Below are positions 1-64,000 of a stretch of DNA of 64,000 nucleotides, piece after piece; positions within the stretch are counted from its first letter, which is position 1; each line of letters begins with the position of its first letter. The notes below the pieces were generated by a model. The model saw only the letters and a list, made by a program, of their open reading frames with translations. It was not told the origin of the DNA and ran no database searches. The stretch is taken from positions 16,750 to 80,749 of the forward strand of contig JAAETT010000050.1 of assembly GCA_024228115.1 (NCBI GenBank), written 5' to 3'. Made by a program: the position numbers and the translations under genes. Origin of the DNA: a bacterium. Lineage in GTDB: Bacteria; Myxococcota_A; UBA9160; UBA6930.

Positions 1-291
1 TCGAATACCGAGGAGATCGAGCTGGTCGAGAAGAGCACGCTTCGGCTTCTCGAGCGGACGCTGCACCCGGCTCCCGGGAAGAAGGCGATGCACGTCGAGT
101 TCACCGCCGACGGAGACAAGGCCCTCGTGAGCGTCTGGCACGTGGATGGGGCGGTCGTGGTCTACGATTCGACCACGCTGGCTGAGGTCGCACGCCTCCC
201 ATACGCTATGCCGGTGGGCAAGTACAACGCTCGAAATCGAACGCGCGATCTGCACGCCGCCGAGGCGCGCAGCGAAAGCGCCTCGGACTGA
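1..291 (+). CDS. C-terminal fragment (5' end outside the window) of a cytochrome cd1 / NirN / NirF-like beta-propeller protein
   Basis: The frame is open from position 1 to the TGA at 289-291. The C-terminus (VVVYDSTTLAEVARLPYAMPVGKYNARNRT) parallels the C-terminus of the NirS in this window (IIVYDDKTLKEKKRITGDWLVTPTGKWNVHNTV). Confidence 0.55.
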   Translation, partial: SNTEEIELVEKSTLRLLERTLHPAPGKKAMHVEFTADGDKALVSVWHVDGAVVVYDSTTLAEVARLPYAMPVGKYNARNRTRDLHAAEARSESASD

Positions 292-719
292 TGGCTTTCA
301 CCTTCCGGTCGGGCCGGGCGCTGGCCGTGATCGCGACGCTGGCGATGGCAGTGGCTGCCGACGCCCGCGACGATGTCCCCGAGGAGCTCTTGCACGCGAA
401 GAACGAGGTGAGCCTCTCAGCGAAACGGGTCGTCTACTTCGCGAAGCAGTTCAAGACCAAATGCGCACGTTGCCACGGGGCCCTCGGAGACGGCGCGGGA
501 ACCGACGCAGAGCAGGACGTCCCGCCGGCCGATCTCACGGATGCCGCCGCGATGAGCCAACGCAGCGACGGACAGCTCTTCTACCAGATCCTGGTCGGAG
601 GCATGCCCCGCTGCGCCATGCCGGCGTTTGGCCCCGAATCCGACCACGGCTGGTCCGAGAAGAAGATCTGGGAGATGGTGGCCTTCGTCCGGCGCTTCTC
701 TGAAACGCCGGACGAATAG
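291..719 (+). CDS. Periplasmic mono-haem class I c-type cytochrome (NirC/c55x-like)
   Basis: Signal peptide (ALAVIATLAMAVAADA), a single CARCH haem motif and a downstream MPAF Met-ligand region. The ATG shares one nucleotide with the upstream TGA. Confidence 0.8.
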   Translation: MAFTFRSGRALAVIATLAMAVAADARDDVPEELLHAKNEVSLSAKRVVYFAKQFKTKCARCHGALGDGAGTDAEQDVPPADLTDAAAMSQRSDGQLFYQILVGGMPRCAMPAFGPESDHGWSEKKIWEMVAFVRRFSETPDE

Positions 720-733
720 GGCAAAGCCGGCCT

Positions 734-1270
734 CTACTCCTTCTCGGCCTTCACGCTCTCGAAGCTCGTGGCCGGTGTCTTCACATTCGTGGCCTGGGGC
801 ACATGGCACATCGTGCAGTTGTACCGGGCCCCCGAGAGATCCTTCCCCTTCGCGTAGGACTCGACCTTGAGGCGCATCGCCTCTCCCGGCTTGCCTTCCA
901 CCATCTTGGCGTTCTCGAAGTGGCTCTCGGTGACGGGGATCTCGTCGTCTTCCGTGACGTTTGTCGGGTGATGACACTCGAGGCACTCGTTCGAATCCCG
1001 CCGGATCGGCAGCATGTCCTCGACGGTGTGGGGGATCCCAGGGGGCGCATCGGGAAACGCGCGATCCAGGAGCTTCGATTCGCCGGGTTCCCCATCGAGG
1101 AATATCGGCAGTTCCTGGCTCGCGAGCGCGCTCAGATCCACATCGCGGAAGTAAACGTCGACGCCATCGTCGACCTCGGCGTTCTTGATGTCTTCCGCAC
1201 TGACGCCCCCGGCCAGAAGGGCCACGAGCATCGTGGTGATGGAAAGGCGGAACCAGATTCCTGACTGCAT
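734..1270 (-). CDS. napB: Periplasmic nitrate reductase di-haem cytochrome c subunit NapB
   Basis: Signal peptide, two CxxCH motifs (CLECH, CTMCH), about 178 aa, last gene of the napDAGHB string. Confidence 0.85.
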   Translation of the reverse strand: MQSGIWFRLSITTMLVALLAGGVSAEDIKNAEVDDGVDVYFRDVDLSALASQELPIFLDGEPGESKLLDRAFPDAPPGIPHTVEDMLPIRRDSNECLECHHPTNVTEDDEIPVTESHFENAKMVEGKPGEAMRLKVESYAKGKDLSGARYNCTMCHVPQATNVKTPATSFESVKAEKE

Positions 1271-1284
1271 GACAGCCTCCTGCG

Positions 1285-2112
1285 CTAGATCTCGGTCGTT
1301 GCCGGTTCGTTACCGGCGCGGATGGGTCGAACATTGAAAGAAAAGACGTCCTGCGGGCAGACCTCGAGGCATCGCGCGCAGTTCGTGCACTCCCCGCCTC
1401 CGACGAATCCCGCCGCGGCGATCTTGTCGAAGTGGAGCACCTGGGGCTCCGGGCAGGCCCGGACGCAATCCCCGCAGTGGTCGCAGCGCTCGGCCGCAAA
1501 GGCCGGTCGCAGCAGGGAGACGCGGCCGATCAGTGCATAGAATGCACCGAGAGGGCAAAGGGATCCGCACCAGCCGTGGCGCAGGACCAACACATCGAGC
1601 AGCATGATCCACGGGATGACGAGCAGCCCGAGGCCCGCTCCAAAGATGATTTCGCGATGGAGCATGGAGACTGGGCTGATCCATTCGAAGGCGGCGACAC
1701 CGAGCACCGCGGACAGCGCGAGCCCGAGCAGCATGAATCCGTACCGGGCCTCACGCGCAACGGGCAATTGGCCGTGGGGGCGAAAGTGTCGCTTGATCAT
1801 GCGACCCAGGTCCGCGACCGGATTGACCGGGCACACCCAGGAGCAGAAGCTTCGCCCGCCAACGAATGCGTAGAACAGCACGACCAGGATGGAGCCCAGC
1901 AGCACGGTGCCCGTGATCAGGTGACCGCTGGCGAGGACCTGGAGCGCGGCATAGGGATCGGACAGGGGGACGGTCCGCAGCACACGCGAACTCGATAGAT
2001 TGCCCGTGAGCCAGCCCAGGTGCATGTGAGCACCCAGCCAGAACAGCAAGAGGATCCCCGCCTGGCTGAGCCGGCGAAGCACGAGGTAGCGATGAGCGAG
2101 GAGCCAACTCAT
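1285..2112 (-). CDS. napH: NapH, membrane-bound FeS quinol dehydrogenase subunit
   Basis: Four TM segments, CSWVCP and CGSLCP motifs, and two C-terminal ferredoxin motifs (CDHCGDCVRACP, CTNCARCLEVCP). The start MSWLL at 2112 overlaps the napG stop (ATGA). The longer ORF 1285..2607 is an upstream extension into napG. Confidence 0.85.
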   Translation of the reverse strand: MSWLLAHRYLVLRRLSQAGILLLFWLGAHMHLGWLTGNLSSSRVLRTVPLSDPYAALQVLASGHLITGTVLLGSILVVLFYAFVGGRSFCSWVCPVNPVADLGRMIKRHFRPHGQLPVAREARYGFMLLGLALSAVLGVAAFEWISPVSMLHREIIFGAGLGLLVIPWIMLLDVLVLRHGWCGSLCPLGAFYALIGRVSLLRPAFAAERCDHCGDCVRACPEPQVLHFDKIAAAGFVGGGECTNCARCLEVCPQDVFSFNVRPIRAGNEPATTEI

Positions 2113-2894
2113 GGCGTCGTGGTGTCCTCCAGCGCATCGAGTGCATCGAGCACCTTGCTCGTATTGTCCTGCCACTCCTCGGGCTGCACGGCATCCGAAG
2201 AAGTGAAATCCCGACTGATCTCTGGCTCTTCCTCCCAGCCGAAGCGGTAGTTGGATCCGAGCCGGCCCTGGGCAAGCGCCGGGGGCAGCACTTTGATCGC
2301 CGCCTCCTCGAGAACGCAGGAGTGCTCGCACATCCCGCATCCCGTGCATGCATCCGAATTGACGACCGGAAGGAAGAAGGCGTGTTTGCCCGTGCGTTCC
2401 TGGGGCCGGAACTCGAGTTGGATCGCCTTGCCCATGAGCGGGCAAGCGCGGTAACACACCTCGCAGCGCAGGCCTTTGAACGCGAGGCAGGTCTCCTGGT
2501 CCGTCAGAACGGCCAGCCCCATTCGGGCGTCCTCGATGGCCGTCTCGGGCACGAGGGAGCCACTCGGGCAGGCCGCCACGCAGGGCACGTCCGGGCACAT
2601 GTGGCACGGGACCTTCCTGGGCTCGAAGGACGGTGTGCCCAGCGACTCCTCACCGGCGGTTGCGAGTTCCAGGGTGTCGTAGGGACACGCCTCGACGCAT
2701 TGGCCGCATTTGGTGCAGGTGGCAAGGAACTCCGGCTCCGCCCGTGCACCCGGCGGCCGGCGCCGGAGGATCGGGCCACGCTGTCCCTCGACCAGTTGGG
2801 CCCAGACGGCTCCGCCCGTTCCCGCGAGGGCGAGATTCCGCCCGCGGAACGCGCCCGCAAGGAACTCGCGTCGGCTGAGGCCCGAGTCGTCCAT
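2109..2894 (-). CDS. napG: NapG, Tat-exported periplasmic poly-ferredoxin
   Basis: Tat motif SRREFL after the start MDDSG (2894, 2 nt after the napA stop). Four Cys clusters: CTKCGQCVEACP, CHMCPDVPCVAACP, CLAFKGLRCEVCYRACP, CTGCGMCEHSC. Confidence 0.85.
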   Translation of the reverse strand: MDDSGLSRREFLAGAFRGRNLALAGTGGAVWAQLVEGQRGPILRRRPPGARAEPEFLATCTKCGQCVEACPYDTLELATAGEESLGTPSFEPRKVPCHMCPDVPCVAACPSGSLVPETAIEDARMGLAVLTDQETCLAFKGLRCEVCYRACPLMGKAIQLEFRPQERTGKHAFFLPVVNSDACTGCGMCEHSCVLEEAAIKVLPPALAQGRLGSNYRFGWEEEPEISRDFTSSDAVQPEEWQDNTSKVLDALDALEDTTTP

Positions 2895-2896
2895 GT

Positions 2897-5497
2897 TCAG
2901 ATCTTGCGCACCCTGGCAGCGCACTTCTTGTAGTCGGTCTCTTTCGAGATCGGACACGTGGCGTCGAGGGTGAGCTTGTTGATCAGGACGTTCTCGTCGA
3001 ACCAGGGTACGAAGACGAGGCCGCGGGGCGGTCGATTCCTCCCCTGGGTCTCCACGCGCACCTTGACCTGACCTCTGCGAGATTCGAGAATCACCTCCTC
3101 ATTGCGTGCGATGCCCCGCGCCTTCGCGTCTTCCGGGTGCATGTCACACACCGCATACGGGACGGCTCGGTTGAGCTCTTCCACGCGCTTGGTCATCGAT
3201 CCGGAATGCCAATGCTCGAGGACACGGCCCGTGCAGAGCCAGAGGTCGTATTCGGCGTCCGGGCTCTCGGCCGGCTCCGCGTAGGGACGGAAGAAGATCT
3301 TCGCCTTGCCGGCGAGGTCGACCTTCTCTCCCTTCAGGCTGCCCTGGGGGATCTTCTTCAGCGCCTTGCCGTAGAAGTTGAATCCTTCGCCGGGCTTGAC
3401 GTAGGGGTCGTACCCCTCCTTGAATCGCCACTGGGTCTCACGCCCGTTGACGACCGGCCAACGCAGACCGCGCACCCGATGATAGGTGTCGAAATCGGCC
3501 AGATCGTGGCCGTTGCCGAGGCCGAATTCGCGGTACTCCTCCCAGAGCGCCTTGTGCACGAAGAAGCCGAAATGCTCGGCCATGTCGTTGGGATGACCCT
3601 CGGCGATCGGGTCGGGCCAGGCCACCTTCTTCATCTTGTCCGTCGCGAAGAGGACATCGAACAAGGTCTGCTCCGGGTCGTATCCCATCGTCTTGGCAGC
3701 AGCGAGCACGTCCGGAAGCTTGCCGTCCTCGAAGCCGTCCGCTTTCAGGCCCGGGAGCGGTTGCTCTCCCCAGACTTCCTTCAGCTTGAAGCGCTTCGAG
3801 AACTCGAGGACCTGCCAGAGGTCGCCCTCGGCTTCGCCCGGTGCCTTCACCTGCTGGCGCCAATGCTGGGTGCGACGTTCCGCGTTCCCGTATGCCCCCC
3901 ACTTCTCGTAGATCATGGCGGTCGGCAGGATCAAGTCCGCCACCTTGGCGGATACGGTCGGGTAGCAATCCGATACGACGATGAAGTTGTCACCTTCGCG
4001 TGCGGCGCGGATCCACTCGCTGGCGTTGGCGAAGTCCTGGAAGGGATTCGTCACCTGCGCCCAGAAGAACCGCACCGATCCGGCGCGAAGAGCCCGCATC
4101 ATGGCCACCGCATGGGTGCCCACCTTCGGATTCAACGTTCCTGCAGGCAGTTTCCAGAGCTTCTCGGATTTCGCCCGGTGGCCCGGGTTCGCGACCACCA
4201 TGTCCGAAGGCAGACGGTGGGCGAAGGTGCCCACCTCTCGCGCGGTGCCGCATGCAGAGGGCTGGCCCGTGAGCGAGAACGCACCGGCGCCCGGCGTCGA
4301 GATCTTTCCGCCGAGCAGGTGGATCATGTAGATCTGCTCGTTGACCCAGGTTCCGCGGGTGTGCTGGTTGAAGCCCATCGTCCAGAAGGAGACGACCTTC
4401 CGCTTCGGGTCGGCGTAGAGATCGGCGAGTTCCAGGAGCTCCTTCTTCGGAACTCCCGAGAGTTCGCTGACATACTCGACGGTGTAGGGCTCGAGCTTCT
4501 GCTTGAACTCCTCGAACGAGATCGCCCAGTGAGCGCCCGCCTTGCTCCGCATCGTCTGGCCCTGCTCGCGCGGATGGTCCGCGGGCAGGCCGTAGCCGAT
4601 GTCCTCCGGGCCAGTTGCGAAGATGCAGTGCTTCTTCACGAAGTCATGGTTGACCGCGTCCTTCTCGATCATGTGCTTCGCAATGAAGTTCATGATGGCC
4701 AGGTCGGTCTGGGGCTTGAAGACGATCTCCAGATCGGCGAGATCCCCGCTGCGATTCCCGAATGTGGTGAGGTTGACCACCTTCGTCTTCGCATGCGTCA
4801 GCTTGCGGTCGGTCACGCGCGACCAGAGGATCGGGTGACACTCGGCCATGTTGGCGCCCCAGGAGACCACGGTATCCGTCACTTCGATGTCGTCGTAGCA
4901 GCCCGGGGGTTCGTCGATGCCGAAGGTCTGGATGAACCCGGCAACCGCGGAAGCCATGCAGTGGCGTGCATTCGGGTCGATGTTGTTGGATCGCACGCCC
5001 GCCTTCATGAACTTGGCGGCGGCGTAGCCCTCATCGATCGTGTACTGGCCCGAGCCGAAGATCGAAACGGCCGAAGGGCCGGACTCCTGGTAGGCCTCCT
5101 TGAACTTGGCGGCCATCACGTCGAAGGCTTCTTCCCAGCTCACCGGGGTGAAATCGCCTTGCTTGTCGAACTTCCCGTTCTTCTTCCGGAGCAACGGACG
5201 CGTCAAGCGGTCTTCGCCATACATGATCTTGGCGTTGAAGTAGCCCTTGATGCAGTTGATGCCGCGGTTGACGGGGGATTCGGGGTCGCCCTTGACGGCC
5301 ACCACGCGCCCCTTCTTCGTCGCCATCATGATCCCGCAGCCGACTCCGCAGAAACGGCAAACGGATTTATCCCATTTCCATCCCGCTTCGAGCGCCTTGG
5401 CCTTGGCCTGGGCTTCTGCCGGCACCCACATTCCCATGCTGGTTGCGGCGGAGGCTGCAACGGCGGTCTTCAGAAAACTACGACGCGTTTGTTCCAT
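2897..5497 (-). CDS. napA: Periplasmic nitrate reductase catalytic subunit NapA (molybdopterin, [4Fe-4S])
   Basis: Tat signal [11 protein letters not shown]-terminal CRFCGVGCG...C cluster, about 867 codons of Mo-bisMGD oxidoreductase sequence. I chose the start at 5497 (AGAGGG SD 4 nt upstream); the ORF track's 5527 is a GTG further upstream. Confidence 0.95.
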
Positions 5498-5682
5498 GGT
5501 GCCCTCTCTCGTCATACGCGCGCTCACGAGCCGGACGGCTCGGCGCGTCTCCTATCAAAAGCAAGGATCGCGCCAGCGGAGAGTGGCTGTGGCGGGCTCT
5601 CAGCCCCCATTTCGAGCGTGGTGCGGCGCAGGGCCCCGGTCGATGCGGAAGCAAGCCTCAGTTGGCTGCAACCTGGCGCCGG

Positions 5683-5928
5683 CTATTTGCCGGCCTCCTC
5701 GTCTACGAAGTGTTCGACCATCTCGGCGAGGATGACGTTGGGGATCTCTCGAAGCTCGAGGATACGTGCCGTGGCCTCATTCGTGGAAGCGGCCTCGATC
5801 GTCGCGATGATTCGCCCGCTCTCATCCTCCACGTGGTGGACGTCCGCCCACTCGTGGGCATTGACGGCCGCCCGGGTTTCGTCGATATGCTCGGGACGTG
5901 TCGTTACCAGGATGGCTGAAATCATCAT
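5683..5928 (-). CDS. napD: NapD, NapA Tat-signal-binding chaperone
   Basis: 81 aa, begins MMISAILVTTRP (the typical NapD ISSLVV-type beginning), sits immediately upstream of napA. Its ATG overlaps the stop of the WD40 gene (ATGA). Confidence 0.75.
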   Translation of the reverse strand: MMISAILVTTRPEHIDETRAAVNAHEWADVHHVEDESGRIIATIEAASTNEATARILELREIPNVILAEMVEHFVDEEAGK

Positions 5929-6932
5929 GGCCGTTCATTCTCCTCGGGATTCTCGATGTTCCATACCAGCACCCGTGCATCGTTTCCGGCGCTGATCAAA
6001 TGGTTTCCGCCCGACGTGAACGCGAGGGCCTGGATGGGCGCCGTGTGTCCCGCGAGCTGTTCGAGGATCCGGCCCGTCGGCATTTCGATCAGACCGATCC
6101 TGTGATCCTCGAGCGTCGCGGCCAGTCGCGTGCCTGCCGGGTCGATCGCGACAGCGGTGACATAGCGGTCGCCCCGGTAGAGGGTCCGCGGGCTGGGTGG
6201 GTCGACCCTTAGATCCCAGTAGAGAATCTGCTTGTCCTTGCTCCCGCTGACCAACGCTCCCTCGTTCGCCCAGCCCAACGAGAAGACGCTATCCCGATGG
6301 CCCTCCAGCATCTGGAGTGTCCGGCCGCTTCGCGCGTCCACCACCTGGATACGGCTCGAGCGCAACCCGATGGCCACCCGGCTGCGGTCGGGACTCGAGG
6401 CGATCGCATAGATCGGGTCGTAGTCGAGCTGTCTGCGGTAAATCTCCTTGCCGGTGTCGATATCCACAAGCGCGAGTTCTCCGCGCATGCTCCCGAGCAA
6501 CAGGTGCCGGTCGTCCAGGAATCGGCACGCCAGTACGCTGCCGAAGGTAGGCAAGGGGCGAGGCAACGCCGCGGCCGCAGACCCTTCCAGATCGAAGAGC
6601 CAGAGCCGCTCGTCGGAGCTGGCGGCTGCCCCCCGCAGGCCGCCGGGGGAGATGGCGACGCAGGAGACCGTGGCCGGAAGCTCGTGTCCCGGCTCAGGCG
6701 GGAGGGAGAGGAGCGCCTCGAGCGTTGTTCCCTTCCGCCAATCGTAGGCCTCGACGCGCCCCGATTGGGTTGCCACGAGCACCCGGTCCCCGCCGAGTGC
6801 CGCGTCCAAGATCATGTGATCGGCTCGAAAGGCTCGAGACGCCGCTTCGAACTCGCTTCCTTCCGCCCCCGCTGCGCCTGCGAGCCCCGAGAGCGCTAGA
6901 GCCAACGCGAGCCCTCGCGAGAACGGACTCAC
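5925..6932 (-). CDS. Secreted WD40-repeat beta-propeller protein (possibly NapL-like)
   Basis: GH...WD-type repeats (GHRDSVFSLGW...LYWDL; GHTAPIQALAF...VLVWNI) and a Sec-type signal (LALALALSGLAGAAGAEG). The proposed GTG start at 6932 overlaps the NrfD-like stop (GTGA). The annotated ORF start at 7280 would overlap the upstream gene by about 350 nt. Confidence 0.7.
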   Translation of the reverse strand: MSPFSRGLALALALSGLAGAAGAEGSEFEAASRAFRADHMILDAALGGDRVLVATQSGRVEAYDWRKGTTLEALLSLPPEPGHELPATVSCVAISPGGLRGAAASSDERLWLFDLEGSAAAALPRPLPTFGSVLACRFLDDRHLLLGSMRGELALVDIDTGKEIYRRQLDYDPIYAIASSPDRSRVAIGLRSSRIQVVDARSGRTLQMLEGHRDSVFSLGWANEGALVSGSKDKQILYWDLRVDPPSPRTLYRGDRYVTAVAIDPAGTRLAATLEDHRIGLIEMPTGRILEQLAGHTAPIQALAFTSGGNHLISAGNDARVLVWNIENPEENERP

Positions 6933-8152
6933 GTCCGCCGATACCCGAGCTCCCCAAGCGTGATGGCGATCGAGATCTTGGCCATGAACGTGAAGCTGAG
7001 AAGTCCCACGCCCCAGACGCCTGCACCCACCATGAGCTCGTTCAAGCTCGGTGTGTATCGATAGACCTCTCCGATGACATCCGGCGTCAACCCGGGCAGC
7101 AACAGGCCGAGTCCCTTCTCGACGTAGACCCCCGCAACGGCCAGCACGCACCCCACGAGGAGGAAGCGGATACGGTTGCGAAGGGCGGGGACGACGAAGA
7201 TGACGAACGCCGTGACGTTGCACGTCAACGCGAATATGGAGTAGCCCGCAATGCCGTAGCCGTCTTCCAGACCAAACCATTGGAAGCGAGCATGGATGAC
7301 GTGATGACTATGGGAGTAGAACTCCTTGAACACCTCACACCCGAGGAAGAAGAGGTTGATCGCCATGGCGTAGGCCAGCAACTCGCCGATCTTGCGCAAC
7401 GCGGCGCCCGAAATCTGGACCGGACTGACCTTCCGAAGGATCTGGAAGATCAGCACCAGCAATGCGGGGCCGGAGCAGAAGGCGCTCGCCAGGAAGCGGG
7501 GTGCCAGGATGGCGTCATTCCAGAACGGTCTGGCTTTGAGTCCCATGAAGAGGAACGCGGTCACCGTATGGATGCTGATGGCCAGGGGAATGGAGAGGAA
7601 GATGATTGGCATGATGAAGGACGGATTGTACTTCCGCCCCGTGTAGCTCATGAACACGAGATAGGTTGCGACGAAGAAGTTGAGGACGAAATAGGCGTTG
7701 AGAACGAGGACATCCCATACGAGCAACGAGTAGGGAAAGTTCGGCGTGCCTACGCCTGGCATCATATGCCAGACTTTTTCGGGGCGCCCGATGTCGACGG
7801 TTACAAAGAGCATGCACATGATGATGGCGGAGATCGCCAGCAGTTCGCCTAGCAAGGCGACCTCGCGAATGGGTCCCCAGTTGTAGATGTAGGCAGGAAT
7901 GATCAGGATCACCGCTGCTGCGGCCACTCCGACCAGGAATGCAAAGTTGCCGATGTAGAAGCCCCAGGAGACCGGGTCGCGCATGTTGGACGTGACCAAC
8001 CCGAAGCTCGCCTGGTTGACGAAGGCGTAGAGCCCGCCAAGGATCATCAGGAGCAGCAAGCCTACCCAGAGCATGTACCCGCGGCTCCCGCTCGCGACGA
8101 GAGCCACACTTTCCTTGGTGAAATGCCAGAATTCTGCGAGGTATACCGTCAT
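6929..8152 (-). CDS. NrfD/PsrC/DsrP-family polytopic membrane quinol-interacting subunit (about 10 TM)
   Basis: 407 aa, hydrophobic throughout, directly downstream of a Tat-FeS NrfC-like gene. This is the typical NrfCD/PsrBC pairing. Confidence 0.85.
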   Translation of the reverse strand: MTVYLAEFWHFTKESVALVASGSRGYMLWVGLLLLMILGGLYAFVNQASFGLVTSNMRDPVSWGFYIGNFAFLVGVAAAAVILIIPAYIYNWGPIREVALLGELLAISAIIMCMLFVTVDIGRPEKVWHMMPGVGTPNFPYSLLVWDVLVLNAYFVLNFFVATYLVFMSYTGRKYNPSFIMPIIFLSIPLAISIHTVTAFLFMGLKARPFWNDAILAPRFLASAFCSGPALLVLIFQILRKVSPVQISGAALRKIGELLAYAMAINLFFLGCEVFKEFYSHSHHVIHARFQWFGLEDGYGIAGYSIFALTCNVTAFVIFVVPALRNRIRFLLVGCVLAVAGVYVEKGLGLLLPGLTPDVIGEVYRYTPSLNELMVGAGVWGVGLLSFTFMAKISIAITLGELGYRRT

Positions 8153-8164
8153 GCCGGGTTCTCC

Positions 8165-9094
8165 TCAGCCGTAGAAGTAGAAGAACTTGGGCCGCGTGGC
8201 GAGTTCGGATTTCAACACGAAGGTCCGCTTGTGTTTCAGCAGGTAGGAGATCTCGCTATCTGGATCGAGAAGGTTCCCGAATTTGCGCGCTCCCACCGGG
8301 CAAGCCTCATGACATGCCGGGTAGCGTCCGTCTCGGACTCGCTGGATGCAGAAGCTGCATTTCTCGACCACTCCGCGTGAGCGCGGCACATTTCCCAGCG
8401 GGTGGATGTTCGTGTTCACCTCGTCCGCCGGGATCGTGGGCGCGGCCCAGTTGAAATGCCTCGCGCCGTAGGGGCACGCCGCCATGCAGTACCGGCAGCC
8501 GATGCACCAGTCGTAGTCGATCACCACGATGCCGTCGGGCTCTTCCCAGGTTGCCCCGGTCGGGCAGACGTTGGTGCAGGGCGAATCCTCGCATTGCTGG
8601 CATGCAATCGGGAGGTACACCATGCCCTCGGCGGGTGCTTGCTCGTGCTCGTAGTACGGGTTCCCTTCGTCGAGTTCGAAACCGCGTACCACGCGTTCGC
8701 GCTCGAATTCGAGCACCCGGATCCATTGGATCTCCGGATCGCGGGATTGATTGTTCTCCTGGACGCAGGCATCGACACAGCGCCGGCAGCCGATGCAGCG
8801 CGAGATGTCGAGGCCGTAGCCGAAGAGAGTATTGTCGACCGGGCCGGTGGCCTGGACATTGAAAGACTTGCCAAATTTCTTCTCGTACTTCCGAGCCATC
8901 CGATCCTTGAGCGCTTCGATCTCCTCGTCGGACATCCGCCGAAAGTTCTTCTGGAAGAACGTCTCGAAGTCGAACGCCTCGGCGGCGGCGGGGACGCCGG
9001 CGGCCGCGCCCACCCCAGCGGCCGTCGTGCGCAGGAACTTTCGTCTGGACGCGCCCTTGGCGTCGAGGTGTTCGTCCCGTTCAGGGTTCTTCAC
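8165..9094 (-). CDS. Tat-exported 4x[4Fe-4S] NrfC/PsrB/HybA-like ferredoxin subunit
   Basis: GTG start at 9094 preceded by GGAGGA. Tat motif SRRKFLRTTA. Four Cys groups: CIGCRRCVDAC, CQQCEDSPCTNVCP, CIGCRYCMAACP, CSFC...CHEACP. Confidence 0.85.
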   Translation of the reverse strand: MKNPERDEHLDAKGASRRKFLRTTAAGVGAAAGVPAAAEAFDFETFFQKNFRRMSDEEIEALKDRMARKYEKKFGKSFNVQATGPVDNTLFGYGLDISRCIGCRRCVDACVQENNQSRDPEIQWIRVLEFERERVVRGFELDEGNPYYEHEQAPAEGMVYLPIACQQCEDSPCTNVCPTGATWEEPDGIVVIDYDWCIGCRYCMAACPYGARHFNWAAPTIPADEVNTNIHPLGNVPRSRGVVEKCSFCIQRVRDGRYPACHEACPVGARKFGNLLDPDSEISYLLKHKRTFVLKSELATRPKFFYFYG

Positions 9095-9713
9095 GATCGG
9101 TTTCCTCCGGCTCGACGTCGGGCTGCCAGGTAACCATGGAAGGCGGAACCGGAGGCGGCTTCGGCTCGATCGGTTTGAACTTCGGCGAATGCGGGTCGTG
9201 GCAGGCGACGCAGGTCCAAACCTCCTTGGCGCCCCACCAGTGGCCCGTGCGTTTCCCATGCACGCCGGCCTTCCACTCGTCGAGGCGCTGGCCATGGCAT
9301 TGGGTGCAGAGCTTCCAGGACTCCTCGAACTCCACGAGGGTTCCGTTGGAGAGGCGGAGGCTGTCGCGATCGCCCGTATCGTGGCAGCGCAGGCACCAGA
9401 GGTCGCCGTGGGCGAGCGCGGTCTCTTCGTGATCGTCCTCGAACTCGCGCTGCGTCGGATCCGTCGGCTCACCTTCGTGGCAATCGTTGCAAGGCGCGTA
9501 GTCGTCATTCATCTCGGGCGGGGGAAGCAGTACCGGCAGAGGCTCAGGCGGCAGCGTCCTGCTCGGGTAGGAGCGGGCGACATCGGGACCGAAGGCGCAG
9601 CGGACCGAGAGCAGTCCAAGAACCAGAACGACGGCCAACCCCAGGACCACCCAGGTGGCTGCTCCTCCAGGCTGGGATTGATCGTCGGCGCCCCCCGGGT
9701 CGTCGTCCACCAT
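9081..9713 (-). CDS. Membrane-anchored tetrahaem cytochrome c (cytochrome c3-family-like)
   Basis: One N-terminal TM (WVVLGLAVVLVLGLLSV) and four CxxCH motifs (CNDCH, CLRCH, CTQCH, CVACH). The stop overlaps the NrfC-like start by 14 nt. Confidence 0.8.
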   Translation of the reverse strand: MVDDDPGGADDQSQPGGAATWVVLGLAVVLVLGLLSVRCAFGPDVARSYPSRTLPPEPLPVLLPPPEMNDDYAPCNDCHEGEPTDPTQREFEDDHEETALAHGDLWCLRCHDTGDRDSLRLSNGTLVEFEESWKLCTQCHGQRLDEWKAGVHGKRTGHWWGAKEVWTCVACHDPHSPKFKPIEPKPPPVPPSMVTWQPDVEPEETDREEP

Positions 9714-9715
9714 TG

Positions 9716-10321
9716 TCAGTCAGCCTCGTCCTCGGCCATCGGGTCGTAACCCTCGGGGACCGGATGTGCGATCTCGGCGACTGCCTTGTCGTAGTCGAAG
9801 CCGGTCGTGGTCCCGTCCGCGAGCGTGTACTTCCCCGGATCCCAGGCCGGGCTCTCGTCGTTGTGACAGGTCGTGCAGACCTCGGCGCTTTGGAGGACCA
9901 GGCCATTTTCCACCGCGAGATCACGATCGATCATGATCTTCTTCTTGCGGTATTTCGTTCCCGCCCCGTGGCAGGCCTCGCACTGCACCCCATCTTCGAT
10001 CTTGAACTTCATCCCGAGACGTTCTGCGGGAACACCGTACGCCGTGACGTGGCACTTCACGCAGGCCTCGTCGGTGGTCGGGTCGGCCACACCTGCTTCG
10101 GTGGCCCACTCCTTTGCTTGTTCCGAGGAGAGGGTCTGGAACGCCGTGGCGTGGGTCGTCTTTTCCCACGAGCCGATCTGGTTGCCGATCGGTTCCTTCT
10201 TGTGGCAGGACCGGCACTTCTTGACGCCACCGTATTTGTGCTCGCCCGCCGGGCCGCCCGCGAAGGCAGGCCCGGCGAGGAGGCACATCATGGCGACGGC
10301 GATCGTCATCATCCGAAGCAT
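9716..10321 (-). CDS. Soluble periplasmic tetrahaem cytochrome c (c554-like multihaem family)
   Basis: Signal peptide (MMCLLAGPAFAGG) and four CxxCH motifs (CRSCH, CVKCH, CEACH, CTTCH). Lies 24 nt downstream of nirS and 2 nt upstream of the next cytochrome gene. Confidence 0.85.
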   Translation of the reverse strand: MLRMMTIAVAMMCLLAGPAFAGGPAGEHKYGGVKKCRSCHKKEPIGNQIGSWEKTTHATAFQTLSSEQAKEWATEAGVADPTTDEACVKCHVTAYGVPAERLGMKFKIEDGVQCEACHGAGTKYRKKKIMIDRDLAVENGLVLQSAEVCTTCHNDESPAWDPGKYTLADGTTTGFDYDKAVAEIAHPVPEGYDPMAEDEAD

Positions 10322-10345
10322 GGTTTTCTCAGCTCTCCAATCGGC

Positions 10346-11974
10346 CTAGTAGATGTCGTGCACGGTGTTGTGCACGTTCCACTTGCCGGTCGGGGTGACG
10401 AGCCAATCGCCCGTGATCCGCTTCTTCTCCTTCAGGGTCTTGTCGTCATAGACGATGATCTCGCCCTTCTTGTCCCAGACGGAGGTCCAGACCTCGTTGC
10501 CTTCCTTGTTGTACTCGAAGTGAACGATCTTGCCGTGCTCCGTAGCCTTCCAGCAGTTGGGCCCGTCGTCGAAAGAGGCTTTCTTGAAGACGCAGATCTT
10601 CTGGTTGTCGCCCTCTTCCTTGGCGATGGTGCTGTCCACCCAGATGTTCTCGCTCTCCGGATGCGTCTTCAGGAACAGCCCCGGCCCCATCGTCTCCTGT
10701 TCGCGAACCACCTTCCATGCGTGGTCGGGATGGCCCGCAGGATCGGAGCCGAAGACCGTGATCTTGCCCTCGCCCAGGTGGGTGGTGGCACTCACGGGGC
10801 CAAATTCAGGATCGACCCAGTTTGCGCCGCGTCCCGGATGAGGCTTTACGCCCGTCTCGAATTTCGCGACGAACTTCTTTTCCTTCGTGTCGATGACGAC
10901 CATCTGGTCACGCATGTTGGCCGCGATCAGCAGGTAGCGCTTGGTCGCATCCCAGCCACCATCGTGGAGGAACCGCTCGGAAGCGATCTGGGTCATCTTG
11001 AGATTGTCCAGGTCGGAGTAGTCCACCAACCAGACCATTCCGGTTTCCTTGATCGCTACGACCCACTCCGAGTCCGCGTGGGACGCGACGATCGTCGCAA
11101 CCCGGGGCTCCGGGTGATACTCGTTCGTGTCATAGGTCGACGAGCGTGTGGAGATGACCTTCTTCGGCTCCAGCGTCTGTCCGTCGAGGACGACCATCTG
11201 CGGCGGCCAGTAGCAGCCCACGACCGCGAGAGAGTCCTCGAAGTCGCCCTTCGGGCCCTTGTACTTGGACACGTCGATCGAGCGGGCATCCAGGCACGTG
11301 CGCACGGAGGCGACGACCTTGGGCTTGTCCGAGTAGAGATCGATCAGGTTGACGACGCCGTCGCGGCCGATCGTGTAGAAGTATCGGCCTGTCGCCGAGG
11401 CACGGAAGATGTGCACGGCGAACCCGGTATCGAGTACTTCGACGAGTTCCTTCGTGTCTCCATCGATGATCGCGCCCTTGCCGGCATCGCGAAGGATGAA
11501 GCCGAAGTAGTTCTGGATGTCCCGGTCATGCTCCGGCTTCGTCGGCCGAGCCTCGACAGGAACGATGACCTTGTGGCTTTCCGCCATCGCCTTCAGGCCC
11601 ATCTCGGGCGGAATCGGAGCCGGAATCTGGACGAATTTCGCCATCAGCGCCGTCTCGGCCTTCGTCATTTCACCGGTTCGACCCCAGCCGGGCATGCCGG
11701 CCTCGGTCCCGTCGAAGATCACTTCCTCGAGCTCGGGGAGGGTCTTCTTCAACATCTTCTCGTCGCTGATGTTGGGGCCCGTCGCTCCCTTGCGGAGGGC
11801 GCCGTGACATCCCGAGCATCGGTCGAAATAGATGAATTCGGCCTTGTCGAAGTCCTCTTCGCTCAGCTTCGGTGCGGCTTCGGCGCTTACGACCTGTGCG
11901 GCCAATGGCACCCATGCCATCAGGACAAGGCAGCTCAACGCGTTCAACCACCAGTTGGAATGAATTCGGCTCAT
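10346..11974 (-). CDS. nirS: Cytochrome cd1 nitrite reductase NirS
   Basis: Signal peptide, N-terminal haem c domain (CSGCH), about 430-aa d1 beta-propeller with typical blocks (GRYFYTIGRDG, RVATIVASH, HPGRGANW, TPTGKWNV). GGGAGA SD lies before the ATG at 11974. Confidence 0.95.
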   Translation of the reverse strand: MSRIHSNWWLNALSCLVLMAWVPLAAQVVSAEAAPKLSEEDFDKAEFIYFDRCSGCHGALRKGATGPNISDEKMLKKTLPELEEVIFDGTEAGMPGWGRTGEMTKAETALMAKFVQIPAPIPPEMGLKAMAESHKVIVPVEARPTKPEHDRDIQNYFGFILRDAGKGAIIDGDTKELVEVLDTGFAVHIFRASATGRYFYTIGRDGVVNLIDLYSDKPKVVASVRTCLDARSIDVSKYKGPKGDFEDSLAVVGCYWPPQMVVLDGQTLEPKKVISTRSSTYDTNEYHPEPRVATIVASHADSEWVVAIKETGMVWLVDYSDLDNLKMTQIASERFLHDGGWDATKRYLLIAANMRDQMVVIDTKEKKFVAKFETGVKPHPGRGANWVDPEFGPVSATTHLGEGKITVFGSDPAGHPDHAWKVVREQETMGPGLFLKTHPESENIWVDSTIAKEEGDNQKICVFKKASFDDGPNCWKATEHGKIVHFEYNKEGNEVWTSVWDKKGEIIVYDDKTLKEKKRITGDWLVTPTGKWNVHNTVHDIY

Positions 11975-12231
11975 GATCTGGGTCTCCCTGGTTCGATGGG
12001 CTGGATCGGTGCAACTCCTATGCCCGCATGCTCCTCCGCTCGCTGGTCGGGAGGGCCAATCCAGAAAGCCCAGCTTTGATGGGCATTCAGGCCATCAAGG
12101 AGATGGAAATGGGCCCCGGGGAGGGCCCGGCCAGTTGCCTCCGGGCGAGGAAGAACGACCCGGAATAACCGGTAGTGGGTCGAAATGCAGCAGTCAGCCA
12201 CTTCGCGCGGCCGATCGAGGCCAGCTCGGGC

Positions 12232-12246
12232 TGGCATTGCGTTTGC
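12232..12246 (+). promoter_or_regulatory. Candidate sigma54 -24/-12 element (TGGCAT-N5-TTGC) upstream of the DksA/TraR-type gene
   Basis: TGGCATtgcgtTTGC has consensus GG-to-GC spacing and lies about 60 nt upstream of the ATG at 12306. No cognate activator site was identified. Confidence 0.35.
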
Positions 12247-12305
12247 GTCTGGACCCAGGTGGGCCTTCGAAGTGGGCTCCGCTTTCAGTGGGGGTTTTGG
12301 GCACC

Positions 12306-12623
12306 ATGGTTTCAGTCGAAGCACATCAGAAGAGGCTCGAGGAGCGACGCCGGAAGATCGGTCGCCGGGTCGGGCGGATCACCGATGATCTGCGCCGCAC
12401 CCCGGATCCGGATTCAGAGGAACGGGCCACGGAGGCGGAGAACGACGAAGTCCTGGAGGGCCTCGACGCCGCGGGCCGGCAGGAGTTCGATGCCATCGAA
12501 GCGGCACTCTTGCGAATCGCTGCCGGTACCTTTGGCACCTGCGCCCAATGCGGCGGTGCGATCGACGAGCGCCGTCTCGAAGTGATTCCGCACACGCCAA
12601 CCTGCGTCGATTGCGCCAGCTGA
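12306..12623 (+). CDS. DksA/TraR-family C4 zinc-finger protein
   Basis: 105 aa, coiled-coil-like N-terminal part, CAQCG-x17-CVDC zinc ribbon at the C-terminus. Confidence 0.75.
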   Translation: MVSVEAHQKRLEERRRKIGRRVGRITDDLRRTPDPDSEERATEAENDEVLEGLDAAGRQEFDAIEAALLRIAAGTFGTCAQCGGAIDERRLEVIPHTPTCVDCAS

Positions 12624-12677
12624 CATCATTTTTCAGGCCCCGACATGTTCGACCGGAATCTTGATTCCCGTGCCGGT

Positions 12678-13865
12678 CTAGCCTTCGATCCCGTCGACGC
12701 GGTACCCGCCCGCGAGGTCGATTTCGAAACCGTGTTGGCGCAGTAGATCTTTGGCGATGGTGAGTTGTTGGATTTCACTCGTTCCGCCACCGACCGTCCA
12801 GAGCTTGATATCGCGGAACAACCGCTCCGGAGCATGCTCTCGGAGATAACCCGCGCCGCCCATGATCTGCATCGCGTCGAGCGCGGCACTGGCGGCCTTT
12901 TCGGTCGCATACCATTTGGCGGCACTGACTTTCCGCTCCGTCAGGTCTCCGTCCTTTTGTGCACGGATCAACTCGAACATCGAATTGCGAACGTTCTCGA
13001 GGGAAACGTACATACGGCCGAGTTTCTGTTGTGTGAGCTGAAACGCCGCGATGGGTTTTCCGAACTGAACCCGCTGGGTCGCATGCCTGACCGCTTCTTC
13101 GAGGCTGCGCTCGATCACACCCAGACACATCGCGACGATGACCGCGCGCTCGCCGCTCAATGTCTGTTCCGCAGTGGCGCGGGCGGGGCGATCCGGATCT
13201 CCCAGGAGATTCTCGCGGGGTACGCGCACGTCGTCGAGGAAGATGTCGCCCGTGGGAGAAGCATGCATGCCGAATTTCTGCAGCGGCGGCCCGGTCGTCA
13301 GGCCGTCCGTTCCGCGTTCTACGACAACGGGATAGATGCGTCGTTTGTCGCGCGAATCGCCTCCCTCGAGGCGTGCATAGATGAGCAGCACCTCGGCTTC
13401 CGGAGCGTTGGAGGAGAAAGCCTTGCTGCCATTCAGCACGACCTCGTCGCCCTCGATGCGCGCAGTCGTTTTCAGGGCAAAGGCGTCGGAGCCACTCTCA
13501 GGCTCGGTCAGCGCCCAACAACCCGCTTTCTTCAGCGAGAGCACGGGCATGCCGCAGCGCTGGATCAGTTCGGCGGAGCCTCGGGTGAGGATCGTCGCTC
13601 CGCAGCCGAAATTCGAAACGACGGAGAGCGCAAGACCCGGGCTCACGCGGGCGAGTTCCTTGGAGATGATGGCCGGGACAGCCGGGTCGGCGATGGCACC
13701 GGAGGTGATCAACCCCTCGATGTCGAGGGCATCGGACATTTCGCCCATGATTTCGAATGGCGAGAGGCTGCCGGCTTCGAGTTCGGGGATGCGTGGCTCG
13801 ATTTCGCGATTGCAGAAATCGCGGATCACGGACTCCATGACTTGTTGGGTTTCGTCGAATTCCAC
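12678..13865 (-). CDS. Acyl-CoA dehydrogenase family protein
   Basis: ACAD N-terminus (VEFDETQQVMESVIRDFCNREIEP) and C-terminal ...GGTSEIQ motif. GTG start at 13865 is preferred over the ORF-track start at 13913. Confidence 0.85.
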   Translation of the reverse strand: MEFDETQQVMESVIRDFCNREIEPRIPELEAGSLSPFEIMGEMSDALDIEGLITSGAIADPAVPAIISKELARVSPGLALSVVSNFGCGATILTRGSAELIQRCGMPVLSLKKAGCWALTEPESGSDAFALKTTARIEGDEVVLNGSKAFSSNAPEAEVLLIYARLEGGDSRDKRRIYPVVVERGTDGLTTGPPLQKFGMHASPTGDIFLDDVRVPRENLLGDPDRPARATAEQTLSGERAVIVAMCLGVIERSLEEAVRHATQRVQFGKPIAAFQLTQQKLGRMYVSLENVRNSMFELIRAQKDGDLTERKVSAAKWYATEKAASAALDAMQIMGGAGYLREHAPERLFRDIKLWTVGGGTSEIQQLTIAKDLLRQHGFEIDLAGGYRVDGIEG

Positions 13866-13965
13866 AATTCCCCCTGGGCGTTCCTGCGCAGAGCGCAATC
13901 GGGAAGAGCGCAATCATACTCATCTCCGCCGACTGGCGGGTTTCTCCAGCCGAACGGATCTGGCC

Positions 13966-14997
13966 CTAGGTGTGAAAGGTCTCGGCGATTGCGGTTGCGT
14001 AGAAGAACGCCTTCTCCGGGCCGAGGCCGTACGCCGGGGGGACGATGCAGATCGAATCGGCCAGGCCATCGAGCTTGCCGATCCGCTCGCGCACCTTTTC
14101 GGGCTCTCCGACGCTGACGAAGGCGCGCACCATTTCGTCGGGAACCAGGTGCGCGACGCTCATGTAGTCGCCTCGTTGGACACCCTCCTGGAGCTTGCGC
14201 GCGACATCGAGGAAGCCGTGTGCCTCGAAGAAGGATTCGTATTGCTTCACGCCGCCGTAGAACGCGATCGTCGGCCGTGAATCCTCGATGGCCTCGGCCT
14301 CGTTGGGATTGGGCGCCGCCCAGGGCCAGATATTGACCTCGATGTCGCTGCGGCCCCGGCCGGCGGCTTCGAGAGCCCGGTCGAGTTCCGGAGCCATCGA
14401 TTCCTTTGCCCACTCGATCGACCACATCGGGTGGCCGATCAGGCCGTCCGCGACCTGTGCCGCCATCCGGACCATCGGGGCTCGTAGGGCGGCGACCCAG
14501 ATTGGAATCTCCTCGCGCAGCGGCGCTGCCGTCGGCTGGAGTTCCTTGAAATCCGCCTGGTAGTACTCGCCTTCGAAGGGCTCGAGCCCCTTGTGAGCAC
14601 CGCTCACGATGTGGCGAATGGCTTCTACCGTTTCCCTCAGGTGCGTGACGGGCTTGTGCACGGGTGCGCCAAAGACTCCGTGGGACCATGCTTGCACACT
14701 CGCGCCGACGCCCAATGTGAAACGTCCACCGGAGATCCGATCCATGTCGATGGCGGCCATGGCCGTCTCGAAGGGGCTTCGGGCAGCCGCGATGGCGATG
14801 CCACTGGCCAATTGCAAGCGCTCCGTCACACCGGCCGCGACAGCCAGGGGTAGGAAGGGTGGGCCCATGACCTGCGGCGCGAAGCAACCATGGATTCCCC
14901 TGGCTTCGGCCTGGCGGGCCATTTCGACGAGAATCGGGGCGGGGAGCGGCTGCAGCACACTCCAGTGTCGCGGGCTCGAGGGTTCGCTGTTCGTCAT
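13966..14997 (-). CDS. Luciferase-like (LLM class) flavin/F420-dependent oxidoreductase
   Basis: 343-aa TIM-barrel LLM-type sequence (GRFTLGVGAS..., IWVAALRAPM...). Confidence 0.75.
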   Translation of the reverse strand: MTNSEPSSPRHWSVLQPLPAPILVEMARQAEARGIHGCFAPQVMGPPFLPLAVAAGVTERLQLASGIAIAAARSPFETAMAAIDMDRISGGRFTLGVGASVQAWSHGVFGAPVHKPVTHLRETVEAIRHIVSGAHKGLEPFEGEYYQADFKELQPTAAPLREEIPIWVAALRAPMVRMAAQVADGLIGHPMWSIEWAKESMAPELDRALEAAGRGRSDIEVNIWPWAAPNPNEAEAIEDSRPTIAFYGGVKQYESFFEAHGFLDVARKLQEGVQRGDYMSVAHLVPDEMVRAFVSVGEPEKVRERIGKLDGLADSICIVPPAYGLGPEKAFFYATAIAETFHT

Positions 14998-15027
14998 CGA
15001 TTGCCTCCCGGCGTTGTCATGCAGGCT

Positions 15028-15672
15028 TCAGTTCTTCCGACTCATCCGTTCGATCCCACCGAGGAAGAGCTCGGTGGCAAATGTGGTTGCCTTCTCCACG
15101 TCGGCCTTCGTGCGTACGCAATGGATCGCCAGCTCACTCGCTACACCGATGGCGGCCAGGGCGACGAGATCGAAATCCATCGCGGGCACGACGCCCTCCT
15201 TCGCCTTGGAGCGAAGATCCTTCGTGAGATCGGCGATCGCCGGCTCCAATGCCTTGTGAGACATCAGTTCTTCGATCTCTCCGGCGTTGCGTGTCAGCAG
15301 CGCCAGGACCATTTCGTCCTCGACGAAGATTTCGAAGCAGATCCTGAACGCGGATCGCAGCAGGTCTTCCAGCGTTTCTGCGGCTTCGCGGGCTTCGTGG
15401 ACGCGTCTTCGGAGTTCGATCTGGAAATCGCCGATGAGCTCGTGGAGCAGGGCTTCCTTGTCGGGGAAGTAGTTGTAGAAGGTGCCGCTGGCCAGGTCGG
15501 TACGGCGAGTGATGTCACGCACGGTCGTGGCACCGAATCCCAGTTCGCAGAAGGCATCGTGGGCAGCCCGGAGGATTTCCGCCCGATTGCGCGCGGCATT
15601 GCGTGCACGCTTGCCGATCTCGACCTCGCCGTCTTCCTCGTGGCGGCGCGACGGCGTACTCCGTCCGCTCAA
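15028..15672 (-). CDS. TetR/AcrR family transcriptional regulator
   Basis: N-terminal HTH (RNRAEILRAAHDAFCELGFGATTVRDITRRTDLASGTFYNYF). The start overlaps the upstream ligase stop. Confidence 0.85.
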   Translation of the reverse strand: MSGRSTPSRRHEEDGEVEIGKRARNAARNRAEILRAAHDAFCELGFGATTVRDITRRTDLASGTFYNYFPDKEALLHELIGDFQIELRRRVHEAREAAETLEDLLRSAFRICFEIFVEDEMVLALLTRNAGEIEELMSHKALEPAIADLTKDLRSKAKEGVVPAMDFDLVALAAIGVASELAIHCVRTKADVEKATTFATELFLGGIERMSRKN

Positions 15673-17288
15673 GATCGCTCGACGAAGACGTTATCCGCAT
15701 CCTTGGAGAAAGCGGCCAGGAGAAAGCGCTCCTGGGGTTTCTCGGAGGCCGTCTTGGGAATTTCGTCGACGACCTGGAGGTAGGAAGGTACGAAGTTCGA
15801 TTCCAGGGCAGTGCGACATGCTTCGAAGACGGCCGCGGGAGAAAAGCCGGCGGCATCCGTCGGTACGATGGCCGCGACGACGTCCTTCTCTCCCGGAGCG
15901 CCAGAGGCAGCCTCGACCCCATAGATGAAGACGTCCGTGACTGAGGGCACCTCCGCGATCGCCTTCTCGACGAAACTGATGTTGACGAAATCGCCGTTAT
16001 GGCGGATTCCTCCGCCCTTTCGGTAGTCGAAGTAGAACCAGCCCTCGGCATCGGTATGGCCGATGTCGCCGCTACGAAGCCAGCCGCCGCGGGTCTTCTT
16101 CTCCGAAGCCGACGGATTCTCGTGGTACTCGACGCTCGCGCCGCTGCCATCCATCGGCCGCGAGCAGATCTCACCCTGAACGCCGGCCGGGCATTCCTGG
16201 TCGTTTTCGTCGAGGACCTTCATCTCGAGCCCCGGGGCCGGCTTCCCGAAGGAACCCATCGGGCCCGTGCCGCCCGGGTTGAAGGCGAGCCCGCCCTCGA
16301 TGGCGCCGTACCATTCGAAGATCTCTACCTGGAAGCGTTCCGCGAACGATTCCCAGATGGCTGCCGGCATTCCGGCGCTCATCACGCGGCGAACCGGATT
16401 GTCGCCGTCGTTCGGCTTTCGCGGTTCCGAGTAGATGGCCGTGGCCATGCCGCCGAGCAGCGAAAAGCTGGTGCAGCCTCGCGTGCGACACACGTCCCAG
16501 AGCTTCGACTTCGTGAACTTCCGGCTGAAGACGCCGCGAAGACTCATCGCCAGCGACGGACCGAGCGTCACGGCCTGGGCATTCCCGTGGGTGAGCGAGA
16601 GGCCCGTGTAGGGGCGCTCGTCCGGCTGGTAGCCCGCGATCAATCCGACGCCGGCATAGGAGCCAAAGCGGGCATTGGGGAAGACGACGCCCTTCGGGTC
16701 GCCGGTCGTTCCAGAGGTGTAGATGATCTGCAGGGGATCGTTCGGACCCTCGAGGCGGACATCCACCGTCGATGCCGGCTTGGAAAGCACTTCGGCGAGT
16801 GAGTCGACACCTCGGGCTTCCGAGAGCGGAAGGAGGTCCTTCCCTTCCCCGGATTCGAGGGCCAGGACCCATGCGATGTCCGCATTGTCCTTCTGCGCCG
16901 AGACGATCTCGCGCAGGGCGTAGTCACCGCATACCGCACCGTGGCAGCCGGCGTTGCGCAACATGTACGCCAGCTTCTCGCCCTTCGTCCGAGGGTCGAT
17001 CGGCACGAAGACACAGCCGGTGATGGAGGCGGCGATCATCGCCTCCACGAACTCCGGGTGGTTGCGCATCATCAGGGCGAAACGATCGCCGCGCTCCATG
17101 CCACGCTCGATCAGTGCTGCCGCAAGCCGGTTGCCGTTCGTCGTCAGCTCCGAGTAGGTGCGAACCTCGTCCGGCGTCGCGTCACCGTCGAGGCTCAGGT
17201 GCTCGAAGGTGAGGACGTCGAGGTCGGGCTTCTGTTCGGCGCGGATCTGCACCAGATCCGCCAGGATCATTTCACTGCGTTCGCGCAT
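15669..17288 (-). CDS. AMP-dependent acyl-CoA synthetase/ligase
   Basis: AMP-binding motif IIYTSGTTGDPKGV and a C-terminal ...SGDIG... block; 539 aa. Confidence 0.9.
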   Translation of the reverse strand: MRERSEMILADLVQIRAEQKPDLDVLTFEHLSLDGDATPDEVRTYSELTTNGNRLAAALIERGMERGDRFALMMRNHPEFVEAMIAASITGCVFVPIDPRTKGEKLAYMLRNAGCHGAVCGDYALREIVSAQKDNADIAWVLALESGEGKDLLPLSEARGVDSLAEVLSKPASTVDVRLEGPNDPLQIIYTSGTTGDPKGVVFPNARFGSYAGVGLIAGYQPDERPYTGLSLTHGNAQAVTLGPSLAMSLRGVFSRKFTKSKLWDVCRTRGCTSFSLLGGMATAIYSEPRKPNDGDNPVRRVMSAGMPAAIWESFAERFQVEIFEWYGAIEGGLAFNPGGTGPMGSFGKPAPGLEMKVLDENDQECPAGVQGEICSRPMDGSGASVEYHENPSASEKKTRGGWLRSGDIGHTDAEGWFYFDYRKGGGIRHNGDFVNISFVEKAIAEVPSVTDVFIYGVEAASGAPGEKDVVAAIVPTDAAGFSPAAVFEACRTALESNFVPSYLQVVDEIPKTASEKPQERFLLAAFSKDADNVFVERS

Positions 17289-17298
17289 GCTTCCCTCT

Positions 17299-18531
17299 TC
17301 AGGACTGGAGAATCGTCACGACCATCGCGGCAACATCAGGGCCGATGTTGCCTCCGCCATTCTGGGCCAGCCCGACGCGGGCTCCCTCGACCTGGCGGTC
17401 TCCGGAGCGTCCCTGCAACTGCTCGGCCAGCTCGACGATCTGGGCGATGCCCGTAGCACCCACGGGATGGCCCTTGCGAAGCAAGCCGCCCGAGGTGTTG
17501 ACCGGCAGGCGCCCGCCGAGGCGCGTTGTGCCGTCGCTGACCAGCTTGCCGCCCTCACCCTTCGGGCAGAGCCCCAGGTACTCGTAGGCCATGACCTCGG
17601 CCGGGGCCGAGGCGTCGTGCAATTCAACGACGCTCAGGTCTTCCGGGCCCACGCCGGCCTCTTCGTAGGCCGTTCGCGAGCAGACCTCGCCCGCACCGTC
17701 CTCGCCGTACTCGTGATCCCAACCGGAACGCAGCACGCTCGAGGTGATCTTCACGGGTTTCTGGATGCCGAGCTCGCGCGCCTTGGCTTCGCTGACGAGC
17801 ACGACCGCAGCCGCGCCGTCGCCGATCGGCGAGCACATGGGGCGCGTCAGAGGCTCGGCAATCATCGGAGAGGCCAGCACGTCTTCGATGGACAGAGCCT
17901 CCCGAAACTGCGCCCGCGGGTTCATGCTTCCGTGGAAGGAGTTCTTCGCCGAGACGCCGGCGAATTGCTCGACGGTGGTTCCATAGTTGGCCATGTGTCC
18001 GCGTGCGGCGGCGGCGTAGATGTCCATGAACATCGAGCGCTTTTCGCCCGCGCCGGAAGCGCCGCTCTTGGCACCGCTCTCCTTCGCACTCTCCTGCAGG
18101 CGCTTCATGATCCCTTGCATGGCCTCGACATCCACCGCGCCGCTGAACGCCGCAAAGGACTTCCGCTTGTCCGCGTGGTAGAGCTTCTCGACGCCCAGCG
18201 CGAGAACGACGTCGTAGAGACCGGCGGACACCATCGCGGCTGCTTCGTGAAGTGCCGTCGAGGAGCTTGCGCAGGCATTCTCCACGTTCACGACCGGCAG
18301 CTTGCCGAGGCCGATCGAGCGAAGGATGACCTGGCCGCGGATACATTCCTGACCCGTAACGAGGCCGGCGGCCGCGTTGCCGACATAGGCCGCTTGCAGA
18401 TCGTCCAGGCCGAGGCCGGAATCGGCGATGGCCAGCTGGACCGCGTCGGCACCCAGGGCCTTGAGACCCGTTTCCATATGCTTTCCGAAGGGCGTCATCC
18501 CGACACCCGCGATGACCGCGTTCAGTTTCAT
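17299..18531 (-). CDS. Thiolase (SCP-x/lipid-transfer-type acetyl-CoA acyltransferase)
   Basis: Thiolase fold blocks (VENACASSSTAL, ...NTSGGLL..GHPVGATG). Confidence 0.9.
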   Translation of the reverse strand: MKLNAVIAGVGMTPFGKHMETGLKALGADAVQLAIADSGLGLDDLQAAYVGNAAAGLVTGQECIRGQVILRSIGLGKLPVVNVENACASSSTALHEAAAMVSAGLYDVVLALGVEKLYHADKRKSFAAFSGAVDVEAMQGIMKRLQESAKESGAKSGASGAGEKRSMFMDIYAAAARGHMANYGTTVEQFAGVSAKNSFHGSMNPRAQFREALSIEDVLASPMIAEPLTRPMCSPIGDGAAAVVLVSEAKARELGIQKPVKITSSVLRSGWDHEYGEDGAGEVCSRTAYEEAGVGPEDLSVVELHDASAPAEVMAYEYLGLCPKGEGGKLVSDGTTRLGGRLPVNTSGGLLRKGHPVGATGIAQIVELAEQLQGRSGDRQVEGARVGLAQNGGGNIGPDVAAMVVTILQS

Positions 18532-18573
18532 CCGTTCACTCCTATGTTCTCGCCCCGGATCCGATGAGCCGGC

Positions 18574-19362
18574 TCAAAGCAGGCCGTGCCCCTTTACGCC
18601 GAGGGCATTCTTCAAGTATTCGAGTTCTTCCTCGCGCCAGGCTGTTGGTGACTGGCTCTGGATCAATCCGTCCGCTTCGAGTTCGTCGAGCACTTCCTGG
18701 GAGCGCGGGAACGCATTCCCATAGCCATTCATGTGGAAGAGCTTGTCGAAAGGCTGGCGAGGGCGCTGGCCGCCCGCCTCCGGGCTCTCGGCCGGGTAGC
18801 CCACCGTCTGCAGGAGTAGCACGCGACAGGATTCCGGCAGCCCCAGGTTCTCGCGAATCTGCTCGCCGTGAGGCGTCCCCAGGCAGCAGGTTCCGAGCCC
18901 CTGTTCGAACGCCATCAACGTGGCCTGGGCGATGCCCTGTCCACAGTCGATTTCATTCATGCCCGGCTCCTTGAACTGCTCGAGGAGCGATGAGAAGATC
19001 GGGATGATCTGCTCCTCGAGGGCCTTCTCCTTGCCTTCGCCAAAGCCGAGGGCACCGGCCTTCAACAGCTCGCGAAGCCTGTCCGATTGCTCGTCGACCG
19101 CTGCCGTCTCCAGGTACCAGACGATCACGACCGGAGCGATGCGGATCTGGAAGCCGGCGATCGGTGCGAGCAGCGCGTCCCTCACCTCCTGCGAAGCCGT
19201 GTCCTTGAAGACGACCACGGCGCGCAGGCTCTGCACGTTCCCCCAATGAGAGGCAATGCGCGCGGCTTCCAGCATGCGCTGGATCTTCTCGGGCTCGACG
19301 GGCTTGTAAGGCAGCAGGAAGCGTATGGATCGCCTGTTGCCGATGACCTGCCTGAGTTCCAT
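18574..19362 (-). CDS. Nitroreductase-family flavoprotein
   Basis: RRSIRF N-terminal motif and size/composition typical of the family. Confidence 0.7.
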   Translation of the reverse strand: MELRQVIGNRRSIRFLLPYKPVEPEKIQRMLEAARIASHWGNVQSLRAVVVFKDTASQEVRDALLAPIAGFQIRIAPVVIVWYLETAAVDEQSDRLRELLKAGALGFGEGKEKALEEQIIPIFSSLLEQFKEPGMNEIDCGQGIAQATLMAFEQGLGTCCLGTPHGEQIRENLGLPESCRVLLLQTVGYPAESPEAGGQRPRQPFDKLFHMNGYGNAFPRSQEVLDELEADGLIQSQSPTAWREEELEYLKNALGVKGHGLL

Positions 19363-19403
19363 TTCCTGATCTCCTCTCCCTCTGGGTTCCGTTCCTCGGC
19401 GAT

Positions 19404-20609
19404 CTAGAGCTTTTCAGCTCCGACCAGGCTGAGGATGTCGTTGCAACCGTCCTCGATCATCGAGGCACGGGCGTCTCTGAGCAGCTTCTCGATGGGGTAC
19501 TCACGGGTCAGCCCATTTCCACCAAAGATCTGCAGGGCGTCGCTCGCAACCTCGAACGCGGTCTGCGTGCAGTAGGTCTTCGATGCGATCGAGTACTGGA
19601 GCAAGGGCGGCTGCGTCGAGTTGTAGAGCGCCACGCGTCGGGCGAGCGAACGGGCTGCTTCTACGCGACTGAACATCCGGAAGATCTTCGCCTTCACGCT
19701 CTGGTGCTCGAAGATCGGCACGCCTCCCTGGATGCGCTCTTTCGAGTAGGCGAGCGCATGCTCGAAAGCCGCGCTGGCGACGCCCACGAAGATGCTTCCC
19801 ATGGCCGCGTTCGCGGTCGCGAGCACCATTTCGACGATCCCGCTGTAGGCGTCCGCGCCCACGACCATGTAATCGGCCGGAATCCGCACGTCGTCGAAGA
19901 AGATCTCGCCCTGGTTGAGGGCCCGCTGCCCGAGCTTGTCCAGCGGCTTGCCCCGGGAGACACCCGGCAAGTCCAGGGGCACCAGCGCAACGCCGCCCCC
20001 CTTGAAACCCCGGCTCGGATCGATCGTGCAGAAGAGCGTGGCCACCGTGGCGATGGTTCCGTTCGAGACCCACGCCGCCTTCTGGCCCCGAATCACGTAC
20101 TCGTCGCCATCCAGGGTCGCGGTGCAGTTCGCACGGATCGACCCCTCTGGAACTTTCAACTCACCGAAGGCGAGCGTATCGCTGCCGTGGTCCGGCTCGG
20201 TGATCGCCCAGCAGCCGATCTCTTTGCTCTCCGGCGGCGCGAAGCGCTCGACGAGCTCGGGCTTTCCGGACAGCCCCGCAAACATGGTAGGGAAGCCCAT
20301 CACGCCGAGGCTGATCGCGAGTCCGGCATCTCCCCAACCAAGCTGCTCGTTCACCAGATACCGGACCCGGGCCGCCGCGATCGGATCGACTTCCCCGTCG
20401 CCCGCCTCGAACATGCCGATGCCGAGCTCCCGGTATCTCTCGAACACATTCCACAACACCGAATCGCTCGCGATCACATCCGAGGGATCCGCGAGACGAT
20501 CGAGCTCGAGGCCCGCTGGCCGCATGACCTCCTCGGCGAACTTGTGGGTCATGTCGCGGACGGCCCTCTCCTCTTCGGAGAGGCCAACGTCGATGTCTTC
20601 CATGGGCAT
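19404..20609 (-). CDS. Acyl-CoA dehydrogenase family protein
   Basis: ACAD blocks (WAITEPDHGSD, ...QIFGGNGLTREYPIEKLLRDA). Start MPMEDID at 20609 is preceded by GGGAGGA. Confidence 0.85.
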   Translation of the reverse strand: MPMEDIDVGLSEEERAVRDMTHKFAEEVMRPAGLELDRLADPSDVIASDSVLWNVFERYRELGIGMFEAGDGEVDPIAAARVRYLVNEQLGWGDAGLAISLGVMGFPTMFAGLSGKPELVERFAPPESKEIGCWAITEPDHGSDTLAFGELKVPEGSIRANCTATLDGDEYVIRGQKAAWVSNGTIATVATLFCTIDPSRGFKGGGVALVPLDLPGVSRGKPLDKLGQRALNQGEIFFDDVRIPADYMVVGADAYSGIVEMVLATANAAMGSIFVGVASAAFEHALAYSKERIQGGVPIFEHQSVKAKIFRMFSRVEAARSLARRVALYNSTQPPLLQYSIASKTYCTQTAFEVASDALQIFGGNGLTREYPIEKLLRDARASMIEDGCNDILSLVGAEKL

Positions 20610-20888
20610 GAGATCCTCCCGAGGGCGATGCCAGTCGCCATCGGCATTCAACACGAAGATGACACCTGCGTCAAGTTTCGAATTGGAAATAGTTCACCCG
20701 ATCCCGACCGGGCCGATCGCCCACCGCAGGGCGGGAGTAGGAGACGTGCATGAACGAGCAGTGGCGAGCTCGCCCTGAGATCCACTGACGAGCGCCCGCC
20801 TCACGAGGCCTACACACAGCGCATCGCGTGCGGGTCGGCTCCTTTCACCAGTCGTCAGATCACCCCTCTGAGCCGAGGGCCTGGATCC

Positions 20889-21899
20889 CTACCTGCCGAC
20901 CTCGAGGACCGCTGCGCCTCGAATGCGATCCTCGGCAAGATCGAGGAGCGCCTCGTTCGCGCGCTCCAACGGATAGGAGAGGGTGTGGGGGCGGATGGGA
21001 ATCTCTTCCGCAAGGCGTAACAACGCACGCGCATCCTCACGTGTGTTGGCGGTGACGCTCACCAACTGGCGCTCCTGGAACAGGTGTCGGGCGTAGTCGA
21101 GGGCCGGGATCTGGCTCAGGTGGATGCCGGCAACGGCGAGGGTGGCGCCTCGATCGAGCGCTTCGAGTGCGGGCGGCACGAGCGTCCCGACGGGCGCAAA
21201 CAGGATCGCGCCATCGAGTCGCTCGGGCATCGGCTCGTTCGCGTCGCCGACCCATTCGGCCCCCATCTCCCGAGCCAGCGCCTGATGGCGGCCTCCGCGG
21301 CTCGCTACGTAGACGCGACAGCGATGCTGGCGTGCGATCTGGAGCACGATGTGGGCGGAGCCGCCAAAGCCGTAGAGTCCCAGGCGTCCACCCGGCTTGA
21401 CCCTCGATCGAACCCAGGCGCGGTAGCCGATGACGCCGGCGCATAGGAGCGGTGCCAGCTGGGTTGGGTCGGCGTCCTCCGGCAGCCGATGAACGAATTC
21501 CGCCGGGGCGATCACGGCCTCCGCATAGCCACCATCACAATCCCAGCCGGTGAAGGCGGGCTTCAGGCACAGGTTCTCATCGCCTCGAAGGCAGAAGCGG
21601 CATTGGCCGCAGCTGCGATGCAACCACGCGACGCCGACCCTCTCGCCTAGCCTGGGTTCGGTCACCCCGGCACCGAGTGCCTCCACACGTCCCACCACCT
21701 CGTGACCCGGGATCACATGGGGACGGCGAACGCCCAGATCTCCCTCGACCACGTGGAGGTCGGTGCGACATACGCCGCATGCCTCGACCCGCACGCGAAG
21801 CTCACCCGGGCCAGGCTGGGGCAAAGGACGTTCGGCCAGGCGCAGCGGCTCTTCCGCCACAGGCCGGGGCTCATCGAGCTCCATCACGCGCATGCGCAT
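20889..21899 (-). CDS. Zinc-dependent alcohol dehydrogenase (MDR superfamily)
   Basis: Catalytic and structural Zn motifs (GVCRTDLH, GHEVVG, C..C..C.......C) and a Rossmann GFGGSAH motif. Confidence 0.85.
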   Translation of the reverse strand: MRMRVMELDEPRPVAEEPLRLAERPLPQPGPGELRVRVEACGVCRTDLHVVEGDLGVRRPHVIPGHEVVGRVEALGAGVTEPRLGERVGVAWLHRSCGQCRFCLRGDENLCLKPAFTGWDCDGGYAEAVIAPAEFVHRLPEDADPTQLAPLLCAGVIGYRAWVRSRVKPGGRLGLYGFGGSAHIVLQIARQHRCRVYVASRGGRHQALAREMGAEWVGDANEPMPERLDGAILFAPVGTLVPPALEALDRGATLAVAGIHLSQIPALDYARHLFQERQLVSVTANTREDARALLRLAEEIPIRPHTLSYPLERANEALLDLAEDRIRGAAVLEVGR

Positions 21900-22680
21900 C
21901 CGTTAGCACGCCCCCGGACGAGGGGACACCCGGACCGAAACGCAGGATCATCAACTTCTGCCAGACCTTTCGGGAGAGCCCGGTGGTCAGCGCTTCCACG
22001 TCACCCGCCGAGGCGATGACCGCCGAATCTTCGAAATCGCGTGCGTAGACCGCGGCCAACTTTCCGATCAAGGCGAAGATCTCACTGCAATAGTCCAGGT
22101 ACCGGGAGATCTCGAAGGCCGACATGGCCTGGCTGGGAGAGGAGGCCGTCGCCACGAAGCTGGCGTCGAGCACGCGCTGGGGGTCCTTCGTCAGCTGGCG
22201 CATGTCGACGACGTGGGCGAGGGCGCGCAGTTCGTGGATGGCGGCGAGGGCTTTCCTCCGCTGCAGGCGTCGCTCCGCGCTGAGCAGGAAGATCGCGGCG
22301 CCGCCGAAGAGCAGCATCACGTTGATCCCGCCCTCCGTCACCTGGATCAGCGCGGGCAATGCGAAACCTGCGCTGGGCATGTGGGAGGAGGAGATGGCGA
22401 TGACCAGGGTGGCGACGAGCAGGAAGCCCAGCACTCCGATCGCGATCCGCAGGGGAAGATTGGGCTTCGCGATCTCCTCCGATCGCTGCTGAACCTCCCT
22501 GGCGACGCGCACGAGCTCTCCCGCAGCGTCCTCGAGCCCCGACGCGTGGAAACGTTCGCCAATGCGACGGGCCAGCACCTCGGCTGCGTCCGCGATCGAT
22601 TGCGGATCAAGGCTGCGATACACCGGCGCCCTCGAATCCGGACCCACGGCCGCTGATTGCGGCGAGCCGGCCATCCCCAA
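21871..22680 (-). CDS. Hypothetical membrane protein (three central TM segments)
   Basis: GC3-rich ORF. Soluble N- and C-terminal parts flank hydrophobic segments (IAIGVLGFLLVATLVIAI, INVMLLFGGAAIFLL). No family recognised. Overlaps the ADH start by 29 nt. Confidence 0.5.
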   Translation of the reverse strand: MGMAGSPQSAAVGPDSRAPVYRSLDPQSIADAAEVLARRIGERFHASGLEDAAGELVRVAREVQQRSEEIAKPNLPLRIAIGVLGFLLVATLVIAISSSHMPSAGFALPALIQVTEGGINVMLLFGGAAIFLLSAERRLQRRKALAAIHELRALAHVVDMRQLTKDPQRVLDASFVATASSPSQAMSAFEISRYLDYCSEIFALIGKLAAVYARDFEDSAVIASAGDVEALTTGLSRKVWQKLMILRFGPGVPSSGGVLTDAHARDGAR

Positions 22681-22889
22681 GCCTTCCGCGCGAGCGCTCC
22701 CAGGCTACAGGGTGGGATTTGGAAAGGCACGGCGGGCAGGGCTTGCGTCGTTCCGGCCCCGAGAACAGCGGAACGGTGCAGGCAGGGAGCTGCAGTGTCG
22801 CTCCTGGGCTGCATCCGGGGCTCTGCGGAACCGTCGCAGGCCGTTCCACGCTGGTTCCGGATGGCCCGAAACTTGCTCTTTCGCAGGGC

Positions 22890-24080
22890 ATGACCAACAA
22901 GCGCGCCCGGGGATCCAGCTGGATCCGAAAGTCCGGAAGAGCACTCCTCGGCATCGGTGCGACGAGCCTGCTCCTGGCATCGGCCTACATGGGCCTCACC
23001 TCCGGCCTCGGACCGCAGGACGGCGACCTGCCTTCCCATCTGAATGCGGTCCCCGTCGAGCGCGGCATCCTCCGAGAGCTGGTCATCGCCAACGGAAGTC
23101 TCGAGCCCAGTGCACGGGTCGTCGTTCAGTCCGAGATTCCGGGCATCGTTGCCCTGGTGCATGTCGACAACGGAGATCGGGTCGAGCCCGGTCAGCCCCT
23201 CGTCGAACTCGATCGTGAGCGCCTCGAAGATCGAGTGGCGGAGTTGGAAGCCGCCCTCGCAGAACGCCGCGCCCGGGCTCGGGTCGATCTGGTTGGCCGA
23301 GCGGAGATCGAGCTTCGAAAGGCACAGCGCGACCACGAGCGGGTGGAGGGGCTCCATGGGCAAGGCATCGCCTCCCGCGAGACGCTGGAACTCGAGGAGT
23401 ATCGCGCGGCGCTTGCCGAGATCAGCCTGGGTGATGCCCATGCCGAGAAGGCCGCGCGTCACGCCTCGGTTCGCGAAGCGGAGAACTCGCTCCGTCGGAT
23501 GCGTCGAGATGTCGAGAAGTCGATCATTCGTTCGCCGATCGGCGGGGTCGTCGTGCGGCGCCATGTCGAGGTGGGAACCGCCGTCGCCGATCTCCAGAAC
23601 GGCGGAACCGTGGTCGTCACCCTTGCCGACGACCGTCGCCTGCACGTGCTGGCCGAAGTCGACGAGAATGACGTTGCTGCCGTGCGGGTCGGCCAACGGG
23701 TCGAAGTGCGGATCGACGCCTTCCCCGACGAACCCATGGATGGTCAGGTCCGCAAGGTGTCGTCCGCAGGGCAAGCCGAAGGAACGGTTTCGAGCTTCGA
23801 GGTGGAGATCGAGCTGAGCCACGACCCACGGGCGCGGGTGGGTATGTCGGCCGACACCAGGATCCAGGTCGGTCGCCACGCGGACGTGCTGCTCGTGCCC
23901 AACAACGCGATCGATCGCGATGGCGACGGGCCGCGTGTCCGTCGTGGCGCAGGGGAGGGCGGCGGCGCGGAATGGGTGCGCATCGACGAAGGTGCCAGCG
24001 ACGGCTTCCACACGGTGGTGCAGGGGGGCCTCGAAGAGGGAGACATGGTCTTGCTCGAGGTTCTCGGGAGCGCCGGATGA
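22890..24080 (+). CDS. HlyD/MacA-type periplasmic adaptor (membrane fusion protein)
   Basis: N-terminal TM, coiled-coil region, beta-barrel C-terminal part. The stop overlaps the ATPase start (ATGA). Confidence 0.8.
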   Translation: MTNKRARGSSWIRKSGRALLGIGATSLLLASAYMGLTSGLGPQDGDLPSHLNAVPVERGILRELVIANGSLEPSARVVVQSEIPGIVALVHVDNGDRVEPGQPLVELDRERLEDRVAELEAALAERRARARVDLVGRAEIELRKAQRDHERVEGLHGQGIASRETLELEEYRAALAEISLGDAHAEKAARHASVREAENSLRRMRRDVEKSIIRSPIGGVVVRRHVEVGTAVADLQNGGTVVVTLADDRRLHVLAEVDENDVAAVRVGQRVEVRIDAFPDEPMDGQVRKVSSAGQAEGTVSSFEVEIELSHDPRARVGMSADTRIQVGRHADVLLVPNNAIDRDGDGPRVRRGAGEGGGAEWVRIDEGASDGFHTVVQGGLEEGDMVLLEVLGSAG

Positions 24081-24754
24081 GCTTGTTGGCCCTGGGCGGC
24101 GTGCGCAAGCGGTTCGCACTCGGAGAGCAGGAAGTCGAGATCCTCCGGGGCGTCGACGTCGAAGTCCGGGAAGGCGAGTTCGTCGCGATCATGGGCCCAT
24201 CTGGTTCGGGTAAGACGACCTGCCTCGAGATCCTGGGCGCACTCTCGCGTCCGACGGAGGGCAGTGTCCTGTTCGAGGGTGAGCCCGTGGAGGAGTGGAG
24301 CGACGACGAGCTGGCCGATCTTCGCGCCCACCGCCTCGGCTTCGTGTTCCAGACCTTCAACCTGATGCCGCGGATGAGCGCTCTCCGAAATGCAGCCCTG
24401 CCCCTGCTGTACGCGGGTGTGCCCCGCGCCGAGCGGGAGGATCGGGCACGCGTCCTTCTCGAGCGTGTCGGGCTGGGCCATCGGCTCGACCATCGGCCGG
24501 CCCAGCTTTCCGGCGGCGAGCGCCAGCGGGTCGCGATCGCCCGGGCCCTCGTGAACGAGCCTCGCGTCGTCCTCGCAGACGAGCCCACCGGAAACCTGGA
24601 CGAGGCCACCAGCGAAGAGATCTTGTCGCTCTTCGAGGAATTGAACGCAGAGGGGCGCACCTTGGTCGTCGTCACGCATAGCGACGATGTAGCAGGCCGA
24701 GCGGGCCGGGTGATCCGCTTGCGCGATGGCCGCGTGACCGGACCATCTGCATGA
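24077..24754 (+). CDS. MacB/LolD-type ABC transporter ATP-binding protein
   Basis: Walker A GPSGSGKT, signature LSGGERQR, Walker B VVLADEPT. Confidence 0.9.
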   Translation: MSLLALGGVRKRFALGEQEVEILRGVDVEVREGEFVAIMGPSGSGKTTCLEILGALSRPTEGSVLFEGEPVEEWSDDELADLRAHRLGFVFQTFNLMPRMSALRNAALPLLYAGVPRAEREDRARVLLERVGLGHRLDHRPAQLSGGERQRVAIARALVNEPRVVLADEPTGNLDEATSEEILSLFEELNAEGRTLVVVTHSDDVAGRAGRVIRLRDGRVTGPSA

Positions 24755-26043
24755 GGTCGGGACGCTCCCGGCGATCGCGATCCGGTTCCCGTCGTCGTCG
24801 GGCCCTGCGGCTTCTCCCGGTGCTGCTCGAGGATGCCGCGCTGGAGCTTCGCGATAGCTGGCGCCGGCACCTGCTCACCTTCGTGGGCCTCGTCTGGGGC
24901 AGTGCCAGCGTGGTGCTGCTGCTCGCCGTGGGCACGGGTTTCATGGCATTCCTGGATCTCGGCGTCGACAAGACCGGATCCCGTTGGACGACCGTCGATG
25001 GGGAATACACGACCGCCGAGAATGGTGGCCTCCGTCCAGGCCGCCCCGTGCGGCTCGAGGATGAGGACGTGCTGCGGATTCGCGCCGCGAGCCCGCGCAT
25101 TGCTCTGGCGGCTGGGGAGATCATCGCGTCCACCACCGCCGAGACCCATTCCAAGACAAGGGCAACGGTGGTTTCCGCAGGGCACCCGGAGCTGGCCGTG
25201 ATCCGGAATCACCAGATCGCACGGGGTCGCTACCTCGATGTGCGCGACGAAGCCGAGGCGCAACAGGTCGCGGTTCTCGGCGCCGTTCTTGCCCGGGTCC
25301 TCTTTCCCCGCGGCGATGTGTTGGGCCAGCCGGTGCGCATCTCCGGGAGCACCTTCCTGGTCGTCGGCGTACTCGAGGAGAAAGGCTTCCAGTTCATGAC
25401 GAACAGGGACCTTCACGACAACATGGCGTTCGTCCCACTCTCGGCCGGTCAGCGGGTCTTTGCCCGGGGCGACGAAATCGACCATGTCTTCGTCGAGCCT
25501 CTGCGCATCTCCGACGCTTCGCTCCTGGAGCGCGATATCCGGCGTGCGCTCGCGCCCCGCCATCGGCTCGTTTCCGGCGACGACGAGGCGCTCCGCTTCG
25601 AGAGCGTGCCCGACATCATCGGCGGGATCCGCAACGTCTTCGTCGCCCTCGAGCTGCTCCTGGGAGTCGTTGGGACGCTCACCCTGGCTCTCTCCGGGGT
25701 TGGCGTGGCAAATCTGATGGTCGCGCTCGTCAACGGCAGGCGCCGCGAGCTCGCCATGCGCCGCGCCTGCGGAGCGCGGCGGAGTGATCTGCTCTTGCAG
25801 ATCGTGGCCGAGACTTTCGCGATCGTCATTGGTGGTGGAGTTGCGGGAATCGTCCTTGCCATCGGGATCTGCTTCGTCATTGCTCTCCTGCCGCTTCCGC
25901 CAGCCGTCCCGGATCCAGTGATCTCCCCGGCCGTGTTGGTAACGACGGCGTTCATCCTCTCGTTGGTCGGGCTGGGGGCCGCCATCGGCCCGGCCAGGTT
26001 GGCGGGGAGAGTCGATCCCTCTGCCGCGTTGCGCGTCTCATGA
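24751..26043 (+). CDS. ABC transporter permease, FtsX/MacB-type
   Basis: N-terminal TM, large periplasmic domain, three C-terminal TMs (FtsX domain). ATGA overlaps on both sides. Confidence 0.85.
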   Translation: MRSGRSRRSRSGSRRRRALRLLPVLLEDAALELRDSWRRHLLTFVGLVWGSASVVLLLAVGTGFMAFLDLGVDKTGSRWTTVDGEYTTAENGGLRPGRPVRLEDEDVLRIRAASPRIALAAGEIIASTTAETHSKTRATVVSAGHPELAVIRNHQIARGRYLDVRDEAEAQQVAVLGAVLARVLFPRGDVLGQPVRISGSTFLVVGVLEEKGFQFMTNRDLHDNMAFVPLSAGQRVFARGDEIDHVFVEPLRISDASLLERDIRRALAPRHRLVSGDDEALRFESVPDIIGGIRNVFVALELLLGVVGTLTLALSGVGVANLMVALVNGRRRELAMRRACGARRSDLLLQIVAETFAIVIGGGVAGIVLAIGICFVIALLPLPPAVPDPVISPAVLVTTAFILSLVGLGAAIGPARLAGRVDPSAALRVS

Positions 26044-27284
26044 GAGAACGCTGGCGAATGGCCTTCGAAGCCGTGGTCGAGTATCCGGGTCGCGTGGTGG
26101 CTTCCTCTCTCGGTGTCTTCTGGGGGACGGCCGCCGTGATCGTGCTCCTTTCCTGGGGCGCCGGCTTCCAGGCCTACATGCATCGCGAGCTTGGAAGCTT
26201 CGGGCAGAGCCTGGTGATGATGTATCCAGCGGCGACTTCATCCGGGTTTCCGGGCTTCCGCAAGGGTCAACCGGTTCGGGTCTCTCGGCAGGATGCCGCT
26301 GCGGTCGAGAGAAACGCGTCGCATCGCATCGAGGCCGTGCTTGCCCAGCAGATGTCTCGCGGCCGGGTGCTCGTCGAAGCGGGGCCGAGGACGCGTCGTC
26401 TCGATCTGACGGGTGTGGATCATCGCTGGGCGGGATATCGGAACTTCCAGATGGGGCATGGTCGCTTCTTCGATCGCGCCGACGTAGCCCGTCGCCGACC
26501 CGTGGCGATCCTCGGTCACGATGCGGCCCGCGATCTCTTCGGCAGTCCCGGCGCCGCCATCGGCGCAATCCTACGGGTGGACGGTCATCCCTTTCGTGTC
26601 CTCGGTGTCGCTGCGATGAAGGGCCGGCAGTACATGAACACGAACCGGCCGGACAACCGCATGCTGATGATCCCGATCACCACGGCGGAGAGCGCCCTGG
26701 GCTACGACGACGAGGCGGTGGGCAATCTGCTGGTCTATCCGCGGCCAGGCGTCGGGACGGACGAAGCGGTCGAAGCCGTTTTGCACATTCTAGGCCCTCG
26801 CGCTGGTTTCCACGCCGAGGACGAGGATGCCTTCAAGTGGTTCGATCTGGCCCAATTCCTCGACCTGATCGATCTCTTCCACGCCGGATTCTCGGGCTTC
26901 ATCGGTCTGGCGGGCCTGATCACCTTGTTGATCGGCGCCGTCGGCATCGCGAACTACCACCTGGCCATCCTCGCGGAGCGAACGATGGAGGTGGCGGTTG
27001 CCAAGGCGGTTGGCGCCAAAGATCGTTGGCTCGTGCGGCAGACCCTGCTCGAAAGTGTCCTCGTCTCGGGTGCGGCGACGCTCGGCGGGGTGCTCCTCGG
27101 CCTCGGCCTGTGTGCCGCTCTGGTCCAGTGGACTCCGCCAGCCCTCCCGAAACCGATCCTCTCCGGCTCGGTCGTCGCCGTGACGGCTGTCGCGATCCTG
27201 GGCGTCGCGGTCGTCTCCGCGATCCTCCCCGCACGCCGAATTCGCGAGATCGATACCGCGGCCGCTCTGCGTTCGGATCTCTGA
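26040..27284 (+). CDS. ABC transporter permease, FtsX/MacB-type (second copy)
   Basis: Same architecture as the preceding gene; ends ...AALRSDL. Confidence 0.85.
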   Translation: MRERWRMAFEAVVEYPGRVVASSLGVFWGTAAVIVLLSWGAGFQAYMHRELGSFGQSLVMMYPAATSSGFPGFRKGQPVRVSRQDAAAVERNASHRIEAVLAQQMSRGRVLVEAGPRTRRLDLTGVDHRWAGYRNFQMGHGRFFDRADVARRRPVAILGHDAARDLFGSPGAAIGAILRVDGHPFRVLGVAAMKGRQYMNTNRPDNRMLMIPITTAESALGYDDEAVGNLLVYPRPGVGTDEAVEAVLHILGPRAGFHAEDEDAFKWFDLAQFLDLIDLFHAGFSGFIGLAGLITLLIGAVGIANYHLAILAERTMEVAVAKAVGAKDRWLVRQTLLESVLVSGAATLGGVLLGLGLCAALVQWTPPALPKPILSGSVVAVTAVAILGVAVVSAILPARRIREIDTAAALRSDL

Positions 27285-27381
27285 GGGAGCACGTTCTGGG
27301 CTGGTGTGCTGGCCTCATCGCACCGGAATTCGTTCCGGGCGCAGCGCTACGTCTCGCGCGAATTCGGGGACATCGCTCTAT

Positions 27382-28437
27382 TCACTCATTCCCCTTCCGC
27401 TTCCACGACGAGGGCAGCTCGCGAAAGCTCGGCGGGTAGTCGAGCAACGCGAGCACCGCCGTGTAGGTGGCATGGATTTCGTGGTTGAGGCCCGGCTCGC
27501 CCCAGCTTCCGTCCTCGTGCTGAAAGGCGAGCAGGCGCTCGGTCATTGCCAGTGCGTCCTCGTTCTCGGGCAGGCGGACAAGCTTGCGCGCAGCCATGAT
27601 CTCGGCTTGGAGATCCAGGAAGGCGCGACGCTCCGGCACGCTCTCCGATAGGTAGCGCCGAAGCGCGGCACCGAGAATCTCGATCTCAAGCTCGTAGTCG
27701 GCCGCGTCCAGGTAACCGGAGAACTCGCCCGATGCCCCGAAGAAGACGTGCGTCACGCCGTACATGAATTGGATGTCGACAAGCAGCTTCTTGGAATCCC
27801 CGTTCTGCCAGCGCGACTGGATACCCTGCCTTACGGCGTCCACGCTGAGCTGCGTCTCGATCCCGAGCTTCGCGAACTGATGAAGCAGCACGACCCGCTG
27901 CGTGGACTCCAACCGTCTCCAAAGCGTCGGCTCGTGGCGGCGCAGCAGCGCTTGGAGCTGTCTCGTCGGACCTTCCCAGGGCTCGCCCATTTGCTTCCTG
28001 CGCACGAGTTCGGCCACCACGGGGCGAAGCCTCAGGAGTCGGAGTAGCTTCGGGTCGTCGAGGTCGGGCGGGAGCTCCAAGATCGGTCTCCGCGACGCAT
28101 TCTCTCCGATGACCCCTGTCAAGGCCACCAGATCCCCATCTGGGAGGACCTTGTACAGGCTGGGGAAAATGACATACGCCCACTCGTGCGGCATCTGATC
28201 GTGATTGGCGATCAGCCACTCGACTCCGCGCTGTGCCGCAGCCGCACGGCGCACCTCGAGCGTTTCGGGCGCACAGCCTTCGAGCACTCCGACTGCACCG
28301 AGGACCACCACCAGTACGATTCCGGTGACTGCGGTGCGGAGTGTCCCTACGCCTCGCCCGGGGCCTGGTCCGCCTGAGTCACCTACCGGGCCGAGACATC
28401 CGCGTCGGAGGGGCCTGCAAGCGTCAGGCTTCTGCAT
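27382..28437 (-). CDS. Hypothetical exported protein/lipoprotein
   Basis: TM/signal followed by VLEGC (a lipobox-like Cys). One prenyltransferase-like repeat (FQHEDGSWGE). No confident family. Confidence 0.55.
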   Translation of the reverse strand: MQKPDACRPLRRGCLGPVGDSGGPGPGRGVGTLRTAVTGIVLVVVLGAVGVLEGCAPETLEVRRAAAAQRGVEWLIANHDQMPHEWAYVIFPSLYKVLPDGDLVALTGVIGENASRRPILELPPDLDDPKLLRLLRLRPVVAELVRRKQMGEPWEGPTRQLQALLRRHEPTLWRRLESTQRVVLLHQFAKLGIETQLSVDAVRQGIQSRWQNGDSKKLLVDIQFMYGVTHVFFGASGEFSGYLDAADYELEIEILGAALRRYLSESVPERRAFLDLQAEIMAARKLVRLPENEDALAMTERLLAFQHEDGSWGEPGLNHEIHATYTAVLALLDYPPSFRELPSSWKRKGNE

Positions 28438-28761
28438 GGAGGTCTTCCCAGAGGATTGGAGCGAAGTTTCCGGCGGTGGGTTGGCCGGCCGGCGTCCAGT
28501 TGACCCTCCGAGCGGACCGTACCAGACGCCCTATGTCAATTCCAGAGTCAGGTCGCTTCCCTGTCCGTTTCAGATACGCGGAACCTCCTTCGCTGCTTTC
28601 ACCCTCCGACCGACTGTGCGAACGAGTCTCCATTGGAACGCCAACTCGGCGCTGTGCTCCTCGGCCTTCGCGGTGACGGCTGTCGGGATCCTCGGCGTCG
28701 CGCCCCGGCGGCCAGACCGGCCCACGTAGCGTACCGTCGGGACAACCGCAGGAGGTCACCG

Positions 28762-29160
28762 ATGGCAGAGACACTGGAAGCAGGCCGAGAGTTCGAGTTG
28801 AAGCGCGAAGTGACGCCGGAGCTGACAGCCGATCGATACGGCAATCCCGGAGCGTTCGTATTCGCGACGCCGATGCTGGTGGGGCTGCTCGAAGAGGCGG
28901 CGATCCGCTGTGTCGCGGAGGCGCTCGAGCCGGATGCTGCGACCGTCGGCACCCGTGTCGATGTCGAGCACAAGGCCGCCACACCCGTCGGCCTGACGGT
29001 CACTGCGCGAGCGCGTTTGATCGAAGTCGATCGACGGCGTCTGGTATTCGAGGTGGAGGCGCACGACGACCGCGAGCTGATCGCCACTGGCACCCACGAA
29101 CGCTTCGTCCTGAAATCGCTCAGCAAGTTCCTGGAGAGCGCCGCCCAGAAGGCGAGCTGA
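28762..29160 (+). CDS. Hotdog-fold thioesterase
   Basis: 132 aa with a hotdog-type pattern (ATPMLVGLLEEAAIRCV...VDVEHKAATPVG). GGAGG SD lies before the ATG at 28762. Confidence 0.65.
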   Translation: MAETLEAGREFELKREVTPELTADRYGNPGAFVFATPMLVGLLEEAAIRCVAEALEPDAATVGTRVDVEHKAATPVGLTVTARARLIEVDRRRLVFEVEAHDDRELIATGTHERFVLKSLSKFLESAAQKAS

Positions 29161-29216
29161 TCACTACAGCGCCAATGGGCGAGTCGACCGGGGCCCTTCT
29201 TCGATCCGTCCTGAGA

Positions 29217-30980
29217 TCAAGGGCTCCAGTCGGGCTCGAGGATTCCGGCGAGGGCTTCGACGAGAGACGCATTGGGATACGGCTTGCGAAGGAAGGCCGT
29301 CGCGGGCTCGCGGATGAGGCCTTCGGCCGCGCGCTCTTCCTCGTAGCCGCTGCTCAGGAGGACGGGAAGAGATGGCCACCGCTCGCGAAGACGGATGTAG
29401 GTCTCGCTCCCGCTGAGTCCCGGCATGGTCATGTCGAGGACGACACCGTCCAGGCCGGTGACCGCAGCGGCTCTTTCGAGCGCCTTTTCCCCGTCGGAAG
29501 CCTCTTCCACGAAGCAGCCACGGCTCTCGAGGACGCGGCGCACGAAGCTGCGGATCGCGGCTTCGTCGTCGACGACGAGGATGCGACGCCCGGCGAGGAA
29601 TGGCAGATCGTCCTCACGCCCGGCGTCCCGCACCCTGTCCATCGAGGCGGGCAGGAAGAGCCGGAAGCACGACCCGCGCCCGAGGTCCGAATCGACGCTG
29701 AAGCCCCCGCCGTGGCTGCGCGCGATACCGAGCGCCGCGGCAAGCCCCAGCCCGCGGCCCTGGGGTTTCGTCGTGAAGAACGGATCGAAGACGTGAATCT
29801 GGTCCTCCTCCGCGATGCCGGCACCTGTATCTCGCACTTCGATGCACACGAAGGTCGCCGCCGGTCGGCTCTCGGGCGGCTCGAGCTGCCCCGCAGCGGC
29901 CCTGTCGAGCACCTCCATGCTCGTGCGGACGGAGATCTGGCCCCCGGAATCTGGCAGCGCCTCTCCCGCATTCAGGAGCAGGTTCATGACGATCTGCTGT
30001 AGCTGGGCTGCGTCGCCCCGGACCGTCGACTGCGCGGGATGCAAATCGCAAGTGAGCGAGGCCGAGGCGGGAAGAGAGGCCTCAACCAGCGCCAGGGTTG
30101 CACGCACCAACTCGTTCACGTCCAGCGGCTCGTCATCGAGGCGACTACCGCCCGCGTAGGAGAGGAGTTGCCCGGTCAGAAGTGCGGCCCTCTCTGCCGC
30201 CGTGATGACCTCCGCGAGATCGCCCTGCGCCGCCGAAGATTCCGGGAGATCACGGCGGGCGAACTCGGCATGCCCCAGGATGATCAACAGGAGGTTGTTG
30301 AAGTCGTGGGCGACGCCGCCGGCCATCCGCCCGAGGCTCTCGAGGTTCTGGGTCTTCAGGAGCGTCTCCTGCAGTCGCTCCTTTTCGGCCACCTCCAACT
30401 CGAGGGTCTCGATGCTCCGCTCGAGTTCCAACTGCCGGTTCTCGTTGTCCAGCTGCAGGGCGCCCAGCCGGTCCATGTAGAGCCGTCGCCAGATGTGGAT
30501 CACGATGGCAAGGACCCCGCTCGTCGTGAGCATGATGGCGGACTGCGCCCACTCCTCTGCCGACTCGCTCCTCGCGACGGTGGTGGCGACGACAGCAACC
30601 ACCCCCGCGCCCAACGCGCCGAGGAAGATGGACGAGGTCAGGAAGAAGGAGCCGCCGATGAGCACGAGAGCAAGGGCGTGAAGGTATTGGGGCTCCGGAA
30701 AGAGGAAGAGATAGATCGCGGTGTTCGCGAGCGTCGCAATGCCCAGGCCGAGCACGCAGGCATCCACGCTGGGTTGACGGGGTGGCTGGCGAATCCATCG
30801 GAAGCCGATACCCATCAGGACCGCTGCCGTCAGGGCGGCGGCGCCGCAGATCCACCAGGACGCGGGCGCGTCCACGGTCCGGCTGTGGATCCAGACCAAT
30901 GCGGCGTACCAGGCGCCGATGGCAAGCGCGGCCGCGCCGAGGGCGGAGCGAACCGAGGACACCATTGCCGGGACCTGCAT
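29217..30980 (-). CDS. Hybrid sensor histidine kinase / response regulator (multi-TM input)
   Basis: About six N-terminal TMs, coiled coil, HisKA H-box (GGVAHDFNNLL), HATPase (DTGAGI, GRGLGLA) and a C-terminal receiver (ILVVDDE...LDMTMPG). Start MQVPAM at 30980. Confidence 0.85.
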   Translation of the reverse strand: MQVPAMVSSVRSALGAAALAIGAWYAALVWIHSRTVDAPASWWICGAAALTAAVLMGIGFRWIRQPPRQPSVDACVLGLGIATLANTAIYLFLFPEPQYLHALALVLIGGSFFLTSSIFLGALGAGVVAVVATTVARSESAEEWAQSAIMLTTSGVLAIVIHIWRRLYMDRLGALQLDNENRQLELERSIETLELEVAEKERLQETLLKTQNLESLGRMAGGVAHDFNNLLLIILGHAEFARRDLPESSAAQGDLAEVITAAERAALLTGQLLSYAGGSRLDDEPLDVNELVRATLALVEASLPASASLTCDLHPAQSTVRGDAAQLQQIVMNLLLNAGEALPDSGGQISVRTSMEVLDRAAAGQLEPPESRPAATFVCIEVRDTGAGIAEEDQIHVFDPFFTTKPQGRGLGLAAALGIARSHGGGFSVDSDLGRGSCFRLFLPASMDRVRDAGREDDLPFLAGRRILVVDDEAAIRSFVRRVLESRGCFVEEASDGEKALERAAAVTGLDGVVLDMTMPGLSGSETYIRLRERWPSLPVLLSSGYEEERAAEGLIREPATAFLRKPYPNASLVEALAGILEPDWSP

Positions 30981-31146
30981 GGCGTTAGCATACGGCTCTG
31001 GGAATCCATTGCCGCAAAGATGTCCGGCAGTCGATGCTTCGGATTCGAGAGCAGCGACGTCCCCAAGGACCTGCTCCCACGGGCAGGGAACTCCCCTTGC
31101 CGAGGAGGCCCCTGCGGCGGAGCAGGCGCTACGATTGGCCCGCCCC

Positions 31147-32367
31147 ATGGAAAGCCCCACGATACCCGCCAACGTCTTCACGCCCGGCCGACTCGGCCCG
31201 CTGGCGCTGCGCAACCGCGTGGTCAAATGCGGTACGAACGAGGGCAAGGCAAGGGCCGGGCTCGTGACCGATCGCTTGATCGACTGGCATCGGGAGTTCG
31301 CCGCCGGCGGGGTCGGGATGTCGACGTTGGCCTACTGCTCGGTGTCGGCGGAGGGGCGGACGTTCGGGGATCAGATCTGGATGCGTGACGAGGCGGTGCC
31401 GGGGCTCCGGCGCTTCGCCGATGCCATGCATGCCGATGGGACCAAGGCCTCGATCCAGCTCGGACACGCGGGCTGGTTCGCGCATCCGCGGGCAACGGGG
31501 AAGAAGCCTGTCGGCCCCTCGGCGACTTTCAGCCCTCACGCCCTGCGTTTCGCACGTGCAATGAGCGAGACCGACTTCGAGCGCATGACCGGGGAGTACG
31601 GGCGGGCCACACAGTTGGCCGCGAGCGCGGGCTTCGACGCCGTGGAGATCCATCTCGGGCACGGCTATCTGCTGAGCCAGTTTCTCAGCCCGTTCAACAA
31701 CCGGCGCTCCGATCAGTGGGGCGGCAGTATCGAGAATCGCGCCCGCTTCCCGCGTCAGGTGCTGAACGCGGTGCGCGAAGCCGCGGGGCCGGACGTCGCG
31801 GTGTATCCGAAGCTCAACATGGACGACGGCTTCCGCGGCGGGCTCACGCTTGAAGAAGGGATCGAGGTCGCGCGGATGATCGAGTCGGACGGCAGTGTCG
31901 ACGCGTTGCAGCTCACGGGCGGGCATACGACCCAGACTCCGATGTATCTCATGCGCGGCGGGGTTCCGTTGCGCGAGATGATTCGTGGCGAGCGCGACTG
32001 GGTGCGGAAGTTCGGTATGGCGGTGTTCGGCAGAAAGCTGATTCGCGGCTATCCCTTCGAAGAGGCGTTCTTCCTGGAGAAGGCGCGACGCTTCAAGCAG
32101 GCCGTTCGGCTCCCGATCATGTTACTCGGCGGTGTCACGACCCTCGAGACCATGAACAATGCCATCGCCGAAGGCTTCGACTTCGTCGCGCTCGGGCGGG
32201 CGCTGATCTGCGAGCCCGATCTCGTCGAGAGCATGCGCTCGGGCCGAGCACTCGGATCGGCGTGCGACCACTGCAACCAGTGCATCGCCGAGATGGAACG
32301 CGAGGGCGGTGTGCGCTGCGTCCTGCACGATCAGCAGGGCTCGAAGCCGGTGCAGCCGAGCAGATAG
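31147..32367 (+). CDS. Old Yellow Enzyme-family NADH:flavin oxidoreductase
   Basis: OYE blocks (IQLGHAG, EIHLGHGYLLSQFLSPFNNRRSDQWGGSIENRARF). Confidence 0.85.
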   Translation: MESPTIPANVFTPGRLGPLALRNRVVKCGTNEGKARAGLVTDRLIDWHREFAAGGVGMSTLAYCSVSAEGRTFGDQIWMRDEAVPGLRRFADAMHADGTKASIQLGHAGWFAHPRATGKKPVGPSATFSPHALRFARAMSETDFERMTGEYGRATQLAASAGFDAVEIHLGHGYLLSQFLSPFNNRRSDQWGGSIENRARFPRQVLNAVREAAGPDVAVYPKLNMDDGFRGGLTLEEGIEVARMIESDGSVDALQLTGGHTTQTPMYLMRGGVPLREMIRGERDWVRKFGMAVFGRKLIRGYPFEEAFFLEKARRFKQAVRLPIMLLGGVTTLETMNNAIAEGFDFVALGRALICEPDLVESMRSGRALGSACDHCNQCIAEMEREGGVRCVLHDQQGSKPVQPSR

Positions 32368-32375
32368 AGGACGAC

Positions 32376-33110
32376 ATGGCGAAGGATCGAGGACCGGGGG
32401 ATGGCGCCGGCCGCACGGATTTCACGCCGCACTTCGACGCTGTGAAGACCACCGGCGCCGATGCCTGGGAGCAGAAGCGTCGGCTCGCCCAGGCGATGCG
32501 GCTGGTGATCGAGCGACTGGTCCCGAGCAACGCCCCGGCGGATGAGCTGCGAATCGCCGCCGAGCGCCTCGAGGCATACGCCGAGGCGTTGAAGGCACAT
32601 CCCCGACTGCTGCGGCAGCACGGACACGGTGAGTCGGCGAACTCCGGCGATGTCGGCGCCTTCTTCGATCAGAGCCCGCTCATCGGCCTCGCAAACCCGC
32701 TGGCGCCGCCGATCACCATCGGCAAGACGGGCGAGCGCACTGCGGCGGCCACTGTGACCTTCGGCTCCGCCTACGAGGGGCCGCCCGGCTCGGTCCACGG
32801 TGGCTACATCGCCGCGGCCTTCGACGAGGTGCTGGGTTTCGTCCAGTCGCTCTCCGGCAAGGGCGGTTTCACCGGGACGCTCACCATCAAGTACCGCAAG
32901 CCGACACCTCTCCACCAGGAGCTCTACTTCGAGGCGGGTATCAGCCGCATCGACGGCAAGAAGATCTTTGCCGAAGGGCGGCTCTATGCGGGCGATGTCT
33001 TGTGTGCCGAAGCCGAGGGAATCTTCATCAGTATCGACGAGGCCAGGATGGTCGAGCTGATGAAGCGGCGTGAGGCGTACGAAGCCCGCCACTCGCAATC
33101 GGGAGAGTGA
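32376..33110 (+). CDS. PaaI/YbgC-like hotdog thioesterase
   Basis: Core SVHGGYIAAAFDEVLG is typical of PaaI-type thioesterases. Confidence 0.65.
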   Translation: MAKDRGPGDGAGRTDFTPHFDAVKTTGADAWEQKRRLAQAMRLVIERLVPSNAPADELRIAAERLEAYAEALKAHPRLLRQHGHGESANSGDVGAFFDQSPLIGLANPLAPPITIGKTGERTAAATVTFGSAYEGPPGSVHGGYIAAAFDEVLGFVQSLSGKGGFTGTLTIKYRKPTPLHQELYFEAGISRIDGKKIFAEGRLYAGDVLCAEAEGIFISIDEARMVELMKRREAYEARHSQSGE

Positions 33111-33273
33111 GCGCCGCGTTGCCATTTCGCTTCCTGCGGGAAGCCCTGGCCTTCGATGGCTCGAGTCCGAGTTCTTCGAGTACGGTTCGCGGCGGCCACG
33201 TCCGGCAAGCCGCGAATGCGCCATTGTACTCGCTCGGATACCGCACCTAGACTGCTTCAGGGGGTCCACCGAG

Positions 33274-34278
33274 ATGCTTCGTGTGTTGCGCTGGCTGCTA
33301 TCCGGTCTGCTCGGACTGCTCGTCGTCGGCTTTGCAGTGCTGATGATCGGGGCCCGGGTCGGGCTCGACGGGGAGCGGCGCCATTCCGCGCACACCGCAG
33401 CCCTCCCCGTGGCGTCGCCGAGCAGTGACGACGGATTGGTCCGGGTTCGTGCGGGCGAGTTCGAGTTCCGCGCTCGGGTCGCCGGTCTCTCCAACACGGG
33501 ACCGCCACTGATCCTCCTTCACGGCTTTCCTGAGACCTCGGCGATGTGGAAGTCGCTTCTCCAGGAGGCAGCGTCTCTCGGCTATCGCGTCGTTGCGTTC
33601 GATCAACGCGGATACAGTCCCGGCGCGCGCCCGCAGAACGTCGAGGACTACCTCATCCCCAAGTTGGTCCGGGACGTGATCGATGTTGCCGATGCCTTCG
33701 GCTTCGAGCGCTTTCATCTCGTCGGGCATGATTGGGGTGCGGTCGTCGGCTGGTCGACTGTGGGCCAGCACCCGGACCGCATCCGATCCTGGACTGCGCT
33801 TTCGATCCCCCACTCCGGCGTCTTCGTGAAGGCCATGGAGAGGGATCTGCCGGCGTACATCGACGTCTTCAATCTCCGATTCCTCGCGGATGCGGTGTTC
33901 ACCTTCAACGGCCTCGCACTTCTGGATCGCACCGTCTTCTCGGCGCTTCCCGAAGGCGACGAGTACCTGGCCGTGCTCTCCGAACCCGGGGCGCTCTCCG
34001 CCGCGATCCACTGGTACCGGGCGCTGCGTCCGAGCATTCCAGCGGCAGCCGACATCCCGCTGGAGATCGATCTGCCCGTTCTCTTCATCGGTGGGGATCA
34101 GGACTATTGGCCGAATCGCCCCGAGCGTGCGCAACAAGCCGCCTTCATGAAGGGTCCTTTCACGGAACTGGATCTGGATGCCGGCCACTATCTCATGGCG
34201 GAACAGCCGGATGTCGTGATCGAGGCCGTCATCGCCCACCTCGGCCGAGTCGATGCGGGGCCGGCTCCGGGCCCCTGA
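33274..34278 (+). CDS. Alpha/beta hydrolase, epoxide-hydrolase/haloalkane-dehalogenase-like
   Basis: N-terminal TM, HGFPETSAMW oxyanion motif, GHDWGA nucleophile elbow. Confidence 0.8.
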   Translation: MLRVLRWLLSGLLGLLVVGFAVLMIGARVGLDGERRHSAHTAALPVASPSSDDGLVRVRAGEFEFRARVAGLSNTGPPLILLHGFPETSAMWKSLLQEAASLGYRVVAFDQRGYSPGARPQNVEDYLIPKLVRDVIDVADAFGFERFHLVGHDWGAVVGWSTVGQHPDRIRSWTALSIPHSGVFVKAMERDLPAYIDVFNLRFLADAVFTFNGLALLDRTVFSALPEGDEYLAVLSEPGALSAAIHWYRALRPSIPAAADIPLEIDLPVLFIGGDQDYWPNRPERAQQAAFMKGPFTELDLDAGHYLMAEQPDVVIEAVIAHLGRVDAGPAPGP

Positions 34279-34612
34279 ACCGCCGTCCACTCCGGTCGCT
34301 GAAAGCTCCTGGAGTCCGTTGTGGTCCCATCGCCGGAATTCCAATTGCACGGCAGGTCCGCACTTCGGTCCCTACACGACTACATCGGCGTGTATCGCTG
34401 CGAACCCCGTCAACGCGCAACGTCGGGGGCGACGATCGTTCTCACGAGTGAGGACGAATGGTATACGGCAACAGACCAGGTGCTGTCTCGATCGGTAGTT
34501 CGACCTCCCGACCGGCAAGGACGTGCAGACGCCCCGTGGAATGTCCACGCCATGGCGAGACAACCACGATGCTCTCTTTCCGGAGTAGGCGACTGGGTGC
34601 TAGCCTTTCCGC

Positions 34613-37288
<2,676 letters not shown>

Positions 37289-37479
37289 AGGACGAGCGCT
37301 GCTCCCGCTCCCACGGCTTCGATCCCACCGACGCCTTGGTGAGTTGGAAGGTCGTGTTGAACACCGCACTGGATGACCCGTCGTCGGGTCGAGCCGCACC
37401 ACGGTCCGGGCCGTTTCCGACCCGGTCCGAGGCGCGGCGCGCCCGAGTGCGGACGATCCCCAAGTGGCCCTTCTCGCTG

Positions 37480-38619
37480 CTAGGGGCCGATCGGTCCCGT
37501 TTTCTTGATCTGCTCCAGGTAGTCGTTGTCCCACTCGCCCTCGACGTTCACGTGGGCGGCGGCGCCCTTCAGCACGGCGTCGATCAGGTTGTGGTTCAGG
37601 TACACGTAGAGACCCGGCTGGACGAACTTGTAGAGCGCGGCGCCGGCGGAGCCACCGGCGATGAACCACGTCTCGAGGTCCGTCTGGGGCGGATCGGAGA
37701 AGGAGCCGCTGGCCCATACGTAATCGCCGTGGCCGCCGATCAGGTGGGGACGGGTGTCGCGGTTCGCCTGGGAGTGGAGGAAGAGCACCGTCTCCCCCAC
37801 CTTGGCCGTGAGCGAGCTCTCACCCGTGAGCGCGCCAACTGCGCCATTGAAGACGACGTGGCTGGGCTCGTTGGTCTTCATCACCTCGAGCGTCTCGGGC
37901 ATCGCTGCGGCCGGACCGTCGTACTCCTTGTACCTGCCGTCGATGCCCTTGGCGACGTAGAAGTCCTGCTCACCGATGTAGTAGGCCTTGTCGTAGCGCA
38001 GCGGCTTTCCGGAGCGATCCTTGAGGCCTTCGCGAGGCAGCACCATGATGGCGCCGTTCATTCCTGCGACCACGTGGTAGGGGATCATCGCGCCACCGGG
38101 CGCGCAGTGGTAGACGAACACTCCGACCTTGGTGGCCTTGAAGCGGATCGTGGCTTCCTGGCCAGGGTTCACCAGTGTCATGCCCGCACCGCCCAGGGCG
38201 CCGGTCACGGCGTGCAGATCGATGTTATGGCTCATGATGTTCGAAGAAGTACCCTCCCAACCCTCGCCCCCGGTGATCTCGCCGGCAGGGTTCACGAGTG
38301 TGAGCTCCACGTAGTCGCCCTCGTGCACCACGATCATCGGCCCGGGAACGCTGCCCTGGAAGGTCAGGGCGTTGAGCTTGGTGCCCGCACCGTCGATCAC
38401 CAACTCCCGCTCGACCACTTCGAGCCGGACCTCGACGATCACCGGATCGCCCTTCGCCACCTGGTCGTGCTTCGGCAGGAAAGGCGGCTTCACCATCACC
38501 TGATTCACCCGTCGCAGACCCTCGGCCTTCGAGGGCTTGTCCGCCGCAGCCGGGCCGACACCCACCACGAACGCAAGCGCCACGAGCACTGCGAGTCGAG
38601 TCATCGAGATTCTTCTCAT
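37480..38619 (-). CDS. nirK: Copper-containing nitrite reductase NirK
   Basis: Signal peptide. Cu ligand blocks [36 protein letters not shown] and [21 protein letters not shown]. The ATG at 38619 (GGAGGG SD) overlaps the SCO1 stop (ATGA). The 562-aa ORF in the track is an upstream extension. Confidence 0.93.
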
Positions 38620-39368
38620 CCCTTTTTTCCCTCCGTGCCCTGATGTGCTCCATGGTTGGCGGGATCGTGTGGGCACGGTGCCCCGCCGGAACGGCACTTC
38701 GCATCGAGCGGAGCATTCGGGCTTCCCCCATCGGCAGGCGGGGCGTGTGCGGGCTCCTCGAGGAGCGCCAACACCGCCGCCTGCATCTCTTCCAGGGGTG
38801 AGCCGGTGAAGAACAGGGCTCGTGTGCGGCCCTGCTTGTCCAGCAGGTAGATCTGCTGGGAGTGCGAATACAGGTAGGCGCTCTTCACCGGTGTATGGGT
38901 CCGGTTGTGCTCGTTGCTGAGTTCCACGCCGTGGCTCCGGCTGTGGTCGACCATGAAGAGCTTTGCCAGCGCGTCTGCCTGCTCGCGCGTTCCAGTCAGC
39001 CCGATGAAGCGCGAATCGAACTGGGCCAGGTATGCGCGCAGGTGCTCCGGTGTATCGTTCTCCGGGTCTACCGTTGCCAGCAACACCTGCACGTCGTCGG
39101 CCCCCGCTCCGAGGCGCTTCATCAGGGTGTGAAGGTGAGAGAGCGTGGCGGGGCAGACGTCCTGACAACTCGTATAGCCGAAGAACAGCAGCACGCTCTT
39201 GCCACGAAATTCCGAGAGGGTGACGTCGCGGCCGAGGCTGCTAGGCGCAGAGAACTCGCCACCGACCCCGTCGTGGACGGCCAGCATCGGGGTGTCCTCG
39301 GCGAGAGCGCCCGTGACCCAGAGCGACGTTGCGAAGACGGTCGTCAGGTACAGGGATTTCCAGCGCAT
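38616..39368 (-). CDS. SCO1/SenC-family copper chaperone/thiol-disulfide protein with a Cys/His-rich C-terminal tail
   Basis: Signal peptide, CQDVCP (CxxxCP) motif, conserved downstream His region ([13 protein letters not shown]). Tail sequence [20 protein letters not shown]. Confidence 0.85.
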
Positions 39369-39381
39369 GGCGCCACTCCAA

Positions 39382-39942
39382 TCAGTAACAGGTGATCTGC
39401 GGGCCTGTTCCGGGAAAGGCGAGCAGTGGACGCTCCTCGATGCGGAGGATCACAGGCTCGTCGCTCGGGAGCATGCGCAGGAACCAGGTGTGCTCACGGC
39501 GAGCGACGTGGGGTGAGCCGCCGCCATCCCGTGTATGGCGGTCAAAGCGGAAGTGCGCGCGATAGAGGTGATCGCCGGCAGAAACGATGCGAACCGGGTC
39601 GATCCGGTACTCGCGCTCGGGGTGCTCCTGCAGTAGATGGGCGTGCCAGGCGTGCAGGTCTTCCGGAGTCCGAATCGTGCCGCCGACCAGATCGATCTCG
39701 AACGGAGGATCGGCCAGATGGCTCTCGAACGCCGTTTCTCCGGACGCACGCACTTCGAGAAGGGCGAACCATGTGTGCACCAGGGTTTCGATACGTTGCT
39801 CCGGAGCGCGCGCTGCCTTCACCGGGTGTGGGCGGACTGCACGGGTGCCCCCGGATGCAAGACAGCCCGATAGGCCTGGGAGCAAGCAAAGCAGGAGCAG
39901 GCTGGCCAAGGGCAGCTCGCGTGCTGGAGCGGGGCGTTGCAT
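39382..39942 (-). CDS. Lipoprotein, NTF2/SnoaL-like fold suspected
   Basis: Lipobox LSGC after a hydrophobic signal (start MQRPAP at 39942). About 160-aa mature part. Lies 13 nt upstream of the sco1-like gene. Confidence 0.55.
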   Translation of the reverse strand: MQRPAPARELPLASLLLLCLLPGLSGCLASGGTRAVRPHPVKAARAPEQRIETLVHTWFALLEVRASGETAFESHLADPPFEIDLVGGTIRTPEDLHAWHAHLLQEHPEREYRIDPVRIVSAGDHLYRAHFRFDRHTRDGGGSPHVARREHTWFLRMLPSDEPVILRIEERPLLAFPGTGPQITCY

Positions 39943-40194
39943 GGGTGGGCTTCTCTGCTCCGCACGCTGAGAGCTTCTGGCGTCTACCTTGGTCACTTTG
40001 CAGGAATTCCAATCGACGGAGAGGCCCTTTGCCCTAATATGGCACATCGGTGTGGCGCCGGGGTCAGTCAAACGACCGATGCCGCATCTCGGGCTCACGA
40101 ACTATCCACTGCGGAGCCCGTGGTGGCGCTTGGCCCTCCGCCGCGAGATCCGCTCGAGCTGAGGCTCGGCCGATCGCTGGCCACAGGTAGAACC

Positions 40195-40638
40195 ATGATC
40201 CTCTCCCAAACAGCTGAATACGCCCTCAGGGCGATGGCATGGCTGGCGATCATGCCGACGGGAGAGCCGATGCGCGTGAAGGATCTGTCGATCGCGACGG
40301 GTATCCCGAGCCACTACCTCTCGAAGGTGATGCGGCGCCTGGTGCTGGCCGGCCTGCTGACCTCGCAGAAGGGGCAGGGCGGCGGCTTCCTGCTCTCGAA
40401 GGCACCCGACGAGATCCCTTTCATCGACATCCTGACAGCGGTGGACGCCTACTCGACGGATGGACGCTGCGCCTTCGGTTGGGGGAAGTGCGACGCGGCT
40501 TATCCCTGTCCACTCCACGGCTCATGGAGCCGGCTGAACGAACAACTCCGGTCCTGGGCCGAGGGCACCACCCTGGCTGACATCGCGAAAGACGGGGTCG
40601 AGAACCGGGACCTCAGGGTGGCGAGGGCGGCGCGCTAG
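40195..40638 (+). CDS. Rrf2-family transcriptional regulator (NsrR/IscR-like, three-Cys cluster motif)
   Basis: wHTH N-terminus (MILSQTAEYALRAMAWLA...), GQGGGFLL motif, Cys triad C-x7-C-x5-C (CAFGWGKCDAAYPC). Confidence 0.85.
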   Translation: MILSQTAEYALRAMAWLAIMPTGEPMRVKDLSIATGIPSHYLSKVMRRLVLAGLLTSQKGQGGGFLLSKAPDEIPFIDILTAVDAYSTDGRCAFGWGKCDAAYPCPLHGSWSRLNEQLRSWAEGTTLADIAKDGVENRDLRVARAAR

Positions 40639-40957
40639 ACCCAGCGGAGCAACCGGCTCCAATCGCAGCCATGCGGTAGCACGGGTGTGCACCACTCGCG
40701 GGTTGCCGCTGAAGGCGGCCGAGCCGCATACGAAGGAGCCGTGCCCGCTCGGCCTCCCGTGCGCGGTCCTCGAGAGGAAAAGCGAGCAGAAACAGCGAAA
40801 TCGGGCCGCTCGCGAGGGCCTGCTGCGGGCCGCCAGATGTCGGCGTCTCCAGCCCTTACGGGTCTTTTCGCCGCATGTCCATGGGAGAGGCGTCCTCTTC
40901 CCTGGAGGAGCCAAGATCTGGCCAGGCGTTGGGCATGACGGACTCGTCAAGTTTTTT

Positions 40958-40989
40958 CAACCAAGTTGGTTGGCACCCGTCATATGACG
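40958..40989. promoter_or_regulatory. Two adjacent perfect palindromes in the leader of the Nod-like gene (candidate operators)
   Basis: CAACCAAgTTGGTTG (40958..40972, 7-1-7) and CGTCATATGACG (40978..40989, 12 bp), about 100-130 nt upstream of the ATG at 41088. Confidence 0.35.
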
Positions 40990-41087
40990 TACGCGGAGCG
41001 CCTTGAGGTGATTGTAGGCTCCGCGCTTGTAGGGACCACAAGTCGATAAAGAGATCTCTAGGTCGATAGATCAGACAGGAGTCTAGG

Positions 41088-43403
41088 ATGAGCCAACAGG
41101 GCCGGAACCTCGCTCAGATCCTCCAGGACAAGAACACCTGGTGGGTGCATTTCTTGATCGTTGCCGCGATCTGCGCTGCGGGATTGATCTATCTCGGCAC
41201 GCAGACCTACGTGGGCGCACCGCCGCTGGAGTCTTACAAGACGGCCAGCGGGGAGACGGTGATCTCGCGTGAGCAGATCAAACACGGGCAGGAGGTGTTC
41301 CACCTCAGGGGCCTGATGGGTTACGGCTCGTTCTGGGGCGACGGAGCGGAACGTGGGCCGGACTTCACTGCGGATGCTCTGCACCGGACGGTTGTCTCGA
41401 TGCGGTCGTTCTATGAAGCCGAGTTGGGCGGTACTGTCAGCCAGTACGACAAGGATGCGATCGAGGCGCGGGTTCGCCGAGAGATTCATACGAACACCTG
41501 GGACGAGAGCGCCGGTCATATCCTCATCAGCGATGCCCAGACCAAGGCGTTCGAGGATCTGGTTGTTCATTTCACGGCGATGTTCAACGATCCGACGTAT
41601 GAAGAATCCTTTGAGCCGGCTGGCTTCATCTCCGACCCCGACGATCTTCGGGATCTGTCCGCCTTCTTCTTCTGGGGCGGTTGGGTCTCCGGGGCGAATC
41701 GACCGGGTGAGATCTACAGCTACACGCACAACTGGCCGTATGATCCCGACGCTGGCAACACGGCCACGAGCCAGACCTGGATCTGGAGTTTCATTTCGAT
41801 CTTTGGACTGTTCCTGGGAATCCTGGCGGTCCTGTACGTGTACGGGCAATTCAAGGAGCAAGGGGATCCGTTCGCGGGGAACGGGACGTCGCTGACCACG
41901 AACGACCTGGAGGAGGGACGCGTACGTGCCACGCAGCGGGCCACGTACAAGTTCTTCGTGTTCTCGATCATCCTGTTCGGGTGTCAGGTCCTGGCCGGTG
42001 TGTTCGCCTCGATGGACTTCGTGCGTCCGTTCGGGTTCTCTCTCGGGGACATCATTCCGTTCACGGTGTTGCGCAGCTATCACACACTGTTCCAGATCTA
42101 TTGGTTCTTCATGGCATGGGTCGGTTATACGATCTTCTTCCTGCCCCGGATCTCGAGGGTTCCGGACGGGCAGCTAGCCCTGATCAACGGGCTGTTTGCG
42201 CTGTGTATCGTCACAGGTGTGGGCGCGCTGGTGGGCATCTATGCCGGCCAGACGGGCATGATCACCGGTGCGACCGCGTACTGGTTCGGGAGCCAGGGCT
42301 GGGAGTTCATGGAGATCGGTCGAGCCTTCCAGTACACGCTGCTGACCTCGTTCGCTCTCTGGATCTACATCATCTTCCGCGCCGTGAGGCCGTGGCTGAC
42401 GACCAAGAACATCTGGTCCGTTCCCGCGTGGCTGCTCTACGGCAGTGGGATCATGGTCGCGTTCTTGTTCTTCGGGCTGATGATTTCGCCGGAGCAGAAC
42501 TTTGCGGTTTCGGACTACTGGCGCTGGATGGTCGTGCACATGTGGGTGGAGGTCACCTTCGAGGTGTTCACGACGGTGATCGTCGGGTACATCCTGGTGC
42601 AGATGGGCCTCATCTCACGGATGATGGCTGAGCGGGTCATCTTCCTGGCCGTGATGATGTTCCTGGTCACCGCGACGCTCGGCATTTCGCACAACTTCTA
42701 CTGGATCGCGAAGCCGACGGGAATCATCGCCGTGGGAGGCGTCTTCTCGACACTTCAGGTGCTGCCGCTGCTCTTGCTGACACTCGATGCCTGGCGAGGA
42801 AAGTCGGAAGCGGGTCGGGCCCAGAAGCATGTGGTCGCAGGAAGACAGGCCTTCTTGATGGAAGGCGTCTGGCTGTTCATCCTGGCCGTCAACTTCTGGA
42901 ACATCTTTGGAGCGGGAGTATTTGGCTCGCTCATCAACCTTCCCATCGTCAACTACTACGAGCACGGCACCTACATGACGGGCAACCATGCTCATGCCGC
43001 CATGTTCGGGGTGAAGGGAAACATCGCCCTCGGCGGGATGCTGTTCTGCATTCAGCATCTGATCCGGAAAGAAGCCTGGAACGAGCAGTTGGTCAAGCGA
43101 GCCTTCTGGTCGCTGCAGCTTGGATTGGCGTTGATGATGTTCCTCGATCTGTTCCCGGTCGGGATGTACCAGCTCATGATCGTGGTCCAGGAAGGGCTCT
43201 GGTTCGCCCGCTCCCAGGAGATCCTGACCGGAAGCGTGTGGAAGGTCCTGACCTACTTCCGCTCGATCGGAGGGACCCTGTTCATCGTGGGTGGCGTGTT
43301 GCCTCTGATCTACTTCTTCCTGAAGAGCGGCCTCGAGCTCAAAGCCGAAGCGGATTCGGACGAAGGCGAGTGGACCGTCTACGAGAAGGATTGGGCGGCC
43401 TGA
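41088..43403 (+). CDS. nod: Atypical qNor-family haem-copper oxidase with Nod-type (putative nitric oxide dismutase) substitutions
   Basis: 771 aa with qNor architecture and no CxxCH. Haem His residues are retained (His484 in HMWVE; NHAH). However the HH pair is HN (GISHNFYW, His535-Asn536), the LEV Glu is Gln (STLQVLPL, Gln557), the C-terminal GD is GG (RSIGGTLF), and the periplasmic motif is YTHNWPYDP. The canonical paralogue at 56935..59268 has GTFHHLYF, SALEVVPL, LVGDTIF and YTNNWPHEP. Confidence 0.85.
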   Translation: MSQQGRNLAQILQDKNTWWVHFLIVAAICAAGLIYLGTQTYVGAPPLESYKTASGETVISREQIKHGQEVFHLRGLMGYGSFWGDGAERGPDFTADALHRTVVSMRSFYEAELGGTVSQYDKDAIEARVRREIHTNTWDESAGHILISDAQTKAFEDLVVHFTAMFNDPTYEESFEPAGFISDPDDLRDLSAFFFWGGWVSGANRPGEIYSYTHNWPYDPDAGNTATSQTWIWSFISIFGLFLGILAVLYVYGQFKEQGDPFAGNGTSLTTNDLEEGRVRATQRATYKFFVFSIILFGCQVLAGVFASMDFVRPFGFSLGDIIPFTVLRSYHTLFQIYWFFMAWVGYTIFFLPRISRVPDGQLALINGLFALCIVTGVGALVGIYAGQTGMITGATAYWFGSQGWEFMEIGRAFQYTLLTSFALWIYIIFRAVRPWLTTKNIWSVPAWLLYGSGIMVAFLFFGLMISPEQNFAVSDYWRWMVVHMWVEVTFEVFTTVIVGYILVQMGLISRMMAERVIFLAVMMFLVTATLGISHNFYWIAKPTGIIAVGGVFSTLQVLPLLLLTLDAWRGKSEAGRAQKHVVAGRQAFLMEGVWLFILAVNFWNIFGAGVFGSLINLPIVNYYEHGTYMTGNHAHAAMFGVKGNIALGGMLFCIQHLIRKEAWNEQLVKRAFWSLQLGLALMMFLDLFPVGMYQLMIVVQEGLWFARSQEILTGSVWKVLTYFRSIGGTLFIVGGVLPLIYFFLKSGLELKAEADSDEGEWTVYEKDWAA

Positions 43404-43533
43404 GCCTCATCCCGAACTCCGGTCCAACCCGCGGGGTGTGGGGTGGACGGTACCGGGAGGAATGGACGAGCGGCTCCGCCGGCTCCCAGGGGAGTCGGCG
43501 GAGCCGACGGTCGGCAGGGTCTCGAGGCAGATC

Positions 43534-43713
43534 ATGACAACGGAAGCGAACGGATCGGTCCGGAAGCCCGCCATCGTGACAGCTGTGGAGGACGGCGCGG
43601 TAGTCGCGCAGAACACGACCGCCCAGCACGGTCGCCTCAGCCGCGTTCCCATCGAGAACCACTCGATCTGCGTTCCGAACGCTGGAGCGGCACCCCCGCC
43701 GAAGGGCAGGTAG
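43534..43713 (+). CDS. Possible 59-codon ORF with a PAS-N-cap-like sequence (may be a gene remnant)
   Basis: GC3-rich codons, GAGG 6 nt before the ATG. PAIVTAVEDGAVVAQNTTA resembles PSVVIAQKDGTVVSQNTPA of the LuxR regulator at 51733. Ends at a TAG 24 nt before hemA, in the same frame as hemA. Confidence 0.3.
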   Translation: MTTEANGSVRKPAIVTAVEDGAVVAQNTTAQHGRLSRVPIENHSICVPNAGAAPPPKGR

Positions 43714-43737
43714 CTTCCGACGGGCCGCGAGCAGCGG

Positions 43738-45105
43738 ATGCTCAGGCTGCTCGCCGACGGCGAGAGCCCGACGGCGAAGATCCTGCTCCTCGGAATGAAC
43801 GACCGCACGGCTTCGATCGAGGTGCGGGAGCGCTTCGCCGTGAGCGACCCCGCGGCGGCGCTGCACGAACTCGCGAAGAGTGACGAGATCGAGGAGGCGA
43901 TGCTGCTCTCGACCTGCAACCGGGTCGAGATCGTCGTGACCACGCACCAACCGGCGGCGGCGAGTCGTCGCCTGCTGCACTTCCTGCAGCACGACCTGGG
44001 CTCGGGTGCGCTGCCGCCCGGTATGTCGTTGGAGGACTGCACGTACCGGTACCAGGACGGCGAGGCGGTCGCGCACGTGTTCCGGGTTGCTTCGTCGATC
44101 GATTCGATGGTCGTAGGCGAGCCTCAGATCCTGGGTCAGGTCAAAGACGCCTACGGCCTCGCCAGCGAGGCGGGTTTCTGTGGTCCGCTGCTCGCGCGGC
44201 TATATCAGCGCGCATTCGCGACAGCGAAGCGCGTCAAGAACGAGACACGGATCGGGGAACGTCCGGTATCGGTCCCCCGCGTCGCCGTGAGGCTTGCTAG
44301 CAAGATCTTTGAAGAGCTGAGCGACAAGACCGCGCTGCTGATTGGCGCGGGCGACATGATCGAGCTCGCCCTGGAGTCGCTCCAGCGGGAAGGGCTGGCA
44401 GCCGTACGCATCGCAAATCGCACTCGCAACAACGCCGCTGCCCTGGCCAGGCGTTTCGATGCGAGCGCGCATGGGTTCGAGGAACTCGACGATCTGCTCG
44501 TGGAAGCGGATGTCGTCCTGAGCTGTATCGGTGGAGATGTCCCCCTGCTAGGCAGCGATCAGGTGGCGCGGGCGCTCGGGGCCCGCCAGGCGCGACCGGT
44601 GTTCTTCATCGACATCGGCGTTCCGCGCAACGTCGATCCCGAAGTGAATCGCCTGGAGAACGCCTATCTCTACGACCTCGACGACCTGCGGGACATCGCG
44701 GCCACCAACGCCGAGGAGCGTAGGCGTGAGGGCGACAGGGCCGAGGAGATCGTTCTAGAGGAACAGCTGGGCTTCGACGGCTGGCTGACGGCGCTGCAGG
44801 CAGTTCCGACGATCCGCGATCTGCAGAGCCGGGGCGAGGAGATCCGCGTGGGCGCGGTCGAACGCGCCGCCAGCCGCCTGGGACTCGACGACATGCCGGA
44901 AGAGCAGAGAGAGGCGCTCGACGCGCTCACGCGTTCGATCGTCAACAAGCTCCTACACGGTCCAATGGCGCGTCTGCGGGGGGAAACGGGCCACGAAGAG
45001 GGTGTGGCGATGCTCAAGGCCACGCGGGCTCTCTTCGGACTCGACGATCGGGAAGCGGAAGACACCGCGCTCGCTACTGCCAGGCGAGGGTCAGCCCTGC
45101 GATGA
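43738..45105 (+). CDS. hemA: Glutamyl-tRNA reductase HemA
   Basis: N-terminal LLLGMNDRTASIEVRERF, catalytic STCNRVE, NADPH-binding LLIGAGDM, dimerisation helix. Confidence 0.9.
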   Translation: MLRLLADGESPTAKILLLGMNDRTASIEVRERFAVSDPAAALHELAKSDEIEEAMLLSTCNRVEIVVTTHQPAAASRRLLHFLQHDLGSGALPPGMSLEDCTYRYQDGEAVAHVFRVASSIDSMVVGEPQILGQVKDAYGLASEAGFCGPLLARLYQRAFATAKRVKNETRIGERPVSVPRVAVRLASKIFEELSDKTALLIGAGDMIELALESLQREGLAAVRIANRTRNNAAALARRFDASAHGFEELDDLLVEADVVLSCIGGDVPLLGSDQVARALGARQARPVFFIDIGVPRNVDPEVNRLENAYLYDLDDLRDIAATNAEERRREGDRAEEIVLEEQLGFDGWLTALQAVPTIRDLQSRGEEIRVGAVERAASRLGLDDMPEEQREALDALTRSIVNKLLHGPMARLRGETGHEEGVAMLKATRALFGLDDREAEDTALATARRGSALR

Positions 45106-45780
45106 GGTTGACGGCTTGGGTGCTCCAGCTGGGCCGTCGGCCGAGCCGGACTCGAAGCGGATCGCCTCCCAGGCAAACTGGACCGCCTGACGCAGGCGCT
45201 GCTCGATGGGGTAGTGGGAATCGGCGAGCCAGTTGGTAATCGCGGCGTTGAGGATGCCGACCACCATCTCTGCCAGGAAGGCCGCGTCCTGATCGCGGCG
45301 CACATCGCCCCGCTCCTGGCCCTCACGCAGCATCGCGGCGAAGGGTTCGTGGATGCGCCCCACGTAGGGGGGCTGCTGTCCCGGCTCGGATTCGGTGCGC
45401 ACCAGCTCCAGCAACACGTCCCGGGCGAGGTCTCGCGTCTCGGCGATCTGGTCCGCCGCGTTGGCCACGAAGCCTATGAGGCGATCGTGGGTCGACTCGG
45501 CGGCTTTGAGCTCATCCTCGAGCATGAGTCCGACGACGTCGAGAATGTCTGTGGTCATATGCCCCAACAGGGCACTCTTGCTCTGGAAATGGTTGAAGAA
45601 CGTCGCCGGCGCGATATCCGCGGCTTCGGCGATCTGGTTCACCGTGGTGCGCTCGAAGCCCTGGCTGCGGAACAGACCCACGGCTGCGTTGTAGATGCGC
45701 AGCCGCCGCTCGCGCTTCCGCTTCTCAAGCCGCCCTTCCGGCGCCGGCTCTGCCATGGGATCCACCTCCACCAGGGGCAT
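45091..45780 (-). CDS. TetR/AcrR family transcriptional regulator
   Basis: HTH block RLRIYNAAVGLFRSQGFERTTVNQIAEAADIAPATFFNHF. Converges on and overlaps the hemA 3' end by 15 nt. Confidence 0.85.
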   Translation of the reverse strand: MPLVEVDPMAEPAPEGRLEKRKRERRLRIYNAAVGLFRSQGFERTTVNQIAEAADIAPATFFNHFQSKSALLGHMTTDILDVVGLMLEDELKAAESTHDRLIGFVANAADQIAETRDLARDVLLELVRTESEPGQQPPYVGRIHEPFAAMLREGQERGDVRRDQDAAFLAEMVVGILNAAITNWLADSHYPIEQRLRQAVQFAWEAIRFESGSADGPAGAPKPSTSSQG

Positions 45781-45857
45781 CCTACTACATCAAGCTACCC
45801 AGTTCGACCGGCGGAGACATGGATCCGGCAGGTCGCCGCCAACGCATCTAACTGAAA

Positions 45858-45879
45858 TCAATAGGAATTTTCCGATTGA
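45858..45879. promoter_or_regulatory. Candidate TetR operator (10-2-10 inverted repeat, one mismatch)
   Basis: TCAATAGGAAttTTCCGATTGA, in the AT-rich divergent region between the TetR gene (45780) and the ferredoxin gene (46012). Confidence 0.35.
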
Positions 45880-46011
45880 GGAAATTTGTTGGCATATCAT
45901 CCAAAATTGGGTTCGACTCTAATACTGGGGTGCTATACAGTACTGGAGGCCGCCCGAGTCGGGGCAAAGTCCCTGAGTTCGCGGCGCTCCCCCAGGCTGA
46001 GAGGTTCTTGC

Positions 46012-46317
46012 ATGCGGCGTCGTTTCGAAGTGGTCGAGGAGGAGTGCATCGGCTGCGCGTTGTGCTCGGAACGGGCCCCCGAGAATCTCGAAATCCCCGC
46101 TGGCACGTCCATCGCCCGGGTCTTCAAGCAGCCCCAGACCCCAGCGGAAGAGGAGGCTTGCGCCGAGGCTTCGGACTACTGCCCCATCGGCGGGCTCCAA
46201 GCGAACGCCGCTGATTCCCCGTCCGCCGATTCCTCCCAGGGCGATGCCCAGGGGACGCTCATTCCGGCTGGAGACTCCACGCCGGTCGGTATCACGTCAG
46301 CAACACTGGAGAAATGA
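46012..46317 (+). CDS. Small ferredoxin (single Cys-cluster type) with an acidic/Ser-rich tail
   Basis: CIGCALCSERAP ... CP motif; lies 3 nt upstream of the di-iron protein gene. Confidence 0.7.
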   Translation: MRRRFEVVEEECIGCALCSERAPENLEIPAGTSIARVFKQPQTPAEEEACAEASDYCPIGGLQANAADSPSADSSQGDAQGTLIPAGDSTPVGITSATLEK

Positions 46318-46320
46318 CAC

Positions 46321-47286
46321 ATGAGCTTCGAGACGATCGATACTACGGTCCAGGCGCTTTGGCGCTTCGACTATGACACGAACATCAAGGCGCTTCGCGA
46401 TCTCTATGAGGTGGCCAAGAAGGAGCAGTGGAACGCCGCGCTGGACATCCCTTGGGAGATCGAGACCGACCCGAGCCAGATCGGCGACATGAGCGCTCAG
46501 TTCGCCGAGCCGTACGATTTCGTCAAGGCGCTCCCGATGGAGAAGCAGATCGAACTCTCGAAGCGGCGCTCGGCCCACCTGCTGTCGACTTTCCTGCACG
46601 GTGAGCAGGGTGCGATGATGATCTGCGGGCAGCTCGTGGAGGTCGTGCCGGACATGGACGGCAAACTCTACGCGTCCACGCAGGTGATCGACGAGGCCCG
46701 TCACGTCGAGGTCTTCCACCGCTACATCCAACGCCTGGACCGCATCTACCCGATCATGCCCGGGCTGAAGGCGTTGCTCAACGCGGTACTCACGGCGGAT
46801 CTCTGGCAGATGAAGTGCGTCGGCATGCAGGTCATCGCGGAGAGCCTGGCCATGGGATCCTTCAAGATCATGAAGGAAATCACGGGGGACGAGGTCTTTC
46901 GCAAGATCCTGGAGCTCACCTCCCAGGACGAGGCGCGGCACGTGTCCTACGGGCTGATCTACATGAAGGACGCGATCCCGAAGATGAACGAGCCCGACCG
47001 CGACCGCCTGGAGGACTTTGCCTGGACGGCGATGACGCTGCTCGCGACGACCCCACAGATGGAAAAGGGCAAGGCGTGGGTCGATCCCATGGAGGAGATC
47101 TACGCCTCTGTTGGGGTCGATCCCAAGAAAGCGTCCAGCGAGATCGCCTCGAGGTTGAGCGACCCGGAGACGGCCAAGTCTCAGCCGAATCCCTTCCGCG
47201 AGTATGCCTTCCCGCAGCTCCAGCGCGTCGGTCTGATCACCGACCGCACGATCTCGAAGTATCGCGAGGTGGGCCTGGCGGACTGA
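46321..47286 (+). CDS. Ferritin-like di-iron carboxylate protein (putative oxygenase/oxidase, AurF/R2-like superfamily)
   Basis: Two E...ExxH halves: HGEQGA ... DEARHVEVF and IAESLA ... QDEARHVSY. 321 aa. Confidence 0.7.
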   Translation: MSFETIDTTVQALWRFDYDTNIKALRDLYEVAKKEQWNAALDIPWEIETDPSQIGDMSAQFAEPYDFVKALPMEKQIELSKRRSAHLLSTFLHGEQGAMMICGQLVEVVPDMDGKLYASTQVIDEARHVEVFHRYIQRLDRIYPIMPGLKALLNAVLTADLWQMKCVGMQVIAESLAMGSFKIMKEITGDEVFRKILELTSQDEARHVSYGLIYMKDAIPKMNEPDRDRLEDFAWTAMTLLATTPQMEKGKAWVDPMEEIYASVGVDPKKASSEIASRLSDPETAKSQPNPFREYAFPQLQRVGLITDRTISKYREVGLAD

Positions 47287-47742
47287 GAACCGTCCTCTCC
47301 GAACAAGAGCCCGGTCGATGTGTGCGGGCGCCTAGAGCGCCTGCACGCAGAGGACCGAACACCGCGAGCTGCCCTCGAGGAATCTCCGGCTTGGCCTCCG
47401 CAGGGATGCCGGCTTCAGCAGCCGGTTCTGCCAGCGTCTGTTCTACTCGTCTCCACGGCTTCTTGACCGGTGCAGGGCAGGGTGAAGGAGTGGGGGCCCC
47501 GGCTCAACGAAATACACCGAGGTCTCGGCCAAGGAAGAAGAGGGCGATTGCGATCGCCGGACCGGCTGTGACAAGAAACATGACCACGGTGATCTTCACC
47601 CAGAATCGCCAGTCGTCGGCCGGTCTCTCGATAAAGGAGTACAGTACCCGGACGCCGAATTCCTCGAGCCTCGCCAAGGCTGGCTTCCGGCGCTCCTTCG
47701 TGGTTCTCTTGGATGTTTTTTTCGGATGTGTGAGTTTCGCCA

Positions 47743-48093
47743 ATGCTGAAGTACTACGCGTTTCTATTTCTGATCTTGGGAATAGCTCTGTTCTACGTCT
47801 ATGTGAAGGACCCTTGCAATAGACAGTTGAGGATGGATTTCGCAGACCAGCATCCAAGCTACGAGATCTTGGATTCCGGCGCTCTAGAAGGATCTCCGGA
47901 AACTGTCCGCTGTCAGGTCTCCTATCGGAAGCCCGATGCTGAACAGGTGTACAAAGACATCTGGCTGTATCAACACTCAAAACAAGGTTGGGAATTCTCT
48001 AGAATCCTCGGGACTCGCGAGGCAGGACAGGCGGGCCAAGGTGACGATCCACGCCCTCGAAACGACGACCAAGCGGCGTCTCCACGGTCGTGA
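47743..48093 (+). CDS. Hypothetical small membrane-anchored protein in a low-GC islet
   Basis: N-terminal TM (YYAFLFLILGIALFYVYV) plus an approximately 70-aa domain and a low-complexity tail. Local composition is clearly AT-richer than the flanks. Confidence 0.45.
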   Translation: MLKYYAFLFLILGIALFYVYVKDPCNRQLRMDFADQHPSYEILDSGALEGSPETVRCQVSYRKPDAEQVYKDIWLYQHSKQGWEFSRILGTREAGQAGQGDDPRPRNDDQAASPRS

Positions 48094-48141
48094 CCACGGG
48101 AGCCAGGCTGCACCGGGGAGATTCCTGGTGTTGGCAGGGAT

Positions 48142-48591
48142 TCAGTACTCGATCAGCTTCGCGAGGATCTCCGCCCAATCGGCAGTGAGGGCCCGCTCCG
48201 CCATGGGGTAGAGCATCTGCTCTTCCTTCTGATTGTGCTGTTGGATCAGCATCAACAGGGTATCCCCGAGATCGACGAGTTCGTCGTAGTCGTCCCCGTC
48301 CGCTGCAATGCCCATTTGCTCGATGAGCCCGCGCATCTGGTCATGCTCGGATCTCATCATGAAGGTGGGGCCGGCCTGAGTCATGCCGCTTGCCTGCTCG
48401 AAGGCCGGGAACATCACCTCCTCCTCCATCCGGAGATGCCGCAGCATCTGGCTCTGGAATGTGCGCCACCTCTCCTTCTCAAGCTCCACATCGCCGGCCT
48501 GCACTGCGGCCTCGACCTCGGCCCACTTCTCGTCGCAGCGACGGTGGTCGAGCGTGAAGAACTGCTGCAGGCTCAGACTGGTGTCGGACAT
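48142..48591 (-). CDS. Hemerythrin (HHE cation-binding) domain protein, NorA/DnrN-like
   Basis: Repeated H...E motifs (HRRCDEKW, HLRMEEEVMFP, SEHDQM, QHNQKEEQMLYP). Start MSDTSL at 48591 with a GAGGAA SD. Confidence 0.8.
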   Translation of the reverse strand: MSDTSLSLQQFFTLDHRRCDEKWAEVEAAVQAGDVELEKERWRTFQSQMLRHLRMEEEVMFPAFEQASGMTQAGPTFMMRSEHDQMRGLIEQMGIAADGDDYDELVDLGDTLLMLIQQHNQKEEQMLYPMAERALTADWAEILAKLIEY

Positions 48592-48683
48592 CCGGTTGTT
48601 TCCTCGTGGTGGCACGAGATCACCCGAGGTATGGGCAATCCCAGAAAATGCGTTCGTAGCAGTGTGCTAAGCAACCTGCCAGG

Positions 48684-49193
48684 ATGGCTCACCAGGGAAG
48701 AGACAACGCGCGCAGCACATCGATGCAACAACGGGGGCAGCGCGAATCGGGAGTCCAGAGGATCTGCCATTGCCGCTTCGACAGCGATGCGCCCGAATCT
48801 GTGCACGCGGTCGTCACGCACCAGCTGCAGGCGCTTCCGGAAGGCGGCATTCTCGAAGTGGAGTTGGGCTTCGATGCGTCGGGCCTTCTCGCTGAGTTCA
48901 CCGAGCACGGCGTTCATGCCCAGCTCGAAAAGATTGCGCGTCGCCGCTGGATGCTGCTGCTCCAGCCTCCGGGCGATCGCGAGCTGATGGATCTCTGTGA
49001 CCTCGAGGCCCCGCTGCCGATGGAGCAGGTCCTCGAGGCGGCGGCCGCGCTGCGGCCGGGTGAGGCGCTGATCGCCCGCACGCCCTGCTTCCCTCGTCCG
49101 CTGTTGGCCCAGCTCGATCGCCGGGAGCTGGACTGGGAGGCAGCCGAGGCGGCCGATACGAGCGGGCTCGTCTGGGTCGGAAGACCGGGCTGA
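48684..49193 (+). CDS. Tandem DUF2249-like (TusA/SirA-like fold) protein
   Basis: The second half, LDLEAPLPMEQVLEAAAALRPGEALIARTPCFPRPLLAQLDRRELDWE, fits my memory of the DUF2249 pattern. Divergent from the hemerythrin gene. Start uncertain. Confidence 0.6.
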   Translation: MAHQGRDNARSTSMQQRGQRESGVQRICHCRFDSDAPESVHAVVTHQLQALPEGGILEVELGFDASGLLAEFTEHGVHAQLEKIARRRWMLLLQPPGDRELMDLCDLEAPLPMEQVLEAAAALRPGEALIARTPCFPRPLLAQLDRRELDWEAAEAADTSGLVWVGRPG

Positions 49194-49196
49194 AGA

Positions 49197-50504
49197 ATGG
49201 TCGCCCTTCGCTTGAGTCTCCAGGATGCGCCCCCCCTCGAGATCCCCCTTTCGTTCTTCCTGACGGCGCCCCTGGCTTTGGCAGCTGCGGGGGCCACGGT
49301 GCTCCTTGGTGGGGTCGACGTGCTCACGAGCCGTTGGGTACCCCTCACGCTCGCCGTGACGCACCTCGGCACCCTCGGCTTCGTCTCCATGGTGATGCTG
49401 GGCGCGACGTATCAGATCGTCGCGGTGGTCGTCGGGAGTCCCATCCCCTGGCGGCGTTCCGCCCACGGTGTGCATGCGCTCTTCACGCTGGGAGTCGCCG
49501 GCTTCTGCTGGGGCATCGCGAGAGGGAATCCGTCGGTCGTCTTCGTGGCGATCGCAATCCTGACCTTCGGTGTCGGTCTCTTCGTGGTACCGGTCGGCAT
49601 CGCGCTGTTCAGGGCGCCTTCTCTGAACGAGACCGTCTTCGGAATTCGCGCGGCCGTCGGCTTCTTCTTTCTTGCGGCCGTCGCGGGCATCTGGATGGCT
49701 CACGGCATGAGCGGCATGGGCTTCCCCGGCTCCCGAACGCTCTGGAGCCAGGCGCACCTCTGCATCGCGCTCGTCGGCTGGGTCGGTGGGCTGGTCGCGG
49801 CGGTCTCGTGGCAGGTGCTGCCTATGTTCTACCTCGCACCGCACCCGCCTGGTGCCCTCAAGTGGACGGTGCAGATCCTTGCAGTATTCAACGGCATCGG
49901 GCCGGCACTCATCCTTGGCGTCGACTACTTCAGCCTGCTCGGTGAGAACTCACCGCCCCTCGAGCCCGCGGTTGCGGCAGCCGCCGCGCCCGGCATCTTC
50001 GCCATCTGGATGCTGCATCCGGCCGTCGCGGCGTGGAGCCTCTCGAGGCGGCGCCGTAAGCGGGTCGACGCGAGTCTGTACTTCTGGCAGGCCGGTCTGC
50101 TGATGGCTCCGCTCACCGCGCTGGCTGCCGTCGCCGCCTGGTCGTTGGACGCGATGCACTGGGACATCCTTTTCGGATGGCTCGTGCTCTGGGGCTGGGT
50201 CGGCATGATCATGCACGGGATGCTCACGCGCATCGTGCCCTTTCTCGTCTGGCTCCATCGTTACGCGCCCCTGGTGGGGAAGATGCGGGTGCCCTCGATC
50301 AAGAAGCTGCATCCCGAGGCGCTGACGCGCCGGGGGTTTGTGCTGCACGTCTCCTCGTTGCTTCTCGGCGTCGCGGCCATCCTCACTACTTCCGATCTGC
50401 TGTGTAGGCTCGCCGGACTGTCGCTCATCCTGACGGCGGTCTCGATCGCACATTTCCTCATCCACGTGCTGCGGCAGAAACCCCCGGCTCCGCTCGTCGC
50501 CTAG
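49197..50504 (+). CDS. Polytopic membrane protein (at least 10 TM, several intramembrane His), possibly NnrS-like
   Basis: 435 aa and almost entirely hydrophobic. Lies 3 nt after the DUF2249-like gene. His-containing helices (VTHLGTLGF, QAHLCIALVGW, MIMHGMLTRIVPF). Family not assignable by eye. Confidence 0.7.
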   Translation: MVALRLSLQDAPPLEIPLSFFLTAPLALAAAGATVLLGGVDVLTSRWVPLTLAVTHLGTLGFVSMVMLGATYQIVAVVVGSPIPWRRSAHGVHALFTLGVAGFCWGIARGNPSVVFVAIAILTFGVGLFVVPVGIALFRAPSLNETVFGIRAAVGFFFLAAVAGIWMAHGMSGMGFPGSRTLWSQAHLCIALVGWVGGLVAAVSWQVLPMFYLAPHPPGALKWTVQILAVFNGIGPALILGVDYFSLLGENSPPLEPAVAAAAAPGIFAIWMLHPAVAAWSLSRRRRKRVDASLYFWQAGLLMAPLTALAAVAAWSLDAMHWDILFGWLVLWGWVGMIMHGMLTRIVPFLVWLHRYAPLVGKMRVPSIKKLHPEALTRRGFVLHVSSLLLGVAAILTTSDLLCRLAGLSLILTAVSIAHFLIHVLRQKPPAPLVA

Positions 50505-50759
50505 TCGCTGCACGATCTCCACAGGGCCGACGCGGCCTCGATCACATCGGTCAGATGGCCGAGAGCGAAGACCAACCCGCCCCGCAACGGGAACGCCTGG
50601 TCATGGGCCGGAGTGAAGCCCTCGCGAAGCCCAGAGGCGAGGGTCGAAGGCATGGAACAGCGCGGCGGGACGAGGCGTTGGATCCTACAATCGCGATCGA
50701 GAAGGCAATCAGGGTCGGCAATTGGAATCGTGGTCTGGCGAAGCGAATCGGAGCGCTGA

Positions 50760-51545
50760 GTGGTCGGATTTCATCACCTAGCAGCGGCGCTCTACCTCGT
50801 AGCAGGGATAGGAGCCGTGGTCGGCATGGTGTTGCCGGAGCCTCGCCTGAGGCGTGGCGGCATCTGGGTGCTCGGGTTGGGCGCAGGCGCGCAGATCCTG
50901 GCGTTTGCCTCCCTCCACCGGTCTGGCGAATCCGTCGCCATCACGTCGCTTTCTCTCGTGATCTCGGTGACGACCTGGATGTCCGTCGTCTTCTTTCTGA
51001 TGCTGCGCCTGCGGGTTCACCTGCCGGGACTCGCGGTGGGGCTCGGCCCGGTGGCCTTCTTGGCGGTCTTCGTCTCGTCTCTCGGCATGCAGCCGGAGGC
51101 AGGCGTTTCGACTGCGCCGGTCGGTACGCTGCCCCATGTGCACGTACTGCTCGCGAGCGCCGGCCAGGCGCTGCTGGGCATCGCGGGTTTCGCGGGCTTG
51201 CTCTATCTCGCGGAGCATCGGCGCCTGAAGGCCAAACGTCCGCTCGACGAGTTCGGTCTGCCCTCCTTGGAGGCTCTGGATCGGGTCAACCGCGTTGCGA
51301 TCGCCGTTGGCTTCTTGTTGCTGAGCTTGGGGATCGTGACGGGGATGTTCTGGTTGCGAGAATCTCTCGGGCAAGTCTTGCGTGGTAGCCCCCACGAAGC
51401 CTGGATGCTGATCTGCTGGGCGATCTACGCCGGGTTGGTGACGGCTCGCCTCGCTGGGCGCCAGAGTGCCCGTCAGGCCGCTGCCTGTGCCTTGGCGGGC
51501 TTCGTGTTCCTGTTCTTCGGTGTCATCGGTGTGGGGATGCTGTGA
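50760..51545 (+). CDS. CcsA/YpjD (HemX-type) cytochrome c assembly family membrane protein
   Basis: 8-TM pattern; degenerate W-rich loop GMFWLRESLGQVLRGSPHEAWMLICWAIYA. GTG start. Confidence 0.65.
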   Translation: MVGFHHLAAALYLVAGIGAVVGMVLPEPRLRRGGIWVLGLGAGAQILAFASLHRSGESVAITSLSLVISVTTWMSVVFFLMLRLRVHLPGLAVGLGPVAFLAVFVSSLGMQPEAGVSTAPVGTLPHVHVLLASAGQALLGIAGFAGLLYLAEHRRLKAKRPLDEFGLPSLEALDRVNRVAIAVGFLLLSLGIVTGMFWLRESLGQVLRGSPHEAWMLICWAIYAGLVTARLAGRQSARQAAACALAGFVFLFFGVIGVGML

Positions 51546-51732
51546 TGAGGTCGCACCGCCATGTGGCGTTTCGCCACAGATGAAACCGGGGTTCAGGGCC
51601 CACCCCGTCGGGTCTATCGCTCGTGGGAGGCTATGACCGCGATCATATGCGCTGGCCGAGGCGCGGGTTACTCAAATGAAGAGACAGGCATTTTGCCGGC
51701 CGTGTGCGGCGCGCCCGCACCGAGGAGATTCG

Positions 51733-52242
51733 ATGGCCTCTGCAACCCCCTCTGTCGTCATCGCCCAGAAGGACGGCACTGTCGTCTCGCAGAATACTCC
51801 GGCGCGTCGATTGATGGGCCCCGGGGAGGGCAAGCTGTGCTGGGACGTGGTGGGCGGGCTGGAGGGGGCCGAGGGGCTTCCCTGCCAGACGAACTGTGTG
51901 GGGCGTCTGCTGTCGGAGGGGCTGGAGCGTACGCAGCGGGTAGACCTCAAGCTCGCTGGGAGAGAGCATCGTCTCACCTGCGTGCCGGTCGACGACACCG
52001 CTGTCTGCGTGCTCAACTGCGGTGTGGAGCACGATCCTGATCAGTGGCAAACCCTGACGGCCCGCGAGCAGGAGGTGCTTTCACTTCTCGCCGCGGGTGA
52101 CGAGACGCCGGCAGCGGCGAAGAAGCTGGGCGTCAGCGAGTACACGGTGCGCACCCACGTCGAGAAGATGCGGTCCAAGCTCGGCGTCGGGACCCGCGCT
52201 GCTCTCGTTGCCCTGGGCTTTCGCTTCGGATACCTGAGCTGA
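51733..52242 (+). CDS. One-component regulator: Cys-rich PAS-like sensor plus LuxR/GerE HTH
   Basis: GAGGAG SD before the ATG at 51733. N-terminal approximately 100 aa with six Cys (C36, C51, C55, C83, C92, C96). C-terminal LTAREQEVLSLLAAGDETPAAAKKLGVSEYTVRTHVEKMRSKLG. Confidence 0.8.
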   Translation: MASATPSVVIAQKDGTVVSQNTPARRLMGPGEGKLCWDVVGGLEGAEGLPCQTNCVGRLLSEGLERTQRVDLKLAGREHRLTCVPVDDTAVCVLNCGVEHDPDQWQTLTAREQEVLSLLAAGDETPAAAKKLGVSEYTVRTHVEKMRSKLGVGTRAALVALGFRFGYLS

Positions 52243-52616
52243 GCGATCCGCGTCGCTCCTCCCATTTCTGGCGCAGGGCCATGAGCACACACGCGCTATC
52301 ACCGTGGCCTGGCCGACTCGCGCGCCGTGGCCCTTGGAAACAGGGCGCTACTCTTCCCGTGCCGTCGCAGATCGTCGTCGCTCCTCCCTGATGGAGTTGC
52401 CGCCAGAAGCCGTGCCTTGGGGCGCTACCGGTTTGACGGAGGTACGTGGAAATGGCCCGTGCGTGGACCGAGGAATACCGCGTACCCTTCCCGCAGGCTC
52501 GAGTGAATCGGATCGCAGCGGCTTCTCGTCGGGCGATGGTCTCGCGAATGCATTCAGGGTCCACACGTCGTGTGGGGATCACGAGGAGACACGAAACGGT
52601 GTACGGACAGCAGTCC

Positions 52617-53372
52617 ATGCGCTTTGGGCCGCCGGAGACCCCGAAGATCGTCAAGCAGCTGATGATCGCGAACCTGGTGGTGTACATCGCACAAATGATC
52701 GCACCGAGCATCTCGGATCTGGGCTCCGTGCGACCCAGCGCCGTGTGGCAGGAGGGCTACCTCTGGCAGCCCTTCACATACATGTGGTTACACGGTGGCT
52801 TCGCGCACATCGCGATGAACTGCTTTGCGCTGTGGATGTTCGGTTCAGAGCTCGCCATGGTCTGGGGGAAGAAACGCTTCCTCCGCTACTACCTGTTGTG
52901 CGGTATCGGCGCTGGCCTCATCATCGCGAGCTGGCCGTTCGTGATGCTGATCTTTCGTGACCCGGACGCGGCCGGGCTGGACACCTACACGCTAGGCGCA
53001 TCGGGCGCGGTCTATGGCGTACTCTTGGCCTACTCGCTGACGTGGCCGGATCGCCGCATCATGCTGATCTTCCCACCGGTGAGCTTCCGCGCCATCTGGC
53101 TGATTCCGGCGCTCCTGGGCATGACGATGATGATGAGCGGATCCGAGGGCGGCATCAGTCATGTCGGCCATCTGGGCGGTGTGTTGGTGGCCTGGCTCTA
53201 CCTGCGGCGCCATGGCGTGACCAGCGGGCACGCCCCCTCCGACGCCCGCTCCTCGAACGCCCTCAAGCGCCGCTGGCGGCGCTGGCGAATGCGGAAGAGG
53301 CTGCGCGCCGTCCGCCCCGAGGATGCCCAGCGGCGGCCCGAGGACCAGGACGAAAGGGACCTGGCTCCCTGA
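52617..53372 (+). CDS. Rhomboid-family intramembrane serine protease
   Basis: WLHGGFAHIAMN, catalytic GASGAVYG and HLGG motifs; basic C-terminal tail. Confidence 0.85.
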   Translation: MRFGPPETPKIVKQLMIANLVVYIAQMIAPSISDLGSVRPSAVWQEGYLWQPFTYMWLHGGFAHIAMNCFALWMFGSELAMVWGKKRFLRYYLLCGIGAGLIIASWPFVMLIFRDPDAAGLDTYTLGASGAVYGVLLAYSLTWPDRRIMLIFPPVSFRAIWLIPALLGMTMMMSGSEGGISHVGHLGGVLVAWLYLRRHGVTSGHAPSDARSSNALKRRWRRWRMRKRLRAVRPEDAQRRPEDQDERDLAP

Positions 53373-53528
53373 AACGAGGAGCGATCCACCAGAACACCAG
53401 AGCTTCCTCTAACCTACATGCACGTACCGCAGCCGGGGCCTGGTCACCCGCAGGTCTCAGTCGGCAGGTAGCCGTCTTCCGGCCACCAGGGGCCATCACT
53501 GGTCGCGGGACGTGCAGGAGTTTCTCGT

Positions 53529-54143
53529 ATGAGCGGTCGGAGCGTCATCGCGTTCGACCAGAAACGACGCTCGCGGCGCCTCTTTCCGGAAGAGAGCATC
53601 GTGGCGATGTTCGTCTTCTTGATCTTCGACGCGATGATCGTCGCCGGCACCGTGGGCGGCTTCGTGCTCACGCGAGCGGCCGCTGGCGACACCTGGCCCC
53701 CGGCCGGGCAGCCATGGTTCCTGCCGGAGGATCTGGCGATCAACACCGCCGTCTTGCTGATGAGCGGTGCCCTGGTCTTCTTGGCGGCTCGCTCGTGGGA
53801 GAATCAAAAGAGCCGGATCGGCCCCCTCCTCCTCGCCGCCATCGCGTCCGGAACCTTCTTCGTAGTCTTCCAGGGCGTCCTATGGATCAGCCTGATCCGC
53901 CAGGGGTTGACCCTGAGCTCGAGCCAGCACGGCTACCTCTTCTGCGTCATCGTGGCGACGCACGTCGCCCACGCCGTGGGCGCCTTGATCCTCCTGAGCG
54001 TCATCTGGCTGCGCCTGAAGCCTCTGCGCGACGATGCCCCTGATCAGCGGCAATCCTCGAGCAGCAGCTTTCGGGTAGTGCGCCTCCTCTGGTACTACAC
54101 GGTGGGCGTCTGGCCGGTCCTCTGCCTCTGCCTCTATCGATGA
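53529..54143 (+). CDS. Haem-copper oxidase subunit III-like membrane protein (NorE-like)
   Basis: About 5 TM, CoxIII-type C-terminal helices (YLFCVIVATHVAHAVGALILL ... LLWYYTVGVWPVL). No subunit I/II gene is adjacent. Confidence 0.65.
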   Translation: MSGRSVIAFDQKRRSRRLFPEESIVAMFVFLIFDAMIVAGTVGGFVLTRAAAGDTWPPAGQPWFLPEDLAINTAVLLMSGALVFLAARSWENQKSRIGPLLLAAIASGTFFVVFQGVLWISLIRQGLTLSSSQHGYLFCVIVATHVAHAVGALILLSVIWLRLKPLRDDAPDQRQSSSSSFRVVRLLWYYTVGVWPVLCLCLYR

Positions 54144-54191
54144 GGAGAGAGCCCCGGTTGCCCCTGGCACCTCACGGGGTGGGGGTCCGCT

Positions 54192-54854
54192 TCACCAGGC
54201 CGCCGCGCAGCCACCCGCCGGCAGGCCGACCCGCGCGCGCAGGTCGACGAGCGGCTCAGCCATGACTTCCTCGTACCGGAAGCGGAACAGGTTTGGCAGC
54301 GCCTGTGCGGTCTTGACGAGCCTGCGGCTCTCGGCCCAGATCCCACCCCGCTTCAGGTAGCGGGCCGCCAAGTATGGCAATGCCGCCGTGAAGATGGTCG
54401 ACACTGGATCCCGTGTGTTGACGAAGAGAAACAGGTGCAGCGCGATCTCCTGGGGGGGGGAGGCGCCGATGCCGAGCATGACGTGGTGCAGGTCGTGTAG
54501 ACGTGCGAAGCGCGCGAACACCCAGTCGCGTTCCAGGTCTTCGAGGGAGCCCGGGCATATCTTGGCGTGGAAATCCGGGTCGAAGCCATTCATCGTGAAG
54601 AAGCGACTGTAGGCTCCGCCGAGTGTGGTCTCCGGCAGGCTTGCCAACGCGTCGAGATCGACTGGTGTGCGGGTCAGCGATTCCAGGAGCACACGCTCCG
54701 ACGCATCGACGCCGACGAGCATCTGCCGGCATGCCAGCCTCATCATCGGCGTGTCGGCAATGCTGTGCAGGAATTCGATGCCCAGATCGAGAGCGAACGG
54801 GTCATTCAACAACCCGGGCAGAGATCTCAGAAGCGGTCGGAGGTGAAGTGCCAA
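54192..54854 (-). CDS. Coq4-family protein
   Basis: HDLHHVMLGIGASPPQE matches the Coq4 HDxxH-x(n)-E metal motif. 220 aa. Confidence 0.65.
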   Translation of the reverse strand: MALHLRPLLRSLPGLLNDPFALDLGIEFLHSIADTPMMRLACRQMLVGVDASERVLLESLTRTPVDLDALASLPETTLGGAYSRFFTMNGFDPDFHAKICPGSLEDLERDWVFARFARLHDLHHVMLGIGASPPQEIALHLFLFVNTRDPVSTIFTAALPYLAARYLKRGGIWAESRRLVKTAQALPNLFRFRYEEVMAEPLVDLRARVGLPAGGCAAAW

Positions 54855-54860
54855 AACGAG

Positions 54861-55115
54861 TCAGTTCAGTAGCCCGAGCACGATTCGAATGAGCCCGAAC
54901 GCGATCAGGAAAGGAGGGCCGTGCTTGCTGAATGTGGGGTGTTGGGCGCGCCAGTTCGAGAAGAACTCGACGCTCGCTTCGGTCCGATGGATCTTGCCAT
55001 GGATCAGGGCGTGGCAGAACACGCCGCCCACGATATTGGCAGCCCCGATCAGATAGTCCAACATCTGACGTCGACCCATCTCGGTGGGGAGTTCGAAGAA
55101 GCAGCCGTCATCCAC
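54861..55115 (-). CDS. Hypothetical small protein (84 aa, hydrophobic C-terminus)
   Basis: GC3-rich ORF packed between the ferredoxin gene (30 nt) and the Coq4-like gene (6 nt) on the same strand. Confidence 0.45.
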   Translation of the reverse strand: MDDGCFFELPTEMGRRQMLDYLIGAANIVGGVFCHALIHGKIHRTEASVEFFSNWRAQHPTFSKHGPPFLIAFGLIRIVLGLLN

Positions 55116-55145
55116 CGGGCTTCGGCATTTCCCATTGCCGAAGAG

Positions 55146-55523
55146 CTACGCATCCTTGAACTCGGGCTCGGCCACGCTTCGGGGGAGAGCCTTGCGCGAG
55201 GGAATCAATCGCTCCCACCATTTCGGAGCATTGGCCGCCCGGAAGCGGGACGTCCTGGGCGAGAGAGTGGGCGGTGTGGGGGACTTGGCGTGGATTTTCT
55301 TGGCGCGCTCGAACAACACCTCTTCGGTTATCACGTTGCCGGGATCCCGGATGCAGGCATTGTCGATCGGGCATACCGCGGCACACTGCTCCGAGGAAAA
55401 GAAGCCCACGCACTCCGTGCAGAGAGCGGCGTTGATCACGACCCTGTCCTCGCCCGCCTGAATGCCATTGTTGGGGCAGCTGAGGAGACACGCGCCGCAG
55501 TTGATGCATGCGTCGGTGATCAT
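55146..55523 (-). CDS. 2x[4Fe-4S] ferredoxin (YfhL-like) with a basic C-terminal extension
   Basis: MITDACINCGACLLSCP ... CTECVGFFSSEQCAAVCP. The ORF-track start at 55700 is an upstream extension. Confidence 0.8.
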   Translation of the reverse strand: MITDACINCGACLLSCPNNGIQAGEDRVVINAALCTECVGFFSSEQCAAVCPIDNACIRDPGNVITEEVLFERAKKIHAKSPTPPTLSPRTSRFRAANAPKWWERLIPSRKALPRSVAEPEFKDA

Positions 55524-55815
55524 GGTCGGCAATGAAGGGCCTCCTCGGCGTCTGCCCCAAGTCCAAGCGCGGGCCTTTCTAGCCCATGATGGAGGACACA
55601 ACAGGGGGCTGCTCAGCGCATCGGTCATACGGCCGATCCTCCGGCAGGTGACCGATGCGGCAGCGTGTGCGAGGGTAACTCGGAGGCTCTCCGGCACCAA
55701 GGTGAGGGCTCTGGCGTGATATCCTGAGCTTCCCCCCTCGCCTTTCTCGTCCGATCGAAGAAAGCCGGCTGGTCTCCGTCATGGGACGGACACGGATGGA
55801 GGTCTGAGAGATCCG

Positions 55816-56181
55816 ATGAAATTCACCAAGGAATTGAAGCTCGTCATCTTGGGGGCAACAACGGTCCTGATGGTGCCCAGTGTCTGCGCGGTCACCTTGG
55901 TTAGTGTCGGGATGTCGGTAAATGACGTCCAGACACAGGATCTCTCCAAGACGGAGGATCCTCCGCCAATCGCCACGCTCGCGGAGTTCGAACGGATCCG
56001 GGAAGGCATGAGCCATCAGGAGGTCATCGCGATCGTGGGCGACCCAGGAGTTGCAGCCGCCCCGGAAGGTGGCGATGGGCAGACAAGCGTCACCGTATGG
56101 CAGAACAGCGACGCCTCGCACATGAATGCGACCTTCGAAAACGGTCAACTCGTGAAGAAGGCGCAGCTGTATCTGAAATAG
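55816..56181 (+). CDS. Secreted/anchored DUF3862 (BLIP/SmpA-OmlA-like) domain protein
   Basis: N-terminal hydrophobic anchor plus C-terminal TLAEFERIREGMSHQEVIAIVG...WQN...ATFENGQLVKKAQ. Lower-GC segment. Confidence 0.6.
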   Translation: MKFTKELKLVILGATTVLMVPSVCAVTLVSVGMSVNDVQTQDLSKTEDPPPIATLAEFERIREGMSHQEVIAIVGDPGVAAAPEGGDGQTSVTVWQNSDASHMNATFENGQLVKKAQLYLK

Positions 56182-56307
56182 GCCCTTCGGAGCTTCGCTA
56201 CGGATTGATCTTCTCGGGGCAACATCGGTGCGCTGCTGGCTCTGAACTCGCTGGGCGCAGCAGCGAGGGCGACTCCGACGCAACCGATCTCGCTGCGGAG
56301 ATCGGCT

Positions 56308-56643
56308 CTAATTGCGGCCCCGAAATCGGCGAATGAGCCACAGGATCCCCAGCACGTCTGCCCCAACCAGGAGCAGGAGGAGAAAAGTGAAGCTGGTACT
56401 GAAGGGTCCGGTCTCGGAAGAATCGAAGTGATGTACAGAATCCTCAGGGGCGAACACGGACCATGCTGCTGCAATGGTCGCGAACGCCAACAGCGCGGCG
56501 ACGGCGAAGTATCTGAAGATTTCGACTCGTTTCACGACTGCCGTTCTGCCGCCCGCGTTCGGATTCAGTTGCGCACCAATACCGGCCCGGCTCACGTTCG
56601 TTCGATTCCACTGCCAGGCTGAGCCTTGCCGAGAGGATGGCAC
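56308..56643 (-). CDS. Hypothetical two-TM small protein
   Basis: Two hydrophobic helices (YFAVAALLAFATIAAAW, FTFLLLLLVGADVLGILWLI). GTG start with a weak SD, so the true start is uncertain. Confidence 0.35.
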   Translation of the reverse strand: MPSSRQGSAWQWNRTNVSRAGIGAQLNPNAGGRTAVVKRVEIFRYFAVAALLAFATIAAAWSVFAPEDSVHHFDSSETGPFSTSFTFLLLLLVGADVLGILWLIRRFRGRN

Positions 56644-56934
56644 CTTTCAGGCAGTGAAACAACGCCCGGCCATGTCGTGACGGGCCAGATCGGCGGCCGA
56701 GGGTCGTTGTTATGTAGCGAGCACGAGCTGTCGGCGGGTTGCCTCCGGACTCCGGGTGCGCTGAAAACTGGGCCGGTTGCAGGGCGTCATTTCGAGAAGG
56801 GACTGCCGGTGCTGACTGGAACACCCGCCCCCATTCGGATCAAGACGAGGGAATCGGATCCAGTCAGAATGATCGCAGCGATTCCCAGGTGGAAATGAGG
56901 TCAAACAAGGCAGCGATCGTCCCGGCGGCAAGTA

Positions 56935-59268
56935 CTAAGAGCCCACGCGCGCGAGCACCTCACCCTCGGCCCCGACGATCCCAGCGGCTGCAGGCTCGCC
57001 GGCACGCACGGACGCGCCCCTACCGGACCGGAACGACCACCCGGTGCGCAGCCCCAGCACGAACCAGGCCAGGCTCGCCACTCCGCTGAGGAAGATCGTA
57101 TCGCCCACGAGCCGCAGCCAGCGCAGGTTCTGGAGCAGCGGCTGCTGCAGGAATTCGGCGCTGCGCGCGTACCAGAGGCCCGTCTCGATGGAGGCCTGGG
57201 TCTGCAGCAACCCAATGGGCAGCAGGGAGAGGCTCACCATGAGGGCGAGCCCGCCGTTCATGCTCCAGAAGGCGAAGGCCAGCGGACCGTCGCGCCACTC
57301 GCCCGCGGGCGCGAGGCGGCGCAACACGACCAGCACCAGACCCAGGGAAAGCAGGCCATAGACGCCGAAGAGGGCGGTGTGTGCGTGAACCGGCGTGGTG
57401 TTGAGGCCCTGCATGTAGTAGAGGGCGATCGGCGGGTTGATGAGGAAGCCGAACACGCCTGCCCCCACGAGGTTCCAGAAGCAGACGCCCACGAAGAAGC
57501 GGATAGGCCAGCGGTAGCGTTCCATCCAGCGGGCGCGGTCCTGCATGCGCAGGGTCTCCAGCGCTTCGAAGCCCACCATTACCAGGGGCACGACCTCGAG
57601 GGCGCTGAAGCAGGCGCCGATGGCCATGATGGAGATGGGAGTGCCGCTGAAGTAGAGGTGGTGGAAGGTGCCGGGGATGCCACCCACCAGGAAGATGCTC
57701 GTGGAGAGCAGCACCGCGCGCGAAGCACTGCGCGCATTGATGAGACCCAGCCGGGAGAAGAGAAACGCGATGGCGGCGGTGGCGAAGACCTCCATGAACC
57801 CCTCGACCCAGAGGTGCACCACCCACCAGCGCCAGTATTCCATCACCGTCAGGTGCGTGCGGGCACCGTAGAAGAAGCCCGCACCGTAGAAGAGGCCGAT
57901 CGCGGCGGCCGAGCCGGCGAAGAGCAGGGTGATCTGGCGATGCTCCGTCCGGCGGGTGAGGGCTGGCCACATCCCACGCAGCATCAGGACCAGCCACAGG
58001 ATGAGCCCCGCGAAGAGGCCGATCTGCCAGACGCGGCCCAACTCCACGTACTCGTAGCCCTGATGGCCGAACCAGAAGCTGAGGTCGAGGGCGAGCCACT
58101 GCTGCACGGCGAGCCACTCGCCCGCCAGCGACCCGCCTATCACGACCACCAGGGCACCGAAGAGAGCATTCACCCCCAGGCGTTGGAAGCGCGGCTCGCG
58201 GCCCCCGATGGCAGGCGCCAGGAACAGGCCCGCGGCCAGGAAGGCCGTGGCGATCCAGAAGAGCGCGGTCTGGAGGTGCCAGGTACGGGTGACGGAGTAG
58301 GGGAGGATCTCGCCCAGGGGAAGGCCGAAGAAATCCTGACCTTCGACGGTGTAGTGCGCGGTGAGGGCGCCGAGCAGCACCTGGACGACGAAGAGCGCGA
58401 TCACCAGGCCGCAGTACTTCGCGACGGCGCGCATCGAGGGCGTGAGTTCGATTCCGTCGAGGGGATCGCGCCGGGGGGCGCGGGGCTCTTCGTCGTCCTT
58501 CCTGCCGCGCACCGCGTGGAAGGCGACCAGTGCGCCGATGCCCGCCAGCAGAACGGCGATGGAGAGCAGCGACCAGAGGAGGTTGGCGCTGGAGGGACGG
58601 TTGCCCACCAGCGGCTCGTGGGGCCAGTTGTTGGTGTAGGTGGTCTCGCTGCCGGGTCGCTGGGTCGTGCAGGCCCAGGAGGTCCAGAAGAAGAAGGCAT
58701 TGAGCTGGCGGAGCGCTGTGGCGCCTTCCACGCTGGTCTCGCGCATTGCGTAGTCTTCGCGCAAACCGTGGAGCGCCGGATCGCCGCCGAAGAGGGCAGT
58801 GTAGTGGAGGCCGGTGTCGGCGATGGCGGCCGCCCGATCCTCGCTGACCACGAGGGTTCCGGTGTCGGGATCGTGGGTGTTGCGGCGCATTTCGCCGCGG
58901 AGGCGGCGCTCGAGGGCCGCGCGATCTTCCCCCGAGATCTCCGCGAGCGGAAGGCCGTGCTCTTGCGCGCTCCAGCGCTCGAGCAGACGCGTCGCCTCGC
59001 GGTGAAGCCAATCCGCGGACCAGTCGGGCGCCTGGTAGGCGCCGTGTCCCCAGATGGAGCCGATCTGCTGGCCGCCGATGCTCTGCCACACCTGCTGCCC
59101 GGTCAGGATGTCGTCGCGGGTCGCGAGCAGGTGCCCCGATTCGGTCACGATCCGCTCGGGGATGGGGGGCGCCTGGCGGTAGACCTCGCGCCCGAAGAAA
59201 CCGAGGATGGAGAAGGTGCCCACCAGCACCAGGGCGAGGGCCGTCCAGAGTCGTCGATCCGTCTTCAT
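56935..59268 (-). CDS. norZ: Quinol-dependent nitric oxide reductase (qNor, single-subunit NorZ/NorB-long), canonical active site
   Basis: Start MKTDRRLW at 59268 (GGAG SD). Contains YTNNWPHEPLVGN, WRWWVVHLWVEGFMEVF, GTFHHLYFSG (HH codons 57658..57663), SALEVVPL, VHAHTALFG and LVGDTIF. No CxxCH. Confidence 0.93.
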   Translation of the reverse strand: MKTDRRLWTALALVLVGTFSILGFFGREVYRQAPPIPERIVTESGHLLATRDDILTGQQVWQSIGGQQIGSIWGHGAYQAPDWSADWLHREATRLLERWSAQEHGLPLAEISGEDRAALERRLRGEMRRNTHDPDTGTLVVSEDRAAAIADTGLHYTALFGGDPALHGLREDYAMRETSVEGATALRQLNAFFFWTSWACTTQRPGSETTYTNNWPHEPLVGNRPSSANLLWSLLSIAVLLAGIGALVAFHAVRGRKDDEEPRAPRRDPLDGIELTPSMRAVAKYCGLVIALFVVQVLLGALTAHYTVEGQDFFGLPLGEILPYSVTRTWHLQTALFWIATAFLAAGLFLAPAIGGREPRFQRLGVNALFGALVVVIGGSLAGEWLAVQQWLALDLSFWFGHQGYEYVELGRVWQIGLFAGLILWLVLMLRGMWPALTRRTEHRQITLLFAGSAAAIGLFYGAGFFYGARTHLTVMEYWRWWVVHLWVEGFMEVFATAAIAFLFSRLGLINARSASRAVLLSTSIFLVGGIPGTFHHLYFSGTPISIMAIGACFSALEVVPLVMVGFEALETLRMQDRARWMERYRWPIRFFVGVCFWNLVGAGVFGFLINPPIALYYMQGLNTTPVHAHTALFGVYGLLSLGLVLVVLRRLAPAGEWRDGPLAFAFWSMNGGLALMVSLSLLPIGLLQTQASIETGLWYARSAEFLQQPLLQNLRWLRLVGDTIFLSGVASLAWFVLGLRTGWSFRSGRGASVRAGEPAAAGIVGAEGEVLARVGS

Positions 59269-59327
59269 GTTCTGAGCTCCGCATCCGTTGTGTGGCTGGC
59301 GCAGAGCGCCCTTCACCGAGCTCTAAA

Positions 59328-59342
59328 GCAAGTCACGGGCCA
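59328..59342 (-). promoter_or_regulatory. sigma54 -24/-12 promoter element reading toward norZ
   Basis: The minus strand reads TGGCCCgtgacTTGCt with exact GG-N10-GC spacing, about 60 nt upstream of the norZ ATG. The adjacent divergent gene encodes a sigma54 activator (NorR). Confidence 0.6.
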
Positions 59343-59368
59343 AGAGAAAACTCTTTAAGATTCAGTAT

Positions 59369-59428
59369 GTTATGACGATAGTTATGATAATGGCAACCTC
59401 TCAAGCGTTATGATATTCATAACTCGTT

Positions 59429-59432
<4 letters not shown>
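59369..59432. promoter_or_regulatory. AT-rich upstream region with 4x GTTATGA heptamers including a 7-3-7 palindrome (candidate NorR UAS)
   Basis: GTTATGA occurs at 59369, 59381, 59407 and 59426. GTTATGAtatTCATAAC spans 59407..59423. The last heptamer contains the norR ATG (59429). Confidence 0.45.
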
Positions 59433-60991
<1,559 letters not shown>

Positions 60992-61108
60992 GCGGCAGCC
61001 ACACGATCGGTACGGTCCGCCTCGGCTACTGCGCGGTGGCCGGGAAGCTCTGATCCCGAGTCTTCGCCCTTCGGCGGTGGGAGTGACCGAAGGGTGTGGC
61101 CTCCCTGG

Positions 61109-62923
<1,815 letters not shown>

Positions 62924-62997
62924 GGTGGTCTCCAATAGAGTGTTACCGGCTAAATATTGTAAGTGACTCACACATAAGAGCCACCTACAATTCGACC

Positions 62998-63642
62998 ATG
63001 GGGCAAGAAACAGCACAGGCGGTTCACTCGCTTCGGGAGCGCAAGAAGGCCAAGACCCGAGCCGCATTGATCGAAGCGTCCCAGCGACTCTTCGCGAGGC
63101 GGGGCTACACCGGAACCACCCTGGGGGACATCTCCGCTGAAGTGGACATCACCACGCAGACGCTGCTGCGCTACTTCGATTCGAAGGCCCAGCTGGCCCT
63201 GGCGCCGCTTACGGCCCACCTCGGGGAAATAGAGCGATTTCTCCTGGACCAGAACCGCTCGGTCGACACGTTGTCTGCGTGGCGTCGCTATCTACAGCTG
63301 GAAGCCGAGGAGGCCACGAACCCATCTGAATCGACGACCGCTACGTATGTCGCAAACCTCCGCGCCTACGACGCATGGGTCGACAAGGATCCCGTGTTGG
63401 TCGCCAGCCTCAGCGGCGTAGAGCGGGAACTCCAGGGGATTCTGGCGACCGCCTTGGCCCGGGATGCCGGGGTCGGATCCGATGACCTGCACTCGACGCT
63501 GGTCGCAGCCCTGCTGGTCGCCGGGCGCAGAGCCATCTGGGACCGCTGGCTCGCGCGCAGCTGCGAGACCGACTCCCTCGTCGAGGACCAGCTGGCCGTG
63601 GTGGACTACGCGGTTGGCAAGAGGCGTTTCCGAAACAATTGA
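62998..63642 (+). CDS. TetR/AcrR family transcriptional regulator
   Basis: HTH block KTRAALIEASQRLFARRGYTGTTLGDISAEVDITTQTLLRYF. Divergent from the BVMO gene. Confidence 0.85.
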   Translation: MGQETAQAVHSLRERKKAKTRAALIEASQRLFARRGYTGTTLGDISAEVDITTQTLLRYFDSKAQLALAPLTAHLGEIERFLLDQNRSVDTLSAWRRYLQLEAEEATNPSESTTATYVANLRAYDAWVDKDPVLVASLSGVERELQGILATALARDAGVGSDDLHSTLVAALLVAGRRAIWDRWLARSCETDSLVEDQLAVVDYAVGKRRFRNN

Positions 63643-63742
63643 CCCGGCTCGGTGCATCCGCCTTGGTGACACTTTATGTCGAAGCCCTGGGTAGTTGGCG
63701 TGGGTCGAGCAAGAGCCGTGGCTGCAGACCAACCTGGAAGCC

Positions 63743-63943
63743 ATGGGAAACAGCCATTCCGAGTACGGTGTCGAAGACCGCGCGTACGACTGGATGGTGG
63801 AGTGCATGCCCGATGCCCTGGAGCAGGTTCCGGGCGCGAAATGGTGCGACGAGTACGAACCGGCCTGGTGCAGCACCCTCGGTCATCTCACCGATGTCAT
63901 GCGAGCCGCTGGAGCCCGGCAGACACGATCACAGCCACGGTAG
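63743..63943 (+). CDS. Possible small acidic hypothetical protein
   Basis: GC3-rich ORF (MGNSHSEYGVEDRAYDWMVECMPDALEQ...). No recognisable family. The ORF-track start at 63695 is a TTG. Confidence 0.3.
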   Translation: MGNSHSEYGVEDRAYDWMVECMPDALEQVPGAKWCDEYEPAWCSTLGHLTDVMRAAGARQTRSQPR

Positions 63944-64000
63944 CGTCGCTCAGAGGGAAGTGAGGCGGCCGTAGACGGTCGTGAGGGCTCGAGGAAGGTG

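Follow-up and report, generated by a model that had tools for sequence, protein, structure and literature searches.

A nirS operon encoding its own predicted quinol-oxidising cytochrome/iron-sulfur complex, joined head to tail to a WD40-napDAGHB operon in an uncultured Myxococcota-like bacterium

The Cbc4 complex of Geobacter sulfurreducens (CbcS-CbcT-CbcU, GSU0068-0070) consists of a tetrahaem c-type cytochrome with an N-terminal membrane anchor and a flexible linker (CbcS), an iron-sulfur protein carrying four [4Fe-4S] clusters, and a subunit integral to the membrane. Its proposed function is that of a quinone-cytochrome c oxidoreductase, with a soluble periplasmic multihaem cytochrome as electron acceptor. 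Cbc4 is discussed in the context of extracellular electron transfer, where the triheme PpcA is its partner; no physiological role has been assigned to it. NrfD/NrfC-type complexes have been proposed to translocate ions, and electron flow in them is known in both directions; Qrc works as a quinone reductase. A route linked to nirS is known from the nirSTBM genes of Pseudomonas stutzeri, where NirT, a membrane tetrahaem cytochrome of the NapC/NirT family, connects quinol to cytochrome cd1 independently of bc1, and a soluble cytochrome is encoded beside it. For periplasmic nitrate reduction, four nap operon types are recognised, napDAGHB among them, and NapL, a beta-propeller, is counted among the maturation factors.

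We analyzed a 64-kb stretch of DNA (the window) from an uncultured Myxococcota-like bacterium. Eleven intact open reading frames occupy positions 734-11974 of its minus strand, in the order nirS, MHC1, MHC2, NrfC-like, NrfD-like, WD40, napD, napA, napG, napH, napB. A preliminary description of the locus had reported these same-strand genes, and recomputing their coordinates, identities and junction distances gave an exact match. It had also noted that napC and napF are missing, and neither was found among the eleven genes. The genes and two sigma-54-type elements are as follows.

12010..12025, minus strand: sigma-54-type element GGGCATAGGAGTTGCA, GG-N10-GC, two mismatches to the pattern, 36 nt before the ATG of nirS
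10346..11974, minus strand: nirS, cytochrome cd1 nitrite reductase, 542 aa, Sec signal, one CxxCH
9716..10321, minus strand: MHC1, soluble periplasmic tetrahaem cytochrome of the c554 family, 201 aa, four CxxCH
9081..9713, minus strand: MHC2, membrane-anchored tetrahaem cytochrome, 210 aa
8165..9094, minus strand: NrfC/DsrO-like Tat-exported protein, 309 aa, GTG start, 14-nt overlap with MHC2
6929..8152, minus strand: NrfD/DsrP-like integral membrane quinol-interacting subunit, 407 aa, about 10 TM helices
5925..6932, minus strand: WD40, periplasmic seven-bladed beta-propeller, 335 aa, with a GTG start that overlaps the stop codon of the NrfD-like gene
5683..5928, minus strand: napD, NapA Tat chaperone, 81 aa, PF03927 at 62.8 bits, ATGA overlap with the WD40 stop
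5560..5575, minus strand: sigma-54-type element TGGCGCGATCCTTGCT, within the 185 nt between napD and napA, 62 nt before the ATG of napA
2897..5497, minus strand: napA, periplasmic nitrate reductase catalytic subunit, 866 aa, TRRSFLK Tat motif
2109..2894, minus strand: napG, periplasmic ferredoxin of the NapGH quinol dehydrogenase, NF007012 at 320 bits (cut-off 269)
1285..2112, minus strand: napH, membrane subunit of the NapGH quinol dehydrogenase, NF007013 at 328 bits (cut-off 234)
734..1270, minus strand: napB, dihaem cytochrome subunit of NapAB, PF03892 at 78 bits, two CxxCH

The reading that best explains these data, to which we assign a probability of roughly 0.6, is that two operons lie head to tail, one giving NirS a private electron supply and the other encoding a NapGH-type Nap, with a second promoter between napD and napA. 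The junctions, computed from the sequence, are 24, 2, -14, 12, -4 (GTGA), -4 (ATGA), 185, 2, -4 (ATGA) and 14 nt in order. Nine of the ten boundaries thus overlap or nearly abut, packing that is as tight as first described and close enough for translational coupling. Because there is no intergenic room, co-transcription from nirS through napD is likely. The eleven-gene order was found again in four further lineages and is therefore not due to chance. It is absent from well-studied denitrifiers, and we found no paper describing it.

Comparison with relatives indicates that in this string two operons, each of which also occurs separately, have been joined head to tail. Unit 1 comprises nirS, MHC1, MHC2 and the NrfC-like and NrfD-like genes; unit 2 is WD40-napDAGHB. 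Six lineages (L002, L004-L007, L093) have unit 1 alone, and four (L086/87, L088/89, L090/91, L095) have unit 2 alone, with unrelated genes upstream. L093 and L088 belong to one metagenome contig, on which the two units form separate operons that converge on each other across about 10 kb. Five lineages have the joined form (the window, L082/83, L084/85, L094 and L096), and NrfD identity among them is 65-100%. The complete genome CP070734.1 (L092) carries a decayed joined copy in which the nirS unit is intact and nap is reduced to fragments, so the nirS unit is independent of nap. The string had been interpreted as a single nitrate-to-NO module, a view that is not supported in that form: its halves live apart in relatives, and it is not one evolutionary or functional unit.

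The WD40 gene is, from its place in these relatives, the first gene of the nap operon. Its assignment to the NrfCD part was considered and ruled out, since it heads the stand-alone WD40-napDAGHB operons. The long GTG start proposed earlier is preferable to the ATG chosen by automatic gene callers; it adds 40 residues that form a signal-peptide-like N-terminus, are conserved at the protein level in three orthologues, and have a counterpart in most homologues of 320-345 aa. The protein matches Pfam WD40, and its AlphaFold2 model (pLDDT 89) is G-beta-like, with a TM score of about 0.8. Orthologues fall into about 86 clusters, and a role as accessory or scaffold for Nap is probable for this lineage-specific propeller. 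Among the other nap products, NapA scores 1441 bits against NCBIfam NapA NF010055 (cut-off 904), and NapH has four TM segments. Classification of the nap part as the NapGH type was borne out, with NapG and NapH above their NCBIfam cut-offs and neither NapC nor NapF present.

The nirS element sits in the longest invariant run (16 nt) of a three-way alignment of nirS upstream regions in which only 43% of columns are invariant. Similar elements occur at the same place upstream of nirS in L092, L094 and L096; none was found upstream of nirS in L002, L005, L006, L007 or L093. The element in the napD-napA gap has one mismatch to TGGCAC-N5-TTGCW and is conserved in L082, L084 and L085, and L096, an independent joined lineage, has an analogous element in its own gap. 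In L088, L090 and L097 the WD40 gene is preceded by matches that have 0-1 mismatch. The 185-nt gap matched nothing in Rfam, and neither an unusually stable RNA fold nor a plausible small ORF was found in it. Across the window, 24 matches to the sigma-54 pattern were found and 21 were expected, which is not above chance, so the promoter calls are made from position and conservation only. We infer that both elements act as promoters. The nap operon appears to have been inserted directly behind the NrfD-like gene in the window lineage, so the nirS promoter most likely reads through at least to napD. The second, conserved element could drive napAGHB separately; napAGHB would then not depend only on read-through from nirS and is probably also transcribed on its own.

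It seems unlikely that the eleven genes instead form one obligatory transcript, an integrated nitrate-to-NO unit that is fully translationally coupled and under a single regulon. The near-continuous packing, the lack of promoter room between NrfD and WD40, and the retention of the order in five lineages are consistent with such a transcript. In L094, napD and napA overlap and the internal sigma-54 element was not found, so the string of that lineage may be a single transcript. However, the separate occurrence of each half, the decay of nap beside an intact nirS half in CP070734.1, and the elements in the 185-nt gap and in the L096 gap all argue against it for the window.

The products of unit 1 suggest how NirS might be supplied with electrons. 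NirS scores 407 bits against Pfam Cytochrom_D1 (PF02239), and its best solved-structure match is P. aeruginosa cd1 NirS (1bl9, E 6e-166). NirN and NirF were rejected as alternative identities, 1bl9 being a far better match than either (NirN 6rtd, E 6e-45). MHC1 matches Cytochrome_C554 (PF13435, 71.5 bits, E 1.2e-19) and N. europaea c554 (1bvb, E 4e-11); its structure model is of low confidence (pLDDT 61). Its family comprises 566 unnamed proteins. MHC1 occurs only where the module adjoins nirS or nap, and among the 80 best loci of the MHC2-NrfC-NrfD core it stands directly upstream of MHC2 only there. MHC2 has an N-terminal TM helix (residues 19-37), a proline-rich linker and a four-haem domain with four CxxCH; its matches to NrfB (2ozy, E 0.005) and NapC/NirT (PF03264, under cut-off) are weak. 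The NrfC-like protein has an SRRKFL Tat motif, four [4Fe-4S] motifs, Fer4_11 and related Pfam families, and PDB matches to ArrB, PsrB and ActB; it scores 182.6 bits against NCBIfam DsrO (cut-off 200). The NrfD-like protein matches PF03916 (137 bits) and ActC (6f0k_C, E 1e-11), and passes the NCBIfam DsrP cut-off of 350 at 366.8 bits.

We propose that the cofactor-less, 10-helix NrfD/DsrP-like subunit would oxidise quinol at the periplasmic face, and that electrons would then cross the four Fe-S clusters of the NrfC/DsrO-like subunit to MHC2. Soluble MHC1 would carry them from MHC2 to the haem c domain of NirS, which would reduce nitrite to NO. This is the most likely role of MHC2-NrfC-NrfD, with the direction of electron flow and the MHC1-NirS partnership both inferred. 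In unit 2, electrons would pass from the NapGH quinol dehydrogenase through NapB to NapA, with NapD as chaperone. The suggestion that the locus has its own quinol entry points is thus retained as two separate predicted ones, NapGH and the NrfCD-type complex. The nirS operon's own complex, with quinol oxidation as its predicted activity, is previously uncharacterised, and we found no paper describing the nirS-linked cassette. Only five ORFs in the entire window contain CxxCH. A small monohaem cytochrome c is encoded at 291-719 on the plus strand, adjoining a nirN-like gene, and could be the actual NirS donor instead of MHC1. Two quinol-dependent NO reductase (qNor) genes lie elsewhere in the window. 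If the proposed route is correct, then with both qNors the reduction of nitrate, nitrite and NO would each draw directly on the quinol pool. The joined operons suggest a testable, non-classical electron feed to nitrite reductase.

MHC2-NrfC-NrfD, with MHC1, might instead be a general quinol:cytochrome c oxidoreductase, a bc1/ACIII substitute that fills a periplasmic cytochrome pool for Nir, Nap and other reductases. The core is kept in 74 of the 80 best loci (at least 74 species, many phyla), and in about 65 of the 80 it has no neighbouring reductase, including in Fe(III)-reducing Geothrix. It follows nap operons in L003 and L097 and stands beside napAB with no NapGH nearby in L050 and L067; because it adjoins nap in other genomes, the module may not be dedicated to NirS. 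Geobacter Cbc4, too, feeds periplasmic cytochromes. A general role is nevertheless doubtful here, because the cassette is attached to nirS in at least 11 lineages of the clade, at spacings of 2-24 nt in that of the window, and Nap in this locus has its own NapGH.

Electron-flow direction in NrfD-type complexes is not readable from sequence, and both directions are known. The complex could therefore run in reverse, as a cytochrome c:quinone reductase like Qrc, or serve extracellular electron transfer and merely adjoin nirS; against QrcC the NrfC-like protein reaches 160 bits, and many members of the family come from metal reducers. We consider this very improbable, since quinol oxidation would be thermodynamically sensible beside a high-potential terminal reductase, and neither the string nor its flanks encode a periplasmic oxidising enzyme (hydrogenase, formate dehydrogenase). 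N. europaea cytochrome c554 has a five-coordinate haem and reported NO-reducing activity. It is equally improbable that c554-family MHC1 is a catalyst that binds or reduces NirS-made NO rather than a shuttle: only H57, H186 and M130 are invariant beyond the motifs in 21 homologues, leaving room for one haem without a sixth ligand, but H28 is kept in the majority, so all four haems could be six-coordinate, and the window already has its qNor genes.

Several known systems resemble parts of the locus. The best solved matches of the NrfD-like and NrfC-like proteins are ActC and ActB of alternative complex III, but the molybdopterin-like domain of ActB, the pentahaem ActA, and ActD-F are absent here. 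With NrfABCD the locus shares a weak likeness of MHC2 to NrfB; NrfA is absent, and NrfC/NrfD equivalog scores are far under cut-off. The periplasmic DsrJOP half of DsrMKJOP has the same three-subunit architecture: the NrfD-like protein passes the DsrP cut-off, the NrfC-like protein is closest to DsrO, and an anchored multihaem cytochrome stands in the place of DsrJ. That cytochrome, however, has four haems rather than the three of DsrJ and did not match a DsrJ model; DsrM and DsrK are absent, dsrAB and dsrC are missing from the neighbourhood, and the context is nitrogen-oxide respiration. All five products of the napDAGHB part pass family cut-offs, and the operon differs from known ones in its extra WD40 first gene, the sigma-54-type elements and its fusion behind nirS. 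By position and description only, WD40 can be likened to NapL of epsilonproteobacterial napAGHBFLD, since its gene, like napL, immediately precedes napD and specifies a periplasmic protein with no cofactor. The dedicated, nirS-linked route recalls NirT, to which MHC2 is weakly similar (NapC/NirT-like), but NirT oxidises quinol itself, whereas in the present locus that step is attributed to an NrfD/NrfC pair distinct from the cytochrome. The same three-subunit architecture and gene order are found in Cbc4, likened by description; here, by contrast, the partner is a c554-like tetrahaem cytochrome, and nirS (and nap) is fused to the cassette.

All eleven genes assigned to the string in the preliminary description were recovered as intact minus-strand open reading frames with the identities proposed there, as assessed by matches in Pfam, NCBIfam and the PDB. 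The computed junctions from nirS to napB also agreed with the tight packing that had been reported (24, 2, -14, 12, -4, -4, 185, 2, -4 and 14 nt; negative values are overlaps). Most of the genes have a Shine-Dalgarno-like purine run upstream, and the G+C content is approximately 64%. Matching proteins in the GenBank MAG, including MCP5055441 (NapA), MCP5055444 (NrfD) and MCP5055447 (NirS), have generic annotations there, for example 'polysulfide reductase NrfD', and the closest named relatives are Deltaproteobacteria and Myxococcota MAGs. The first five genes, referred to here as the nirS unit, are:

10346-11974, minus strand: nirS; Pfam Cytochrom_D1 (PF02239, 407 bits) and PF13442; one CxxCH
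9716-10321, minus strand: MHC1; Sec signal, four CxxCH, cytochrome c554 family
9081-9713, minus strand: MHC2; one N-terminal transmembrane helix, proline-rich linker, four CxxCH
8165-9094, minus strand: NrfC-like gene; GTG start, twin-arginine signal, four Fe-S motifs
6929-8152, minus strand: NrfD-like gene; approximately ten transmembrane helices

The nirS product combines an N-terminal haem c domain containing the CxxCH with an eight-bladed d1 propeller. Its best PDB matches were the enzymes of P. aeruginosa and Paracoccus (1bl9 and 1aof, E of approximately 1e-165), followed by NirN (6e-45) and NirF (3e-8). Judged from its sequence, it is a genuine cytochrome cd1 nitrite reductase, with NirS as its closest family ahead of the paralogous NirN and NirF. 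MHC1 matched PF13435 with 71.5 bits (cut-off 20.8; E 1e-19) and PDB entry 1bvb with an E of 4e-11, and by sequence signature it is a c554-family tetrahaem cytochrome. With regard to c554-like packing, in which one haem is five-coordinate, H57, H186 and M130 are invariant among its homologues and H28 is present in the majority; the structural model, at pLDDT 61, is too uncertain to show haem ligation.

Apart from an extra first gene, the nap half is a standard napDAGHB system. It is of the NapGH-dependent type, as had been proposed, with all five genes complete, in order and over the curated family thresholds: in NCBIfam, NapA scored 1441 bits (cut-off 904), NapG 320 (269) and NapH 328 (234), and in Pfam, NapD scored 62.8 (28) and NapB 78 (25.1). 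The reported lack of napC was also confirmed, with no other multihaem open reading frame in the 64-kb window. Outside the string the only open reading frame with a CxxCH encodes a small cytochrome c (291-719), so there is no NapC or NirT here.

The extra first gene encodes a WD40 protein. Its proposed GTG start at 6932 held up: it lies across the NrfD stop and lengthens the protein by 40 residues relative to an internal ATG. Automatic gene calls begin at that ATG (295-297 aa), thereby losing the signal peptide and hiding the fact that the gene shares 4 nt with the NrfD-like gene. Genes truncated in this way by approximately 40 residues, in the window and at two homologous loci in other genomes (loci are given as L-numbers), are:

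5925-6932, minus strand, window: WD40 gene
11221-12225, locus L082: WD40 gene
11221-12231, locus L084: WD40 gene

The added residues look like a typical signal peptide (MSxFSRGLALALALSGLAGAAGA). Three orthologues conserve it at the protein level, and most homologues have one. The family comprises about 86 clusters at 43-100% identity, none of them named, and at lower identity there are only generic WD40 proteins. An AlphaFold2 model (pLDDT 89) gave a canonical seven-bladed G-beta-like propeller, for which a PDB fold search returned generic G-beta-like WD40 matches only. No match to a NapL model was found in Pfam or NCBIfam. NapL, encoded in the epsilonproteobacterial napAGHBFLD cluster, is counted as a maturation factor with only a moderate effect on deletion; the features that it is known to share with the WD40 protein are the gene position just 5' of napD and the periplasmic location. 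Gene linkage points to a role for the WD40 protein as a Nap accessory or scaffold.

We compared gene order across genomes, a survey that the preliminary description had suggested. Loci found in a scan for the NrfD-like protein were searched by tblastn with all eleven proteins, followed by context look-ups with exact proteins. The eleven-gene order also occurs at L082/83, L084/85, L094 and L096, whose NrfD-like proteins are 90%, 82%, 72% and 65% identical to that of the window, making five lineages with the joined form. The string had been read as a single nitrate-to-NO module. As stated, that reading was not supported: the string is two operons joined, each of which stands alone in relatives. 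The nirS-MHC1-MHC2-NrfC-NrfD unit is free-standing in six lineages (L002, L004-L007 and L093), where cytochrome c and nirN-like genes in convergent orientation come after it. The WD40-napD-napA-napG-napH-napB unit is free-standing in four (L086/87, L088/89, L090/91 and L095), with unrelated genes upstream across a spacer of 50-670 nt.

L093 and L088 lie on one contig, which is the unjoined state: both units are present as convergent operons approximately 10 kb apart, separated by nirN, nirJ, nirF, nirDL, a porin gene, a sirohaem-type methylase gene and an Rrf2 regulator gene. The window corresponds to this state with the six-gene nap operon inserted in the short spacer between the NrfD-like gene and the convergent cytochrome c gene. 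A decayed join is found in the complete 3.67-Mb genome CP070734.1 (L092), in which the nirS unit is intact and the region behind NrfD (13450-16150) holds only napD, an unrelated 539-aa open reading frame with no Pfam match, and fragments of napA (two) and napB (one). Together, the intermediate, separate and decayed forms show two respiratory operons becoming one string.

Other combinations were also recovered. napDAGHB precedes MHC1-MHC2-NrfC-NrfD at L003, and WD40-napDAGHB precedes MHC2-NrfC-NrfD at L097; L053 has NrfD-napD-napA with no WD40 gene, and at L050 and L067 napAB without napGH is divergent beside MHC2-NrfC-NrfD. These combinations indicate that the WD40 gene travels with nap and not with the NrfCD module. 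Upstream of the nap string at L097 (1-7825) there is a divergent gene for a second molybdopterin enzyme (926 aa), with two NapG/NapH-like pairs after it on the same strand; the string is then reached through an NnrS-like gene and one for a small cytochrome. Behind the nap operon at L086 (16512-20888) and L095 (14570-17026) lie a flavoprotein/Fe-S gene and genes for a Rieske/cytochrome b/multihaem c complex, which suggests that nap is linked to a bc-type complex in some relatives.

Candidate promoters were found in front of both units and within the joined string. In an alignment of the region upstream of nirS from three lineages, the longest invariant run was GGCATAGGAGTTGCAC, 36 nt before the ATG. 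We interpret it as a GG-N10-GC element of the sigma-54 type, and similar elements occupy this position in L092, L094 and L096. The 185-nt gap between napD and napA holds TGGCGCGATCCTTGCT, also of the sigma-54 type and one mismatch from consensus, which is conserved in L082, L084 and L085 and has a parallel in the gap of L096. Elements with zero or one mismatch also lie 5' of the WD40 gene in L088 and L090, both with stand-alone nap, and in L097. Because matches to the sigma-54 pattern over the whole window were at chance level (24 versus 21), the argument rests on position, orientation and conservation. In L094, napD and napA overlap and the internal element was not seen; the string there may be one transcript.

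The same 185-nt gap contained no credible small open reading frame, folded no more stably than shuffled sequences (z of -1.2), and gave no Rfam match at E≤1, as was the case for all of positions 1-13000. Predicted sigma-70 promoters and intrinsic terminators were at or below chance, with none at the gene boundaries of the string. An FNR box 5' of nirS (TTGAT-N4-ATCAA with two mismatches, 12076-12089) was set aside, as it is not conserved in orthologues and FNR-type matches over the window were only mildly above chance (17 versus 9.4). Comparison of the regions upstream of nirS, napA and qNor (quinol-type NO reductase) revealed no convincing shared activator sites, TCATAAC repeats occurring only at the qNor linked to a NorR-like gene.

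Other features of the window around the string, among them two quinol-type NO reductases, are:

291-719, plus strand: small monohaem cytochrome c; convergent with napB and located after a nirN-like gene that is truncated where the window begins
12232-12247, plus strand: sigma-54-like element TGGCATTGCGTTTGCG of the DksA/TraR-type gene; conserved
12306-12623, plus strand: DksA/TraR-type C4 zinc-finger gene; divergent from nirS and kept there in three lineages
22347-24188, minus strand: 613-aa open reading frame; no Pfam match
37480-39240, minus strand: multicopper oxidase
39874-40638, plus strand: Rrf2-family (NsrR-like) regulator
41070-43403, plus strand: second qNor, behind the Rrf2 regulator
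43714-45105, plus strand: hemA (glutamyl-tRNA reductase)
49194-51545, plus strand: CcsA-like gene for cytochrome c assembly; the open reading frame before it (436 aa) has no Pfam match
56935-59322, minus strand: qNor (NorB with a haem-free cytochrome-c-like N-domain); divergent from the NorR-like gene
59327-59342, minus strand: sigma-54 promoter TGGCCCGTGACTTGCT before qNor, one mismatch
59423-60991, plus strand: NorR-like activator (GAF and sigma-54 AAA+)

The small cytochrome c may act with NirS or NirN as a NirC/NirM-type partner. Beyond the DksA/TraR-type gene there are fatty-acid metabolism genes. The qNor and NorR-like genes, with three TCATAAC/GTTATGA repeats in the spacer between them, form a classical NorR-type arrangement. 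Rrf2 genes are located divergently 5' of nirS in L092 and L096. None of the window open reading frames covered by the scan, which took in the string, the genes flanking it and larger frames elsewhere, is a nosZ.

The core of the nirS unit, MHC2-NrfC-NrfD, is very widespread. A profile scan for the NrfD-like protein, with one genome per species, confirmed at least 581 candidate loci, and a trio of anchored tetrahaem cytochrome, NrfC and NrfD of the Cbc4 or DsrJOP type is present in hundreds of species. The 80 best loci belong to Acidobacteriota (among them Geothrix in culture), Planctomycetota, Myxococcota, Gemmatimonadota, Bacteroidota and others; 74 of them keep the gene order, and the remaining six are truncated at contig ends. 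In a MAG labelled Bdellovibrio (L009, 5614-11194) the trio is duplicated in tandem. Clustering of neighbours at 80 related loci, in which spurious high-GC open reading frames made for high noise, revealed no general partner enzyme; the clusters comprised nothing but regulators, membrane proteins and housekeeping genes. MHC1 was found directly 5' of MHC2 only at loci with nirS or nap adjacent (80 best loci and context look-ups), as expected of an adaptor from a membrane complex to a soluble nitrogen-oxide reductase.

Three known complexes were weighed as identities for this core. For DsrMKJOP, the NrfD-like protein passes the NCBIfam DsrP equivalog (NF045798, 366.8 bits, cut-off 350), and the NrfC-like protein is closest to DsrO, yet it falls under that equivalog (NF045797, 182.6 bits, cut-off 200). 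MHC2 gave no match to DsrJ (E≤0.01) and has four CxxCH versus the three haems of DsrJ, and neither cytochrome b nor CCG domains, and hence neither DsrM (dihaem b) nor DsrK, were present in the eleven genes or the flanking genes, which rules this complex out. NrfABCD is ruled out by the absence of NrfA and by scores far below the equivalog cut-offs (NrfC 119.6 versus 377.6; NrfD 16.4 versus 347.6). Alternative complex III, defined by ActB (molybdopterin-like and Fe-S), pentahaem ActA, two NrfD-like subunits, ActD and ActE, is excluded by the single NrfD-like gene, the 309-aa Fe-S protein without a molybdopterin domain and the lack of further subunits.

One homologue of the NrfD-like protein (P0035), from a Myxococcota MAG, is already named 'DsrMKJOP subunit DsrP', and there are no dsr genes near the NrfD-like gene of the window (6929-8152). 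The DsrP naming of such homologues is likely a systematic mis-annotation; because the protein scores above the DsrP equivalog threshold of NCBI, pipelines may wrongly infer sulfur metabolism.

The most economical mechanism takes electrons from quinol to NirS. Quinol would be oxidized at the NrfD-like subunit, and electrons would pass through the Fe-S clusters of the NrfC-like protein to MHC2, then to MHC1, and from there to haem c and finally haem d1 of NirS. The topology signals are present in the proteins; the direction of flow and the contact between MHC1 and NirS are presumed. We put at 0.3 the probability of the full reading, in which MHC2/NrfC/NrfD would be a quinol:cytochrome c oxidoreductase, possibly ion-translocating, that with its c554-like shuttle would serve as the NirS donor in these Myxococcota-like bacteria, under sigma-54 control and fused to nap, such that every step from nitrate to N2O would bypass bc1. 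If true, NirS would have a third class of electron input in addition to NirT and to bc1 with c551 or azurin.

Little is known about electron supply to cd1 nitrite reductase beyond model Proteobacteria, and this supply bears on how much energy denitrification yields. Here a widespread, uncharacterized membrane complex lies immediately after nirS, and next to nap in relatives, which gives the complex a concrete and testable physiological partner. Literature searches found no description of a cluster of nirS with NrfCD, and one may still exist. In the nirS half, a complex of the Cbc4/DsrJOP type stands in a new context; the finding is real and recurrent and gives rise to hypotheses. By its published description, Cbc4 of G. 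sulfurreducens (GSU0068-0070) is identical to the core in architecture and gene order. According to a 2025 preprint, Cbc4 consists of CbcS (an anchored tetrahaem cytochrome with a linker), CbcT (a four-cluster Fe-S protein) and CbcU (a membrane subunit); it is regarded there as a quinone-cytochrome c oxidoreductase, has no assigned role, and its cytochrome is able to reduce the soluble periplasmic PpcA. Functionally, the nearest known solution to that of the nirS half is NirT of P. stutzeri, but the nirS half is made of different parts.

Follow-up and report, generated by a model that had tools for sequence, protein, structure and literature searches.

A putative DsrOP-like quinol:cytochrome c module encoded directly downstream of nirS

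We have studied a group of four genes that directly follows nirS in a 64-kb stretch of bacterial DNA, the whole of which is termed the window below. These genes most likely carry electrons from membrane quinol to the reduction of nitrite, and perhaps of nitrate. Profile and sequence comparison shows that the membrane subunit resembles DsrP and the Fe-S subunit DsrO. We favor, with reasonable though not strong confidence, a route that begins with oxidation of quinol by the DsrP-like subunit and leads by way of the Fe-S clusters and an anchored tetrahaem cytochrome to a soluble c554-like cytochrome, and thence to NirS and probably also to NapAB.

Results

The features of the locus are collected in Table 1. 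All five genes are encoded on the minus strand with gaps of 24 nt or less, the first gene of the operon being nirS. This is followed in order by the c554-like tetrahaem, the anchored tetrahaem, the 16-cysteine Tat protein and the ten-helix NrfD-type protein, and further downstream lie a periplasmic WD40 protein and then napDAGHB. The nirS gene is separated from that of the c554-like protein by 24 nt, and the spacing within the module is 2 nt, then a 14-nt overlap, then 12 nt. A search of the intergenic regions found no terminator-like sites between the module genes. The first-pass annotation had described a four-gene module at 6929-10321, and this is borne out, with motifs, Pfam matches and helices all in agreement.

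Table 1. Features of the nirS-nap region of the window
Gene	Product	Position	Strand	Basis
nirS	Cytochrome cd1 nitrite reductase, 542 aa	10346..11974	-	Pfam Cytochrom_D1 E = 4.5e-122, and Cytochrome_CBB3
	c554-like tetrahaem cytochrome, 201 aa	9716..10321	-	Pfam Cytochrome_C554 (PF13435) E = 1.2e-19
	Membrane-anchored tetrahaem cytochrome c, 210 aa	9081..9713	-	Four CxxCH and a hydrophobic helix
	Tat-exported four-cluster Fe-S protein, DsrO/NrfC-like, 309 aa	8165..9094	-	SRRKFL and 16 Cys
	Predicted ten-helix, cofactor-free, quinol-interacting membrane subunit, DsrP/NrfD-like, 407 aa	6929..8152	-	Pfam NrfD E = 1.4e-39
	Periplasmic WD40 beta-propeller protein, ~295 aa	5925..6812	-	WD40 and beta-propeller Pfam matches; start inferred from orthologue length
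napD	Chaperone, 81 aa	5683..5928	-	ORF of fitting size and position
napA	Periplasmic nitrate reductase catalytic subunit	2897..5527	-	NCBIfam NapA 1441 bits (cutoff 904)
napG		2109..2894	-	NCBIfam NapG 320 bits (cutoff 269); start inferred from 261-aa orthologue
napH	Membrane quinol dehydrogenase subunit	1285..2112	-	NCBIfam NapH 328.8 bits (cutoff 234); start inferred from 275-aa orthologue
napB	Dihaem subunit	734..1270	-	Pfam NapB E = 8.9e-22

A chance arrangement can be dismissed, because the identical order is seen in 14 other loci, where the NrfD-like protein is 62-90% identical; the NirS orthologue at the corresponding place in 14 other loci is 73-92% identical. The WD40 gene likewise has its counterpart, identically placed, in L001, L003 and L012, and the napD orthologue carries the PF03927 NapD annotation in L001 and L003. 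The NirS protein has an N-terminal haem c domain with the motif CSGCH. Also present in the window are genes for NapGH and for two NO reductases that depend on quinol, and the remaining N-oxide steps encoded there are all quinol-fed. No Rieske/cytochrome b or alternative complex III (ACIII) genes were found within the 64 kb, to which the search was confined. A monohaem cytochrome c gene at 291-719, adjoining a nirN-like gene, offers an alternative donor to NirS.

The membrane subunit belongs to the NrfD/PsrC superfamily (PF03916; score 137 bits, cutoff 25.8). Hydropathy analysis and the AlphaFold model agree on ten long helices in an ActC-like fold; the model has pTM 0.78, and its best structural matches are the ActC chains of ACIII (TM-score 0.76-0.77, ~20% identity). 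Against the NCBIfam models the subunit scored 366.8 bits for DsrP (cutoff 350), with 34.9 for QrcD (cutoff 570), 26.9 for TtrC and 16.4 for NrfD (cutoff 347.6). The DsrP score must be read in the light of the stand-alone relatives, eight of eight of which also exceeded the DsrP cutoff; the DsrP model therefore over-calls and does not discriminate. Identity to canonical DsrP is 36-38%, and 38% to the only one verified by its gene context (P0386). Even in the latter, residues E103, D120, D147, H195, R208, E273, K346 and E372 are invariant.

The gene for the Fe-S protein starts at a GTG codon after a GGAGGA ribosome-binding site. Its product carries a twin-arginine motif, and its cysteines fall into four groups of four. 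It scored 182.6 bits for DsrO (cutoff 200), 159.8 for QrcC (cutoff 400) and 119.5 for NrfC (cutoff 377.6), and is 37% identical to canonical DsrO. Its matches in the PDB include ArrB, PsrB and ActB of ACIII. The module had initially been named NrfBCD-like, of which the assignment to the NrfD superfamily stands and the identity with NrfD and NrfC does not; comparison with the Act, Dsr, Nrf and Qrc families, which had been proposed at that stage, places DsrP/DsrO nearest, rather than NrfD/NrfC, Qrc or ACIII.

The anchored cytochrome has a single hydrophobic helix at approximately residues 19-41, and a proline-rich linker of ~30-33 residues leading to the first CxxCH of a four-haem domain. The motifs CNDCH, CLRCH, CTQCH and CVACH lie at residues 75, 107, 136 and 168, and histidines 95, 102, 152 and 175 are also invariant, a pattern consistent with four bis-His haems. 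Similarity to known families is slight. The NapC/NirT model (PF03264) gave 22.4 bits against a cutoff of 24.1, over residues 128-176 only, and the match to NrfB is weak (E = 0.005). In a profile comparison with canonical DsrJ only the transmembrane helix aligned (28% probability), with no similarity in the cytochrome domain. The homologues are all annotated as hypothetical, and the AlphaFold model (pLDDT 54) is of too low confidence for use.

The soluble cytochrome has the motifs CRSCH, CVKCH, CEACH and CTTCH, and a signal peptide that looks cleavable. Its score against the Nitrosomonas c554 (CycA) equivalog model is 69.5 bits where the cutoff is 400, and it is therefore a distant relative of that protein and not an orthologue.

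Genes for the anchored tetrahaem, the DsrO-like and the DsrP-like protein occurred together as a trio in 80 of the 80 species loci recovered, drawn from many phyla and all from uncultured metagenome-assembled genomes (MAGs). One monophyletic clade (A), mostly Myxococcota, contains 25 loci including that of the window, with a c554-like gene in each. In a neighbor-joining tree 21 loci and the window, all c554-linked, are split from 52 others, and in 51 of these there is no c554, nirS or nap; the remaining one (L069) has a c554-like match on the opposite strand. The gene order is nirS-c554-module in 15 loci and nap-module-c554 in four, both sets within clade A, with four loci in other contexts and three truncated. 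In the nap-linked loci (L017, L019, L024 and L051) the module and c554 directly follow napA(GH)B and nirS is absent within 10 kb; two of these, L019 and L024, have napA and napB matches and no match to napG or napH. Nine loci with the order nirS-c554-module (L005, L008, L014, L018, L020, L021, L022, L033 and L087) have no nap match in the available sequence, which for L018 and L021 is a short contig. The pair nirS-c554 also occurs without the module in two further loci, L088 and L089, so that c554 is the gene common to both partners; in L088 it comes directly after nirS, ahead of nap. The earlier suggestion of a functional tie of the module to NirS and/or Nap is thus supported by conserved synteny (nirS-c554-module in 15 of 25 clade loci, four after nap, and the pair in L088 and L089), which points to such a tie. 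These loci are not independent, since they are drawn from one clade and their order is partly inherited.

Four clade-A loci have neither nirS nor nap nearby, and other molybdoenzymes or multihaem cytochromes are found there instead. In at least 50 loci of other phyla the trio stands alone and adjoins regulators, which in clade B are of the sigma-54 two-component, histidine-kinase or cNMP type. One distant member lies within a menaquinone-biosynthesis cluster, and a true dsrMKJOP locus served for contrast. The three-gene core is a generic, widespread cassette and not a NirS-specific invention.

Discussion

The genes present, their motifs, the families to which they belong and their conserved synteny are observed; from these we infer the following route. 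The anchored tetrahaem, the DsrO-like and the DsrP-like proteins would form a putative complex acting as a periplasm-facing quinol:cytochrome c oxidoreductase. Quinol, probably menaquinol, would be oxidized at the DsrP-like subunit, with release of protons to the periplasm. Four [4Fe-4S] clusters would then conduct the electrons to the anchored cytochrome with its four bis-His haems, and from there they would reach the soluble c554-like tetrahaem. This is the putative carrier linking the membrane module to its acceptors, and would reduce NirS, at its haem c domain, and probably also NapB. Such a route may bypass the bc1 complex. Oxidation of quinol at an NrfD-type subunit, with Fe-S clusters leading the electrons out to a cytochrome in the periplasm, as had been suggested at the outset, finds structural support by analogy with the closest family. 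A cryo-EM study of that family concludes that DsrP oxidizes quinol and passes electrons to DsrO and then DsrJ, with protons going to the periplasm (bioRxiv 10.64898/2026.08.25.746951).

Like the module, DsrJOP, the closest curated family, has its genes in the order J-O-P, a membrane subunit of ten helices with the NrfD fold, and the conserved charged residues. The module differs from DsrMKJOP in that DsrMK is lacking, the place of DsrJ (three haems, one of them His/Cys-ligated) is taken by a tetrahaem not related to it, and the proposed exit of electrons is to the periplasm, whereas in DsrMKJOP electrons cross to the cytoplasm. Gene order and architecture are identical to those of Cbc4 of Geobacter sulfurreducens (CbcS/CbcT/CbcU, GSU0068-0070), as judged from the published description rather than by sequence. 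CbcS is a tetrahaem with an N-terminal anchor and a flexible linker, all four haems being bis-His, CbcT has 4x[4Fe-4S] and is reported as a DsrO orthologue, and CbcU is the integral membrane subunit; the complex is considered to be a quinol:cytochrome c oxidoreductase feeding periplasmic multihaem carriers (bioRxiv 10.1101/2025.04.14.648717). Cbc4 is tied to extracellular metal reduction with a PpcA-type trihaem partner, its physiological role being undefined, whereas the module of the window has a c554-like tetrahaem and a nirS/nap context.

An orphan complex termed DsrOhPh-tetrahaem (DsrOhPhCyt), described in 2026 from cable bacteria, Desulfobulbales and Gamma- and Betaproteobacteria, including organisms without sulfur metabolism, has been proposed as a candidate ACIII and has no known function (PMC13047784; bioRxiv 10.64898/2026.08.25.746951). 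Both it and the present module have DsrO and DsrP homologues outside a dsrMK locus and an all-bis-His tetrahaem, a match at the level of definition. The gene order in cable bacteria is TMH1-DsrOh-DsrPh-tetrahaem with a separate single-helix protein, whereas here the tetrahaem comes first and is self-anchored; linkage to nirS, nap or c554 is not reported for the orphan complex.

Membership of ACIII, NrfABCD and QrcABCD was considered and rejected. ActC of ACIII (ActABCDEF) provides the best solved structural match, and ACIII is a quinol:cytochrome c oxidoreductase able to replace bc1, as is proposed for the module. However, the operon has a single NrfD-like gene and no ActD, ActE or ActF, a tetrahaem in place of the pentahaem ActA, and an Fe-S protein of 309 aa lacking the molybdopterin-like ActB1 domain where ActB has ~1000 aa. 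NrfABCD is rejected on the NrfD and NrfC scores given above, the weak match to the pentahaem partner NrfB and the failure to find the other such partner, NrfA, and QrcABCD on the QrcD and QrcC scores and the lack of a hexahaem QrcA and a molybdopterin-like QrcB. The module resembles NirT of Stutzerimonas stutzeri (nirSTB) and NrfBCD/NrfH in that a dedicated quinol dehydrogenase, proposed in the present case, is encoded beside a periplasmic nitrite reductase, and shares with NirT an anchored tetrahaem gene just downstream of nirS. NirT and NrfH oxidize quinol themselves, at haem 1, whereas here the first haem is set off from the anchor by a linker of ~30 residues, and the cytochrome is accompanied by a DsrP/DsrO pair.

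How specific is the output of the module? It might be a general substitute for bc1 or ACIII, supplying the entire pool of periplasmic cytochrome c with electrons and tied to NirS merely by anoxic co-regulation, which we regard as unlikely. The clade-A loci remote from nir and nap, some of which have other redox partners, and the stand-alone trios of clade B beside their regulators do suggest that the output serves general purposes and is not specific to NirS; the member within the menaquinone cluster and the naming of a candidate alternative complex III in the cable bacteria (PMC13047784) agree with this. Yet the gain of the c554-like gene in clade A coincides exactly with linkage to nirS or nap, and the persistence of the nirS-c554 pair without the module points to a dedicated branch. 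That branch could mainly serve NapAB, in place of NapC or in parallel with NapGH, the adjacency of nirS reflecting a nir-nap supercluster. The four loci with the module after nap and no nirS favor this, and Nap in L019 and L024 would need another quinol dehydrogenase than NapGH. Set against it are the nine nirS-linked loci without a nap match (two of them short contigs), the position of c554 in L088, and the presence of NapGH in the window itself, and we consider this quite improbable.

There is still less to commend operation in the opposite direction, as a cytochrome c:quinone reductase of the Qrc kind in which c554 would take electrons from a periplasmic donor into the quinone pool for NapGH and qNOR. 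The NrfD family works in both directions, Qrc reducing quinone, and the other N-oxide reductases of the window use quinol. Moreover, Nitrosomonas c554 moves electrons toward the quinone pool (HAO to c554 to cM552). However, no periplasmic dehydrogenase (hydrogenase, formate dehydrogenase, HAO or Sox) was found in the operon or the window, the conserved neighbors are reductases, the nearest family, DsrP, oxidizes quinol, and the similarity to QrcD is very low; we therefore judge this direction very unlikely. Lastly, automatic annotation would make these genuine DsrOP subunits of a sulfur-metabolizing DsrMKJOP complex, given the NCBIfam DsrP equivalog score and the DsrP annotation of a relative in a Myxococcota MAG (P0035). 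This we find scarcely credible. DsrM (Nitrate_red_gam) and DsrK (CCG) were not found in the operon, the annotated 64-kb window or the loci of five Pfam-annotated relatives. The cytochrome has four haems and a domain unlike that of DsrJ, the DsrP of the true dsrMKJOP locus is just 38% identical, and the DsrP model over-calls.

Delivery of quinol electrons through c554 to NirS, and probably NapAB, would be the first physiological role suggested for a widespread and so far function-less relative of the DsrOP module of sulfate reducers.

A Gene Run from nirS to napB Includes a Tetrahaem, Fe-S and Membrane Protein Module

We have analyzed the genes extending from nirS to napB in the window (G+C content ~64%). 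The gene run was defined by ORF listing and codon-position G+C, and identities were confirmed using Pfam and NCBIfam. All the genes are co-directional on the minus strand, and those from nirS through the NrfD-like gene are separated by 24, 2, −14 and 12 nt. A promoter and terminator scan revealed no terminator-like site between the operon genes, and nothing informative in the way of promoters. Matches to the FNR/DNR box TTGAT-N4-ATCAA numbered 17, with 9.4 ± 3.5 expected; the only match 5′ to nirS (12076-12089) has two mismatches and is not significant.

Positions and strands of the window features discussed in the text
Feature	Position	Strand	Identity confirmed by
Monohaem cytochrome c	291-719		
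napG, napH, napB	down to 734	-	Pfam/NCBIfam
napA	2897-5527	-	Pfam/NCBIfam
napD	5683-5928	-	
WD40 protein	5925-about 6812	-	Pfam/NCBIfam
NrfD-like (DsrP-like) membrane protein	6929-8152	-	Pfam/NCBIfam
NrfC-like (DsrO-like) Fe-S protein	8165-9094	-	Pfam/NCBIfam
Membrane-anchored tetrahaem	9081-9713	-	Pfam/NCBIfam
c554-like cytochrome	9716-10321	-	Pfam/NCBIfam
nirS	10346-11974	-	Pfam/NCBIfam
DksA/TraR-type C4 zinc-finger gene	about 12300-12623	+	
Multicopper oxidase, 562 aa	37480-39168	-	
Rrf2 (NsrR-like) regulator	39937-40638	+	
Quinol-dependent NO reductase (qNOR)	41088-43403	+	
Hemerythrin-domain protein	48142-48615	-	
DUF2249 protein	48684-49193	+	
COX3/NorE-like membrane protein	53529-54143	+	
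Coq4-domain protein	54192-54854	-	
Quinol-dependent NO reductase (qNOR)	56935-59316	-	
GAF/sigma-54 NorR-like activator	59429-60991	+	

The first-pass annotation had described four genes here, and we find them as described, with respect to coordinates, CxxCH and Tat motifs, cysteines and helices. Each cytochrome has four CxxCH motifs; the c554-like protein carries a signal peptide and the anchored tetrahaem a single N-terminal helix, with a Pro-rich linker between this anchor and the first haem. Four histidines outside the motifs (H95, H102, H152 and H175) are invariant in the tetrahaem family, so that four bis-His haems are plausible. The AlphaFold model of this protein (pLDDT 53.8, pTM 0.28) is too poor for fold comparison. 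The Fe-S protein starts at a GTG codon (9094), with a GGAGGA ribosome-binding site 5′ to it, and contains an SRRKFL twin-arginine motif and 16 cysteines in four groups. The ten hydrophobic segments of the NrfD-like protein are seen in its AlphaFold model too (pTM 0.78).

The WD40 β-propeller protein is periplasmic, with a signal-peptide-like N-terminus. Its gene is flanked by napD and the gene for the DsrP-like protein, a position kept in three related loci (L001, L003 and L012). The DksA/TraR-type gene is divergent and upstream of nirS, a placement shared with L001 and L002, and its product could be a regulator of the nirS operon.

The Module Is DsrP/DsrO-like

The module had been labeled NrfBCD-like in the first-pass annotation, with its family left open. 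Subunit families were decided using curated HMMs (NCBIfam). The membrane subunit scored 366.8 bits with the DsrP model (cutoff 350), and 34.9, 26.9 and 16.4 bits with those of QrcD, TtrC and NrfD (cutoffs 570, 314 and 347.6 respectively). The Fe-S subunit scored 182.6 bits with DsrO (cutoff 200), 159.8 bits with QrcC (cutoff 400) and 119.5 bits with NrfC (cutoff 377.6). These scores indicate DsrP/DsrO-like proteins, and the NrfBCD label is not sustained. The closest solved structure to the membrane subunit is ActC of alternative complex III (ACIII; phmmer E = 1e-11, Foldseek TM-score 0.76-0.77, ~20% identity); the matches in the PDB copy searched included no DsrP chain.

Membership of a DsrMKJOP complex was rejected; dsrM and dsrK were not found in the operon, in the annotated window, or in the loci of five Pfam-annotated relatives. 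In a genuine dsrM-K-J-O-P locus (L090), DsrP is 38% identical to the window protein and DsrO 37% identical to the Fe-S protein, while profile comparison finds the TM helix alone shared between the trihaem DsrJ and the window tetrahaem. Membership of NrfABCD, Qrc and ACIII was also rejected, as their defining features fail. With the NapC/NirT family (PF03264) the tetrahaem gave a borderline match of 22.4 bits (cutoff 24.1), limited to residues 128-176, and its Pro-rich linker places about 33 residues between anchor and first CxxCH.

The charged or polar residues E103, D120, D147, H195, R208, E273, K346 and E372 are invariant between the window DsrP-like protein, those of other stand-alone modules and a canonical DsrP (P0386) verified by gene context. 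D120 and E372 are plausible, putative counterparts of Asp107 and Glu359 as published for the Archaeoglobus sequence. With the DsrP model NF045798, an NCBIfam 'equivalog' with a cutoff of 350 bits, all the stand-alone modules examined (P0035, and those of L005, L014, L019, L028, L041, L045, L062 and L071) scored 370-426 bits. Because the model passes stand-alone modules, at least one Myxococcota MAG protein carries the name 'sulfate reduction electron transfer complex DsrMKJOP subunit DsrP', with dsrMK not called in its locus.

In architecture the module most closely resembles Cbc4 (CbcSTU) of Geobacter. CbcT has been reported to be a DsrO orthologue. CbcS is a bis-His tetrahaem with a linker before its first haem, as in the window tetrahaem, and the physiological role of Cbc4 is undefined (bioRxiv 10.1101/2025.04.14.648717). 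The closest system in concept, the 'DsrOhPh-tetrahaem' complex, belongs to cable bacteria and to some Gamma- and Betaproteobacteria; it has been described as a candidate ACIII whose function is unknown, and is present in non-sulfur organisms too (PMC13047784; bioRxiv 10.64898/2026.08.25.746951). Unlike the window module, neither has so far been tied to nirS or nap, or paired with a c554-like protein.

The c554-like Gene Links nirS and the Module across Loci

The DsrP-like protein has >8000 database relatives. A pattern scan with one genome per species gave 80 loci, and tblastn with the window proteins found the trio of tetrahaem, Fe-S and membrane protein genes adjacent in 78; in L049 and L067, the remaining two, the contig stops short of the tetrahaem. 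The loci span Myxococcota or 'Deltaproteobacteria', Acidobacteriota, Planctomycetota, Bdellovibrionota, Gemmatimonadota and other phyla, and clustering of their ORFs revealed no other broadly conserved neighbor beside the trio. Database entries label homologues of the tetrahaem and c554-like proteins 'hypothetical' or 'cytochrome c family protein', or give them names that are evidently spurious, and cluster members of distant representatives bear generic names only. A 7.7-kb NCBI contig encodes proteins (P0121 and P0241) with 100% identity to the tetrahaem and the c554-like cytochrome of the window, and the closest species-level relative, 'Deltaproteobacteria bacterium Meg19_02_Bin_150', has 90-96% protein identity. 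The window is therefore assigned to a sediment lineage not yet in culture.

An NJ tree of the DsrP-like proteins divides into two clades. Clade A comprises the window and 21 loci, with at least 58% identity to the window protein; a further three loci, missing from the tree, were placed there by DsrP-like identity and an adjacent c554-like gene. The clade consists mainly of Myxococcota-type MAGs, and the c554-like gene is present in all. Clade B contains 52 loci (51-57% identity), in 51 of which c554, nirS and nap are all lacking. Only L069 differs, with a c554-like match beside the module on the opposite strand. Recurrent neighbors in clade B encode sigma-54 response regulators, histidine kinases and cNMP-binding proteins.

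Gene orders were counted with inclusion of the window and metagenome loci L001, L003, L005 and L087. The order nirS-c554-module occurs in 15 loci, which are not independent, the nirS linkage being confined to one clade; it is kept down to ~62% identity. Four loci (L017, L019, L024 and L051) have napA(GH)B-module, with c554 before or after, and in these nirS does not occur within 10 kb. Another four have different surroundings, among them molybdoenzymes, multihaem cytochromes and a nirJ-like gene, and a contig end cuts three. Searches started from the c554-like protein revealed nirS-c554-napDAB (L088) and nirS-c554 alone (L089), the module being absent from both. The c554-like gene thus accompanies the module without nirS and nirS without the module, and is therefore the common denominator. 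Of the evidence available, its distribution speaks most strongly for a chain that would run from the module through c554 to NirS.

Several loci have additional features. In L024 (about 13000-15000) the genes for the anchored tetrahaem and the DsrO-like protein recur downstream, ~1.8 kb from the first module and its c554-like gene, which suggests local duplication of the module. In L011, from which nirS and nap are absent, the module and then c554 are followed by genes for two large molybdopterin oxidoreductases (13218-16214 and 17229-20090; 998 and 953 aa, 23% identical to NapA), suggesting further terminal enzymes served by the module. A distant module (P0391; cytochrome c, Fe-S protein and NrfD-like protein, 35% identity) is flanked by tatA/tatC and by a complete menaquinone-biosynthesis set (menA/B/C/D/E/F/G-like), a context that hints at menaquinol as the substrate of the family. 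Divergent from nirS in L005 (1-5416) and L087 (1-5882) is a cluster encoding a COX1-family protein (about 573 aa), a small COX2-like protein, two unannotated proteins, SCO1/SenC, and a fusion of cytochrome b, ferredoxin and FlpD domains. The cluster could encode a haem-copper NO reductase of unusual type, together with a quinol-oxidising partner of its own.

A Proposed Path from Quinol to NirS

A 2026 cryo-EM preprint on the DsrP family places menaquinol oxidation at DsrP, with electrons passing from DsrO to DsrJ and protons leaving to the periplasm (bioRxiv 10.64898/2026.08.25.746951). On the basis of this model, the invariant residues, and the bis-His and linker features found in CbcS, we propose that quinol would be oxidized at the DsrP-like site, and that electrons would pass via four [4Fe-4S] clusters to the anchored tetrahaem, to the soluble c554-like tetrahaem, and then to haem c and haem d1 of NirS. 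A branch to NapB is likely. The direction of flow, the formation of a complex and the contact between c554 and NirS are predicted from evidence that is all comparative. Because nitrite reduction uses periplasmic protons, the route from quinol to nitrite would be electroneutral unless the NrfD-type subunit pumps protons, which it might. The earlier suggestion that the module feeds NirS or NapAB gains partial, comparative support, from nirS/nap synteny and the distribution of c554, once separated from an NrfBCD identity.

The rest of the window, with NapGH, two qNORs and regulators, fits a quinol-centred chain. Each qNOR is a NorB fused to a cytochrome-c-like domain; one gene lies beside that of the NorR-like activator, and the other is downstream of the Rrf2 regulator gene. 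With NapGH, all the N-oxide reductases seen in the window could be supplied directly by quinol, and there are no Rieske/cytochrome b or ACIII genes within the 64 kb. An alternative donor to NirS is the monohaem cytochrome c, the gene for which adjoins a nirN-like gene. It is possible, if rather unlikely, that a DsrOhPh-type complex with its c554-like shuttle is the sole (mena)quinol-to-NirS link in this marine Myxococcota lineage, such that with NapGH and qNOR the Nap, NirS and qNOR steps from nitrate to N2O would be independent of bc1.

Around and between the two qNOR genes lie the multicopper oxidase, hemerythrin-domain, DUF2249, Coq4-domain and COX3/NorE-like genes, of possible respiratory relevance. 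The Coq4-domain protein is a possible hint of ubiquinone synthesis.

Discussion

NirS is classically supplied by bc1 with small c-type cytochromes or azurin, or by NirT in Stutzerimonas. The first-pass annotation held the present wiring to lie outside textbook denitrification, and the literature searched for nirS together with NrfD, DsrOP, ACIII, c554 or quinol dehydrogenase gave no earlier description of it; an Oslofjord MAG paper describes ordinary ACIII-like clusters, unlike the window module. The feature is predicted to be a DsrOP-type (Cbc4 / DsrOhPh-tetrahaem-type) quinol:cytochrome c oxidoreductase that in a Myxococcota lineage would have gained a c554-like shuttle and been built into a nirS(-nap) operon. 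Such a feature extends known modular logic and involves no new principle. The analysis also exposes what is likely to be a systematic mis-annotation, the naming of 'DsrP, sulfate reduction complex' in non-sulfur organisms.

If correct, a DsrOP-type quinol dehydrogenase wired to nirS via a dedicated tetrahaem shuttle would add a third NirS route. Lacking a Q-cycle it would have a different energy yield, and would differ from the textbook routes in inhibitor sensitivity and quinone preference, differences that would bear on genome-based prediction of marine-sediment fluxes of nitrite, NO and N2O. Two 2025-2026 studies flagged the Cbc4 and DsrOhPh-tetrahaem complexes as widespread and of unknown function. 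The module offers a concrete, testable role for them, and would provide the first physiological function for these orphan complexes.

Follow-up and report, generated by a model that had tools for sequence, protein, structure and literature searches.

Why would one bacterium keep two non-homologous enzymes for the same reaction, the reduction of nitrite to NO? The window analysed here, a 64,000-nucleotide stretch of a metagenome-assembled contig, is part of a nitrogen-oxide respiration island of an uncultured high-GC marine bacterium. It carries a cd1 nitrite reductase gene (nirS) and a copper nitrite reductase gene (nirK), both on the minus strand and 25.5 kb apart. The two genes serve as mutually exclusive markers to count and classify denitrifiers. 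Graf 2014 (PMC4250227) found ten genomes with both, among 458 with nirK and 110 with nirS, and Pold 2024 (PMC10999283) found both in 5.3% of nir-carrying assemblies; these counts agree with the preliminary description of the locus, in which NirS and NirK were said to occur usually in separate genomes. Lineages that stably carry linked nirS and nirK break the marker assumption in marine-sediment surveys, and the clade described here is a natural test of why two such enzymes persist. We favour, with a probability of roughly 60%, the explanation that nirS and nirK would provide two side-by-side routes from nitrite to NO that differ in wiring and control, kept as a native, conserved pair.

Two intact nitrite reductases

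The nirS gene (10346..11974, minus strand) is an ORF of 542 aa, assigned by Pfam and by alignment to solved NirS. The protein matches Cytochrom_D1 (E 4.5e-122) and has an N-terminal c-type cytochrome domain; Cytochrome_CBB3 and Cytochrom_D1 together span residues 43–537, and the full-length architecture, an N-terminal c-haem domain fused to the eight-bladed d1 propeller, is present. The alignment with P. aeruginosa NirS (1NIR/1BL9) runs end to end with 556 bits and E 6e-166, covering residues 26–542 against 1NIR. Scores against the paralogues are far lower (NirN, 6RTD, 157 bits; NirF, 6TV2, 36 bits). The HMMER alignment to 1NIR/1BL9 showed that the haem c side is kept, with a CSGCH motif and the equivalent of Met88 in GMPGWG. 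The equivalents of the d1 proximal ligand His182 (GFAVH; P. aeruginosa numbering) and of both catalytic histidines, His327 (FLHDGGWD) and His369 (PHPGRGAN), are also retained. The predicted protein is thus confirmed as a full-length cd1 enzyme with all haem ligands and catalytic residues, and the earlier claim of an intact NirS at this position is borne out by the Pfam domains, the 1NIR alignment and the complete ligand set. An ORF 5′ of nirS (11971-12324, minus strand) is without family matches and is probably spurious; the true upstream neighbour is a DksA/TraR-like gene (12306-12623, plus strand).

The nirK gene (37480..38619, minus strand) is a 379-aa ORF assigned by TIGR02376 and its Cu ligands. 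Its product scores 466.8 bits with TIGR02376, 'copper-containing nitrite reductase', against a curated cut-off of 296.3, and about 463 bits with solved NirKs. The equivalents of His95, Asp98, His100, His135, Cys136, His145, Met150, His255, Ile257 and His306 are all present. In the window protein, the type-1 Cu ligands are H131, C172, H182 and M187, and the type-2 ligands are H136, H171 and H343; the other active-site residues are D134, H292 and I294, of which D134 and H292 stand at the catalytic Asp and His. The Cu-ligand and catalytic residues are invariant across nine clade members, and a clade-specific loop of 13 aa precedes the first type-1 Cu His. An exact look-up of the product gave no match, and in the cluster comparison it was represented by the 99%-identical member P0121. 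A longer ORF of 562 aa proposed by the ORF finder is spurious; the true start and the end of senC share 4 nt. The TIGR02376 score and the complete ligand set uphold the description of an intact NirK, and every type-1 and type-2 Cu ligand is confirmed in the predicted protein.

A pair native to the lineage

The contig is metagenome-assembled, and it could in principle be a chimera of a nirS organism and a nirK organism; a second assembly, GCA_024449855.1, has the two loci on separate short contigs. That assembly, however, reproduces both loci, with 99.9% identity to window positions 8916-16604 and 99.7% to 35389-41407. Composition is uniform across the window, with a tetranucleotide correlation of 0.95–0.985 for every 8-kb segment. 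Single contigs of relatives link both genes or the same gene blocks, genes between the two loci recur in the island of a relative (JAAELY010000545.1), and in L005, which is the closest relative and has a 93% identical NirS, nirS borders the LLM/acyl-CoA dehydrogenase genes at the same junction. Taken together, these comparisons make an assembly chimera most unlikely.

Both reductases are encoded in no fewer than four related MAGs or contigs from uncultured organisms, which bear the labels Deltaproteobacteria or Myxococcota. In Meg19_02_Bin_151 the order senC-nirK-HK-RR-nirS-c554-... is found on one 53.6-kb contig, and nirS and nirK are 2.5 kb apart. In SMAG_U16444 (DASPGF01), nirS is found on contig 230, whereas contig 376 carries nirDL-rrf2-x-senC-nirK, and in Meg19_46_Bin_116 (JAFDEI01) the two genes are again on two contigs. 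On JGI contig Ga0194120_10001042, senC-nirK is followed directly by nirDL-nirF-nirJ, nirN, a cytochrome c gene, napBAD and nrfD. The best match in a single scan of genome contigs was Meg19_02_Bin_150, which is 93% identical. Because several related genomes also carry both reductases, the pairing is a stable trait of the lineage.

The preliminary description had also offered a recently acquired copy as an explanation. The distance between the genes and the unrelated metabolic genes that fill it would suit a horizontal gain of one of them by the source genome, but the intervening acyl-CoA/thiolase/AMP-ligase block is also present in the island on JAAELY010000545.1. Measured against the relatives, NirS and NirK are about equally diverged (77–81% aa), with dS of 0.8–1.1 for both genes. 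With GC3 values of 0.84 (nirS) and 0.87 (nirK), and with a tetranucleotide composition that matches the rest of the contig, both genes look native. Pfam annotation and a tRNA check revealed no mobile-element genes (integrase, transposase) or tRNAs flanking either gene. The pairwise-identity matrices of NirS and NirK are not congruent (r = −0.52, six pairs, four genomes), as transfer would predict; this comparison has too few taxa from a star-like radiation and is usable neither way. Exchange of the two genes within the clade may have taken place. A recent gain is contradicted by the relatives with both genes, by the equal divergence, by the native composition and by the flanks, and we regard it as very improbable. 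The dN/dS values (0.09–0.19 for both genes) indicate purifying selection. NirS and NirK are intact and selectively constrained, and both are native to this lineage.

Electron supply and control

The preliminary description gave each reductase its own accessory genes. This proved correct, although the NirS set is an electron-transfer module and not the usual nirS/d1 operon; the NirK set is senC and a lipoprotein gene.

On the NirS side, nirS heads 11 tightly spaced genes on the same strand, in the order nirS, c554-like tetrahaem cytochrome, membrane tetrahaem cytochrome, NrfC-like FeS, NrfD, napL-like, napDAGHB. The soluble c554-like protein (9716..10321; PF13435, E 1.2e-19) has four CxxCH motifs and a signal peptide and matches Nitrosomonas c554 (1BVB, E 4e-11). 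The second tetrahaem cytochrome c (9081..9713) also has four CxxCH motifs, with an N-terminal hydrophobic, putative TM segment; its similarity to NrfB (2OZY, E 0.005) and to NapC/NirT is weak. The NrfC/PsrB/ActB-like iron-sulfur subunit (8165..9094; start set from gene calls in L001 and relatives) has Fer4_11 and related domains and a SRRKFL Tat motif, and is predicted to be exported by Tat. Its solved relatives are ArrB (6CZ7), 'NrfC protein' (2VPW) and ActB of ACIII. The NrfD-family integral membrane subunit (6929..8152; PF03916, E 1.4e-39) has a putative quinol site, and the nearest solved chains are those of ACIII ActC (6F0K_C and 6BTM_C). A PF03916 subunit, a Fer4_11 protein with SRRKFL and two tetrahaem cytochromes, the parts of an NrfCD/ACIII-type module, are thus encoded together, and the module is found 3′ of nirS in about 20 related loci with its gene order kept. 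A literature search found no relevant description of a nirS-c554-NrfCD module.

Between nrfD and napD, in a NapL-like position, lies a gene for a periplasmic WD40 β-propeller (5925..6944; WD40 Pfam matches) with a signal-peptide-like N-terminus at an internal start; it is kept beside napD in L005, L111 and L024. It is followed by napD (5683-5934; annotated as NapD in the relatives L111 and L003), napA (2897-5527), napG (2109-~2900), napH (1285-~2115) and napB (734-1270). Pfam matches over these genes are Molybdopterin (with a TAT signal), Fer4 domains and NapB, and the nap order over 734..5934 is the same in L111 and L003. All these genes are on the minus strand. On the plus strand, the C-terminal ~96 codons of nirN, a haem-d1 maturation gene, run off the window start (1..291). 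This fragment, assigned by homology to relatives, is the only haem-d1 gene inside the window. It is 63–67% identical to the C-termini of the relatives' 473–474-aa Cytochrome_CBB3+Cytochrom_D1 proteins, and the homologue in L112 scores 309 bits with P. aeruginosa NirN (6RTD) versus 75 bits with NirS. The relatives' loci carry nirJ-nirF-nirDL beside nirN. A small mono-haem cytochrome c gene (291..719, plus strand; one CxxCH motif, CARCH) lies 3′ of nirN; its product is 59% identical to the cytochrome c beside nirN in L112.

From this gene order and homology, we propose that (mena)quinol would be oxidised at a complex of NrfD, the FeS subunit and the membrane cytochrome, and that the c554-like soluble cytochrome would carry the electrons on to NirS, to its haem c and haem d1. 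Such a supply would be private to NirS, independent of bc1 and coupled to NapGH-dependent nitrate reduction. The cluster is flanked by genes for haem-d1 maturation: nirN in the window, and nirJ, nirF and nirDL in related genomes. The predicted direction and partners of the module are read from homology and gene order. If real, a bc1-independent route to NirS would change the energy conserved per nitrite reduced in this clade. We also considered NirS running oxidatively, as in the path from HAO through c554 to cM552 in ammonia oxidisers. This was rejected on general redox grounds, because nitrite/NO has a much more positive potential than the quinones.

On the NirK side, the SCO1/SenC copper chaperone gene (38616..39368, minus strand; PF02630, E 9.6e-37) overlaps nirK by the same 4 nt, and the senC-nirK pairing is kept in about 14 related loci. 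The first gene of this unit (39382..39942, minus strand) encodes a lipoprotein-like product with a lipobox (LSGC) and had no match in Pfam or NCBIfam; homologues 43–61% identical lie 5′ of senC in L003 and L031-L038. Divergent from the unit is a gene for an Rrf2-family Fe-S regulator of the IscR/NsrR-like type (40195..40638, plus strand; PF02082 and TIGR00738) with the motif C-x6-C-x5-C-x2-H. It adjoins the nirK unit in L031, L114 and L116 as well. We propose that nirK would be translationally coupled to senC, behind the conserved lipoprotein gene, and that NirK, whose unit has no dedicated electron donor, would draw on general periplasmic carriers.

A sigma54-type promoter candidate, GGGCATAGGAGTTGCA (12010..12025, minus strand; GG-N10-GC, 9/11 consensus matches), stands 36 nt upstream of the nirS ATG. 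The element aligns upstream of nirS in L005, L111 and L112 and was not seen there in L003 or L006. Similar sites lie ahead of napA (5575-5560) and qnor (59342-59327), and none was found in the upstream regions of nirK or the NOD-like gene. Both strands of the window together (128 kb) contain 11 such sites; in the roughly 700 nt of upstream sequence concerned, three were observed versus about 0.06 expected. Repeated GTTATGA/TCATAAC boxes are present 5′ of qnor, and the NorR-type boxes of qnor are absent from the nirS upstream region. A search of the relevant upstream regions for FNR/Dnr boxes (TTGAT-N4-ATCAA, ≤1 mismatch) found none, and no operator was found that nirS and nirK have in common upstream. 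A 23-bp inverted repeat 5′ of nirS (TTGATGG-N9-CCATCAA, 12076-12098) was dropped as a regulator site because 16 orthologous upstream regions lack it, as do those of nirK and the NOD-like gene.

The visible differences between nirS and nirK are thus promoter type, neighbouring regulator and ownership of the electron-supply chain. They lend circumstantial support to partitioned roles, which are plausible on this evidence. With the Rrf2 and NOD-like genes beside it and no sigma54 site, nirK may respond to a signal other than that of nirS; copper supply, NO and Fe-S status are candidates. The two could instead be a simple back-up, in one regulon and for the same job, with the same electron pathway and NO sink. 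Insurance against copper or iron/haem limitation has been proposed for Bradyrhizobium and for Pseudomonas stutzeri strains with both enzymes. The senC chaperone does point to a dependence on copper supply, and in relatives nirK lies inside or beside the nirS/d1 cluster. Rrf2 genes are found beside either nir gene, and since one lies directly 5′ of nirS in L006 and L111, both reductases may share NO-responsive control, and this weakens the case for a clean regulatory split. Identical wiring and control are nevertheless hard to reconcile with the genes, because nirS, unlike the nirK unit, comes with its own electron module of four proteins and a promoter of the sigma54 type. Redundancy seems to us rather unlikely, though the most serious competitor of parallel, differently wired routes.

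The NO formed by both routes would be consumed by a canonical quinol-dependent NO reductase, and possibly by a second enzyme. The qNor gene (56935..59316, minus strand; 985 bits to A. xylosoxidans qNOR) encodes a protein that keeps its HH metal ligands and, at the quinol site, HYTVEG. Divergent from it is a gene for a NorR-like regulator (59429..60991, plus strand) with GAF, sigma54-activator and HTH domains in Pfam, and qNor would be under NorR/sigma54 control. The second candidate is a qNor paralogue with signatures of nitric oxide dismutase (NOD), encoded 5′ to 3′ after the Rrf2 gene (41088..43403, plus strand). Aligned to G. stearothermophilus qNOR (3AYF), it has His560 replaced by Asn (HN for HH at Gs 559/560) and Glu581 by Gln, and it has lost the quinol-binding residues (His328 to Met, Glu332 to Arg). 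These are the changes used to recognise NOD (metal-B His to Asn, nearby catalytic Glu to Gln, loss of quinol-binding residues; Ettwig 2012, PMC3413370), and each one tested was found at the sequence level. Homologues about 70% identical carry the JGI name 'nitric oxide dismutase'. Nod itself is described as 'putative', and NO dismutation to N2 and O2 as theorised (Ettwig 2012, PMC3413370; Elbon 2024, bioRxiv 10.1101/2023.11.21.568154). That the window encodes canonical qNor and this paralogue is consistent with the suggestion that the two reductases supply NO to different consuming enzymes.

The adjacency of nirK and the NOD-like gene is partly kept (present in L117, absent in L003). Recurring beside the latter are oxygen-dependent enzymes (an AurF/R2-like di-iron oxidase, hemerythrin, flavin and LLM monooxygenases), and in relatives a P450 as well. 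A more far-reaching reading would join all of this: nirK, nirS, nap, qnor and the NOD-like gene would form one conserved, constantly reshuffled island with non-redundant reductases. NirS would have a c554/NrfCD-type quinol dehydrogenase wired to it alone and would be expressed from a sigma54 promoter for nitrate-to-N2O respiration via qNor, and NirK, under the Fe-S Rrf2 regulator, would feed NO to a NOD-like enzyme making intracellular O2 for the adjacent oxygen-dependent enzymes. We consider this joint reading speculative and clearly improbable as a whole.

Comparison with known systems

The NOD-like protein shares with Nod of 'Ca. Methylomirabilis oxyfera', strain HdN1 and marine MAGs the His-to-Asn and Glu-to-Gln changes and the lost quinol-binding residues. 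Unlike those carriers, the source organism is no known methane or alkane oxidiser, and it also encodes canonical qNor and both nitrite reductases; only 4/32 nod-containing MAGs had a nitrite reductase (Elbon 2024, bioRxiv 10.1101/2023.11.21.568154).

The nirS-linked module resembles E. coli NrfABCD (NrfB pentahaem, NrfC FeS, NrfD quinol dehydrogenase) and the ActA/B/C core of ACIII in its multihaem cytochrome, Tat-exported polyferredoxin and NrfD-family subunit, here beside a periplasmic nitrite reductase gene. The terminal enzyme here is the NO-forming NirS, whereas in NrfABCD it is the ammonia-forming NrfA. Here both cytochromes carry four haems, and one is a relative of Nitrosomonas cytochrome c554; the FeS subunit is without the molybdopterin-like domain of ActB.

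The canonical operons are nirSMCFDLGHJEN in Pseudomonas and nirSECFDLGHJN in Paracoccus. The NirS ligands are identical to theirs, and homologues of NirN, NirJ, NirF and NirDL occur in the clade. In those operons nirM or nirC and the d1 genes usually follow nirS, whereas here it is followed by the c554-like, membrane tetrahaem, NrfC-like, NrfD and nap genes, and the d1 genes are found beyond nap.

Bradyrhizobium oligotrophicum and some Pseudomonas stutzeri strains carry both nirS and nirK. Like such dual-nir genomes, the present one has intact cd1 and Cu reductases, each with its own maturation helper, and other denitrification genes. A literature search found no paper describing the pairing in this clade. 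What differs is that the pair is kept across several uncultured Myxococcota/'Deltaproteobacteria' MAGs and linked in one island, at 2.5 kb to 25 kb, with nirK sometimes abutting haem-d1 genes. The locus is another example of a known, uncommon (about 5%) dual-nir genome type and introduces no new principle.

Identity of the two enzymes and their gene neighbourhoods

The ORF at 10346–11974 (minus strand) encodes 542 residues and contains a Cytochrom_D1 domain (Pfam, E 4.5e-122) preceded by a c-type cytochrome domain. The product aligned over its full length with P. aeruginosa NirS at 556 bits, compared with 157 bits for the paralogue NirN and 36 bits for NirF. The CSGCH motif, the Met ligand, the equivalent of d1 His182, and both distal histidines are present. 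The ORF at 37480–38619 (minus strand) encodes a protein of 379 residues, which scored 466.8 bits against a curated NirK cut-off of 296.3. It retains all type-1 and type-2 copper ligands as well as the catalytic Asp and His. The preliminary description of an intact NirS and an intact NirK at these positions was therefore correct, both in coordinates and in description.

NirK also carries a loop of 13–17 residues (consensus ..GV...E.W.GT..N; window 38230–38270, residues ~112–127), inserted immediately ahead of the first type-1 Cu histidine; of nine clade sequences aligned, eight have this loop. In the alignment, the loop was found neither in the solved NirKs nor in P0240, a homologue with 77% identity. 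It may alter redox-partner docking.

The window has a GC content of ~64%, and a GC3 near 0.8 marks the coding frames. The minus-strand genes downstream of nirS are spaced by 0–25 nt, except for 155 nt ahead of napA. They encode, in order, a soluble tetrahaem cytochrome akin to Nitrosomonas c554, a second tetrahaem cytochrome with an N-terminal hydrophobic segment, an NrfC/PsrB-like ferredoxin (FeS) with a Tat signal, and an NrfD-family membrane protein whose nearest counterpart is ACIII ActC. The order nirS-c554-tetrahaem-FeS-NrfD is repeated in ~20 related loci. A periplasmic WD40 propeller (5925–6944, minus strand) lies between nrfD and napD, and napA, napG, napH, and napB follow napD on the same strand. 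The propeller is also kept in the related loci L005 and L111, and a homologue lies immediately 5′ of napD in a Kiritimatiellia MAG (L024). In position and predicted fold, it resembles NapL of the Campylobacterota nap operons.

A small cytochrome c (291–719) and a gene truncated by the window start, of which the final 96 codons remain (1–291), converge on napB. The fragment is 63–67% identical to 473-residue proteins of relatives, to which P. aeruginosa NirN scores 309 bits versus 75 bits for NirS. Because this nirN fragment lies at the edge, and nirJ, nirF, and nirDL flank nirN in relatives, the d1-haem genes of this genome very probably lie just beyond the window. In L041 and L112 the set is nirJ-nirF-nirDL(-nirE), and ~22 kb of the 85.9-kb source contig falls outside the window.

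Divergent from nirS is a DksA/TraR-type zinc-finger gene (12306–12623, plus strand), to which a sigma54-like site, TGGCATTGCGTTTGCG, at 12232–12247 belongs. Some relatives share a conserved cluster that is absent from the window and contains a COX2-like gene, two COX1-like genes, senC, UbiA, and a cytochrome b/Fer4/FlpD fusion. It adjoins nirS in L111 (2374–9246) and L112 (2609–9516), and in L117 (979–9107) it lies between nirK and the Rrf2/NOD-like genes. The cluster may encode a haem-copper oxidase or an NO reductase of an unusual kind.

The nirK unit opens with a conserved lipoprotein-like gene (x), continues with senC, and ends with nirK; the stop of senC overlaps the start of nirK. Divergent from this unit lies the gene of an Rrf2 Fe-S regulator, followed by a 771-residue qNor paralogue and hemA. 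Farther along is the gene of a canonical qNor, which scores 985 bits against that of A. xylosoxidans, with a NorR-type activator divergent from it.

Conservation of the nirS and nirK pairing

A second public assembly, GCA_024449855.1, has a 7.7-kb contig with 99.9% identity to window 8916–16604 and a 6.0-kb contig with 99.7% identity to 35389–41407, so each of the two local arrangements is seen again. Stronger evidence comes from relatives with 73–83% protein identity. Meg19_02_Bin_151 carries senC-nirK-HK-RR-nirS-c554-...-napA on a single 53.6-kb contig, with the reductase genes 2.5 kb apart. In Myxococcota MAG SMAG_U16444, nirS and the set nirDL-rrf2-x-senC-nirK are on different contigs, and in Meg19_46_Bin_116 the two reductase genes likewise fall on two contigs. 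On JGI contig Ga0194120_10001042, senC-nirK runs straight into nirDL-nirF-nirJ, nirN, cytochrome c, napB, napA, napD, and nrfD. The complete MAG chromosome CP070734.1 (bin407) encodes a NirS with 80% identity. The 116-kb contig JAAELY010000545.1 (L118) carries the nirS-nap cluster, the NOD-like gene, and the acyl-CoA dehydrogenase/thiolase/AMP-ligase block, which in the window lies between nirS and nirK.

Both nirS and nirK show dN/dS of 0.09–0.19 against relatives, with similar dS, and their GC3 values are 0.84 and 0.87, respectively. The tetranucleotide usage of each 8-kb segment correlates with the rest of the window at 0.95–0.985, and neither tRNAs nor mobility genes were found in the window. 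Taken with the relatives and the second assembly, these data make both assembly chimerism and the recent acquisition of one copy, offered earlier as an explanation of the pair, unlikely. The NirS and NirK identity matrices of the four genomes with both sequences are not congruent, and exchange of either gene within the clade is possible.

The NOD-like paralogue

The qNor paralogue at 41088–43403 (plus strand) has the sequence signature published for nitric oxide dismutase, NOD (Ettwig 2012, PMC3413370). Relative to G. stearothermophilus qNOR, His560 is replaced by Asn and Glu581 by Gln, and at the quinol site His328 by Met and Glu332 by Arg. Homologues with ~70% identity carry the JGI name 'nitric oxide dismutase', and marine Deltaproteobacteria/Myxococcota MAGs with nod have already been reported (Elbon 2024, bioRxiv 10.1101/2023.11.21.568154). 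The order Rrf2-NOD-hemA also occurs in L117.

Two perfect palindromes, CAACCAAGTTGGTTG and CGTCATATGACG, lie 5′ of the NOD-like gene (40958–40989). The core, GTCATATGAC, is kept 5′ of the L117 and L118 orthologues and was not found upstream of nirS or nirK. It may be the Rrf2 operator.

Near the NOD-like gene, the window (46321–54854) and L118 share an AurF/R2-like di-iron oxidase, a hemerythrin, a DUF2249 protein, a 435-residue protein without a family hit, a LuxR-type regulator, Coq4, and a COX3-like protein; L118 adds a P450 and a globin. Among these proteins are several that bind or use O2. The 435-residue product (49197–50504) matches, at 82% identity, the N-terminal half of an 852-residue protein annotated NnrS in L003 (1230–3788). 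A separate Cytochrom_C_asm-domain gene (50760–51545) follows it (span 49197–51545), and the difference from L003 could be a fusion, a split, or one of gene calling.

Regulation, electron supply and comparison with known cases

Located 36 nt 5′ of nirS is a sigma54-type element (GG-N10-GC), which aligns in three of the five relatives examined. Similar elements precede napA and qnor; none was found in the scanned regions upstream of the nirK unit or the NOD-like gene. The qnor–norR intergenic region (59317–59428) resembles the usual promoter under NorR control: it contains TGGCCCGTGACTTGCT, a site of sigma54 type, together with four or five copies of the half-site GTTATGA/TCATAAC.

We propose that quinol would be oxidised at the NrfD/FeS/membrane-cytochrome complex and that electrons would pass through the c554-like protein to NirS, whose supply would thereby be independent of the bc1 complex. 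Because its unit supplies no helper other than a copper chaperone, NirK would draw on general periplasmic carriers and answer to a different regulator from that of NirS. These differences in promoters and in proposed wiring circumstantially support a partition of roles between NirS and NirK. However, an Rrf2 gene lies immediately upstream of nirS in some relatives.

Graf et al. 2014 (PMC4250227) counted ten genomes with both genes, among 458 with nirK and 110 with nirS. Both nirS and nirK are present in 5.3% of nir-carrying assemblies, and NirS clade 1f comprises Myxococcota and other phyla from saltwater habitats (Pold et al. 2024, PMC10999283). No description of the linked pair of this clade, or of the nirS-c554-NrfCD module, was found in the literature searched, which is weak evidence. 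The pair is real but ordinary in kind: it adds one more well-conserved case to a minority genotype that is already known. Two details are modestly interesting, namely the electron module that NirS would have to itself and the presence of a NOD-like gene in the same neighbourhood.

What the first reader, a model, noticed from the sequence alone, without database searches (positions are those of the whole stretch)
41088..43403. qNor paralogue with the substitutions associated with putative nitric oxide dismutase (Nod)
Seen in sequence:
- The 771-aa product has the complete qNor layout: an N-terminal TM, a haem-free periplasmic domain, a 12-TM NorB-like core and no CxxCH.
- It keeps the haem-ligand histidines (RSYH, His484 in VVHMWVE, NHAH).
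- It can be compared with the canonical qNor in the same window (56935..59268), and differs at the catalytic and quinol positions:
  - GTFHHLYFSG becomes GISHNFYWIA (His535-Asn536, codons 42690..42695).
  - SALEVVPL becomes STLQVLPL (Gln557, codon 42756..42758).
  - C-terminal RLVGDTIF becomes RSIGGTLF (Gly729, codon 43272..43274).
  - YTNNWPHEPLVGN becomes YTHNWPYDPDAGN (His214).

Established knowledge (from memory, not re-checked): the qNor-like putative NO dismutases of Candidatus Methylomirabilis oxyfera and gammaproteobacterium HdN1 were singled out for three reasons. One FeB-ligating His is Asn, a conserved active-site Glu is Gln, and quinol-site residues including a C-terminal Asp are missing.

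Inference: this gene is a Nod-type enzyme candidate (2 NO to N2 + O2) rather than an N2O-forming reductase. No Nod has been biochemically proven, so any new lineage in a new genomic context is valuable.
Basis: partly seen in the sequence, partly recalled or inferred. Interest (0 to 1): 0.92.

Follow-up and report, generated by a model that had tools for sequence, protein, structure and literature searches.

The report
Nod-type qNor paralogue, already catalogued
This gene is a real, intact member of the widespread "nitric oxide dismutase-like" branch of quinol nitric oxide reductases. It sits in a denitrification island of a marine Myxococcota-like genome, but the protein and its lineage are already public and its chemistry is still unproven.

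Summary
**Observation: confirmed.** ORF 41088..43403 (+) encodes a 771-aa qNor-fold protein.
- Against G. stearothermophilus qNOR (3AYF) it keeps all haem ligands and His508, Glu512 and His559.
- It has Asn536 for His560, Gln557 for Glu581 and Gly729 for Asp746.
- The quinol ligands His328 and Glu332 are Met309 and Arg313.
- The qNor at 56935..59268 (-) keeps every canonical residue.

**Interpretation: partly supported.**
- The protein is 63% identical to a Methylomirabilis oxyfera Nod.
- It falls in a 100%-bootstrap Nod clade that contains no canonical qNor.
- It is under purifying selection (dN/dS 0.06-0.16).

**It is not a new lineage.**
- The exact protein is GenBank MCP5055473.1.
- Relatives occur in at least 145 species genomes.
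- Published Nod trees already describe a marine "Deltaproteobacteria" Nod branch.

**Function is untested.**
- NO dismutation is my leading reading, at about 0.4.
- An N2O-forming, quinol-independent reductase remains a serious rival.

**Context.**
- Divergent lipoprotein-SenC-NirK operon.
- An Rrf2 regulator directly upstream.
- NirS and Nap elsewhere in the window, plus a NorR-controlled qNor.

**Most interesting by-product.** O2-dependent-type enzymes of unrelated families lie next to nod in different Nod subclades.

The parts
41088..43403 (+). nod-type qNor paralogue, 771 aa (= GenBank MCP5055473.1)
   Evidence: ORF. Pfam NorB_cytochrome_c-like + COX1. AF2 model pLDDT 84, pTM 0.87. Foldseek best hit 3AYF, TM 0.89/0.91. 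Exact match in NCBI. dN/dS 0.06-0.16.
42690..42695 (+). His535-Asn536 codons (Gs qNOR His559-His560); one FeB-ligand His replaced by Asn
   Evidence: Asn in 82/82 Nod-clade sequences and His in 16/16 canonical representatives in the set.
42756..42758 (+). Gln557 codon (Gs Glu581)
43272..43274 (+). Gly729 codon (Gs Asp746, quinol site)
42012..42026 (+). Met309...Arg313 (Gs His328...Glu332, quinol-binding ligands lost)
   Evidence: The Thr/Met + Arg pattern matches the pattern reported for environmental nod (PMC10286720).
41727..41729 (+). His214 codon (Gs Asn234); Nod-clade marker of unknown role
40195..40638 (+). Rrf2-family regulator directly upstream of nod, with Cys92/Cys99/Cys105/His108 cluster-ligand pattern
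   Evidence: Pfam Rrf2 E=1e-28. NCBIfam rrf2_super 106 bits; the NsrR equivalog scores only 36.7 against a cut-off of 182. Cys positions. Rrf2 lies near nod in 11 of 81 loci.
40977..40990 (.). Palindrome CCGTCATATGACGT about 105 bp upstream of nod; candidate operator
   Evidence: Conserved as CCGTCATATGACGG in L001 and L002, and in degenerate form (1-2 mismatches) in L003 and L004, despite different upstream genes. Located.
41050..41059 (.). Second palindrome AGAGATCTCT between the promoter region and the RBS of nod
   Evidence: partly conserved in L002-L004.
37480..38619 (-). NirK, copper nitrite reductase (379 aa with signal peptide; the longer ORF to 39168 is over-extended)
   Evidence: TIGR02376 465.6 bits against a cut-off of 296.3. 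Start site.
38616..39368 (-). SCO1/SenC-type copper chaperone, 4-nt overlap with nirK
   Evidence: Translation with CQDVCP motif. Homologue L003:2533-3270 hits Pfam SCO1-SenC at E=6e-36.
39382..39942 (-). Lipoprotein of unknown family (LSGC lipobox), first gene of the lipoprotein-senC-nirK operon divergent from Rrf2-nod
   Evidence: Homologues lie next to nirK in L001 and L003.
46321..47286 (+). Ferritin-like di-iron protein (two DEARH motifs; AurF family)
   Evidence: Pfam AurF 54.2 bits against a cut-off of 29.6. Weak PDB hits to aldehyde-deformylating oxygenase, R2lox and VlmB. Relatives lie near nod in 13 of 81 loci.
47743..48093 (+). 116-aa small membrane protein conserved near nod
   Evidence: Cluster 11, 12 loci. 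No Pfam family.
51676..52242 (+). LuxR/GerE-type regulator; the type found directly upstream of nod in many loci and (with PAS) in M. oxyfera
   Evidence: Pfam GerE. 18 loci. M. oxyfera context.
53529..54143 (+). COX3/NorE-like membrane protein, within about 1.8 kb of nod in 7 of the 10 nearest relatives
   Evidence: Pfam COX3.
54192..55115 (-). Coq4-like protein (54192-54854) and 84-aa protein (54861-55115), co-linear with nod in L001 and L003
   Evidence: Pfam Coq4 E=1e-18.
55146..55532 (-). 128-aa 2x[4Fe-4S] ferredoxin; its orthologues lie immediately next to nod in L001, L003, L006, L007, L008, L010 and L043
   Evidence: tblastn 53% identity. Pfam Fer4 families. Distances. A 2-mismatch copy of the nod palindrome lies at 55776-55789.
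56935..59268 (-). Canonical qNor (777 aa, = MCP5055492.1), keeping His328, Glu332, His559, His560, Glu581 and Asp746
59429..60991 (+). NorR, NO-sensing sigma-54 activator, divergent from qNor
   Evidence: NCBIfam NF003451 676.9 bits against a cut-off of 476.
10346..11974 (-). NirS, cytochrome cd1 nitrite reductase
   Evidence: Pfam Cytochrom_D1 E=4.5e-122.
734..5928 (-). Periplasmic nitrate reductase genes (napB, Fe-S protein, napA, napD)
   Evidence: Pfam NapB, Molybdopterin with TAT signal, NapD.

Best explanation
The gene encodes a functional member of the Nod clade of the qNor family.

**Shown**
- It has the qNor fold.
- It keeps low-spin haem b (His332/His636), high-spin haem b3 (His634) and part of the non-haem metal site (His484, Glu488, His535).
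- It lacks the third metal-ligand His (Asn536), the nearby catalytic/proton-relay Glu (Gln557) and all three polar quinol ligands (Met309, Arg313, Gly729).
- It is 63% identical to a Methylomirabilis oxyfera Nod.
- The set of substitutions is fixed across the whole clade.

**Inferred**
- It cannot take electrons from quinol. It therefore acts on NO by chemistry different from that of the canonical, NorR-controlled qNor in the same window.
- NO comes from the divergently transcribed NirK and from NirS. Nitrate enters through Nap.
- Expression is probably set by the adjacent Fe-S-type Rrf2 regulator acting at conserved palindromes upstream of nod.

**Most likely reaction, by inference only**
- Electron-neutral disproportionation, 2 NO to N2 + O2.
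- The O2 would be consumed locally by oxygen-dependent enzymes such as the linked di-iron protein.
For: **Sequence and fold**
- Residue correspondences to 3AYF.
- Literature definition of Nod features.
- Clade-wide fixation of the three substitutions in 82 Nod-clade sequences, against the opposite states in the canonical sequences.
- 63% identity to M. oxyfera P0362, from FP565575.
- NJ tree: Nod clade bootstrap 100, stem 0.27, no canonical qNor inside.
- Fold TM 0.89-0.91 to 3AYF.
- Purifying selection, dN/dS 0.06-0.16.

**Context in the window**
- A complete canonical qNor with NorR in the same window makes simple redundancy unlikely.
- NirK, SenC, Rrf2, NirS and Nap are all present.

**Context in other Nod loci**
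Unrelated O2-dependent-type enzyme families sit in or beside the nod operon in different subclades:
- A PhyH Fe/2OG dioxygenase 67-104 bp downstream in four alpha-type loci.
- A di-iron ExxH-x2 protein within about 0.5 kb upstream of nod on the same strand in L054, L063, L069, L074, L076 and L078, with a 150-aa protein wedged between it and nod in L063, L074 and L078 and directly upstream of nod in L056.
- A di-iron protein within 0.4 kb in L004 and L005.
- A second di-iron family 68 bp downstream in L059.
Against: - No Nod has been assayed, and none is in the PDB copy. The reaction is inference.
- Small 2x[4Fe-4S] ferredoxin genes lie near nod in 34 of 81 loci and cytochrome b561 genes in 15. 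That would fit an electron-requiring enzyme.
- Haem b, the electron-entry haem, is conserved.
- Fuchsman et al. 2017 found that ODZ qnorB-like gene abundance tracks N2O. Elbon et al. cite N2O-producing foraminifera that express Nod.
- M. oxyfera itself has no di-iron or PhyH gene beside nod.
- The oxygenase association was not compared with a control set of canonical qNor loci.
Confidence: 0.4

Rival explanations
1. It is a quinol-independent NO reductase that still makes N2O. The Nod-type protein would receive electrons from a different donor chain: a ferredoxin with a membrane relay such as cytochrome b561, or a periplasmic cytochrome. It would reduce 2 NO to N2O at a modified metal site.
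For: - Ferredoxin genes lie near nod in 34 of 81 loci. They are immediately adjacent in the window's own subclade, and cytochrome b561 genes occur in 15 loci.
- A cytochrome c gene lies downstream of M. oxyfera nod.
- Haem b ligands are conserved.
- ODZ qnorB-like abundance correlates with N2O production, and canonical nor genes are scarce there (PMC5723336).
- Elbon et al. cite N2O-producing foraminifera that express Nod.
Against: - The His and Glu that are lost are invariant in the 17 canonical qNor sequences compared here, and Ettwig et al. tie that Glu to catalysis.
- The organism already has a complete qNor with its own NO sensor.
- Ferredoxin is cytoplasmic and could instead serve the neighbouring oxygenase-type enzymes.
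- There is no b561 gene in this window or in its closest relatives.
Confidence: 0.32
2. It is an NO-stress protein rather than a respiratory enzyme. Under Rrf2 (NsrR-like) control it would bind, buffer or slowly detoxify NO to protect the cell during nitrite reduction, with no role in energy or O2 supply.
For: - An Rrf2 regulator lies directly upstream here and in alpha-type loci.
- Elbon et al. propose nitrosative-stress roles for Rrf2-linked nod.
- Hemerythrin and DUF2249 genes are nearby.
Against: - The Rrf2 protein does not reach the NsrR equivalog score (36.7 against 182).
- Strict conservation of a full haem/metal site and dN/dS near 0.1 point to catalysis.
- Published ODZ data report high transcription of nod genes in the anoxic core.
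Confidence: 0.12
3. It is a decaying or non-functional duplicate of qNor whose active-site changes are random loss.
For: None beyond the loss of canonical residues.
Against: - dN/dS is 0.06-0.16.
- The same substitutions are fixed in 82 sequences across many phyla.
- The ORF is intact and has an RBS.
Confidence: 0.01

Closest known systems
Putative NO dismutases of Candidatus Methylomirabilis oxyfera (two tandem paralogues in FP565575; one retrieved as P0362)
   Same: - 63% identity over 787 residues.
- Identical states at His560 to Asn, Glu581 to Gln and Asp746 to Gly, and loss of His328/Glu332.
- Same clade, bootstrap 100.
   Different: - Different subclade: M. oxyfera groups with Polyangiaceae, Binatia and Acidobacteria sequences that have Glu/Gly at the 328/332 positions. 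The window has Met/Arg and groups with Myxococcota MAGs.
- M. oxyfera has tandem copies with a PAS-LuxR regulator and a cytochrome c gene. The window has a single copy with Rrf2 and NirK.
Marine Nod clades described by Elbon, Stewart and Glass 2024 (Alpha-type, Gamma-type such as NP964/PBRC01000062, and a marine Deltaproteobacteria branch)
   Same: - About 70-73% identity to Alpha- and Gamma-type loci (L009-L029).
- Same signature residues.
- Rrf2 or LuxR regulators beside nod.
- The nearest genome hits include an ETNP oxygen-deficient-zone Myxococcota MAG at 88%.
   Different: - This copy lies in a large denitrification island together with a canonical qNor.
- Its accessory genes (ferredoxin, COX3-like, Coq4-like, LuxR) are displaced 8-12 kb from nod, compared with relatives L001 and L003.
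Quinol-dependent NO reductase of Geobacillus stearothermophilus (PDB 3AYF), and Neisseria and Alcaligenes qNORs
   Same: - Same fold (TM 0.89-0.91, rmsd 2.9 A).
- Same domain order, same haem ligands, and His508, Glu512 and His559 retained.
   Different: - Only about 31% identity.
- Quinol ligands, one metal-ligand His and Glu581 are replaced.
The canonical qNor in the same window (56935..59268, NorR-regulated)
   Same: Same architecture and length. Both lie in one NO-handling island.
   Different: - 33% identity.
- It keeps every canonical residue.
- It is controlled by NorR rather than by an adjacent Rrf2 gene.

Membership tests
Nod (putative nitric oxide dismutase) clade of the qNor family | qNor architecture: N-terminal TM helix, haem-c-free cytochrome-c-like domain, NorB core, no CxxCH | tested here: met
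   Pfam domains. No CxxCH. Model with 14 long helices superposing on 3AYF.
Nod (putative nitric oxide dismutase) clade of the qNor family | One FeB-coordinating His (Gs His560) replaced by Asn (Ettwig et al. 2012; Schmitz et al. 2023) | tested here: met
   Asn536 aligns to His560. Definitions.
Nod (putative nitric oxide dismutase) clade of the qNor family | Active-site Glu (Gs Glu581) replaced by Gln | tested here: met
   Gln557.
Nod (putative nitric oxide dismutase) clade of the qNor family | Quinol-binding residues not conserved (Gs His328, Glu332, Asp746) | tested here: met
   Met309, Arg313, Gly729.
Nod (putative nitric oxide dismutase) clade of the qNor family | Branches with M. oxyfera Nod and apart from canonical qNor | tested here: met
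   NJ tree of 107 sequences, 200 bootstraps. The clade with M. oxyfera P0362 has support 100 and contains no canonical qNor. Pairwise identity is 63% to P0362 against 33% to the window qNor. An ML tree was not possible with the installed software.
Nod (putative nitric oxide dismutase) clade of the qNor family | Groups with the HdN1 Nod | not tested
   The HdN1 sequence was not retrieved. The only link is indirect: L023 (NP964) is called Gamma-type Nod, monophyletic with HdN1, by Elbon et al., and it lies in the same clade here.
Nod (putative nitric oxide dismutase) clade of the qNor family | Catalyses 2 NO to N2 + O2 without an N2O intermediate | not testable with these tools
   No enzyme of this clade has a solved structure, and none of the papers retrieved here reports an assay of a purified enzyme.
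Canonical quinol-dependent NO reductase (qNor) | Quinol-binding ligands His328, Glu332 and Asp746 | tested here: not met
   All three are replaced.
Canonical quinol-dependent NO reductase (qNor) | FeB site with three His plus Glu, and conserved Glu581 | tested here: not met
   His560 to Asn and Glu581 to Gln. His508, Glu512 and His559 are kept.
Canonical quinol-dependent NO reductase (qNor) | Overall fold and haem b / b3 ligands | tested here: met
NsrR (NO-sensing Rrf2 repressor), for the upstream regulator 40195..40638 | Reaches the NsrR equivalog score; three Cys cluster ligands | tested here: inconclusive
   Rrf2 superfamily membership is met (106 bits). NsrR scores 36.7 against a cut-off of 182, and IscR 67 against 207. 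Cys92/99/105 and His108 are present. Which signal it senses is unknown.

The most novel reading that the evidence does not exclude
Nod is the O2-generating core of a small 'intra-aerobic' oxygenase module. In different Nod subclades the gene has repeatedly become co-operonic with unrelated O2-dependent enzymes:
- a PhyH Fe/2OG dioxygenase in alpha-type loci;
- ExxH-x2 di-iron proteins, in several loci with a 150-aa protein of unknown family, in the Polyangiaceae/Binatia/M. oxyfera-type subclade and in the window's Myxococcota subclade;
- a second di-iron family in a Bdellovibrionota MAG.

On this reading the frequently linked ferredoxin feeds the oxygenase, not Nod. The window would then carry a dispersed version of the module: nod, the di-iron protein at 46321, the ferredoxin at 55146, and the COX3-like and Coq4-like genes.
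Probability: 0.25. Interest if true: 0.8.

Novelty: new member of a known kind. Interest (0 to 1): 0.38.

Why it matters
**The open question.** Whether Nod-type enzymes really split NO into N2 and O2 is unresolved. The answer bears on marine nitrogen loss, N2O emission and 'dark oxygen'.

**What this window does not add.**
- It is not a new lineage.
- The sequence is already in GenBank under a generic 'nitric-oxide reductase' name.

**What it offers.**
- A clean natural comparison in one genome. A canonical qNor with NorR and a Nod-type paralogue with its own Rrf2 regulator sit beside two nitrite reductases.
- A set of conserved accessory genes that could guide co-expression experiments: ferredoxin, COX3-like, Coq4-like and a di-iron protein.

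**The neighbourhood comparison.** It suggests a testable, apparently unreported pattern: oxygen-dependent enzymes of unrelated families next to nod. If that holds against controls, it would be independent genomic support for O2 production.

Tried and rejected
1. **Alkane monooxygenase link, as in HdN1: rejected.** The luciferase-like gene at 13966-14997 resembles F420-dependent Mer-type reductases, not LadA.
2. **'SCP2-like' label for the 150-aa protein upstream of nod in the E-type subclade: withdrawn.** It has no Pfam hit, so I call it unknown.
3. **B-family haem-copper oxidase near nod in L001/L002 as an O2 reductase: rejected.** It has GHMSQQ in place of the cross-link Tyr, so it is more likely an eNOR-like NOR.
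4. **The palindrome upstream of nod.** It is not a sigma-54 promoter: TGGCAC is present but there is no -12 GC element at the right spacing. It does not fit the NorR GT-N7-AC box as I recall it from memory. By eye it is not an FNR box either. The regulator is unknown. Window-wide counts of the two palindromes are not above chance, so the evidence is conservation only.
5. **Extending the window along its 85.9-kb contig: failed.** Exact-protein look-ups returned only short metagenome contigs, or nothing.
6. **ORF 37480-39168 as a 562-aa NirK with an N-terminal extension: rejected.** NirK starts at 38619, and the upstream region encodes SenC in another frame.
7. **A solved Nod structure: none found**.
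8. **Side-chain geometry.** It could not be measured because model coordinates are not exposed. Residue correspondences rest on the ungapped sequence alignment and the global superposition.
9. **HdN1 Nod: not retrieved.** M. oxyfera was missed by the genome scan because its motifs differ by one residue each (IHMWVEVT, FEVFTTCI). It was recovered by a profile search.
10. **A wasted literature query** returned nothing relevant.


Full report
**1.

- The + strand ORF 41088..43403 starts with ATG behind an AGGAG ribosome-binding site and encodes 771 residues.
- Pfam finds the haem-c-free 'NorB cytochrome c-like' domain at residues 50-218 and the haem-copper oxidase subunit I domain at 285-730.
- There is no CxxCH.
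The comparison gene on the - strand (56935..59268) carries the canonical versions.

**2. Residue correspondences**

The best solved relative is G. stearothermophilus qNOR, 3AYF (E=2e-122). The alignment is ungapped through the relevant helices. It gives:

| Window residue | Gs qNOR residue | Role |
|---|---|---|
| His332, His636 | His355, His653 | haem b ligands |
| His634 | His651 | haem b3 ligand |
| His484, Glu488, His535 | His508, Glu512, His559 | retained metal-site residues |
| Asn536 | His560 | FeB ligand, replaced |
| Gln557 | Glu581 | active-site Glu, replaced |
| Gly729 | Asp746 | quinol site, replaced |
| Met309, Arg313 | His328, Glu332 | quinol ligands, replaced |

- These are the features the literature uses to define putative NO dismutases (Ettwig et al. 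2012; Schmitz et al. 2023).
- His214 (Gs Asn234) is a good clade marker, but it is not a published functional residue.
- An AlphaFold2 model (pLDDT 84, pTM 0.87) superposes on 3AYF with TM 0.89/0.91 and rmsd 2.9 A.

**3. The pattern is a clade property, not chance**

- A scan of one genome per GTDB species found 145 genomes with relatives. The best 80 are 61-92% identical.
- All 79 extracted proteins, plus two distant 50%-cluster representatives, have Asn at 560, Gln at 581 and Gly or Ala at 746. They also lack one or both of the quinol ligands His328 and Glu332.
- All 17 canonical qNor sequences compared have His, Glu and Asp at those three columns.
- Thirteen alignment columns separate the two groups. 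The window protein carries the Nod state at all thirteen.

**4. Membership in the Nod clade was tested directly**

- A profile search recovered a Methylomirabilis oxyfera protein, P0362. A context look-up confirmed that it comes from FP565575 and is one of two tandem paralogues.
- It is 63% identical to the window protein over 787 residues. The window's own qNor is 33% identical.
- In a neighbour-joining tree of 107 sequences, every Nod-type sequence, including M. oxyfera, forms one clade. Bootstrap support is 100, the stem length is 0.27, and no canonical qNor lies inside.
- Within that clade the window protein belongs to a well-supported subclade (bootstrap 100) of Myxococcota/'Deltaproteobacteria' MAGs, including one from the ETNP oxygen-deficient zone.
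- M. oxyfera sits in a different subclade with Polyangiaceae, Binatia and Acidobacteria.
- The order of the subclades is unresolved.
- dN/dS against five relatives is 0.06-0.16, so the gene is functional.

**5. It is not new**

- The exact sequence is GenBank MCP5055473.1, 'MAG: nitric-oxide reductase [bacterium]', on an 85,876-bp contig. The qNor is MCP5055492.1 on the same contig.
- The 90%-identity cluster has 32 members from marine 'Deltaproteobacteria' MAGs. One of them was recorded on 57 contigs.
- The protein database holds more than 1,500 related 90% clusters. Some are already named 'nitric oxide dismutase' by JGI.
- Elbon, Stewart and Glass describe Alpha-, Gamma- and Planctomycetia-type marine Nods and a marine Deltaproteobacteria branch. 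They also note LuxR- or Rrf2-type regulators beside nod.
- Locus L023 here is their NP964 contig.

**6. Surroundings**

The window is a denitrification island.
- Genes present: napB, an Fe-S protein gene, napA and napD; an NrfD-like gene; multihaem cytochromes; and NirS.
- Just upstream of nod, on the other strand, is an operon of a lipoprotein, a SenC-type copper chaperone and NirK. NirK scores 465 bits on TIGR02376. I corrected its start to 38619.
- An Rrf2 regulator with a Cys92/Cys99/Cys105/His108 ligand pattern lies directly upstream of nod. It does not reach the NsrR equivalog score.
- Two palindromes upstream of nod, CCGTCATATGACGG and AGAGATCTCT, are conserved in the nearest relatives even where the upstream gene differs.
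- The canonical qNor is divergent from a NorR equivalog.
- So the two paralogues appear to have separate regulators. That argues against simple redundancy.

**7. Comparative neighbourhoods (81 loci)**

*In the window's subclade*
- A block of LuxR, rhomboid, COX3-like, Coq4-like, an 84-aa protein and a 2x[4Fe-4S] ferredoxin lies next to nod.
- In L003 the order is nod, ferredoxin, small membrane protein, 84-aa protein, Coq4-like.
- In the window this block is displaced to 51.6-55.5 kb.

*Across the family*
- Ferredoxins lie near nod in 34 loci.
- LuxR regulators lie near nod in 18 loci and Rrf2 regulators in 11.
- Cytochrome b561 genes lie near nod in 15 loci.

*O2-dependent-type enzymes of unrelated families are co-operonic with nod in different subclades*
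- A PhyH dioxygenase 67-104 bp downstream in four alpha-type loci.
- A di-iron ExxH-x2 protein within about 0.5 kb upstream of nod on the same strand in six loci of the M. oxyfera-type subclade (L054, L063, L069, L074, L076, L078).
- A 150-aa protein of unknown family between that di-iron gene and nod in L063, L074 and L078, with a copy also directly upstream of nod in L056.
- A di-iron protein within 0.4 kb in L004 and L005, and 2.9 kb downstream in the window (46321..47286).
- A second di-iron family 68 bp downstream in a Bdellovibrionota MAG.
- M. oxyfera itself lacks these genes.
- I ran no control on canonical qNor loci, so this is a lead and not a result.

**8. Function**

*What is shown*
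- The quinol site and part of the catalytic site are absent.
- The fold and the haem ligands are retained.
- The changes are fixed, and the gene is under selection.

*What is inferred*
- The enzyme handles NirK/NirS-derived NO without quinol.
- I rank NO dismutation first, at about 0.4. The residues lost are the ones needed for electron and proton delivery, a normal qNor is already present, and the oxygenase associations fit.
- An N2O-forming reductase with another electron donor is a close second, at about 0.3. The support is the ferredoxin and b561 linkage, the retention of haem b, and the field correlations with N2O.
- A stress-protection role is third.
- No solved structure of any Nod exists, and none of the papers retrieved reports an enzyme assay.

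**9. Verdict**

- The label 'Nod-type candidate' is justified by tested membership criteria.
- The claims of novelty and of product specificity are not justified.
- Interest is moderate to low for the gene itself. The neighbourhood pattern is the part worth following up.

Noticed in passing
L009, L015, L016, L018 (67-104 bp downstream of nod); L054, L056, L063, L069, L074, L076, L078 (upstream of nod); L004, L005; L059; window 46321..47286: O2-dependent-type enzymes of unrelated families are co-operonic with or adjacent to nod in different Nod subclades. They are a PhyH Fe/2OG dioxygenase and two ferritin-like di-iron families. P450 genes lie within 5-9 kb in L003, L004 and L076. I did not find this pattern mentioned in the Nod papers I read.
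   Followed up: partly
window 55146..55532 (-); L001, L003, L006, L007, L008, L010, L043 next to nod; 26 gamma-type loci 0.2-3.1 kb upstream (all but L020 at 1.3-3.1 kb): Small 2x[4Fe-4S] ferredoxin genes lie near nod in 34 of 81 loci. The window's copy has been moved 12 kb away, together with the Coq4-like, COX3-like, rhomboid and LuxR genes. In relatives these form a block beside nod.
   Followed up: partly
window 40977..40990, 41050..41059 and 55776..55789: A conserved palindrome, CCGTCATATGACGG, and a second one, AGAGATCTCT, lie upstream of nod in the nearest relatives. A 2-mismatch copy of the first lies upstream of the displaced ferredoxin gene. The regulator is unknown. The palindromes are not a sigma-54 promoter and, by eye or from memory, do not fit NorR or FNR sites.
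   Followed up: partly
window 37480..40098 (-): The long ORF first taken as a 562-aa multicopper oxidase is over-extended. The region encodes three genes as one operon: a lipoprotein (39382..39942), a SCO1/SenC copper chaperone (38616..39368) and NirK (37480..38619, with a 4-nt overlap).
   Followed up: yes
L001 about 14927-16650; L002 19484..21205 (-), with c27 and UbiA genes: The closest relatives carry a B-family-derived haem-copper oxidase near nod that lacks the cross-link tyrosine (GHMSQQ). In L002 a UbiA-family (possibly haem O synthase) gene lies in the same locus. It may be an eNOR-type NO reductase, so these organisms may hold three kinds of NO-handling HCO enzymes.
   Followed up: partly
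window 48142..50504: A hemerythrin (-), a DUF2249 protein and a 435-aa protein with no Pfam or NCBIfam family lie together. The 435-aa protein recurs within 10 kb of nod in four other loci, and the hemerythrin is nearby in three of them (L021, L023, L050).
   Followed up: no
window 12678..21899 (-); L063, L069, L074: A cluster of acyl-CoA dehydrogenases, a luciferase-like (Mer/F420-type) oxidoreductase, an AMP-ligase, a thiolase and a nitroreductase is 54-73% identical to genes lying 2-10 kb from nod in Binatia, Thermodesulfobacteriota and Polyangiaceae MAGs. This is a recurrent cross-phylum linkage of unknown meaning.
   Followed up: partly
window 1..719 and L081: The cytochrome c gene at 291..719 is preceded, in a second assembly (GCA_024449855.1), by another cytochrome d1-domain protein of 514 aa. 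The window therefore probably starts inside a second NirS/NirN-like gene.
   Followed up: no
window 51676..52242: The nod-associated LuxR-type regulator has a roughly 120-aa N-terminal region rich in cysteines (for example C-x15-C-x3-C) with no recognised domain. It may be a redox- or metal-sensing module.
   Followed up: no
window 61109..63067 (-): A flavin-containing monooxygenase-like gene (FMO/Pyr_redox_3) lies just beyond NorR. It is another O2-dependent enzyme type in the island.
   Followed up: no
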